Positions 1 to 32,690 of a stretch of 32,690 nt of DNA are shown piece after piece (position 1 is the stretch's first letter; every line of letters begins with the position of its first letter). The position numbers and the translations under genes were made by a program. The notes beneath the pieces were generated by a model that was not told where the DNA came from, searched no databases, and worked only from the letters and a program-made list of their open reading frames with translations. This stretch comes from Candidatus Latescibacterota bacterium (GTDB lineage: Bacteria > Latescibacterota > UBA2968), in contig DPVD01000020.1 in the NCBI GenBank assembly GCA_003526745.1, positions 1 through 32,690 on the forward strand, written 5' to 3'.

Positions 1-828
1 GTAAATTGGAAAACACGAATTGCGAACAATTGCTTATTCATCGATGATCTCGAAACAGGAAGAGTCGTTTTGCAGCACAACTCACGACCGGGTATGCGTC
101 CATACATTCATCCGTTGAGAGGGGTGGATGAGCAGACGTGTCTTACCGAGGACAGCCCTTGGCATCATCCTTGGCAGCACGGTATTCAGACCGGGTATCA
201 CGGGGTGAATGGCTGCGATTTCTGGTTTGATCCGGGTCAGAACGCCAAGGTCGAGATCGGGACGATTGAGCCCAGCAGCCCTGAGGTTTTCGATGCAGGA
301 GAGCCGAGTTGGTTAATCCAGTCGGCCTGGCGACACAGCAACGGGAGCGAGCTTCTGCGGGAGAAACAGACCTGGTCGCTACGTCACGCTGAGGATGTGT
401 TGCTTCTCGATCTCGTCTGGACGATCACTGCCATTCCGTATGTGACGATTGAACAGGGCTCGTACGGCGGACTGTTCATCCGTATGCCCTTTCGTTCGGA
501 TCGCGATACGAAGGTGGTGAACTCTTCGGGGTTGGAGGACGATGCGACCGAGCAGCAACCCGCAGCGTGGGTTGATCTACGGATGCCAGTCAATAAGGGA
601 GATGTGCTTGCGGGAATCACCCTGCTTGATCATGTCGCCAACCCTCGGCATCCCGCTCACTGGCGTGTCGATGGACAACGAGGGATTAACCCGTCGCCGT
701 GTATCCCAAGAGAGATCACCTTGTCAGCCGATGAGGAGATGACGCATCGATACCGGATGGTGCTTCACGACGGTACGCTGGTGATCGATCGAATTGAGGA
801 ACTCTGGGAGAGCTTTGGCAATGAGTAG
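1..828 (+). CDS. PmoA-family / DUF6807 protein, 5'-truncated by the window edge
   Basis: Frame 1 has no stop from nt 1 up to the TTG at 70 listed in the ORF track (VNWKTRIANNCLFIDDLETGRVV precedes it), so the gene enters from the left edge. The core RPGMRPYIHPL...LTEDSPWHHPWQHG...VNGCDFW resembles the conserved N-terminal block of the PmoA-like family that normally accompanies Gfo/Idh/MocA oxidoreductases. The stop TAG is at 826-828. Confidence 0.65.
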   Translation, partial: VNWKTRIANNCLFIDDLETGRVVLQHNSRPGMRPYIHPLRGVDEQTCLTEDSPWHHPWQHGIQTGYHGVNGCDFWFDPGQNAKVEIGTIEPSSPEVFDAGEPSWLIQSAWRHSNGSELLREKQTWSLRHAEDVLLLDLVWTITAIPYVTIEQGSYGGLFIRMPFRSDRDTKVVNSSGLEDDATEQQPAAWVDLRMPVNKGDVLAGITLLDHVANPRHPAHWRVDGQRGINPSPCIPREITLSADEEMTHRYRMVLHDGTLVIDRIEELWESFGNE

Positions 829-2242
829 CAGACCGAACATCCTGTTCGTGTTTTCGGATCAGCAGCGCTACAACGCGCTGGGAGCTAACGGCAATGACAT
901 CGTGCAGACGCCGAACCTGGACGCGATCGCATCCCAGGGCATGGTGTGCGACAACGTCTACTCGAATCATCCGTTGTGTTCGCCGTATCGGGCGATTCTT
1001 CTGACCGGCCAGTTTGGATGGAGGAACGGCGTGATTGACAACGAATACCGGCCTCGACGTGACATACCGACGCTCCCGAGTCTTCTGCGTGATGAAGGCT
1101 ATGAGACGGGTCATATTGGTACGTTCCATCTCGGTAGGGGGCCATATCCCAAAAAGGACCGTTATGGGTTCGACTATCTTGGCGCCCTGCATCTGGATGG
1201 GACAAAGGGATTCTTCGATCAAAGCTACTTTGAGAACGAGGCGGGACCCACGTCACACGAGGGATGGGCTCCCACCGTCGAGACAGATCTATCGATTCGA
1301 TTCTTAGAGCAGCATCTCGATAAGCGTCCTGATGACCCATTCGCTCTGTTTATTTCGTGGCGACCGCCGCATTGGCCATACAAATCCTACCCGGAGGAGT
1401 TCGATATCTACGACGGGGATACAGTCGATTTGCCCGAAAACGTTCCGGTTCAGATGGCTGAATTTGCGAGACGAGAGATGGCAGATTATTACGGCAACTG
1501 CTCGGCTCTAGATACAGAGATGGGCCGTCTAGAAGCAGCTCTGGATCGCCTGGGTATCACCGAGAACACAATCGTCATCTACACGTCGGATCACGGCGAT
1601 CATCTGTCGAGTCACGGATACGGTAAACCGGGAGACAGTTGGCTTCACCACTCGATGCGAGCCTCGAAGGCGACACCGTACGAAGAGTCGGTCCACGTCC
1701 CCTTCGTGATCCGATGGCCGGGACACACTCCATCCGGTACACGCAGCAACAGCTTCTTCGGAACGATTGACCTTGTTCCCAGTCTCCTCGGGGCTTGTGG
1801 CGTGTCGATACCCGATTGCATGCAGGGGCGTGACGTCTCCACGCTTTGGGACGGAGGGTCGCCACCAGTGGATCCCCAGCAAGCACCCGGCGGATCCGAT
1901 TCGGCCTACCTGATGAACATGGCAAATGGGTGGCCGAACAGATATGGGTGGGTGGGTCGCTGGCGCGGTGTTCGAACGGCTCGTTATACCTATGCACGCT
2001 GGTATCAAAACGAGCGCGGACCCTGGTTATTCGATCGCGCGGGCGATCCACTGGAGATGACGAATTTGGCGAAGTCTCGAGAAGGCCGTGTGGCGGTCGA
2101 GGAAATGGAAGAGCGACTGCACCGCTGGATAGATGCGACAAGCGATCCGTTCGAGTACGGGAAGCGAGGACCGAGAGGGTTTATCGAAGTTGGGCAGGAA
2201 TGGGCGGATCCAGAGAAATGGAAGGAATGGGAGACGGCGTAG
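821..2242 (+). CDS. Type I sulfatase (arylsulfatase A family), Cys-type, leaderless
   Basis: The ORF-track ORF is 794..2242. I prefer the ATG at 821 (MSSRPNILFVFSDQQR), which overlaps the upstream stop at 826-828. The formylglycine motif C-S-P-Y-R lies at nt 977-991 and is followed by AILLTG. The downstream SDHGDH block is typical of sulfatases. There is no N-terminal hydrophobic signal segment. Confidence 0.9.
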   Translation: MSSRPNILFVFSDQQRYNALGANGNDIVQTPNLDAIASQGMVCDNVYSNHPLCSPYRAILLTGQFGWRNGVIDNEYRPRRDIPTLPSLLRDEGYETGHIGTFHLGRGPYPKKDRYGFDYLGALHLDGTKGFFDQSYFENEAGPTSHEGWAPTVETDLSIRFLEQHLDKRPDDPFALFISWRPPHWPYKSYPEEFDIYDGDTVDLPENVPVQMAEFARREMADYYGNCSALDTEMGRLEAALDRLGITENTIVIYTSDHGDHLSSHGYGKPGDSWLHHSMRASKATPYEESVHVPFVIRWPGHTPSGTRSNSFFGTIDLVPSLLGACGVSIPDCMQGRDVSTLWDGGSPPVDPQQAPGGSDSAYLMNMANGWPNRYGWVGRWRGVRTARYTYARWYQNERGPWLFDRAGDPLEMTNLAKSREGRVAVEEMEERLHRWIDATSDPFEYGKRGPRGFIEVGQEWADPEKWKEWETA

Positions 2243-2417
2243 GTACGTCAACGATGTTCCATGTGCCTGTCACACAGATTGACGTCCTATCGAAGGATGG
2301 CTGTCAGCAAAATACTGATTGAAGGGGCCCTCAAGACCGCGTTGCCAGGAGGGACGGAGAACCGTTCGGCTTTTGCCTACTCAGAGTAAACAATTAGCGG
2401 AGGAAAGAACTAGGTAG

Positions 2418-3932
2418 ATGAAGAAACCAAATGTTCTATTCGTGATGACAGATCAGCAGCGATGGGATACGATCGCTGCGCTGGGGAACGGACATATTTA
2501 TACGCCGAACATGGATCGACTTGTGCGTCGTGGTGTGTCGTTCAACTGGGGATACTCGTCTTGTCCCGTTTGCGTAGCCGCGCGGTATACGGTTAGGACC
2601 GGATGTGAGCCCTTGAAGACGAGACGGTTTTCAAATGGGCGAGTACCACCAATTGCGGGTCAATCTGAGGAGATGACAGACCGATGCGGGCCATATATCG
2701 CACAGACGATGCGCAGTCACGGGTATCGGACATTCGGGATCGGGAAGTTCCATACGGGTCCCTGGAATGAAGACATCGGTTACGATGTGCACCTCCACAG
2801 CGAAGAGATGTATCGCACTCCGGAGCAGCGGGCTGCTGATGGATACGCGGGGTGGATCGCGCGCGAGCATCCTGAGTTCGACTACATAGAGGCTCTCCAA
2901 GGCGAGCGAACAGAAATGTATTACATGCCGCAAGTGAGTCCATTGCCTGCACATCTTACCGTAGAGGCGTGGGCGGCTGATCGCGCGGTCGAGCAGATTA
3001 GAGTTGATGACGAGCGACCGTATTTCGGGTTTGTGTCGTTCATTGGACCTCATCCCCCGTTCGCGCCTCCCGTGCCGTTCAACCGGATGTATGATCCGGA
3101 TCGGATGCCAAATCCCATCTATGGAGAGATCGAAACGGACCACGCTGACGAGCAAATTCCGTATATGAACCGGATCATCTGGGCGGACGATATCACGGAT
3201 TCGCACGCGCGTGTGCTCAAGGCGAGATACTACGGGGAAATCTCGTATATCGACGACTGTCTTGGCAGGATTCTGGACACAGTTGAGTCGCGAAAAGATG
3301 CGGATAATACGGTGATCTGCTTCTTCTCTGATCACGGAGAGCATCTTGGTGACCATCGCGCGTGGCAGAAGGAGAGCTTCTTCGACGCATCCAATCACAT
3401 ACCATTTCTCGTGAGCTGGCCAACAACGCTTCCGAAGGATCAACGTCGCGACGAGTTGGTCTGTCTGACTGACCTGTTCGCGATTGCGACGGGCGCAGCG
3501 GGACAAACAGAGACGCGCGATGGCTCAGATGTTCTAGGCGTACTGATTGGTGACGTCGATCCGAGAGAACACGTGATCGGATGGTATGGGGTTCCCGGTA
3601 AGGCGGACTTCAAAGTGATGGTTAGGCATGGGGAATCGAAATACATCTACCTTGCGAACGGTGGGCGGGAGCAGCTGTTTAACCTGGTAGAGGACCCGCA
3701 AGAGCTCCGAGATCGCTCGAAGACAGATTCGGATGTGCTCGAGTCGTTGCGTGAGATAGCCATATCCCAATGCGAGCAACCAGAAGCGGAGGGTGCACTG
3801 GAGAACGGAACCCTGAAAGCGTTTCCTTTCACGCCACGTGAGCGCAATCGGATCTATCAGTTTGACCTATCTAGGGGTGTGGCGAAATTCCCCGAGCGAC
3901 CCGAAGATGCATTAAAGTCGCAGGTAGTCTGA
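2418..3932 (+). CDS. Type I sulfatase with non-canonical C-V-A-A-R maturation motif, leaderless
   Basis: MKKPNVLFVMTDQQRWD is a sulfatase N-terminus. The motif CPV-C-V-A-A-R-YTVRTG (C-V-A-A-R at nt 2571-2585) is in register with CxPxR-xxxx-TG but has Ala in place of Pro. An SDHGEHLGDH block is present. GGAGGA lies upstream of the ATG. No signal peptide. Confidence 0.9.
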   Translation: MKKPNVLFVMTDQQRWDTIAALGNGHIYTPNMDRLVRRGVSFNWGYSSCPVCVAARYTVRTGCEPLKTRRFSNGRVPPIAGQSEEMTDRCGPYIAQTMRSHGYRTFGIGKFHTGPWNEDIGYDVHLHSEEMYRTPEQRAADGYAGWIAREHPEFDYIEALQGERTEMYYMPQVSPLPAHLTVEAWAADRAVEQIRVDDERPYFGFVSFIGPHPPFAPPVPFNRMYDPDRMPNPIYGEIETDHADEQIPYMNRIIWADDITDSHARVLKARYYGEISYIDDCLGRILDTVESRKDADNTVICFFSDHGEHLGDHRAWQKESFFDASNHIPFLVSWPTTLPKDQRRDELVCLTDLFAIATGAAGQTETRDGSDVLGVLIGDVDPREHVIGWYGVPGKADFKVMVRHGESKYIYLANGGREQLFNLVEDPQELRDRSKTDSDVLESLREIAISQCEQPEAEGALENGTLKAFPFTPRERNRIYQFDLSRGVAKFPERPEDALKSQVV

Positions 3933-4336
3933 GAAGAAGAGAACATGTGCTCGACTTGTACATCACTTCGAAGCTGTTTAGGTTCATGACAAGCCTGAAG
4001 AAGAACGACCGGAAGTAGTTCTAGAAGAACAAAAACCGCCTGGAGAGAGATTTGAGGGAACCGCCGATCAGATTCATCAACGACTCTAGGAAGATCGGAC
4101 GAGCGCAATTTCAGATTTATAGAGATACACGATTGCCCGCAAGTTTCGACACGGACTACATAATTGTCGAAGATAAAATGTGTAAGGACTTTCTGCCTTT
4201 TTAGAGTTGATCCGACAGCAACCTTCTCGGGAGGGACTTTGGGAAGTCATTTTCCAAGGCTCGCATGATAGCTAGGCCGGCTATGAAAGTTCTGACGGAG
4301 GCGTTGGGTTCGAGTCATTTTTATAAATGATGATAA

Positions 4337-5272
4337 GTGTCAAAAGAAATAGGTATACCTGAAGTGGTGTTGCTCGTTCGAGGACTACCCCAGCGGAAGA
4401 AGTTTTTCGAGAACGTGAGGATTGATTCTTCACGGTGGGACCACTACGTGCCGCGCGAGGGAGATGTCGTCGTTGCGACGTATGCGAAGAACGGGACGAC
4501 GTGGATGGAGCAGATTGTTCTGCATCTTATCCATGGAGGCTCTACAGAAGTCACGATTCACGAAGTGGGCTTCTGGATCGACCGAAAGAGCAGGCGGGAT
4601 TCAAAGGATCGCGTGGATTTGACGGTCGAAGAGATGGTTGCGGAGATGCAACAACAGACCCACCGACGTCAGTTTAAGACCCATCTTCCGCTTGATCATC
4701 TTCCATTCCAAAAAGAGGCACGTTACATCGTCGTAGGACGTCCTAACCGGGACGTTTGGCTTTCGTGGCACAACCACTATCGGAACTGGCTCCAGCAAGA
4801 CCACCTGCCTGAGGACCCTCACGCATTCTGGGCGGACTGGATAGAGGGTCGAGTCGCACCTCATAGCGACTGGGGTGAAAAGGATGGCGTGCATCCGCAC
4901 TTTGACTTCTACCAGCAGTGGTGGGACTATCGCCACCTCGACAATGTTCTGTTGGTCCACTTTGACGATCTGCTGACTGATCTAGACGGAGAGGTTGCGC
5001 GAATTGCCCGATACCTATCGATTGACGTTTCAGAGTCCGAAATCGGAGCGATTGTGAAGGCTACTTCCTTCGACCATATGAAGGCGAATGCGGATCAGCT
5101 TCTGCCCGGCGCGAATCGAGCAGGTGTGTTCCTCAATGAAGGACGGAACGGGCGATGGCGAGACGTACTTACGGAGTCGGATTTGGAGCTTTATCGCATA
5201 GCTAGGAAACGGGCAATGGCAAATAGTATCGATGAGGCGTGTCTGGAATGGCTGGAACGGGTAGGCACATAG
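4337..5272 (+). CDS. PAPS-dependent sulfotransferase (cytosolic SULT-like, Sulfotransfer_1 type)
   Basis: The 5'-phosphosulfate binding loop Y-A-K-N-G-T-T-W lies at nt 4481-4504. A 3'-phosphate binding-like block GRNGRWRDVLT (compare RKGxxGDWKxxFT) sits near the C-terminus. The GTG start at 4337 comes immediately after in-frame TGA TGA TAA. The start codon is uncertain. Confidence 0.8.
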   Translation: MSKEIGIPEVVLLVRGLPQRKKFFENVRIDSSRWDHYVPREGDVVVATYAKNGTTWMEQIVLHLIHGGSTEVTIHEVGFWIDRKSRRDSKDRVDLTVEEMVAEMQQQTHRRQFKTHLPLDHLPFQKEARYIVVGRPNRDVWLSWHNHYRNWLQQDHLPEDPHAFWADWIEGRVAPHSDWGEKDGVHPHFDFYQQWWDYRHLDNVLLVHFDDLLTDLDGEVARIARYLSIDVSESEIGAIVKATSFDHMKANADQLLPGANRAGVFLNEGRNGRWRDVLTESDLELYRIARKRAMANSIDEACLEWLERVGT

Positions 5273-5288
5273 TTTGAGCTTTCTGGGT

Positions 5289-5294
5289 GGAGGA
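5289..5294 (+). promoter_or_regulatory. Shine-Dalgarno GGAGGA for the UxuA-like gene
   Basis: GGAGGA lies 7 nt upstream of the ATG at 5302. Confidence 0.6.
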
Positions 5295-5301
5295 TAAAGC
5301 A

Positions 5302-6330
5302 ATGCTGAAGATCGCGATTTCGACGCCGCCACAGGCCGGAGACCGATGGACATTGATGAAGCAGGTCGGGGTGGAGTGTGCAGTGGGCGGAATCAGTCTG
5401 AGTCCGATTCCCAGGGCGGAACCGGAGGATCAACCGTGGAGCTATACCTCGTTGAAGAAGGCTAAGGAGGCATACGAGGCTGGTGGAATTCCGCTTCAGG
5501 TGATCGAATCCCGACCGCCTATGGAAAAGATCAAACTGGGGTTAGATGGCCGCGACGAAGAAATCGAGGTCGTTTGTGAGTTTCTCCAGAATATGGGAAA
5601 GTTGGATATCCCAACGTGGTGCTATGCCTGGATGCCGATCCTTGGTGTGATTCGAACGTCCAGGTCGATTGCCTCTCGAGGCGGTGCACACGTGAGTGGG
5701 TTTGATCTGAGTGCAATGTCCGAGCTTGATAACCCGAGCGAGGGACCGATCCGAAACATAGACGGTGTTCCGATCGACGATCAAACAAACAGCGGTGTCG
5801 AGGTAACCGATGAGCAGCAGTGGGGCTGCCTGAGGTATTTTTTGGAACGAGTGGTGCCCGTTGCAGAAGAATCAGGCGTTAATCTGGCTATGCATCCAGA
5901 CGATCCGCCACTCTCGCCCATAAAAGGTATTTCGCGGATCATGAGCAATGTCGATAACTACCAGAAGCTGATTGATCTGGTTCCAAGTTCGGTCAACGGG
6001 ATCTGTATTTGCCAGGGCAATTTCACACTGATGACCGACGACCTGCCGTCCGTGATCCGACATTTCGGAGAGCAGAAGAAGATCCATTTTCTGCACATCC
6101 GAGACGTTCAGGGTGCGCCTGAGAAGTTCAAGGAGGCGTTCCATGATGACGGTAAGACGGACCTTGTTGAATGTTTCCGCGCCTACCGAGATGTCGAATA
6201 CCAAGGTGTTCTTCGACCGGATCACTACCCAAAAATGGGCGATGCAGGTTTTAATGACGAGGTGGGATTCGCTCGATTGTTCGCGGTGGGATACCTGAAG
6301 GGGATTCGAGAGACCGTCTACGCGGAATAG
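5302..6330 (+). CDS. Mannonate dehydratase (UxuA)-family sugar-acid dehydratase, short form
   Basis: VVPVAEESGVNLAMHPDDPPLSPIKGISRIMS...VNGICICQGNF...IHFLHIRD...LRPDHYPKM is collinear with the E. coli UxuA blocks PVAEEVGVRMAVHPDDPP / GLPRIVS / CTGSYG / FTHLRS / MRPDHGH as I recall them. The ATG at 5302 is preferred over the GTG at 5287 because of the SD. Confidence 0.8.
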   Translation: MLKIAISTPPQAGDRWTLMKQVGVECAVGGISLSPIPRAEPEDQPWSYTSLKKAKEAYEAGGIPLQVIESRPPMEKIKLGLDGRDEEIEVVCEFLQNMGKLDIPTWCYAWMPILGVIRTSRSIASRGGAHVSGFDLSAMSELDNPSEGPIRNIDGVPIDDQTNSGVEVTDEQQWGCLRYFLERVVPVAEESGVNLAMHPDDPPLSPIKGISRIMSNVDNYQKLIDLVPSSVNGICICQGNFTLMTDDLPSVIRHFGEQKKIHFLHIRDVQGAPEKFKEAFHDDGKTDLVECFRAYRDVEYQGVLRPDHYPKMGDAGFNDEVGFARLFAVGYLKGIRETVYAE

Positions 6331-6423
6331 TCAGGACCAGACTAAAATGGTGTCTTCTTTGGGTGGCGTGGCAATAAATGCAGCGAGCACCGCGCGCGTC
6401 TCGGTACGATCGATCCTAGGCAC

Positions 6424-6570
6424 TTAGTCGACATTCTCGGAGTGGAAGAGGTAAGGGTCGCCCGCACTCGGCTTTATCCGAGTAGTCGGAATGTCGTGTT
6501 CTGCTGCATACTCTGGGAATGTCTCCTCAGCGAGCGCTTTAAGAGGGTCATTGTATGTCGTCGTGATCAT
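6424..6570 (-). CDS. Candidate 48-aa small ORF downstream of the tandem PhyH pair (hypothetical)
   Basis: Hand translation gives ATG at 6570 to TAA at 6426-6424: MITTTYNDPLKALAEETFPEYAAEHDIPTTRIKPSAGDPYLFHSENVD. It is same-strand and 55 nt downstream of the PhyH stop, and too short for the ORF track. It has no clear SD and no family resemblance. Confidence 0.15.
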   Translation of the reverse strand: MITTTYNDPLKALAEETFPEYAAEHDIPTTRIKPSAGDPYLFHSENVD

Positions 6571-6625
6571 CGACGGTGCGTTCGATTCTATCGGCTTCCA
6601 CTCGCACTATGGTGCGTCCACCGCG

Positions 6626-7420
6626 CTATTCCTCGATGTCTCTTACCGCGTCTCCCCAGTCCTCCCACATATCCTCACCGGGCGGGAGCTCGGCCAGCTG
6701 ATTGATATTCTTGAAGGAGAAGTCCGTCAAAATAGCCTTGCGGATGTTGGTCGAATAATTGTGCGACCCCATGTGTGCCATTCTGTGATGCCAGATCACG
6801 ATGTCACCAGGCTCGCCGTGAGTCTGGAAAGACGTCGTTTCCCAACTGTTGTCGTATTCTTTACGAATCCGATCGTATTTGTCGGTCGATTCCTTCCGAT
6901 ATCGAGAATGTGAGGTGTAGAAGAGGCGTCGATGGCTTCCCGGCCAGACAGCGAACCCGCCCCCGTCAGGTTCGACCGTGTCGACATAGCACACGAATCC
7001 CAGAGTGAACTGACCATCGTCGATGTGCATGTAACGAGGCTGGGAATCCGTCTTGAGCCGAGGAAGGGTGCAGTAAATTCCTCGTACTCGATCACGCTGG
7101 GTGAAGCGATCCTTGCCCAGGAGCTGGTTCGCCGTGCTCTGAACGAACGGATGCCACGGCAGTCCTTGGACGATCCAATCCTCGGACCCAACTTTCCGAT
7201 ACATCCAGCGATAGTCCTTCTTGAAATTGTCGGGATCCTCGGACACTTCATTTGGCTTGATCGGCCCAATCCAGGAGTTCGGGTCGTCCTTCCTCAGGGA
7301 TGGCGGTGGATCGTCCCACAGTCGTTCGCGTGCCGTAGCGCAATAGTTCTGTTCAATGATCCCGCGCTTAACGAGAAAGCCGTCACGCTTGAACTGTGAA
7401 ACCTCGGCATCGCTCAGCAT
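6626..7420 (-). CDS. PhyH-family Fe(II)/2OG dioxygenase (tandem copy A)
   Basis: The N-terminus MLSDAEVSQFKRDGFLVKRGII is typical of PhyH. H-x-D is present in YMHIDDG. Also present are the VWPGSHR motif and the distal His/Asn/Arg block MAHMGSHNYSTNIRKA. The start ATG at 7420 overlaps the upstream paralog's stop by 7 nt. Confidence 0.85.
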   Translation of the reverse strand: MLSDAEVSQFKRDGFLVKRGIIEQNYCATARERLWDDPPPSLRKDDPNSWIGPIKPNEVSEDPDNFKKDYRWMYRKVGSEDWIVQGLPWHPFVQSTANQLLGKDRFTQRDRVRGIYCTLPRLKTDSQPRYMHIDDGQFTLGFVCYVDTVEPDGGGFAVWPGSHRRLFYTSHSRYRKESTDKYDRIRKEYDNSWETTSFQTHGEPGDIVIWHHRMAHMGSHNYSTNIRKAILTDFSFKNINQLAELPPGEDMWEDWGDAVRDIEE

Positions 7421-8232
7421 TCAGGACTCCAATTCCGTTCATCGCCAACGTCTCGCACCGCGTCAGCCCAGTCTTCCCACATATCTTCGCCCGGGGGGAG
7501 TTCGGCCAACTCATCGACGTTTTTCCACGAGAAGTCAGTCAGGACGGCTTTACGAATGTTCGAGGTATAGTTTGGGGATGCCATGTGAGCCATCCGTCGG
7601 TGCCAGAATACAATGTCCCCCGGATCTCCATAAGTTTGCACTGAACTTGTTTCCGAGGTGTTGTCGTATTCCTGACGGATGGGATCGAATTCATCGGTCA
7701 ATTCCCGCCGATAGCGGGAGCGAGAGACATACCAGAATTTTCGGTGGCTACCGGGCCAGAGAGCAAAGCCTCCCCCATCAGGTTCTACACGGTCGACGTA
7801 GCATACAACCCCAATCGTGGCCTGCCCGGCGTCGATATGCATGGTTCGAGGTGTTCGCGCAACATCGCCATAGGGTAACGTTCCGTAGATGCCTCGAACG
7901 CTTTCTGGCTGAGTGAAGCGACCCTTACCAAGGAGCTGGTTGACTACGGATTGGACGAAAGGGTGAAAGGAGAGCCCTTCTCGCATCCAGGGCTCGGTGC
8001 TGACTTTCCGATACTGCCAGCGGTATCCTTTCTTGAAGTTGTCCGGATCTTCCGATTCCTCTTCCGGCTTGATCGGACCGATCCAGGTTTCTGGGTCGTC
8101 TTTAGACAACGAAGGCGGAGGGTCGTCCCACAGACGATCACAGGCGGTCGCGCAGTACGATTTGTCAATAATGCCGCGTTTAACGAGATACCCGTCTCGT
8201 TTGAACTGAAGGATTTCGTCGTCTGTGAGCAT
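7414..8232 (-). CDS. PhyH-family Fe(II)/2OG dioxygenase (tandem copy B)
   Basis: It is collinear with copy A, with 61 of the first 80 residues identical by hand alignment. It has H-x-D in TMHIDAG, LWPGSHR, and MAHMASPNYTSNIRKA. Confidence 0.85.
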   Translation of the reverse strand: MLTDDEILQFKRDGYLVKRGIIDKSYCATACDRLWDDPPPSLSKDDPETWIGPIKPEEESEDPDNFKKGYRWQYRKVSTEPWMREGLSFHPFVQSVVNQLLGKGRFTQPESVRGIYGTLPYGDVARTPRTMHIDAGQATIGVVCYVDRVEPDGGGFALWPGSHRKFWYVSRSRYRRELTDEFDPIRQEYDNTSETSSVQTYGDPGDIVFWHRRMAHMASPNYTSNIRKAVLTDFSWKNVDELAELPPGEDMWEDWADAVRDVGDERNWSPEC

Positions 8233-8529
8233 AGCAACACCTTACTCTGATACTCTCAAAGAAATTTTGCCACTAGAGGGAAGGCCAGACACACAATATA
8301 GCGAACTCTCATAACAACTTCCGGTTCGAGTTGGGCGGACTCACCTGCTAAAAAACGTGGGTCCATCTGCAGATGGCGCGTGCAGTCAGGCCGGTTTTGC
8401 CTACTCAATCTCGCACTACTTTCGCATCTTGCACAAGACATTGTCGACTTGAACCCGAATATCACAGTCGAGGATTTCGCCACGTAATTCGCTGTGTCCT
8501 CCGTGGTTCCATTCCTTTTGAGGTTTTAC

Positions 8530-9543
8530 ATGCGGTCAGTCATTTGTGTTCACGAGAGGTTCGACGGGACCTGGCCATTCACGGCCGATCATTGGCATCA
8601 ACGATGGGAAGACGAAGGTGGATGTGAGCTGTATCGCACGGAGAATGTAAATCCGAGTGCCCCAGATTTCGTCGAAAATCCCGATACGGTTACCCGCCTC
8701 GTTCTGCTCGGTTTCCAAACGGGCAGGGTGGACCTGGATCCATTCACAGGTCTTGAAGAGTGCTATATCTCGGGCAATTACGGTGAAGACTCAGGTGATG
8801 GTGTGGCGTTGTTGGAGTCGAGGGGCGTATCCCTCATTCACCCGCGGGGTGATGTTCAGTGGGGTCAGACTGTGGCAGAATATGCACTTGGCCTGACGAT
8901 TGCCGCGTTGCGACGGATCCCCATGACATACAACGCGATGATCAAGGGACACGAGACGTGGAACTACTCAACGAAACCCGGAAAGCCCGGGCAGCGTGGT
9001 GCTCAGTTCGGTGATGACACTGACTATGTGAGCGGGACTATCCAAGGGAAACGGGTGCGTGTGATCGGTGTTGGGAATATTGGTGGACGATATGCCAAGT
9101 GGTGTCAGATGATGGGAGCCGACGTTGCGGTCTGGGATCCTTTCGCACCCGATGCGGCGTTTGACTTGGCCGGAGTTCGACGGTGTTGGCACCAAGATGA
9201 AATTGTCAAAGATGCGGATATCTTCGTGCCTATGGTTCCGCTTACCGAGAGCACGCGAGGTCTGGTAACGGCGGAACACATCAACGCGATTCCATGCAAG
9301 AGTCTGGTTTTGACGGTGACGCGCGCAAGGATCTGCGATACGGAAGCGCTCTACAAACGTGTGTTGAACGATGAGCTGTTCTTGGCGGCGGATGTGTTTG
9401 ACGAGGAACCTGTACCACTCGATTCAGAACTTCTGGGTCGCCACAACGTTGTGCACACGCCGCACAACGCTGGTCGTACGATCGACGCGAATAAGGCGAG
9501 AGCTGATGATGGGATTGCGAGGTTTCGGATAAGGGAGGTCTAG
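8530..9543 (+). CDS. D-isomer-specific 2-hydroxyacid dehydrogenase family, NAD-binding
   Basis: The Rossmann motif VRVIGVGNIGGRYAKW is followed by VAVWDP. Catalytic-type blocks are VTRARICD, DVFDEEP and HTPHNAGRT. The ORF track starts at GTG 8494. I prefer the ATG at 8530, which has GAGG 6 nt upstream. Confidence 0.8.
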   Translation: MRSVICVHERFDGTWPFTADHWHQRWEDEGGCELYRTENVNPSAPDFVENPDTVTRLVLLGFQTGRVDLDPFTGLEECYISGNYGEDSGDGVALLESRGVSLIHPRGDVQWGQTVAEYALGLTIAALRRIPMTYNAMIKGHETWNYSTKPGKPGQRGAQFGDDTDYVSGTIQGKRVRVIGVGNIGGRYAKWCQMMGADVAVWDPFAPDAAFDLAGVRRCWHQDEIVKDADIFVPMVPLTESTRGLVTAEHINAIPCKSLVLTVTRARICDTEALYKRVLNDELFLAADVFDEEPVPLDSELLGRHNVVHTPHNAGRTIDANKARADDGIARFRIREV

Positions 9544-9821
9544 GTCCGCGACGACATCGCTAAGCCTTCCTGCTCACGCCAATCTTGGAGAATTTTGCAT
9601 GAGAGTGACTGAGGTGTTCCTGGTAGTGTCGTTCGGTAACGCGTTCCCCGCCGAGTAGAGCGCTGAATCGACCACGGGCCTGGTTAATCCGGTGCGCTTT
9701 GTTCAAGACGGCAAAGCTATTTGCGATGACGAGACGCTACGATGCCCAGTGTATCGATGAAGGTATTGTCTCTCTGCACGCCAAGGGTGAGACTCGAGGT
9801 TGAACTGACGCTTTAGCTCTA

Positions 9822-10553
9822 CTAAGGAATGTGGTCGTATCTCCGTTCCGGATCGTAAATGTGCAGGTCACGATCGGGCATGCGATACCCGAGCAGCCGG
9901 AGCCGCTGGTCGCTCGCCCCCTCCAGGCACTCCGGTGGCAGCGTCTGGTCCGATTCGTACCGTTTCAGCCACCAGTGTCCGTAGTACATATAGATCCCAC
10001 GCCTCAACCGATGCGACTCGTTCCGGCCTCCAGTATGCCAGACCGCGCTGTTGACGAATACAGCATCTCCTGGCTGCGCGTGAACGGCAACTTCCCCCTC
10101 CAAAGGTTCGTTCTTCTTCTCTTGTGGCGGGAGATCTGGGCCTCGATGGGATCCGGGGACAACCCGGGTGAGTCCGCTGCTCTCGTCCATCATGTCGAGA
10201 TAAACAATGGTGTTGATGGACAGCGGGCGATCACCGGGGAAGCTGAAGTCGCGGTGCCAGGACCGATTCGGAAATGTGGACCCTGGGCTCTGGCGCAAGA
10301 AGTCGTATTGGAGCAATTGGGTCTGGCGTCCGAAGATGGCTGCGTGGCGTTCAAGGATTGGCGGATACTCGATCAGGTCGATGAACGTCTTGTGTCGGAG
10401 AAGGACGTGCTGGTTGCACTTACCCGGTGTCTCTGCTGCCCAGATCTCCTCGAATTCGTTCTGGATCTTTCGGAGTAGGTTCACTCCCAGCACGTTGGGG
10501 ACGTGCAGGTAGCCGTTCTCCAGAAAGAAGTGTAGCTCTTCAGCCGATCTCAT
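9822..10553 (-). CDS. PhyH-family Fe(II)/2OG dioxygenase
   Basis: FLENGYLHVPNVL N-terminus, H-x-D in SWHRDFSF, VVPGSHRG, and the distal block AVWHTGGRNESHRLRRG. Confidence 0.85.
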   Translation of the reverse strand: MRSAEELHFFLENGYLHVPNVLGVNLLRKIQNEFEEIWAAETPGKCNQHVLLRHKTFIDLIEYPPILERHAAIFGRQTQLLQYDFLRQSPGSTFPNRSWHRDFSFPGDRPLSINTIVYLDMMDESSGLTRVVPGSHRGPDLPPQEKKNEPLEGEVAVHAQPGDAVFVNSAVWHTGGRNESHRLRRGIYMYYGHWWLKRYESDQTLPPECLEGASDQRLRLLGYRMPDRDLHIYDPERRYDHIP

Positions 10554-10586
10554 CGATTCTCGAAAGCCTTCAATCGGTCGTATGGT

Positions 10587-11828
10587 CTAGCGCGAGAAAT
10601 GCATGCTTGCGACGCGGACGTGTGCGTTGGCGTCCTTGAGTGATGCACGATTTTGCTCGAACTGTTGCCAGCCGAAGTTGTTCCTTTCCTGCGCGGCTTG
10701 AGCGCGATCCAGGACCGGCTCCTGCAACGTGTCCCGCTCGTCCGGACAGACGTGACGGAACAGGGGCCGGGCGTCCGGTGGAAGCGCTTTGTATTCCTCG
10801 TGGCTGATCGGCCGGCACACCGTGTTCGTGTTTACACCGTCGCCCGGTGCGAAGTCGTCTACGGACAACCACCAGGGACACCATCGATTGACGACAGCGA
10901 CACGATCGCGTCCACTCGGGTTATGCATGGCGGAAGCGTGCCAGCACCGAGAGTCTTGCATGTAAACCGAACCGGCTGGAGCGGATACTTGCATGTCGCC
11001 TGGGATGGGCGCGCTGACGACCATGTCGTCGTTCGGGCCGCGGGGATTCCGTTCGTCCTTGTGTGAGCCTGGAACGATCCAGGTGCCCCCGGAGTTTTCG
11101 TCGACGTCGGTCAGATACCAGATCATGACAATGCACATGGTCAGGTCCGGGAATGGCTGACGGATACACCCCGCATTGGCGTATTGATCGTTTCCTCCGT
11201 AGGCGGACAAGTCGTGCGGCCAATCCGTATGCCATTCTCGCGTTTCGGGGTCGCCGCGATGTTTGCTAACAGGGCCACCATGTTTGCCGTCGACGGGCAA
11301 GTGGCGCGAATGGAGTTGCGCGATCCGAACGTGATCGTCCAATACGTGGCGTGCGACTGCGGTGACTGCTGGATGCGCAAGATGCTGGGCGTATTTGGGC
11401 ATCCAGACGATGTCATTGGGTGGCTTTGGCGGACATCCTCGCTTCCGCACCTGCCTGAGTTCGACGGCATCTGGACCGGTTTCGTTCAAAAGGTCCTCTG
11501 GACTGCTTCCCTTTTCAAGGCGCTGACGGATGCGGTCGATGTTCCGACTGACCCGCTTGCCGACTTCCACCGCTTCTTCACGGATTGAATCGACTTCCTC
11601 TGGTGGAATGACATTGTCGATAACGCAGAAACCGTTCCTGTCTACCGAGTCCGCACATCCAGCTACAACCTCGTCGATCGGAGACGACGCACTGAACGCG
11701 TATGCCCGCGATCGCGCCAACTCAGTGCCGTATGCCTCCGGATCAATGACTTTGGCCAGTTGATCCCGCGTTTCCTGTAACTCATGACTCAGTCGAGCTT
11801 CCCGAGTTTTGAGTTCAGAAACATGCAT
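10587..11828 (-). CDS. Enlarged PhyH-family dioxygenase with about 60-aa charged N-terminal extension
   Basis: The PhyH core begins near RNGFCVIDNVIPPEEV. It has H-x-D in EWHTDWPHD, IVPGSHKD, and the distal block RCWHASAMHNPSGRDRVA. The protein is 413 aa against 243-291 aa for its neighbours. The N-terminus MHVSELKTREARLSHELQETRDQLAKV looks helical and heptad-like. Confidence 0.8.
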   Translation of the reverse strand: MHVSELKTREARLSHELQETRDQLAKVIDPEAYGTELARSRAYAFSASSPIDEVVAGCADSVDRNGFCVIDNVIPPEEVDSIREEAVEVGKRVSRNIDRIRQRLEKGSSPEDLLNETGPDAVELRQVRKRGCPPKPPNDIVWMPKYAQHLAHPAVTAVARHVLDDHVRIAQLHSRHLPVDGKHGGPVSKHRGDPETREWHTDWPHDLSAYGGNDQYANAGCIRQPFPDLTMCIVMIWYLTDVDENSGGTWIVPGSHKDERNPRGPNDDMVVSAPIPGDMQVSAPAGSVYMQDSRCWHASAMHNPSGRDRVAVVNRWCPWWLSVDDFAPGDGVNTNTVCRPISHEEYKALPPDARPLFRHVCPDERDTLQEPVLDRAQAAQERNNFGWQQFEQNRASLKDANAHVRVASMHFSR

Positions 11829-11929
11829 TCTGTGCTCCTTTCCTTACAATTCGACCCTGATGTCATGGTGTAGCAACGGTTTCCTCTGGGAAGATTCTGG
11901 GATACCGCTGGCCTGTCGATAGAGGGTCG

Positions 11930-12964
11930 CTAGGCGGGGACGGGGACAGTTTCACCCAGCAAGGATTCATGTTTCAGCTCAGACCAGAAATCTGCTGGAA
12001 TGTGGTGCTCGAAGTAGGAGACGTTCGTCTGGATTTCTTCGACAGATCGGGCGCCGGGGATGATGGTTGCGATGGCCGGGTGTCCAAAAGGAAACTGAAG
12101 GGCTGCCGCCTGAAGCGGAACGTTGTGACGGTCACAGATCGATTCGATTCCGCGAACACGTTCCAAAACATCTTCGGGTGCATCGCCGTAGTTGTACTTG
12201 GCGCCTTCGATCGCGCCTGTGGCTAGGATCCCCGAATTGTAAGGTCCGCCTACAATGATGCGGACGTCCCGTTCGAGGCACAGGGGCAGAAAACTTTCGA
12301 GCGGCTCTTGTTCGAGAAGCGTGTAGCGACCTGCCAGAAGGAAGCAGTCGAAATCGCCCGCCTTGGCGAACTCAGCGAGCATCTGCCATTGGTTCATCCC
12401 GAGTCCTACGGCTTTGATCACGCCTTGGTTGCGGAGGTCGTCCAGAACCGGGTAGACGTTATTCATGACTTCGTCGAAGTGGCTAACCGCGAAAGGATCT
12501 GATCCGGGGTCCCACAACGTTGCGCCCTCGTCGGGATCGTGGATGAGGATGATCTCGACATGATCTGTCTGGAGACGTTCCAGGCTTTCGTCGATCGAAC
12601 GCTTGGCTGCGTCGGCCGTGAAGTCGAAAATGGCGTCGAGGTTCGGGATGTCGACGAACGGCGCATTGTGCGGCTCAGTCGATGTTTTTTCAACAAGCGT
12701 GTAGCCGACTTTGGTTGAAATGACGAAATCATTTCGGTCGTAGTTCGAGAGAGCGATCCCCAGTCGGGTTTCGCTGACGCCGAACCCGTACAAAGGTGCA
12801 GTGTCCAGGTATCCGATTCCGGCGGACTGAGTCGCGCCTAGTGTGTCGATGGCGTTCTGGTCGGACATGGACTGATACAAGTTCCCAAAGCCTGTACCGC
12901 CCAGTCCCATCTGCGTGACTTCGAGTTCGTGATTCCCAACGCGCTGCTTCTGACCCGATTTCAT
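11930..12964 (-). CDS. Aldo/keto reductase (D-threo-aldose / L-fucose 1-dehydrogenase-like)
   Basis: LGLGGTGFGNLY, with AKR tetrad context YLDTAPLYG (Asp/Tyr), ISTKVG (Lys) and ILIHDP (His). 344 aa. Confidence 0.85.
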   Translation of the reverse strand: MKSGQKQRVGNHELEVTQMGLGGTGFGNLYQSMSDQNAIDTLGATQSAGIGYLDTAPLYGFGVSETRLGIALSNYDRNDFVISTKVGYTLVEKTSTEPHNAPFVDIPNLDAIFDFTADAAKRSIDESLERLQTDHVEIILIHDPDEGATLWDPGSDPFAVSHFDEVMNNVYPVLDDLRNQGVIKAVGLGMNQWQMLAEFAKAGDFDCFLLAGRYTLLEQEPLESFLPLCLERDVRIIVGGPYNSGILATGAIEGAKYNYGDAPEDVLERVRGIESICDRHNVPLQAAALQFPFGHPAIATIIPGARSVEEIQTNVSYFEHHIPADFWSELKHESLLGETVPVPA

Positions 12965-13007
12965 CTCGGTATCCTTTATTGTGTCGGTGGCCGGCTATCT
13001 CGAGTAG

Positions 13008-13883
13008 TCAATCGTTTGCGACAGGCCACGGATCCTTTGGAACGGTCTTGAGCGAGTAATTCTCCCAGTAGTAATGATACGCATCGGATTCCCACCCCTC
13101 GTAGACGTCTTCCCACGAAAGGCGTCCCTGGTGAGGGCCCAACACCTTATCCATGATTGGGTCGGACGCGCGCTGATACCGAAAATCTACGGATAGGCGG
13201 ATGCGATTCCCGGATCGGTTAGGTATCCCTTGGTGAATAGTGTGGCTGTGGAAGAATAGTACGTCTCCTATCCGGAAGGGGCTTGTTACCCATTGACCGT
13301 CGGCGCCTGAAACATCCGTTTTAAGACTGCCCGCACCTAGTGAGCGCGTGACGGGCAGGATCCCTTGCCTATGAGAGCCTGCCAGGACCGTTAGCCCCCC
13401 CATCTCTGACGGGCAGTCGCCCAGCGGTATCCAGGCAGTCCACACGTCAGGGGTGCCTTGGATATGAATGTAATCTTGGTGCGGTGGCGTGGTGTGCTCG
13501 AAAGCGTTCGGGAAGATGACCCGCGCGATGTTGCTCGGTTGGAGAAATGTGTCCTGCCCCAAGATGCTTTCGCTGACCTGGATCAGGCCCGGTTCGTGGG
13601 CAAGGGTGTGGAAGGATTCCAGGCACTGGATGCGGTCGTAGATAGGGGTGAACTCCGGCGAGCCGGCGATCCTCGCAGGATGAGACGAAATCGCTTCGAT
13701 CGGGTCCGTTCCCGCATCGATCCAGCCGGCTTGCTCAAGAATTCTGACGATATCTCGTCTCGCCCTTAGAATTAATTCTTGATCAACAAGCGAGCGAAAG
13801 AACAAGTATCCATCCTGTTCAGCCTTCTCACGGAGCGACGGAACTGCGTCAGGAGGGGGCGCCGATTCGTGGAACGATGTCAT
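13008..13883 (-). CDS. PhyH-family Fe(II)/2OG dioxygenase
   Basis: QDGYLFFRSLV N-terminus, H-x-D in PPHQDYIH, VLAGSHRQG, and the distal block HTIHQGIPNRSGNRIRLS. The start overlaps the upstream gene's stop as ATGA (13880-13883). Confidence 0.85.
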   Translation of the reverse strand: MTSFHESAPPPDAVPSLREKAEQDGYLFFRSLVDQELILRARRDIVRILEQAGWIDAGTDPIEAISSHPARIAGSPEFTPIYDRIQCLESFHTLAHEPGLIQVSESILGQDTFLQPSNIARVIFPNAFEHTTPPHQDYIHIQGTPDVWTAWIPLGDCPSEMGGLTVLAGSHRQGILPVTRSLGAGSLKTDVSGADGQWVTSPFRIGDVLFFHSHTIHQGIPNRSGNRIRLSVDFRYQRASDPIMDKVLGPHQGRLSWEDVYEGWESDAYHYYWENYSLKTVPKDPWPVAND

Positions 13884-14692
13884 GGCATTGTCCCTGTTGT
13901 TGAGTAGATCAGCGGGAGGTGTGTATCGTCCTCGAGTAGATCGCCTTCATCGAGTCGTTCGAAGACTTCATCTGGAAGCGCGCTTTTCTTGCCGTTGAAC
14001 ACAGCGTCTTCGGGCATATAGAGCATAGCGAAGGCTCTGCGCGGCTTTGTGGTCATGTTTGGCCCCGCTGCGTGTGCGGCAAGACCACTGATGAAAATCC
14101 CGTCGCCTGCTTGCATCTCGGTCGCAGTCGGCTCGATGTCTTCCCATTCCGGGTATTCTCGGAACAGATCACCGATGCTGGCCTGCCTTAGGTTTCCCCC
14201 CAATTCAAAGTGGCTCTGCTTGTGTGTGCCAGCCAAGAGGTAGAGACATCCGTTCTGTAGTGTCGCATTGTCTAGTGCGACCCACAGCATGATTGCCTTG
14301 TTCGAGTAGAAGGGATCGTAGGGGTTGTCGACGTGGAGGTTGGTCGGGTTGGCCCAAGGCTGCTTGATGAGGGCGTGATCGTGGTAGAGCCGCACGCCGA
14401 TCGAGCCAGAGAGGCTGGCAGCGAGCTTGCCGAGCCGGGCATCACGGACGAGGGATTCGACCTCCGAGTCGGTCTTCCAGAGGTTGACGCACTGAGTGAA
14501 GACGTTCCTGTAGTAGGTCTGTTCGGCCGTGGGTGATTCTGAAGGCGACCGGCGGGTCTGGAAACGCGCTACTGCTTGGTCAATCACTCCACGCCAATGC
14601 TCGAGCTCGGAGGGCTGCAGCAGCCCTTCTACGACGAGGAATCCGTCCTCTTGATAGGAGGCGATCTGCGAATCTGTAACGTGGTCGATCAT
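13880..14692 (-). CDS. PhyH-family Fe(II)/2OG dioxygenase
   Basis: YQEDGFLVVEGLL N-terminus, H-x-D in NLHVDNPY, LLAGTHKQ, and the distal block LAAHAAGPNMTTKPRRA. Confidence 0.85.
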   Translation of the reverse strand: MIDHVTDSQIASYQEDGFLVVEGLLQPSELEHWRGVIDQAVARFQTRRSPSESPTAEQTYYRNVFTQCVNLWKTDSEVESLVRDARLGKLAASLSGSIGVRLYHDHALIKQPWANPTNLHVDNPYDPFYSNKAIMLWVALDNATLQNGCLYLLAGTHKQSHFELGGNLRQASIGDLFREYPEWEDIEPTATEMQAGDGIFISGLAAHAAGPNMTTKPRRAFAMLYMPEDAVFNGKKSALPDEVFERLDEGDLLEDDTHLPLIYSTTGTMP

Positions 14693-14862
14693 TTGGATCC
14701 GTCCATAAGGTCATCCTCGAACGCAAAGTTCGACAGATGTTTACTTTCTCAGTCCTCCGACGACCACCAAATCCTCAAGTTTCTCGTATTTGGTGCCATC
14801 CGCCTGCCCGATGCAGCTTTCGATCGCCATAACCGTGTTCTCTTTGAACACGATGTGGGACA

Positions 14863-16017
14863 CTACTTTAAACCTTCCGGGGCCAGTTCCCCGATTGATC
14901 CTTCGAGCTCCGGATCCGGTGTGTCCGACCTGATCTCCGTCGCCGTCTCAGGCACCGGCACGTCATACTGATACGTCGGGTTGTCCTGCTGTTTCCTCCA
15001 GATCATCCGCATCTCTTTCCACGCATCGATGGTGTTCTTTGGTTCTGGCATGTCGTCCGCGATCTCTTGAGCGAGTTTCCTGAGGTTGTAACAAGGGACG
15101 CCCGCATACATGTGGTGCTCGGTGTGCCAGTTCATCCGCCAGTAGAGGAACGAAGCGATCGGGTTCAGTCGGATCGACCGGGTGTTCTTTCTGAAGTCTG
15201 CAATGTCTCCTCGAAGACCACAGTGCTGTGTTGTCCCCACGAAGTAGGCCAACCAGCTAGCCGTGAACGGGAAAAACGAGATGATGAAAGCTAATACCCA
15301 TAAACCCGACCAGGCCGAGTATGCGATCACGGATCCGTGGAAAAGAAGCTGCAGGCGGGACCACCACAAGGAACGTCGAAGCTCGTTTGGCTGATCGTCG
15401 TGAAGTGTCTGGATCCATTCACGGCTGACGTTTTCCGTAGATCCGACGATTCCCAGCGCAGATTTGATCGTGATGAATACGGTTGAGAAGAATCCGCCTT
15501 TACCGAAGTTGCGTCCGGGACCAGAGAAGAGGTTGATCGTGAAGAGCTGGATCAACAGGATCGGGCTGAGTGAAGGTACCAGCGGATGCACGTTCTCTCG
15601 ATCCCCCTCCACATACTGCGTGTATCGGTGGTGGTAGGTGTGGCTGCTCGCGTAGTCGTAGGGGTCCCACCAGCTAAGGAGGCTGAACACATACGTGAAG
15701 GCCTTGTTCAGCCAACGAGTCCGGAAGACGGTGCCGTGACCACACTCGTGGGGTGCAACACCCGAGAGGAAGGACCCGAGCGTCCCGTGAGCGAACAGTG
15801 TCGCCGCAAAGGCTGCCCAGTTGTTCACGGACCAGAAGTGGTAAACCAGCCATCCCGTGCACAGGAACAGAACGAGATGCCCTCCCGCCTGGAGCATGCC
15901 CTGCACATCGCTTCGTCTTGACAGCTCCTTCAGTCTGCCCGGCGGTAACGGGCTGCGATACCACTCAACGCGAAGATCCTCCCTGACCTCCTCGAGCGGC
16001 CGGTAATCTGCCGACAT
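14863..16017 (-). CDS. Membrane fatty-acid desaturase / di-iron hydroxylase family protein
   Basis: Three His boxes are present: HECGH, HTYHH and HTEHH. Hydrophobic segments lie between them (e.g. LVLFLCTGWLVYHFW, WVLAFIISFFPF). The ATG at 16017 (MSADYRPLEEV) has AGGAGG 6 nt upstream. This makes the 41-codon extension to 16140 in the ORF track unlikely. Confidence 0.85.
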   Translation of the reverse strand: MSADYRPLEEVREDLRVEWYRSPLPPGRLKELSRRSDVQGMLQAGGHLVLFLCTGWLVYHFWSVNNWAAFAATLFAHGTLGSFLSGVAPHECGHGTVFRTRWLNKAFTYVFSLLSWWDPYDYASSHTYHHRYTQYVEGDRENVHPLVPSLSPILLIQLFTINLFSGPGRNFGKGGFFSTVFITIKSALGIVGSTENVSREWIQTLHDDQPNELRRSLWWSRLQLLFHGSVIAYSAWSGLWVLAFIISFFPFTASWLAYFVGTTQHCGLRGDIADFRKNTRSIRLNPIASFLYWRMNWHTEHHMYAGVPCYNLRKLAQEIADDMPEPKNTIDAWKEMRMIWRKQQDNPTYQYDVPVPETATEIRSDTPDPELEGSIGELAPEGLK

Positions 16018-16023
16018 CGAAAA

Positions 16024-16029
16024 CCTCCT
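16024..16029 (-). promoter_or_regulatory. Shine-Dalgarno AGGAGG for the desaturase gene
   Basis: The plus strand reads CCTCCT at 16024-16029, which is AGGAGG on the minus strand, 6 nt upstream of the ATG at 16017. Confidence 0.7.
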
Positions 16030-16250
16030 GCTTTGTTCAGTTGTGCCTGCAACCAACGCTACGATGATAGGATCAGGGAACCGAGTGCGAAAGGACTTCC
16101 GGTCTCCTTTTCCGCCGATCTTGCCATCTTTTGCGAACAAAGCCTATCTTGCAGTTCCTGTTTGCAGAGACCGCAGCTGTAAACGAGTAGCGAGGTTCCT
16201 TCTTGACCTTCTCGACGCCGCTGCCGGTTCGGACCAAGGGCCACCTTCAA

Positions 16251-16255
16251 GGGAG
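16251..16255 (+). promoter_or_regulatory. Shine-Dalgarno-like GGGAG for the MaoC gene
   Basis: GGGAG lies 6 nt upstream of the in-frame GTG at 16262. Confidence 0.45.
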
Positions 16256-16261
16256 AATGCT

Positions 16262-16771
16262 GTGGAACAGTCAGTCAAAGCCGGCTGGGATGGGAGATAC
16301 TACGAAAACTTCGAAGTCGGTGATGTCTACAGGAGCTCCTGCGGCCGAACAGTGACGGAAACAGACAATGCGATGTTCACGCACCTGACGATGAACACAA
16401 ATCCGCTTCATTTCGACGCCGAACGTGCGAAGGAGACTAGGTGGGAGCGGATTCTCGTTAATAGCACGTTCACGCTCGCGCTGGTCGTTGGGATGAGCGT
16501 GTCCGATGTGAGCCAGAACGCGATGGCGAACCTAGGGTGGGAGGAGGTAAAGCTTCCGAACCCGGTGTTTATTGGCGATACCCTCTACTGCGAGACTGAG
16601 GTCTTGTCGAAGCGTGAGTCCCGAACGTATCCTGAAGCGGGCATCGTGCAGGTCCTGTCCAGAGGGATCAACCAAGACGGAGACGTGGTTATCGAGTTTA
16701 CACGCAATGTGATGGTCTATAAGACAGATTCAGCTCCAGGGAAGGGAAGCTTCCCCGAGGTCAAGCGGTGA
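16262..16771 (+). CDS. MaoC-like (hot-dog fold) enoyl-CoA hydratase/dehydratase
   Basis: YYENFEVGDVYRSSCGRTVTETDNAMFTHLTMNTNPLHFD is the MaoC dehydratase signature region. A GTG start at 16262 gives 169 aa, the normal size for this family. The upstream 73 codons of the track ORF (from 16043) are Arg/Ser/Pro-rich and would collide with the divergent desaturase promoter region. Confidence 0.75.
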   Translation: MEQSVKAGWDGRYYENFEVGDVYRSSCGRTVTETDNAMFTHLTMNTNPLHFDAERAKETRWERILVNSTFTLALVVGMSVSDVSQNAMANLGWEEVKLPNPVFIGDTLYCETEVLSKRESRTYPEAGIVQVLSRGINQDGDVVIEFTRNVMVYKTDSAPGKGSFPEVKR

Positions 16772-17637
16772 TCCCTCCTGACATTATTCGTTCATGGCTT
16801 TTTGTGCCTGGGCACAGACAGTCGATGGTCGAGAAATCGCTGCTGCTAAGCGCCGACGCCGTAATCTTCGATCTGGAGGACGCGGTCCCGCCAGACGAGA
16901 AGCAAACCGCCCGCGACATCCTGACGGCTATCCTGTCAGAATCACCTCGTAATAAAGATCCGTTCATCTTTGTGCGCGTCCACCCATCGAGTCACTCGGA
17001 ACACGCTCGCGATCTGGCTGCGGTTGTTCGACGGAGGCTGACCGGTCTCGTATTGCCAAAGGTCGGGACGGCCGACGCCATTACTAGGCTTGAGGACGAT
17101 GTTTCTCTCCGGGAATCCATTGCAGGTAGACCGAACCAGCTCATACGGATCGTGCCGATGATCGAGTCCGCGTCTGGACTCGTTAACGCGCAAGAGATCG
17201 TCGAATCGAGCGATCGTGTGTTTGGTCTGATGTTCGGCGCGGAGGACTATGCCCTGGACGTGGGGATTCCTGTGTCAGCAGGTTCCGATGCCTTCGGACT
17301 AGCACATGCCAGGGCAACGATGGTCGTGGTTGCAGCGAGTCGGGGCGTACATTCGATCGACCGCGTGTTTGTTGACTACCGGGACGACGAGGGTTTAGAA
17401 CGTGATGCACTCGCATCCAGGTCGATGGGTTTTACAGGGAAATCCGTGATCCATCCGAAGCAAATCGACATCGTGAATTCTACATTTAGACCGACCAAGG
17501 CCGAGGCGGAAGAGGCGCAGCGGGTGGTGGACGCATTCGAGAATTCAGATGGTGGCGTGGTTAGCGTAGACGGACGGATGGTGGATTGGCCCGTGCTGGA
17601 ACGGGCGAAACGCGTTGTGGAAGAGGCCAGACACTGA
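16768..17637 (+). CDS. HpcH/HpaI aldolase / CitE-like acyl-CoA lyase (malyl-/citramalyl-CoA lyase type)
   Basis: SWLFVPGHRQSMVEKSLLLSADAVIFDLEDAVPPDEKQTARD matches the CitE N-terminal signature (FVPG...DavifDLEDAV..K..AR). The GTG start overlaps the MaoC stop as GTGA (16768-16771). Confidence 0.85.
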   Translation: MIPPDIIRSWLFVPGHRQSMVEKSLLLSADAVIFDLEDAVPPDEKQTARDILTAILSESPRNKDPFIFVRVHPSSHSEHARDLAAVVRRRLTGLVLPKVGTADAITRLEDDVSLRESIAGRPNQLIRIVPMIESASGLVNAQEIVESSDRVFGLMFGAEDYALDVGIPVSAGSDAFGLAHARATMVVVAASRGVHSIDRVFVDYRDDEGLERDALASRSMGFTGKSVIHPKQIDIVNSTFRPTKAEAEEAQRVVDAFENSDGGVVSVDGRMVDWPVLERAKRVVEEARH

Positions 17638-17644
17638 GCGTGAT

Positions 17645-18853
17645 ATGTCTGAAATGATTGGTGAAAAAGCTCCGCTGGGAGATGTTCGTATCCTTGCGGT
17701 CGAGCAGTTTGGAGCGGGCCCTTGGGGCACGATGATGCTGGCCGATCTGGGCGCCGAAGTCATCAAGATTGAGAATCCAGCCACAGATGGAGATGTGGCC
17801 CGACACATCCCTCCCTACACATGCGACAAGGACAGTGTCTACTTTCAGAGCTTCAATCGGAACAAGAAGAGCATCACGCTCAACCTTCAGGACGAGCGGG
17901 GGCAGGCACTTCTGAAGGGTTTGACAGGCCACGTCGATGGCGTCTACAACAATCTGCGTGGCGATCTGCCATCGAAGCTCGGACTTGACTATGCCGCCCT
18001 TCGAGAGACAAAGTCCTCAATAGTGTGTTGTTCATTGTCGGCATTCGGACGTCATGGCAAACGCGCGGCCGAGCCGGGATACGACTACCTAATGCAAGGG
18101 TATGCCGGTTGGATGAGTATCACGGGTGAGCCCGATTCGCCGCCGCAGAAGTCGGGTCTTTCTCTGGTCGACCTGAATGCCGGTGTACTGGCTGCGCTCG
18201 GTCTGGTCAGCGCGATCCACCGCGCGCGCGAGACCGGCGTCGGATGTGATGTCGATGTGAGTCTATTCGACACGGCGATATCGCTCCTAGGGTACGTGGG
18301 AGCCTGGCACCTCACAAAGGGTTACGAGCCGTTGCGCATGCCCGATTCCTCCCATCCTTCTCAGATTCCGTCTCAAGTCCTCCCGACAGCTGATGGCTGG
18401 TTAGTTGTGATGTGCGCGAAGGAGAAGTTCTACCAAAATCTCGTGAGGATCCTAGGCGCACCTGATCTGGCGGAAGATAGGCGATTCAGGACCTCTGCTG
18501 ATCGGATGGAGAACCGGGAGATACTGGTTCCCCTTCTCAAAGATCTGACTCGTCGTGAGACGACTGCCACGTGGCTGAATCGTCTGAAAGGTGAGGTGCC
18601 GTGTGCACCAGTTAATTCGGTCGAGGAAGCATTCCGAGACCCGCAGATACAGGAAGATGATATGATTCTCGAGACCTCCCATCCTGAGTTCGGGACTGTT
18701 CGGCAGGCCGCTGGCGCAATCAAGGTAAGTGACTACAGGCATGAACATTCTCGTGGGCCCAAACTCGGTGAACACACGGAGGCGGTACTTGGCGACTGGT
18801 TGGCGATGGGGAGCGCTGAGATCCAGGGGTTGCGGAAAGCGGGGGTGATATGA
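17645..18853 (+). CDS. Family III CoA-transferase (CaiB/BaiF type)
   Basis: PLGDVRILAVEQFGAGPWGTMMLADLGAEVIKIENP is the canonical family III N-terminus. The ATG at 17645 lies 8 nt after the CitE stop. The TTG at 17615 in the track is less likely. Confidence 0.9.
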   Translation: MSEMIGEKAPLGDVRILAVEQFGAGPWGTMMLADLGAEVIKIENPATDGDVARHIPPYTCDKDSVYFQSFNRNKKSITLNLQDERGQALLKGLTGHVDGVYNNLRGDLPSKLGLDYAALRETKSSIVCCSLSAFGRHGKRAAEPGYDYLMQGYAGWMSITGEPDSPPQKSGLSLVDLNAGVLAALGLVSAIHRARETGVGCDVDVSLFDTAISLLGYVGAWHLTKGYEPLRMPDSSHPSQIPSQVLPTADGWLVVMCAKEKFYQNLVRILGAPDLAEDRRFRTSADRMENREILVPLLKDLTRRETTATWLNRLKGEVPCAPVNSVEEAFRDPQIQEDDMILETSHPEFGTVRQAAGAIKVSDYRHEHSRGPKLGEHTEAVLGDWLAMGSAEIQGLRKAGVI

Positions 18854-19142
18854 CCCCCTGTTGCTTGCTTAGGCCGCTCGTGTGTGGTTGAATTTGCGGT
18901 CTGCGACAACTGAAGATACTACCGGGTGATTTGTTGGCCAGTGTTGTGCCTCATTACTAGTGTAGTGGTCTTACGTTACTCCCCCTCAGACAATTCCTAA
19001 AAAGATCACCTGTATTACGAACTGCAAGCTCGTTGCGGATTCCGTCGTGGTCTGAAAGACTAAATAGATCCGAAATCTTAGGTCCTTTCTGTAGTACTGA
19101 CTGCTGAGGTATTATACCCTCCGTCGGCAGGAAGGGCTCTTT

Positions 19143-20168
19143 TTGTTGGAGAAGATCTTGATTCCGATTTCGATCCTGGATTTAGCACCGATCCGGAAGG
19201 GAAGCGATGCTTCTCGTGCATTTGACCTGATGCGTGAGATGGCTAAGGTCGGCGAGAGGCTTGGATACAATCGATACTGGCTCGCAGAGCATCACAACAT
19301 GAGCGGTGTCGGCAGCGCCGCGACGAGCGTGCTGATCAGTCACATAGCTGAAGCTACTGAGACGATTCGGGTCGGATCAGGTGGGGTGATGTTGCCCAAC
19401 CACGCGCCGCTGGTTATTGCTGAACAGTTCGGCACGCTCGAATCTCTTTATCCCGGCAGGATAGATCTGGGTCTTGGGCGTGCGCCCGGGACGGATCAGA
19501 CTACGGCCCGGGCTCTTCGCCGCACGCTCTCGGGCTCGGATCACGATTTTCCTAGTGATGTGGTCGAACTTCAGTCCTACTTCCGAAGAGCTGACCCAAA
19601 ACAGCCCGTTAGGGCCGTCCCCGGTGCCGGTCTCAGCATACCGATCTGGTTGCTCGGTTCGAGTCTCTTCAGCGCCCAGCTCGCCGGCCACCTAGGGCTG
19701 CCCTACGCTTTCGCCTCGCATTTTGCACCTGACTACCTGATGCGCGCGCTGGATGCGTATCGGAGCGGTTTCCAGCCTTCGGAGTTTCTCGACCGGCCCT
19801 ACGTAATGGTTGGTATGAACGTGGTCGCGGCAGATACGGACGAGGAAGCGGTATATCTATTCTCATCCCAACAGGTCGCTTCTGTGAATATGATGCGTGG
19901 GCAGCGAGAGCCGTTCGGTCCGCCGATAGACGATATCGAGGCCTACTGGATGCCTCATGAGAAGCCGGCGATCGAGCGCAAACTCACTTGCTCATTTGTT
20001 GGATCGGCTGAGACCGTGGGAGAGAAGGTCGCTAAGTTCGTTGATATGACGGGGGCTGATGAGCTGATCACGACGGTTAGGATCTTCGAGCCTGAAGCGT
20101 GCCATCGTTCCCTGGAGATCCTGAGTAAATGCAAGAATGCAAAATCTGAGTGCCAGGAAGCAGACTAG
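19143..20168 (+). CDS. Luciferase-like flavin-dependent monooxygenase/oxidoreductase (LLM class, YhbW-like group 1)
   Basis: ISILDLAPI...[28 protein letters not shown]...[45 protein letters not shown] closely follows the YhbW-type LLM consensus as I recall it. The TTG start at 19143 has GGAAGGG 6 nt upstream. Confidence 0.88.
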
Positions 20169-20193
20169 ACAGACGACTACCAAAGAGGGTTAT

Positions 20194-21522
20194 ATGGCGT
20201 GCGCCGGATGGTCATCGATCGATTCGACCCCACCGTTGGGTCTTCCAATGGGTGGCCGCGGACCCCGTTTCTACCCGGGTGGCGAGGTGCTAGACCCTCT
20301 GGCCGCTCAAGTGGTTGTTCTCGAAGATGCGAAAGGAGCAAGGACGATCTGGATGTCGATCGACATGATCGGCATGTCGTGGGCGGAAACGAGCGGTTTC
20401 CGGCACGAGCTTTCTGCGATGACTGGTGTTCCCTTTGAGTCGATCCTGGTCAATTTCTCGCATACACACAGTGGTCCGATGTCGGGATATGAGGGCTACG
20501 CGACTCTCAAACCCAAGCCCAAAGCGCTTGCGGACTACGAGTTAAATCTGATGACGCGGTGTGTCCGGATGACGCTGGATGCGGTCGAGAACATGCGCGA
20601 TGTGACCGTGATTGCGCATCGAGGTCAGTCTGACATTGGGATCAACCGACGGCTACGGGAACCAGACGGCACGATGGTTATGGGACCGAATCCGGACGGC
20701 CATTACAACTCAGATCTCTGGGTGCTTGATCTCCAAGCAAAGACAGATCGATGCATCCTATTCAGCTACGGGTGCCATCCCGTTATGGTCTACGGATACG
20801 CGTGGGATGGAATCTCAGCGGACTGGCCAGGTAAATGTCGGGATCGAATGTCGGAGACACTTGGTTGCCACGCACAGTTCATCCAAGGATTTGCTGGGAA
20901 CGTGAGACCGAGAAGGCTCGCGGATCTTGAGTCTCACGCATTCAGGAAGGCTACACCTGAAGACGTCGTTGCAACAGGACACGAGATTGCTGATGACGTG
21001 GCTCGCGCGATCGAGTCTGGAGGCGAAGAGATTGCGCTCGATCTAGCCAACGTGTCCGGATTTGCGATGACACCTCGAGATCACACGAACATTGCGGATC
21101 TGGGGCACTGGGAAGTTCTCGCCAACAGCGATGAGGAGATCAACCAAAACCTTGGGGAATATTGGTATGAACGCCTCAAAGCAGGGATTCCGCCGGTCAA
21201 GTACTTGCCGTGGTCAGTCGGCCTGATCAGGCTCGCACCGGGTCACCAGATCGCGTGGATGGCCAACGAGGTGCTCGGAGAATGGCTGCATCTGCTAAGG
21301 GAGTGGCTGAGTGATCCGAACCTTATCGGGTGGGGGTATTGTCAAGACGGCCGCAACTACATGCCGACTGATGAACTGATTCACGAAGGCGGATATGAGG
21401 TCGATCGGGCCAACACCTTTAGTAGGAACGGCCCCGGACCTGTTGCACAGGGTATCAACGAAGCCGTGAAGCAGACGTTCCTCGAAATGAAGGACCGTTT
21501 GACGGGTAACGAGCAGGCTTAG
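20194..21522 (+). CDS. Neutral/alkaline ceramidase N-terminal-domain-like hydrolase, leaderless
   Basis: AGWSSIDSTPPLGLPMGGRG (compare the G..DITP..G..MgGy N-terminus) and NFSHTHSGP (the zinc-site HTHxGP block) resemble the neutral ceramidase N-terminal domain. The ATG at 20194 follows AGAGGG. The assignment is from motif memory only. Confidence 0.55.
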   Translation: MACAGWSSIDSTPPLGLPMGGRGPRFYPGGEVLDPLAAQVVVLEDAKGARTIWMSIDMIGMSWAETSGFRHELSAMTGVPFESILVNFSHTHSGPMSGYEGYATLKPKPKALADYELNLMTRCVRMTLDAVENMRDVTVIAHRGQSDIGINRRLREPDGTMVMGPNPDGHYNSDLWVLDLQAKTDRCILFSYGCHPVMVYGYAWDGISADWPGKCRDRMSETLGCHAQFIQGFAGNVRPRRLADLESHAFRKATPEDVVATGHEIADDVARAIESGGEEIALDLANVSGFAMTPRDHTNIADLGHWEVLANSDEEINQNLGEYWYERLKAGIPPVKYLPWSVGLIRLAPGHQIAWMANEVLGEWLHLLREWLSDPNLIGWGYCQDGRNYMPTDELIHEGGYEVDRANTFSRNGPGPVAQGINEAVKQTFLEMKDRLTGNEQA

Positions 21523-21538
21523 TCCAAGAATTCAGTTT

Positions 21539-22360
21539 ATGGGGGAAGGTATGGACGAAGTGATTCCGATGACGGAAGAACAGAAATTTTTCTTCGACCT
21601 GAGGGGATGGATTTTGTTACCGTCAGTGCTCGATGAGGGCGAAATCGAAGAGATGAAGGAAGTCGTCTACGGAGGCGCGAAGCAAAGCTACGAGCCTCCG
21701 TTAGATCGACTTCTCGATCACCCGGCGATCGTTGGAATCCTGTCGGAGATTCTGGCAGAGGATCCGTTCGTGAAGGATGATGCGTATGGGTTTCGCTGCG
21801 AAGGATCGTTTACGACGATTCGGCCACCGGGATGGGACGTAAGTGCACGGTCCGACAACGGACTGCCGCACGCCGTTCGGCCTCCACAACAGGCGAACGC
21901 GATGCGATACCAGGTTGCAGGCGGGAAGATTTTTTCGAGTTTGACACGAGTGGTATGGGAACTCGAACCGGCGAAGTCGGGACAAGGCGCGACGTCGTTC
22001 CTCAGTGGATCTCACAAGGCGCACTTTAACTACGGCGGGCCTAATAAATGGTCACCGAATATCAACGGATCGCCGTGGGAAGAGTCGATGCGGGAGGTGA
22101 TGGACGATTACACCTGCCCGGCCGGTTCGGTCGTGATTTTTACGGAGAGTCTGATTCACGCTGCGAACGACTGGACAAATCCAGACAACGGAAGGTGCGC
22201 CGTGTTCAACTGCTATAACTCTATCTGGGCGCAGTGGCACCGGACACGTCTGCCGCATGAAACGATCCAGAAGATGCCGAAGAAGAGGCAAAGCCTGTTC
22301 AGGGGGACCTGGCAGTTGGGTGGGAAAAACGAGTATTCAGAGGAAAACAGAGCGCTCTGA
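21539..22360 (+). CDS. PhyH-like 2OG-oxygenase-fold protein lacking the HxD motif (paralog P1)
   Basis: FFFDLRGWILLPSVLDEGEIEEMKE N-terminus, LSGSHKAHF, and the distal block LIHAANDWTNPDNGRCAVF. The only His residues upstream of GSHK are in DHPA and PHAV, so there is no H-x-D/E. Alternative starts are 21551 and 21569. The Met at 21569 (MTEEQKFFFDL) aligns with the Met at 28241 of paralog P2. Confidence 0.65.
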   Translation: MGEGMDEVIPMTEEQKFFFDLRGWILLPSVLDEGEIEEMKEVVYGGAKQSYEPPLDRLLDHPAIVGILSEILAEDPFVKDDAYGFRCEGSFTTIRPPGWDVSARSDNGLPHAVRPPQQANAMRYQVAGGKIFSSLTRVVWELEPAKSGQGATSFLSGSHKAHFNYGGPNKWSPNINGSPWEESMREVMDDYTCPAGSVVIFTESLIHAANDWTNPDNGRCAVFNCYNSIWAQWHRTRLPHETIQKMPKKRQSLFRGTWQLGGKNEYSEENRAL

Positions 22361-22477
22361 GGCTAGAGACGCATACAGGGTTATGATCGGATCCACATCA
22401 GAACGCGTGGTTCTGAACTCAATTCACGTTCGTGACGCCAGTCGATTGTATGCTACATAACGTCAACTGATTGATAT

Positions 22478-22483
22478 AGGAGG
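22478..22483 (+). promoter_or_regulatory. Shine-Dalgarno AGGAGG for rhaM
   Basis: AGGAGG lies 6 nt upstream of the ATG at 22490. Confidence 0.7.
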
Positions 22484-22489
22484 CAACCA

Positions 22490-22813
22490 ATGATTCGCAA
22501 AGCCTTTGTGATGCGGGTGAACCCTGATCAACACGAAGAGTACGAACGTCGGCACAACCCTATATGGCCTGAGCTGGAAGAGACAATTAAGGCGCACGGC
22601 GTGACGAGCTATTCGATCTACCTCGATGCGGAGACGAACCAGCTGTTCGCTTACGCCGAGATCGAGGACGAGGAGCAGTGGGTAAGCATCTCGCAGGAAG
22701 AGGTGTGCCAGAAGTGGTGGGCGCATATGCGGGAGATCATGCCTTCGAACCCGGACAACAGTCCCGTTTCGAAGGAACTCCGTGAAGTCTTCCATATTGA
22801 GACTTCGTCGTAG
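22490..22813 (+). CDS. rhaM: L-rhamnose mutarotase
   Basis: [37 protein letters not shown]...[27 protein letters not shown] is near-collinear with E. coli RhaM/YiiL ([30 protein letters not shown]...) as I recall it. 107 aa. Confidence 0.93.
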
Positions 22814-23070
22814 GAACCGCTTCCAGACGGGGAAAGGCGGACACCTGCCACGTCTGCGGCGCGGATGGATGAATACAGATGGGGCTGGAGGCTGAGGTAG
22901 TAAGTGTTACGCGCAGTGGTTAACTGGAGATGGATGAAAGACTTTCGCAGAAGGTCTGGGAAGGTGTGTGTGCCTACTGGCGGATATCAGGTATCTGCAT
23001 CTCTGTGATCATCACGCGGTCCCAATGTTAGTAGACCTGCATTACTTCGTGTTCATCGGTGTTACCGCGC

Positions 23071-23976
23071 TTAAGGCTGAATGCACCTTGGGAGCCCGGA
23101 CGACCAGTCAACACTTACTCTGGAAAGATGCCAGGTTTTTCCGTTGTCGTTGTTTCCTTGGTAGAAGAGATGGGTAGCCCCATCGTCGTCTACAAAGACA
23201 TAGGGGTGTCCCGACTCAGAGCTGTTCCACGATCCCGGAGCACCGTTTGGTAGGAGAGGCTGGTCGCTGATCCTTTTCCAGACGATTCCGTCGTCACTGA
23301 CGGCGCAGCCAATTTGTTGCGGACAGTTATTGTAAGCACCCGCATAGAACTGCCAGAGCCGACCGTCGTGCTCGCACACAGCGGATGCTTCGATGCACTC
23401 CTGCTCCCAGTCGAGTTCGGGCGCGAGTATCGGCCGGTCGCATCGCTGTGTCCAGGTATCGCGCGAATAGTCTGAATCGAGAGGTGCGGAGGATACGCCG
23501 ACCAGCTGCAGGCGAAACTCGGGGTCGCGGGTTGCCCAGTAGAGAAGCAGCTCGCCTTTCCAGTCGATCACGTCGGCGTCTATGGCGCGACCACAAGTCC
23601 AGTCTCCTGTCGGGCAGAAGATCGGGTTGGTCGGGTCTCGTTCGAAGCTCTCACCGTTAGTTGAGACGGCGTGACAGATCGCGTCGCATTCCTTGTTACC
23701 GTAAGTTTGGTAAAACAGATGCACTTGACCGTCGAGGACGATCGCCCCGGGTGCGCAGATGCCGTTCTTTTCGCAAGGCTGCTCCGGCGCGATTTCTCCG
23801 ACCTTCGTCCAGTTGCTGAGGTTCTCGCTTTCGGCGATCCCGATGCCAAACCCGTTGGATGCACGATCGTCGGTAAATGGGCACATCGTGTAGTACATGA
23901 GATACCGGTTTTCGTGTCGGATGACGGCGGGATCCTTCGCGAAAGGTCTGCCTCTGGTTGTGTCGGAGAATCTCAT
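23071..23976 (-). CDS. Five-bladed beta-propeller glycoside-hydrolase-like protein (GH43/GH32-clan-like), leaderless
   Basis: FAKDPAVIRHENRYLMYYT resembles a GH43 N-terminal Asp block. Blade-like segments recur: IGIAESENLSNWTKVG, AICHAVSTNGESFERD, VGVSSAP, IGCAVSDDGIVWKR and HLFYQG. The family is assigned by pattern only. Confidence 0.45.
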   Translation of the reverse strand: MRFSDTTRGRPFAKDPAVIRHENRYLMYYTMCPFTDDRASNGFGIGIAESENLSNWTKVGEIAPEQPCEKNGICAPGAIVLDGQVHLFYQTYGNKECDAICHAVSTNGESFERDPTNPIFCPTGDWTCGRAIDADVIDWKGELLLYWATRDPEFRLQLVGVSSAPLDSDYSRDTWTQRCDRPILAPELDWEQECIEASAVCEHDGRLWQFYAGAYNNCPQQIGCAVSDDGIVWKRISDQPLLPNGAPGSWNSSESGHPYVFVDDDGATHLFYQGNNDNGKTWHLSRVSVDWSSGLPRCIQP

Positions 23977-24135
23977 ATCGTCAAACCGTTGGGATCACCT
24001 GCCCCGGCCTTTGCTAGCCCTAGGGCGCGGCTGGATGAACCCGGATGGGCATAGATGACAAACGAGTAGCGGTCGATGATTTCGCGTTGCTTAAATATTA
24101 TGTTCATGCGCAGTCCATCTTGGGTTCAGCTGCCT

Positions 24136-25107
24136 TTATAGGCGTTCCGTCCAATCAATGAGTGCTCGGATATAGCCCAAGGCATACGCACGCCCTCGAT
24201 GTCCCCAAGGTGTGTCGCCATCCGTTTCCGGGACGTGATCGGTGATCAGGAAGCCCGTGAAACCTGCGTCATGAAGTGCCTTGACGGCTTCGAAGGGGTC
24301 GACGCTGCCTTCGTCTATGAAGCACTCGTTGAAGCAGGGGACTTCTCCTTGGACGAATCGGAGATGGACGTAGGCGATTCGGTCTCTCTGTGCGAAGTGG
24401 CTGATCGCGGGAACGGCGCCATCCGCGTTCATCTCCGACCAACAGCCCATACAGAAGTCCAGTTTGTGATGCGGGCTGTCGAACTTGTCGATCCCACGTC
24501 TGAATTCGTCGAAACTCCCAAAGATTCGTCCTACACCGCCAAGTGAGTCGACTGGTGGGTCGTCCGGATGCAGGGCCAACACCACATCAGCTTCCTCAGC
24601 AACAGGCAGAATTCTCTCCAGATAGTAGTCGAAGTTCTCCGTCATCTCTTCTTTGGTGTAGATCCGGCCGTGGGTAAGTTCTTCAGGTTCGTGCTCCGAC
24701 GCGTCGAATCGTGTAGCCCTGGCGCCGCCTCGCAGCGTGGCCAGGGGTTCGGTTCGCCAGACTTTGTTTGGCAGCCAGTGGTAGCCGAGGATAGGAATCC
24801 CGGCTTTCCCCATATTCCGGACGGTGTTGACCATGTGCTTGATCTGTTCGTCGCGCTTCGGGCCGGCCAGCATGATGTCCGTATAGAAGTCGATGGGGAC
24901 GTTTTCGAGAGCCATAAGTCTGAGACCTGCACCGTCAGCGCGATCCTTCAGAGATTTCAGGTCCTCGTATGCCCACTCGCCGCTTTCGCCAGGGATACGA
25001 GGGGTGTTCATCAGGAAGTCGTCAGCGCCGATCTGCTTGATGAAGGCGAGCATCTCGTCGGTCAATTCCTGGAATTGGCCGAGGCCTACGCGCATTTTGA
25101 GTGACAT
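24136..25107 (-). CDS. Mannonate dehydratase (UxuA)-family sugar-acid dehydratase, second paralog
   Basis: ILPVAEEADVVLALHPDDPPVDSLGGVGRIFGS...DFCMGCWSE...IAYVHLRF...LITDHVPE shows the same block order as the gene at 5302-6330 and as UxuA. Confidence 0.78.
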   Translation of the reverse strand: MSLKMRVGLGQFQELTDEMLAFIKQIGADDFLMNTPRIPGESGEWAYEDLKSLKDRADGAGLRLMALENVPIDFYTDIMLAGPKRDEQIKHMVNTVRNMGKAGIPILGYHWLPNKVWRTEPLATLRGGARATRFDASEHEPEELTHGRIYTKEEMTENFDYYLERILPVAEEADVVLALHPDDPPVDSLGGVGRIFGSFDEFRRGIDKFDSPHHKLDFCMGCWSEMNADGAVPAISHFAQRDRIAYVHLRFVQGEVPCFNECFIDEGSVDPFEAVKALHDAGFTGFLITDHVPETDGDTPWGHRGRAYALGYIRALIDWTERL

Positions 25108-25381
25108 AGACTTGCTCCGAGAAGGCCCACAATGCGCGCTCCTTCTTCAAGGTTGCTTCGGATTAGGAAGAAAGCAGGGCACACGGGTTTAATTCAGATG
25201 ATGAATTCTAGGAAAACGATCGAGATTCAGAATACGAAAAGACTTAACCGATCGTAAGCGAAACCGAAGGCGATTCGTCCCGTTTGAGTCGCGAGGCCGA
25301 TGAACTATATCCAGCTCTCTTGGCTGTCTTGGTCCGCCGCTGAGGTATTGAATCTGCACAGTTCAGGGTGGGTTCGCCATA

Positions 25382-25939
25382 TCACTCCATCTGCAGAATT
25401 CTGAAGTCTTCGAAACGAACCCAGTGATCTGATTCGTTCGGTCCATTGTAGCACTGGATGCTAACCTGATCTGTCGATGGTTCCGGGAGTTCGCCGGTCG
25501 CGGCGGTCTTGAATCCGTCGCCGCCTTCGGGACAAAACTGTGCTTCCCACGAGGTTGCTGTCACGATCAGACGCAGACGAACTGAGCTCGTAGACATCGG
25601 CTTCTTGCCAGGGATGATGTAGAGGTCTCCGTCGATCAGCTCCTTTACTTCCTTGAACACGGGTTCTCCATCAACATACAATGTGATACCGGCCTGCTCA
25701 TACTGATTAGTCGGAACCGCCTGGTTGTGGATGGTGACTTCTATGGCAAAGGTGCCGCTGCTTCGATCTGGGCCAGGTCGAAGCAGCGCGTTCTTGACCG
25801 TGTCCTTCACGCCGGGTTCGACAAGGACCTCGAGGCCTTTGTCGGTGATACGCCAGTGATCAGAGTCTTCGCGTAGCCAGGACCAGGATGCGTCGAGCTT
25901 AGGGGTTAAGGGGTCGTGGAAGAGTTGTGTTTCGGGCAT
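25382..25939 (-). CDS. Small concanavalin-A-like/LamG-fold protein (DUF1349 / GH43 C-terminal-domain-like), hypothetical
   Basis: WSWLREDSDHWRITDKGLEVLVEPG...NALLRPGPDRSSGTFAIEVTI...YEQAGITLYVDG resembles the stand-alone beta-sandwich domains appended to beta-xylosidases. The ATG at 25939 has GGAG 6 nt upstream. The track start is 25951. This is a weak assignment. Confidence 0.35.
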   Translation of the reverse strand: MPETQLFHDPLTPKLDASWSWLREDSDHWRITDKGLEVLVEPGVKDTVKNALLRPGPDRSSGTFAIEVTIHNQAVPTNQYEQAGITLYVDGEPVFKEVKELIDGDLYIIPGKKPMSTSSVRLRLIVTATSWEAQFCPEGGDGFKTAATGELPEPSTDQVSIQCYNGPNESDHWVRFEDFRILQME

Positions 25940-26011
25940 GAATGACTCCATAGGTTCAGGTGTTTTAGAAGCTGCGGAGATAAGATCGGCGGGGGTGGGA
26001 CGGCAAACGGT

Positions 26012-27217
26012 TCAGACCGGTGATTGCTTCGGACTTGGGGCAAAAGCTTGATCCTTGATCGGAAGGTGAACTAGGGATGCAGCGATACCCAGGATGATGG
26101 CGCCGATCCAGACGGGGTTGTAAGAACCTGTTGCGTCGTAGATGCGGCCCCCGAGCCAGACACCTAGAAAGCTGCCAATCTGGTGGCTGAAAAAAACGAT
26201 CCCATACAGAGATGACAGGTGTCTGGGGCCGAAAATCTGGGCGACCGTGCCGCTCGTTAGCGGGACCGTGGCCAGCCAGAGAAATCCGATCAGGCAGGCA
26301 AACACGAGTGCCGTGACGCTTGTGACCGGCACGATCAGAAAACAGCTGATGACGATCGCGCGTGTGAAGTAGAGAAAGCTGAGCAGATATTTTTTCCGAT
26401 ATCTGTCACCAAGACGGCCGAACAGATAGGACCCCCCCATGTTGAAGAGCCCGATGAGTGACAAGGCGGTTGCGGCAACCATTTTCGGCAAACCGTGGTC
26501 TGCGAGATACGATGGTAGGTGGGTCGCGATGAAAGCGACGTGGAATCCGCATACAAAGAAACCTGCGTTGAGTAGCAGGAATCCTGAGTGGCGACGAGCA
26601 TTGCCAATCACTCGACTGAGGTTTTCCTCGATCTCTTCTCCGACTGAAGAGGTATTGGCTTCAGATCGACTACTCGGATAGCCGAGGGCGAAAACTGCGA
26701 TGAAGCCAACGACGATCGCTGTGTAGAGGAGTGTGATCTCCCAGCCGAACTGAACGATCAGCCACTGAATCCCGGGGACTACGGCAAATGTCCCGAACGA
26801 TCCTGCCGCAGTGATGATGCCGAAGGCGGAACCGCGCCTCTCAGCGGGTACAACCTGGGCCACTGCTCCTAGCACGACGACGTAGGATGTCGCGCTCAGC
26901 GCGAGGCCGACCATTCCCCCGAATCCGACATACAGGCTCGTTGTTGTCGGGAAGAACGAAATGAAAGCGAAACCTGACGCGTAGAGCGCTGCGCCAGCCG
27001 CTACGACCCACCTTGGCCCGATCCTGTCAGCGAGTATGCCGGCAATAGGCAGACCGAAGAAAATGTTCTGTATCGCCATTGCCAGACTGAAGGTCTCCCG
27101 GCCCGTAGAGAGGGAGAGGCTCATCGGTTGGAGGAAGAGGCCGAGGGACTGGCGGGCGCCCATCGCGATGGCGACGGTGAATGCGCTGATTAGGATGATG
27201 ATGAAAGGTCGACGCAT
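26012..27217 (-). CDS. MFS transporter (12-TM type, OFA/YhjX-like)
   Basis: Hydrophobic helices run throughout (FIIILISAFTVAIAMG, FFGLPIAGILADRIGPR, VVAAGAALYASGFAFISF and others). The MFS loop motif GxLaDRxGrR is present twice (ADRIGPRW, GRLGDRYRKK). The ATG at 27217 (MRRPFIII) is preferred over the GTG at 27286. Confidence 0.85.
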   Translation of the reverse strand: MRRPFIIILISAFTVAIAMGARQSLGLFLQPMSLSLSTGRETFSLAMAIQNIFFGLPIAGILADRIGPRWVVAAGAALYASGFAFISFFPTTTSLYVGFGGMVGLALSATSYVVVLGAVAQVVPAERRGSAFGIITAAGSFGTFAVVPGIQWLIVQFGWEITLLYTAIVVGFIAVFALGYPSSRSEANTSSVGEEIEENLSRVIGNARRHSGFLLLNAGFFVCGFHVAFIATHLPSYLADHGLPKMVAATALSLIGLFNMGGSYLFGRLGDRYRKKYLLSFLYFTRAIVISCFLIVPVTSVTALVFACLIGFLWLATVPLTSGTVAQIFGPRHLSSLYGIVFFSHQIGSFLGVWLGGRIYDATGSYNPVWIGAIILGIAASLVHLPIKDQAFAPSPKQSPV

Positions 27218-27401
27218 ATGGATTGAAAATAGGTGACCTAGAATCGAGAATATGAAAGGTTTTGTTCGATGAACGCGATCGTGCACCCTGGGAACATTGG
27301 TTTCAACGACGGCACGGATCGGTCATCAGTTGAACAATTGGTTGAGTTAGGGTGATATGGTCCCTCGATAGGTCACAGCAGGCTGCGAATGCTCGGGATG
27401 A

Positions 27402-28268
27402 CTACTCGTCCTCTCGACGGGGCGTGACGAGGGTCTTGCCGTCTTCTTCGATCAGTGGACGATTGTAGACATATGGAGGCTGCAAAACCGCTTGTTGTGC
27501 CTCGGTCAATTCCGACACCCAATTCGGCATCGATGCTTCGTAGACGCCTCCGGTGTAGTGAAGATATTTGGGTGTGTAGCGGTAGAAGAGTGAACGACGT
27601 TCGTGATCGGCAGTCCAAGGCAGGGTGCCGTGCGTCGTGCATTCGTTGAAGATCACGAGATCGCCGGCTTTCATTGGGACGTGGTAGACAATCTGCTGGT
27701 CGGTCTCCCACACAGCGATGTCTCTCGGGATCGGATAGTTTGCCTTGTGGCTTCCGGGGACGACACAGAGACCTCCATCACCGGGGTTCACGTCTGCGAG
27801 TTGATACTGGCAGTTGATCAGGCCGCAACGCATGCGGCCGTTCTGGTATGCGTAGAAACGTGAGCCGTTGAAATCGACCGCGCCGTGACCGTGAAGGTTC
27901 AGCCCTTCGGTGCCCTTCTTGGCTGTGTAGATGAACAGATTGTGATCCAGCTTCCAGCCGCGTCCAAGGAGTGTGTTCAGGTAGGGGATGATCTTTCTAT
28001 GTGCGAGGAGATCACGGAAAGGCTCGCACCAAGGTTGCTCCCACTCCAGCATTCCCTCGTAGAGGCCGCGCGGATGGTCACCGACCATCGCACCAGATGC
28101 CCCCCGGTTGTTGTCGTCCTTACGCTTGTCTGAGTTGGCATCAAGGGCTTCGTTGAGGGCTTTAACTTCCTCGCTGGAGAGCATACCTTTGACGACGATG
28201 AAGCCTTGGAGATCAAAGAGATATTTCTCTCGATCGGACATTGTGGAGAAGTTGACACGTTCGTTCAT
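27402..28268 (-). CDS. PhyH-like 2OG-oxygenase-fold protein lacking the HxD motif (paralog P2)
   Basis: MSDREKYLFDLQGFIVVKGMLSSEEVKALNE N-terminus, VVPGSHKANY, and the distal block ECTTHGTLPWTADHERRSLFYR. The expected first-ligand region reads LNLHGHGAVD (H-G-H / H-G-A), not H-x-D/E. The first ATG is at 28268. The Met at 28241 aligns with paralog P1. Confidence 0.65.
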   Translation of the reverse strand: MNERVNFSTMSDREKYLFDLQGFIVVKGMLSSEEVKALNEALDANSDKRKDDNNRGASGAMVGDHPRGLYEGMLEWEQPWCEPFRDLLAHRKIIPYLNTLLGRGWKLDHNLFIYTAKKGTEGLNLHGHGAVDFNGSRFYAYQNGRMRCGLINCQYQLADVNPGDGGLCVVPGSHKANYPIPRDIAVWETDQQIVYHVPMKAGDLVIFNECTTHGTLPWTADHERRSLFYRYTPKYLHYTGGVYEASMPNWVSELTEAQQAVLQPPYVYNRPLIEEDGKTLVTPRREDE

Positions 28269-28452
28269 GGGAACCCAAAACCTACAAGTGACCACGGAGG
28301 ATAAAGAAGACACTCCTCGTCTTCGCTCGGATCAGGCTCTGGATATTTATGCGAGAGGGAGTTGCCGAGAAAGCGAGCACATAGTCTTCTGGGAGTGAGG
28401 CATTAATCTAGGGATGAAAGACCACGTTTGAAAGTGGTGATGAGGGATCAAG

Positions 28453-29469
28453 ATGGCTAAGATGCTGAAGATGGCGTTGGTGGGGTGTGGGGCGATTTCG
28501 CGGTTTCATCTGGATGGGATCAAGGAGCAAGTGCCCAGCGTTCAGGTTACAGTGACGGTGGATCGGGATATGGCGCGGGCGTCTAAGCTGGCGGATGAGG
28601 TCGGGGCAATGGCATATTCGTCGCTGGAGGAGGCCTTAGAGAAAGGGGATTTCGATGCGGTTGATATCATGCTGCCGCACGATTTTCACGAAGAGGCGGC
28701 GACGGCCAGCTTTAACGCAGGAAAGCACGTGCTGCTCGAGAAGCCGATGGCTTCGACCCTCGAGGCGTGCGACCGGATTCTGAAGGCGGCGAGCGAGACG
28801 GATTTGGTGTTCATGGTGGCGGAAAACTCGCAGTATTGGCCGGAGATCGTAAGAACGAAGGAGGCAATCGACGAAGGGCTGATCGGTGAGGTGATTACGG
28901 CGAGGGCCGCATATGTGGCGGGTTTCGACGATTACTGGTTCCAAGAAGGTCACGATTGGAGATTTGATCAGGACAGGACGGGCGGCGGCGTTACGGTAGA
29001 CGGTGGGGCACACTGGATCAGGCCCCTTCGGATTTGGATGGGGGAGATCGAGGAGGTCGTGGGCATACTCGGATACCCGCTGAAGCAAATGGAAGGTGAA
29101 TCGCTGATGCGGTCGATCGTGCGCTTCCAGTCAGGGAAGTCGGCGATTCTGGATGCGATGATGATAGACACTGTATTTGCACCGGACAACTGGTGGCGTA
29201 TCACGGGGAGCAAGGGAGAGATCACGATCGGAGGTGGGTTCAAGGGCGGTGCCATCCTGTGGGACAGAGAGCATCCGGAGGGAACACCTCTGATGGAGCC
29301 GAAAGGATACGCGCAGTCGTTTGGGCCTGAGATTGCTGACTTTGCGGCTGCTGTGCTGGACGGGAAGACGCTGGAAGCTGGGCCGGAGGTGGCTCTGGGA
29401 GAGTTGCGGACGGCGTTCGCGATCTATAGGTCGGCGGAACATGGTCGGTGGGAGAAGGTTTGGGACTGA
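28453..29469 (+). CDS. Gfo/Idh/MocA-family NAD(P)-dependent oxidoreductase
   Basis: The Rossmann N-terminus is MLKMALVGCGAISRFHLDGI. The EKP motif is present (HVLLEKPMA). The C-terminal alpha/beta domain length is typical (338 aa). Confidence 0.88.
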   Translation: MAKMLKMALVGCGAISRFHLDGIKEQVPSVQVTVTVDRDMARASKLADEVGAMAYSSLEEALEKGDFDAVDIMLPHDFHEEAATASFNAGKHVLLEKPMASTLEACDRILKAASETDLVFMVAENSQYWPEIVRTKEAIDEGLIGEVITARAAYVAGFDDYWFQEGHDWRFDQDRTGGGVTVDGGAHWIRPLRIWMGEIEEVVGILGYPLKQMEGESLMRSIVRFQSGKSAILDAMMIDTVFAPDNWWRITGSKGEITIGGGFKGGAILWDREHPEGTPLMEPKGYAQSFGPEIADFAAAVLDGKTLEAGPEVALGELRTAFAIYRSAEHGRWEKVWD

Positions 29470-29538
29470 GCAGTGTCACGTGACAATTGACAAGTGTCGG
29501 ATGTCAAAAGGGCGAGCGGAAGAAGCCAGAGCTAGGAT

Positions 29539-29543
29539 GGAGG
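29539..29543 (+). promoter_or_regulatory. Shine-Dalgarno GGAGG for the PAL-like gene
   Basis: GGAGG lies 4 nt upstream of the ATG at 29548. Confidence 0.55.
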
Positions 29544-29547
29544 TAAT

Positions 29548-30495
29548 ATGGTAGAGCTTGGGTCAGGAGACTACGTCTACGAGACGACGGGGGAGGATTG
29601 GGGGAATCTGCAGCCGGATGCCACTTACAAGGAGGCGACGGCTGTCGCGGTCGATTCGGATGACAATGTGTTTGTGTTCAACCGTGGCACTCATCCGATG
29701 ATCGTGTTTAGCCCGGAGGGCGATATTCTTGATACGTGGGGGCACGGGGAGTTCTCAAACCCTCACGGTGTGACGATCGGGCCAGATGGGTCGATCTGGA
29801 CCGTTGACAACGGTGACCATACGGTAAAGAAGTTTACCGCCAAGGGTGAGAAGCTCGCGGAGATCCAGGCAGAGCATCCAGCGAAGGAAATGAGCGGGGA
29901 TCCTTTCTGCCGTCCTGCACATCTGGCCGTGTGTCCGAAAACGGGCAATCTGTTTGTCGCCGACGGATACTCGAATGCGCGGGTGCATAAGTATGATCCA
30001 AATGGTCGGCTGATTATGTCCTGGGGCGAATCCGGCACAGGCCCGGGTCAGTTCAACATCGTACATAACCTGATCATCCACGACGGGCTAGTGTATGTGG
30101 CCGACCGGGAGAATCAGCGGGTGCAGGTGTTCGACACGGAGGGCAAGTTCATCTCGCAGTGGAACGACATGTCCCGTGTGGCTGCGATCTGTATGGATCC
30201 TGCGGAAGACGATCCTCTGATCTACCTGGGCGAATACTTCTGCGGGATTGGGAGCAACGCGATGGGGACCAACCTAGGTCCACGCGTGTCGGTGATGAGT
30301 CGGACAGGTGATGTGCTCGCTCGTGTTGGAACCGAGTCTTACGGGGACGAGCCAGGACGGTTCTACTCACCTCACGGGATTGCAGTCGATTCGAAGGGTG
30401 ACATCTATGTGGCTGAGGTGGCGTGGAGCGACTATGGAAGCCAGATGGATCCGCCGAGAGAGCTTCGGTCGATGCAGAAGCTCGTGAAGCAGTAA
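29548..30495 (+). CDS. NHL-repeat six-bladed beta-propeller, peptidyl-alpha-hydroxyglycine alpha-amidating lyase (PAL)-like, leaderless
   Basis: NHL blades recur: NPHGVTIGPDGSIWTVDNGDHTVKKF, HLAVCPKTGNLFVADGYSNARVHKYDPNGRLIMSWG, QFNIVHNLIIHDGLVYVADRENQRVQVFD and SPHGIAVDSKGDIYVAEV. The ADGYxNxR and ADRENxR(I/V)Q blocks resemble the metazoan PAL domain as I recall it. Confidence 0.72.
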   Translation: MVELGSGDYVYETTGEDWGNLQPDATYKEATAVAVDSDDNVFVFNRGTHPMIVFSPEGDILDTWGHGEFSNPHGVTIGPDGSIWTVDNGDHTVKKFTAKGEKLAEIQAEHPAKEMSGDPFCRPAHLAVCPKTGNLFVADGYSNARVHKYDPNGRLIMSWGESGTGPGQFNIVHNLIIHDGLVYVADRENQRVQVFDTEGKFISQWNDMSRVAAICMDPAEDDPLIYLGEYFCGIGSNAMGTNLGPRVSVMSRTGDVLARVGTESYGDEPGRFYSPHGIAVDSKGDIYVAEVAWSDYGSQMDPPRELRSMQKLVKQ

Positions 30496-30655
30496 ACAGG
30501 TGCTTGGTAAGTAATTGTTAGTGAGGGGTGAAGGGCAGGGTTCGGAAGGAGGTCAACAGTACCAGATATCCAACAGCTGCCAGACACAAAGGCTGGCGAA
30601 TCCTTCAAACCCTACTGGCGAACGTACGGGTCGCTGATATAACGAAAATTAACTG

Positions 30656-30661
30656 AAGGAG
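30656..30661 (+). promoter_or_regulatory. Shine-Dalgarno AAGGAG for the cyclase-domain gene
   Basis: AAGGAG lies 5 nt upstream of the ATG at 30667. Confidence 0.6.
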
Positions 30662-30666
30662 TTGAC

Positions 30667-31206
30667 ATGGCTGTACTGCCTTCTGTTGACAAGCCCCGGG
30701 AGATGGATCTCCTCGTGGGATTTATTGATTTGCAACGGTTTCATTCGTTCGCGACCGGACAACCGGATCGTGAAATCGCAGAGATGCTTTCTGACTATTA
30801 CGAGCTGATCGGGGATGCGATTGAGGGGTCGCGTGGTGAGGTGGTGAAATTCATGGGAGACGCGGCTCTGACCGTCCACGAAGAAGCGGATGTCGATCTT
30901 GGTGTGATCGCACTGCACGACCTCAAACGAGGTGGGGATCAGTGGTTGTCAGATCGCGGTGTGAACTGCACTCAGACGGTGAAGGTCCACTTCGGGCGTG
31001 TGATCGCTACACGTGTCGGAACGAGAACCGACAAAAGAGGCGATATCTTTGGGGATGTGGTGGCCACGGCCGTGGTGATGCGCTCGAAAGGGTTCGCGAT
31101 GACGGCTCAGACCTTTCGGAAATTGAATGCGGAGACACGGAAGCTGTTCAAGAAGCACACGCCGCCGGTGTCGTATATCCCGGTGGATCAGCGGCATACA
31201 GACTGA
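30667..31206 (+). CDS. Stand-alone class III nucleotidyl cyclase homology domain (179 aa), probably degenerate
   Basis: LVGFIDLQRFHSF (compare F.Di.GFT, first metal Asp) and VVKFMGDAAL (compare iK.iGDa.m, Lys plus second metal Asp) are present. The later G-D-x-V-N-x-A-x-R block reads GDVVATAVV, so Asn and Arg are replaced. There is no sensor, TM or other domain. Confidence 0.6.
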   Translation: MAVLPSVDKPREMDLLVGFIDLQRFHSFATGQPDREIAEMLSDYYELIGDAIEGSRGEVVKFMGDAALTVHEEADVDLGVIALHDLKRGGDQWLSDRGVNCTQTVKVHFGRVIATRVGTRTDKRGDIFGDVVATAVVMRSKGFAMTAQTFRKLNAETRKLFKKHTPPVSYIPVDQRHTD

Positions 31207-31357
31207 AAGGCAGGAACCATGGAGGGCGTACAGAACACGGGGGGCTTTCGGGAGGCCAGCACTTGGTGGCCCTACTCAGGAGTCCGATGTGGGTGGTATT
31301 GTGTTCCGTGCACCTTGGGTGAGGGATAAAAGATCTCCTTGCTCGTTCTCTACGGGC

Positions 31358-32308
31358 TCAGGACTCTTGGATTTCGGCGATTCCCAGACCTTTTTCGCCG
31401 GCGGTTGAGTAGACGAGATATTTGCGGTTGTCTTCGTTGTAGAGGTAGGGGTCGCGGACTTGGTGAACGGGCTCGTGGTCGGCGCCACCGGTTGAGGGTT
31501 CATTTGGTTCGTCAACGCCCTCGTAGTCGGTTTGGGTGCGAAGGATTTCGACGGGCGGCGTACCGAGCCATTCTTGGGCACTCAGATCGATTGTCGTGCG
31601 TTTGATTCGTTCGGGATGATCTCCGACGTTGCTGTAATAGAGGTGCAGGCTGCTGCCGTCCAGATCGATGGCCGAATGCCGCATGCGGTAGGTGAGGTCG
31701 TCGGGATTCTTCTTAGATGCCTGAATCTGATCTGGCGACGTGTATTTCTCACCATCGATCGGTAAGGTCTCGCCCTTAACGAAGGGCTTCCTGAGATTTT
31801 GCGACTTCCAGATTTGTCTGCCTCCACCACCACCGAATCCGTACCACACACCTTCCCACTCCCACACGCGCATGTAGGACGGGCCTAGACAGATACGGTC
31901 GCACGTGAACGCGAGCCCGTCGGCCGATTCTGCGTAGCAGGTGTTCTGACCAAGGTTTTCGTGCTTCGGTCCCGTGAATCCTGCGCCGTGGTAGAACATC
32001 CGGATCACTTTCGCCTCATCATCCACGTGGACGTCTGGAGATGCGATGTGTCTTTCGAAGTCTGTGTCTTCGATCGGGAGAACGCCGGGTGTGTAGACTT
32101 TGTAAGGCCCCATCAGCTCGTCAGCATAGGCCATCCGGATGAACTTGCCCTGATGGTGGGCGAAGTAGAGGTAGTATTGTCCGATCGGATTCACGATCCA
32201 GTCCGGCACGCGAATAAGGGACGGGCCGTTGATGTTCCCGAGGATCGCTTCGTCGGATCCTGGGTGGATGATTGGGTTATGAAGACTGCGGGTTACTGTG
32301 ACTGGCAT
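31358..32308 (-). CDS. Beta-propeller glycoside-hydrolase-like protein (GH43/GH117-like), leaderless
   Basis: NPIIHPG...NGPSLIRVPDW...YYLYFAHHQGKFIRMAYAD...ASPDVHVDD...CYAESADGLAF...VRDPYLYNEDNRKYLVYSTAGEKGLGIAEI shows blade-like repeats. The terminal RDPxxxxEDxxxYLxY block is seen in GH43-like enzymes. The family is uncertain. Confidence 0.4.
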   Translation of the reverse strand: MPVTVTRSLHNPIIHPGSDEAILGNINGPSLIRVPDWIVNPIGQYYLYFAHHQGKFIRMAYADELMGPYKVYTPGVLPIEDTDFERHIASPDVHVDDEAKVIRMFYHGAGFTGPKHENLGQNTCYAESADGLAFTCDRICLGPSYMRVWEWEGVWYGFGGGGGRQIWKSQNLRKPFVKGETLPIDGEKYTSPDQIQASKKNPDDLTYRMRHSAIDLDGSSLHLYYSNVGDHPERIKRTTIDLSAQEWLGTPPVEILRTQTDYEGVDEPNEPSTGGADHEPVHQVRDPYLYNEDNRKYLVYSTAGEKGLGIAEIQES

Positions 32309-32407
32309 AAAACCTCAAAGGCATGGAGAGCCGCGGAGGACGCAGAGTAAAACGGTGGGTCCTGCCGGTTGGTTATAGGTGAGTATTGGCATCGTGGTGT
32401 CGATCCA

Positions 32408-32690
32408 TCATTGCCGTAACTCGGATCGATCTTCTTCGACCATTTTTTTCCAGGAAGCCTCTTCGCGGGTCACGAACAGGTCGTCCTCGGCGAAGAAGCG
32501 GAGTAGGCGGCGGTCGTTGCGAGCGCGGGCCTCCTTCAAGATTTCGTGGATTGCTGGAAGATCGAAGGTGTCCCTGTGGGGGAGACCGATGCGACAGATA
32601 TAGTTGCTGAGGAAGTAGCGAATCTCGTTCGAGATGTTCCACGTTCCCGAGTGCAGAATTTCGTGGTGGGTGAAGACCATGTCACCAGCT
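32408..32690 (-). CDS. PhyH-family dioxygenase, C-terminal fragment (N-terminus beyond the right edge)
   Basis: The minus-strand frame stays open past the listed Met: ...AGDMVFTHHEILHSGTWNISNEIRYFL. This is the PhyH distal-His block (aGD.v.f...llH.s..N.s...R). The gene therefore continues outside the window. Confidence 0.7.
   Translation of the reverse strand, partial: AGDMVFTHHEILHSGTWNISNEIRYFLSNYICRIGLPHRDTFDLPAIHEILKEARARNDRRLLRFFAEDDLFVTREEASWKKMVEEDRSELRQ

Follow-up and report, generated by a model that had tools for sequence, protein, structure and literature searches.

PhyH-family genes at the locus

The window, which denotes the whole stretch of 32,690 nt that was analysed, harbors nine open reading frames of the PhyH family of Fe(II)/2-oxoglutarate (2OG) oxygenases, termed PhyH1 to PhyH9 (P1 to P9), at the coordinates and on the strands given by an earlier sequence-only reading. 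As they stand in the window, eight of them (PhyH1-PhyH8) pass the Pfam PhyH model PF05721 (gathering score, 22 bits) and the ninth passes once it is read at full length, so that the proposed family membership holds for all nine. Together they amount to 7,249 nt, in agreement with the earlier figures of about 7.2 kb and 22% of the window, and to 9 of its 31 genes (about 29%).

PhyH1 (6626..7420, minus strand; 264 aa; PF05721 42.8 bits) and PhyH2 (7414..8232, minus strand; 272 aa; 50.1 bits) both carry a canonical HID...H center and are tandem duplicates with 71% identity and a 7-nt overlap. No close solved relative was found for PhyH2, the best being PtlH (E 0.007), and its 90% cluster comprises proteins carrying the labels Gemmatimonadetes and Latescibacteria. 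The following four PhyH genes form, together with an aldo/keto reductase (AKR) gene, a minus-strand cassette with the arrangement PhyH3-PhyH4-AKR-PhyH5-PhyH6. PhyH6 (13880..14692; 270 aa; 100.8 bits; HVD...H center) overlaps PhyH5 (13008..13883; 291 aa; 70.5 bits; HQD...H center) by the 4 nt ATGA; the AKR gene follows after 43 nt, PhyH4 (10587..11828; 413 aa; 58.2 bits; HTD...H center) after 101 nt and PhyH3 (9822..10553; 243 aa; 71.4 bits; HRD...H center), the final gene of the cassette, after 33 nt. All three spacings previously reported for adjacent pairs are thus correct. The nearest solved structures are SnoK, EvdO2, MysH and PHYH for PhyH6, PtlH (2RDN, E 1e-17) for PhyH5, and SptF, FtmOx1 and AsqJ (E 1e-11 to 1e-5) for PhyH3. 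PhyH5 scores 72 bits against the NCBIfam model for 1-deoxypentalenic acid hydroxylase, whose cut-off is 550. PhyH4 belongs to a small family (747 representatives at E<=1e-3 in a search of 1.84 billion proteins), and its N- and C-terminal extensions are real, as its best full-length match (55% identity) spans residues 3-407.

Seven of the nine window proteins exhibit the canonical HxD...H iron site. The other two, PhyH7 and PhyH8, contain no HxD/E motif anywhere in either protein and instead show a HygX-type E-x3-H site, in which the carboxylate ligand lies four residues ahead of the distal His; with the flanks included, five such proteins are present. In PhyH7 (21539..22360, plus strand; 273 aa; PF05721 26.2 bits), H-A-V stands in place of HxD and is accompanied by E203-S-L-I-H, with both E and H fully conserved in alignment A2; its best PDB match is HygX. 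PhyH8 (27402..28268, minus strand; 288 aa; 64.8 bits) features H126-G-H, E209-C-T-T-H213 and R225, of which H126, G127, E209, H213 and R225 are invariant in alignment A3, and has 1,781 homologues at E<=1e-5. HygX is its best match both in sequence (E 5e-14) and in fold (Foldseek E 1e-15, TM 0.6-0.69, searched with an AF2 model of pLDDT 75.5). Of PhyH9 (32408..32690, minus strand, partial), a 282-aa protein with an HRD...H center that is related to PhyH3 (E 3e-12), the window contains the C-terminal 93 aa. This 93-aa fragment alone has no Pfam match; the full 282-aa protein, encoded on an overlapping Tara Oceans contig (L087:9053-9901), reaches 63.7 bits with PF05721. The motif blocks that the sequence-only reading assigned to all nine proteins require two amendments: the distal block of PhyH8 reads HGTLPW and lacks the Asn, and the G(S/T)H block of PhyH9 lies outside of the window and reads RGSHL.

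The nine proteins have been shown to represent at least five anciently separated subfamilies. They had been described as strongly diverged save for two pairs, of which only PhyH1/PhyH2 are in fact close paralogues, whereas PhyH7 and PhyH8 share 23% identity (E 4e-9). With the exception of PhyH1/PhyH2, the view that they are not simple recent copies is therefore upheld. PHYH is the best match for none of the nine. Likewise, none reaches an NCBIfam equivalog cut-off, all scores being far below, and consequently no substrates were assigned, as the earlier reading had anticipated.

Density and conservation

No further PhyH-like ORFs were found among the other ORFs of the window. The 10-kb flanks add four PhyH-fold genes, resulting in 13 among about 47 genes in about 53 kb, and as both flanks carry them, the run of PhyH genes has no boundary. 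The probability of finding nine or more among 31 genes by chance is 7e-9 at a PhyH frequency of 2%, which is the level of Poribacteria (PMC3909097), and 1e-4 at a frequency of 6.6%. At these rates, the clustering exceeds chance. In two 21-kb loci of related lineages chosen without regard to PhyH, the family accounts for 1 of 15 and 0 of 19 genes. The 58 loci of 20.8 kb centered on PhyH6 orthologues contain 3.1 PhyH genes on average and no more than 6, compared with 7-8 in the densest 20.8 kb of the present locus. Six or more independent assemblies and three NCBI MAGs show identical gene order; the locus is no assembly artefact.

Neighboring genes

The left backbone (70..6330, plus strand) encodes a DUF6807 protein, two sulfatases, a PAPS-type sulfotransferase and a UxuA-like protein. 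The sulfatases carry the FGly motifs CSPYR and CVAAR, begin directly at the catalytic fold without signal peptides and are probably cytoplasmic; none of the sulfatases and none of the PhyH proteins has an N-terminus resembling a signal peptide. The order sulfatase, sulfotransferase, UxuA is kept in the close relative GCA_002727195.1 (L100), and a DUF6807-sulfatase-sulfatase arrangement also occurs in L184. Between the PhyH1/PhyH2 pair and the cassette lies a D-2-hydroxyacid dehydrogenase family gene (8494..9543, plus strand; PF02826 112 bits). The AKR gene within the cassette (11930..12964, minus strand; PF00248 156 bits) belongs to a cluster whose members are named D-threo-aldose 1-dehydrogenase by JGI. 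Upstream of the cassette, a membrane fatty-acid-desaturase-family di-iron enzyme is encoded (14863..16017, minus strand; PF00487 97 bits; 384 aa in the public gene call). Both the dehydrogenase and the desaturase-family gene are part of the conserved backbone.

A MaoC hydratase, a CitE/HpcH-type lyase and a family III CoA-transferase (16262..18853, plus strand; intergenic gaps of -4 and 7 nt) constitute an itaconate-type C5-dicarboxylate CoA module. Its scores (RipB/Ich 192.9 bits, RipC/Ccl 186.2 bits, CitE 215 bits, and 250-268 bits for the CoA-transferase against succinate-glutarate and mesaconate models) all remain under the equivalog cut-offs (e.g., 192.9 versus 340 and 186.2 versus 375). 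Directly upstream of PhyH7 are genes for an MsnO8-family luciferase-like oxidoreductase (TIGR03558 429.9 bits) and a 461-aa neutral-ceramidase-like protein (19143..21522, plus strand). The latter has no Pfam match of its own; its homologues match PF04734 and carry the JGI name "neutral ceramidase." An L-rhamnose mutarotase family gene (22490..22813, plus strand; PF05336 110.9 bits) is followed by genes for a GH43 protein, a UxuA-like TIM-barrel protein, a DUF1349-like protein and an MFS transporter (23071..27217, minus strand), which are located downstream of PhyH8. Divergent from PhyH8 are a GFO/IDH/MocA sugar dehydrogenase, with partial NCBIfam matches to inositol, levoglucosan, xylose and disaccharide-3 dehydrogenases that are all below cut-off, and an NHL/SGL-type beta-propeller protein (28453..30495, plus strand). 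The module from GH43 to MFS is kept whole in L104 together with the GFO and NHL genes and a PhyH8 of 83% identity. The flanks contribute MR_MLE (enolase-superfamily), GH43-like, ADH, SDR and DUF6785 genes. NRPS, PKS, carrier-protein and RiPP domains are absent from all other genes of the locus, as previously claimed.

Gene arrangement in relatives and orthologue neighborhoods

Judged by their spacing alone, the nine PhyH genes probably belong to about six transcription units, which lie on both strands. In GCA_002727195.1, the entire five-gene cassette is missing and a single MR_MLE gene occupies its site. This genome retains the sulfatases, the sulfotransferase, the UxuA, PhyH1, PhyH2, 2-hydroxyacid dehydrogenase and FA desaturase genes, as well as the MaoC, CoA-transferase, LLM, ceramidase-like and PhyH7-like genes. 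Synteny is thus conserved within the population and, for the backbone, in this relative, which does not extend to the cassette.

PhyH4, PhyH6 and PhyH8 have separate sets of orthologues in other phyla, whose neighborhoods differ and are mostly of sugar-acid or sulfatase type. PhyH6 has orthologues (50-71% identity) in Poribacteria, Caldilineaceae, Latescibacterota, Gemmatimonadota and Moanabacter. Within 62 PhyH6-centered loci, which are mostly poribacterial and hence not independent, 45 contain an MR_MLE gene, 32 a DUF6785 gene and 57 a second PhyH gene. The orthologue with 71% identity is located among enolase-superfamily genes and has no other PhyH gene nearby. GFO/IDH/MocA and UxuA-like genes lie beside PhyH8 orthologues in five loci (L104, L114, L124, L129 and L148). 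The PhyH4 orthologue with 55% identity is situated between a probable TonB-dependent receptor gene and a sulfatase gene whose product matches g03 (E 3e-43). Sulfatases flank PhyH genes in the present locus and in related loci alike. Taken together, the PhyH genes appear to be exchangeable cassettes on a conserved backbone and not one pathway.

Possible functions of the PhyH genes

We tentatively regard the window, with a confidence somewhat short of even, as a paralogue-rich catabolic island from an uncultured bacterium of the pelagic ocean, in which PhyH enzymes hydroxylate imported, decorated sugar-derived substrates. The most likely role of the PhyH proteins would be the cytoplasmic oxidative priming of such molecules. 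In this model, each enzyme would use O2 and 2-oxoglutarate to generate an Fe(IV)=O species, which would hydroxylate one unactivated C-H bond of the imported molecule in the cytoplasm. Where an ether or ester oxygen is adjacent to the hydroxylated carbon, the product would be an unstable hemiacetal that loses the substituent. Candidates for this substituent are an O-methyl group, by analogy with the action of PHYHD1/FJS on 2'-O-methyl ribose, and a sulfate, by analogy with AtsK. At other positions, hydroxylation may provide a handle for the adjacent dehydrogenases, AKR, dehydratases and lyases, and many paralogues would imply many substrates. The recurring carbohydrate and sulfate surroundings of the orthologues and the sugar-directed activity of HygX, EvdO2, SnoK and SnoN speak for this model. 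However, the nearest solved structures for PhyH3 and PhyH5 are of enzymes with terpenoid and alkaloid rather than sugar substrates, and the CoA-ester module, the membrane desaturase-family enzyme and the ceramidase-like protein would fit organic-acid or lipid substrates. Furthermore, sulfatases, GFO, MR_MLE and PhyH proteins are all abundant in these genomes, so that some co-occurrence is expected by chance.

It is unlikely, though more probable than the other alternatives, that the locus is a passive hotspot in which paralogues accumulated by tandem duplication and horizontal gain in a plastic region of a genome rich in PhyH, with no functional tie to their neighbors. The tandem duplicate, the variable presence of the cassette between relatives and the general tendency of PhyH genes to cluster would be in agreement with this scenario, and orthologues at about 60-70% identity across phyla suggest horizontal transfer. 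However, local duplication fails to explain the density, because all PhyH genes but one pair are deeply diverged. In addition, several of them overlap with or sit 16-45 nt from non-PhyH genes such as AKR and the ceramidase-like gene (16 nt upstream of PhyH7), suggesting co-transcription, and the pairings of PhyH8 with GFO and UxuA-like genes and of PhyH6 with MR_MLE and DUF6785 genes recur in distant genomes.

The sequence-only reading had favored a locus built around PhyH as one undescribed pathway. A single dedicated multi-step oxidative route, with nine oxygenases acting in sequence on one scaffold and the locus selected as a whole, appears improbable. The tight spacing inside the PhyH6-PhyH5-AKR-PhyH4-PhyH3 sub-block, the identical arrangement in independent assemblies of the population and the runs of three PhyH genes in which poribacterial PhyH6 orthologues also occur speak for it. 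Against it stand the distribution over about six units on both strands, the cassette-free relative that keeps the backbone, the solitary PhyH6 orthologue, the scattered PhyH4, PhyH6 and PhyH8 orthologues in unrelated neighborhoods and the continuation of PhyH genes into both flanks.

Slightly less credible still is lipid or branched organic-acid oxidation resembling that by genuine phytanoyl-CoA hydroxylase, with hydroxylation of acyl-CoA, sphingoid or isoprenoid-acid substrates that the ceramidase-like hydrolase, the desaturase-family enzyme and the CoA-transferase/hydratase/lyase module would provide. The desaturase-family gene at the head of the cassette, the ceramidase-like gene next to PhyH7, the MaoC/CitE/CoA-transferase trio between these two and the match of PhyH6 to human PHYH (E 8e-12) are consistent with it. 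However, acyl-CoA synthetase, thiolase, acyl-CoA dehydrogenase and 2-hydroxyacyl-CoA lyase genes are all absent from the locus, the CoA module is of the C5-dicarboxylate (itaconate/mesaconate) and not of the fatty-acid type, and PHYH is never the best match. Moreover, homologues of the ceramidase-like gene are found among sulfatase, NagA/NagB-like, heparinase-like and GH123 genes, a context that points to amino-sugar amides. An unrecognised biosynthetic gene cluster, in which the PhyH proteins would tailor a glycoside, glycolipid or sulfated metabolite, is very improbable. The sulfotransferase and the nearest solved relatives, which with few exceptions tailor natural products (HygX, EvdO2, SnoK, PtlH, SptF, FtmOx1, MysH), favor it, but the PDB is biased towards such enzymes and the closest solved structure therefore says little on role. 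Moreover, core biosynthetic enzyme, glycosyltransferase, methyltransferase and carrier protein are absent from the locus, and the neighbors are of catabolic type (sulfatases, GH43, mutarotase, dehydratases, lyases).

Comparison with known systems

The sugar-directed reading has counterparts among characterized oxygenases. EvdO2, SnoK and SnoN act on glycoside sugar moieties. HygX, the orthoester-forming Fe(II)/2OG oxygenase of hygromycin B biosynthesis (PDB 4XC9, 4XCA, 4XCB, 4ZPI), has a sugar substrate and a relocated carboxylate (PMC13374393), and shares the E-x3-H site and an N-terminal "FD.xG(F/W)" helix with PhyH7 and PhyH8. In contrast, identity is only about 21%, the position two residues past the first His is variable (S/H/Y/T/P/D) and not a Gly, its aminoglycoside/orthosomycin biosynthetic context is absent here and the PhyH8 family is a large environmental one. 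PHYHD1 and a PhyH-family enzyme from Poribacteria demethylate nucleoside 2'-O-methyl ribose (Stonkus et al., 2025; PMC12709175), a precedent within the family for oxidative dealkylation of a sugar O-methyl ether. The window proteins are, however, no orthologues of the bacterial enzymes tested, with which they share only 20-27% identity (best E 7e-10, PhyH6).

The oxidative 2-aminoethylphosphonate pathway also includes a PhyH-family hydroxylase, PhnY, the one role put forward for some of the poribacterial PhyH genes (PMC3909097). Its HD-domain partner PhnZ is absent from the locus. Among the NCBIfam models named after PhnY, methylphosphonate hydroxylase alone gave a match, with a top score of 57.7 bits versus a cut-off of 500. 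The region 16262-18853 combines the same three enzyme families as the itaconate module Ict/Ich/Ccl (RipABC) in one tight putative operon, but differs by its sub-cut-off scores and by the lack of the lyase gene in the relative L100.

The closest parallel to the locus as a whole is found in the sponge-associated Poribacteria, where PhyH is the most abundant Pfam family with more than 1.9% of genes, compared with less than 0.049% in all other IMG 2013 genomes (Kamke et al., 2014; PMC3909097). This bears out the unusual abundance mentioned in the sequence-only reading; the taxonomic hint drawn from it applies to the phenomenon and not to the organism, as the population stems from pelagic Tara Oceans samples and is publicly labelled "Gemmatimonadetes bacterium," "Candidatus Latescibacteria bacterium" or plain "bacterium." The best named homologues of PhyH6 and PhyH8 outside of the population are nevertheless poribacterial (63-70% identity). 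The 305 poribacterial sequences fall into 193 clusters at 60% identity, most without assignable function (PMC3909097), and the genes are transcribed (PMC5087111). Many highly diverse paralogues are common to both cases, whereas the gene order around shared orthologues differs and about 2% of genes genome-wide in Poribacteria contrast with 29% locally here. The locus takes the PhyH expansion known in Poribacteria since 2014 to a local extreme.

PhyH Gene Content and Local Density

Genes for diverse PhyH-family oxygenases are clustered at this locus to a locally extreme degree. All nine open reading frames (ORFs) claimed in a sequence-only reading of the contig were found with the coordinates and strands it had assigned, and a search with the Pfam PhyH model PF05721 (gathering threshold 22 bits) placed eight of the nine in-window ORFs at or above threshold, with scores of 26.2-100.8 bits: PhyH1 (6626-7420, 42.8 bits), PhyH2 (7414-8232, 50.1 bits), PhyH3 (9822-10553, 71.4 bits), PhyH4 (10587-11828, 58.2 bits), PhyH5 (13008-13883, 70.5 bits), PhyH6 (13880-14692, 100.8 bits), PhyH7 (21539-22360, 26.2 bits), and PhyH8 (27402-28268, 64.8 bits). 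PhyH9 is cut by the contig end to a 93-aa fragment that shows no PF05721 match on its own; its full-length form of 282 aa, encoded on an overlapping Tara Oceans contig (L087:9053-9901), scores 63.7 bits. No further PhyH-like ORF was found in the window. Together, the nine genes comprise 7,249 nt, or 22% of the window, and the proposed 7-nt overlap, 33-nt gap, and ATGA overlap between neighboring genes were recovered.

The cluster extends into both flanks. The right 10 kb contain PhyH10 (309 aa), a 308-aa protein, an ADH, an MR_MLE gene, a GH43-like gene and two DUF6785 genes; the 308-aa protein is itself a PhyH, as it reaches only 22.3 bits with PF05721 but matches PhyH7 at an E value of 3e-47. 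Two further PhyH genes, of 389 and 270 aa, are found in the left 10 kb along with two SDRs, a PIG-L deacetylase, and an Ldh_2 dehydrogenase. Thirteen PhyH-fold genes are therefore present among approximately 47 genes in the approximately 53 kb that form the readable part of this genome. The window makes up a whole contig of 32,690 bp, and DNA nearly identical to it is found in GCA_002714465.1 (117-kb contig) and in a Tara contig of 48 kb. The arrangement was seen again in six or more metagenome assemblies made independently, as well as in three NCBI MAGs, so it is no assembly chimera.

Since the island genome was read over approximately 53 kb, a whole-genome PhyH density was replaced by a literature value and two unselected loci of related lineages. 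The probability of at least nine PhyH among 31 genes is 7e-9 at the poribacterial frequency of approximately 2% of genes (PMC3909097) and 1e-4 at a frequency of 6.6%. The two 21-kb loci, picked via a non-PhyH gene, contain one PhyH among 15 genes and none among 19. In 58 loci of 20.8 kb centered on PhyH6 orthologues, the mean number of PhyH-like ORFs was 3.1 with a maximum of 6, while the densest 20.8 kb of the island hold 7-8.

Subfamilies and Sequence Divergence

The view that the genes are not recent copies holds for all but PhyH1 and PhyH2, which form the sole close pair (71%) and the only paralogues above 60% identity; PhyH7 and PhyH8, which had also been regarded as a close pair, are only 23% identical. 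The PhyH1/PhyH2 duplication is still traceable in the DNA (71% over 300 nt, 6638-6937 versus 7450-7749), and both copies are kept in the close relative GCA_002727195.1, indicating that it is older than the split of the two populations.

The remaining diversity is reflected in the closest solved structures, which are SnoK, EvdO2, MysH, and PHYH for PhyH6, PtlH for PhyH5, and SptF, FtmOx1, and AsqJ for PhyH3, of which PhyH4 and PhyH9 are distant relatives. PhyH7 and PhyH8 are closest to HygX, as are PhyH10, the 308-aa protein and the left-flank 270-aa protein, while no close structure exists for PhyH1 and PhyH2. The predicted 2OG-binding Arg, which binds the C5 carboxylate of 2OG, lies approximately 10 residues past the distal His and is aligned in all nine proteins. 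The distal His-x(2-4)-Asn block had likewise been ascribed to all nine; PhyH8 lacks the Asn.

None of the nine PhyH proteins reached an NCBIfam equivalog cut-off. For EctD (TIGR02408), the best score was 27.9 bits (cut-off 336.5) and no ect genes are present; for PhnY/PhnZ, the methylphosphonate hydroxylase model NF052437 gave at best 57.7 bits, far short of its cut-off of 500, no HD-domain gene (the PhnZ partner) is present, and no other PhnY-type model matched. Scores with the halogenase (TIGR01762) and PtlH equivalogs were far under their cut-offs. Orthology to the PHYHD1/FJS 2'-O-methyl-nucleoside demethylases, compared by means of the sequences in the supplement of PMC12709175, was rejected at an identity of just 20-27% and a best E value of 7e-10, and the PHYHD1 structure (2OPW) was a mid-rank match only, for PhyH6 and PhyH5. 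The nine proteins are thus no members of this group, which is retained as a mechanistic precedent.

A Putative HygX-Type Site in PhyH7, PhyH8, and Relatives

By sequence, the HxD/E motif of a predicted 2-His-1-carboxylate facial triad is present in PhyH1-PhyH6 and PhyH9, as HID, HID, HRD, HTD, HQD, HVD, and HRD, respectively. PhyH7 and PhyH8 contain no such motif anywhere in the protein and instead display E-x3-H (ESLIH in PhyH7, ECTTH in PhyH8). In HygX, the iron site has a relocated carboxylate and takes the form H-x-G...E-x3-H (PMC13374393). HygX carries Gly two positions after the first His, whereas this residue is V in PhyH7 and H in PhyH8 and is variable in the family. In total, five PhyH genes of the island encode E-x3-H (21539-22360, 27402-28268, L087:3638-4567, and L087:4617-5543 in the right flank, and L092:1-613 in the left flank). 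The left-flank member contains both LHSD and EALTH.

An alignment of PhyH8 and 15 of its orthologues (60-73% identity) with PhyH7, PhyH10, and the 308-aa protein revealed E209, H213, R225, and the GSHK block to be invariant. The first His (H126) and G127 are invariant among the PhyH8 orthologues, in which the residue two past this His is S, H, Y, T, or P, and D in one protein (P0274). HygX was the nearest solved structure by phmmer for both PhyH8 (E value 5e-14) and PhyH7 (8.5e-5). Foldseek comparison, done for the PhyH8 AlphaFold model (pLDDT 75.5), likewise ranked HygX first among PDB folds (E value 1e-15, TM 0.6-0.69). The PhyH8 family comprises 1,781 matches at an E value of 1e-5 or lower and ranges over Poribacteria, Chloroflexi, Latescibacteria, Gemmatimonadetes, and Chthonomonadaceae. 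These sequence features suggest a large environmental PhyH clade with a putative HygX-type E-x3-H site, which is new within the searched literature, if incremental. The context differs from that of HygX: genes for a glycosyltransferase or for making aminocyclitols or sugar nucleotides were looked for and not found, and an aminoglycoside/orthosomycin cluster is lacking.

Genomic Organization and Exchangeable Cassettes

Spacing and strand indicate approximately six PhyH-containing transcription units: PhyH2-PhyH1; (FA desaturase)-PhyH6-PhyH5-AKR-PhyH4-PhyH3; LLM-ceramidase-like-PhyH7-(rhaM), in which LLM is an MsnO8-family luciferase-like oxidoreductase gene; PhyH8-MFS-DUF1349-like-UxuA-like-GH43; a unit ending in PhyH9 and a 316-aa protein; and the flank units. 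In GCA_002727195.1, the locus is situated on a 617-kb contig and its PhyH2 falls into the same 90% cluster as that of the window. The shared backbone consists of sulfatases, a sulfotransferase, a UxuA-like gene, PhyH1, PhyH2, and a 2-hydroxyacid dehydrogenase, as well as an FA desaturase, MaoC, a CoA-transferase, LLM, the ceramidase-like gene, and a PhyH7-like gene. The CitE-like lyase has no counterpart in the relative, where one MR_MLE gene replaces PhyH3-PhyH4-AKR-PhyH5-PhyH6. The slot downstream of the FA-desaturase-family gene is accordingly variable, with four PhyH genes and an AKR at 9822-14692 in the window versus the MR_MLE gene at L100:6874-8037 in the relative. Scans for tRNAs, Rfam families, and repeats found only the PhyH1/PhyH2 duplication, and neither repeats nor mobile-element genes or signatures were detected at the cassette junctions. 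Directly after PhyH2-PhyH1, the relative encodes a 191-aa ORF with a Pfam match to WelO5 (L101, L102: 12004-12579), a Fe/2OG halogenase-like enzyme; it has no counterpart in the window. The island is thus built of exchangeable cassettes on a conserved catabolic backbone.

Both sulfatases encoded in the left part of the window contain FGly motifs and lack a signal peptide; a PAPS-type sulfotransferase and a DUF6807 protein accompany them. At 794-5272, the sulfatase motifs are CSPYR and the variant CVAAR, both enzymes appear to be cytoplasmic, the sulfotransferase (PF00685) adjoins them, and the order is kept in the relative; sulfate-removing and sulfate-adding enzymes hence stand side by side. 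Sugar genes include two UxuA-like TIM-barrel proteins, a GH43, and a rhamnose-mutarotase-family protein, accompanied by an AKR, a 2-hydroxyacid dehydrogenase, a GFO/IDH/MocA protein, an NHL/SGL propeller, and an MFS transporter. A tight trio of MaoC hydratase, CitE-like lyase, and family III CoA-transferase (16262-18853) resembles the itaconate module (RipABC, Ict/Ich/Ccl), but all three proteins score below the equivalog cut-offs and the lyase is gone in the relative.

The 461-aa protein encoded at 20137-21522 overlaps LLM by 32 nt and ends 16 nt upstream of PhyH7. It has no Pfam or PDB match itself, while its homologues carry PF04734 (neutral/alkaline ceramidase), so that it is classified by sequence as putatively neutral-ceramidase-like; a hidden PhyH fold was rejected (hhalign probability 3%). 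The homologues adjoin sulfatases and NagA/NagB-like, heparinase-like, and GH123 genes, suggesting an N-acyl amino sugar as a possible substrate instead of ceramide. The conserved 316-aa protein (31358-32308) matches no Pfam or PDB entry. Adjoining its gene, a 179-aa stand-alone class III nucleotide cyclase domain (PF00211, 33 bits) is encoded at 30667-31206.

Neighborhoods of Orthologous Genes

Conservation of gene order had been proposed as a check, and it was found for the backbone and for small modules, not for the cluster as a whole; synteny is therefore conserved at the module and backbone level only. The PhyH8 module is kept whole in one locus at 83% identity (L104), and GFO and UxuA-like genes adjoin PhyH8 orthologues of approximately 62-65% identity in four others (L114, L124, L129, and L148). 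Among 62 loci centered on PhyH6 orthologues, 57 contain another PhyH, 45 an MR_MLE, and 32 a DUF6785 gene, with the order PhyH-PhyH-PhyH6-DUF6785-MR_MLE as the poribacterial pattern; one orthologue at 71% identity is located among three MR_MLE genes without a nearby PhyH. The best PhyH4 orthologue (55%) matches over its full length, extensions included, and its gene has a sulfatase on one side and a fragment of a probable TonB-dependent receptor on the other (L185:1-4388); another orthologue (P0499) is on a 1.2-kb contig that offers no context. This module-level synteny is new within the searched literature, though incremental.

DUF6785/DUF6784 proteins (640-700 aa) adjoin PhyH genes in the right flank (L087:1-3577) and are encoded directly downstream of poribacterial PhyH6 orthologues (L099:10883-12805, L067:10961-12889). 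They are suspected membrane proteins and may be an associated transporter.

Possible Function of the Island

As the sequence-only reading had observed, NRPS, PKS, carrier-protein, and RiPP domains are absent from the window, and no core scaffold enzyme (NRPS, PKS, terpene synthase, or RiPP precursor) is encoded among the 31 window and approximately 16 flank genes. EvdO2, SnoK, and SnoN perform sugar-directed chemistry. The gene context, the sugar chemistry of these three enzymes and of HygX, which acts on a sugar substrate (PMC13374393), and the removal of the O-methyl group from 2'-O-methyl ribose by PHYHD1/FJS-type enzymes, one of them from Poribacteria (PMC12709175), together suggest a sugar-directed mechanism. 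Further precedents are P450s of algal-polysaccharide degraders, which demethylate sugars oxidatively, and the Fe/2OG enzyme AtsK, which cleaves sulfate esters oxidatively. In this model, the PhyH enzymes would act in the cytoplasm on imported, decorated compounds derived from sugars and hydroxylate their C-H bonds, either freeing a substituent attached through an ether or ester or giving the adjoining dehydrogenases, dehydratases, and lyases a handle to work on.

What the island is can be stated with high confidence. The sugar-directed mechanism is a tentative proposal with a better chance of being wrong than right, and the combined statement of a cassette-built PhyH island with sugar-directed cytoplasmic oxidation comes near to an even chance without reaching it. 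Against the sugar-directed mechanism, some subfamilies look like oxygenases of terpenoids or alkaloids, and the island also carries CoA-ester, desaturase-family, and ceramidase-like genes. The gene families concerned are all common in genomes of this kind, so that their co-occurrence is partly expected. If the enzymes are not sugar-directed, the locus is an ordinary paralogue-rich catabolic region; if they do act on decorated sugars, they would define an oxidative degradation route for recalcitrant marine carbohydrates.

In a broader and unlikely version, PhyH enzymes, including the large and so far overlooked HygX-type clade, would give abundant marine and sponge-associated bacteria a general non-hydrolytic toolkit to remove or functionalize decorations that resist hydrolysis, for example O-methyl ethers, sulfate esters, and deoxy positions, on marine glycans and in dissolved organic matter. 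Such a toolkit would explain the hundreds of poribacterial PhyH paralogues and bring a step dependent on O2 and 2OG into the turnover of marine carbon.

Comparison With Poribacteria

PhyH is the most abundant Pfam family in Poribacteria, with more than 1.9% of genes versus less than 0.049% elsewhere and 305 sequences in 193 clusters (PMC3909097), and the genes are transcribed in situ (PMC5087111). The role of this large and diverse complement was posed as a question in 2014 (PMC3909097), to which no later answer was found in the literature searched; nothing specific was found there on PhyH expansions outside Poribacteria.

The host is not labeled as Poribacteria. Near-identical proteins are assigned to Gemmatimonadetes (CME19_/CME21_-tagged MAGs), Latescibacteria (a TPA MAG), or simply "bacterium" (GCA_022451785.1), so that the phylum assignment of this lineage is inconsistent across public records; the window has no marker gene and the comparison relies on these labels. 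Judged from the stretch read, the same expansion appears to occur in pelagic bacteria labeled Gemmatimonadetes or Latescibacteria.

The locus represents no new kind of system, but it offers compact testable units that make an old open question experimentally tractable: the five-gene operon of four different PhyH and an AKR, the PhyH8-MFS-UxuA-GH43/GFO module, which is found at 83% identity and partly recurs elsewhere, and the PhyH4 type that has a sulfatase and a probable TonB-dependent receptor as its neighbors. Common to the island and the poribacterial expansion are highly diverse paralogues, mostly below 60% identity and without equivalog-level assignment. The expansion itself is already known in Poribacteria; new are the other lineage, the other habitat, and the unusual local density.
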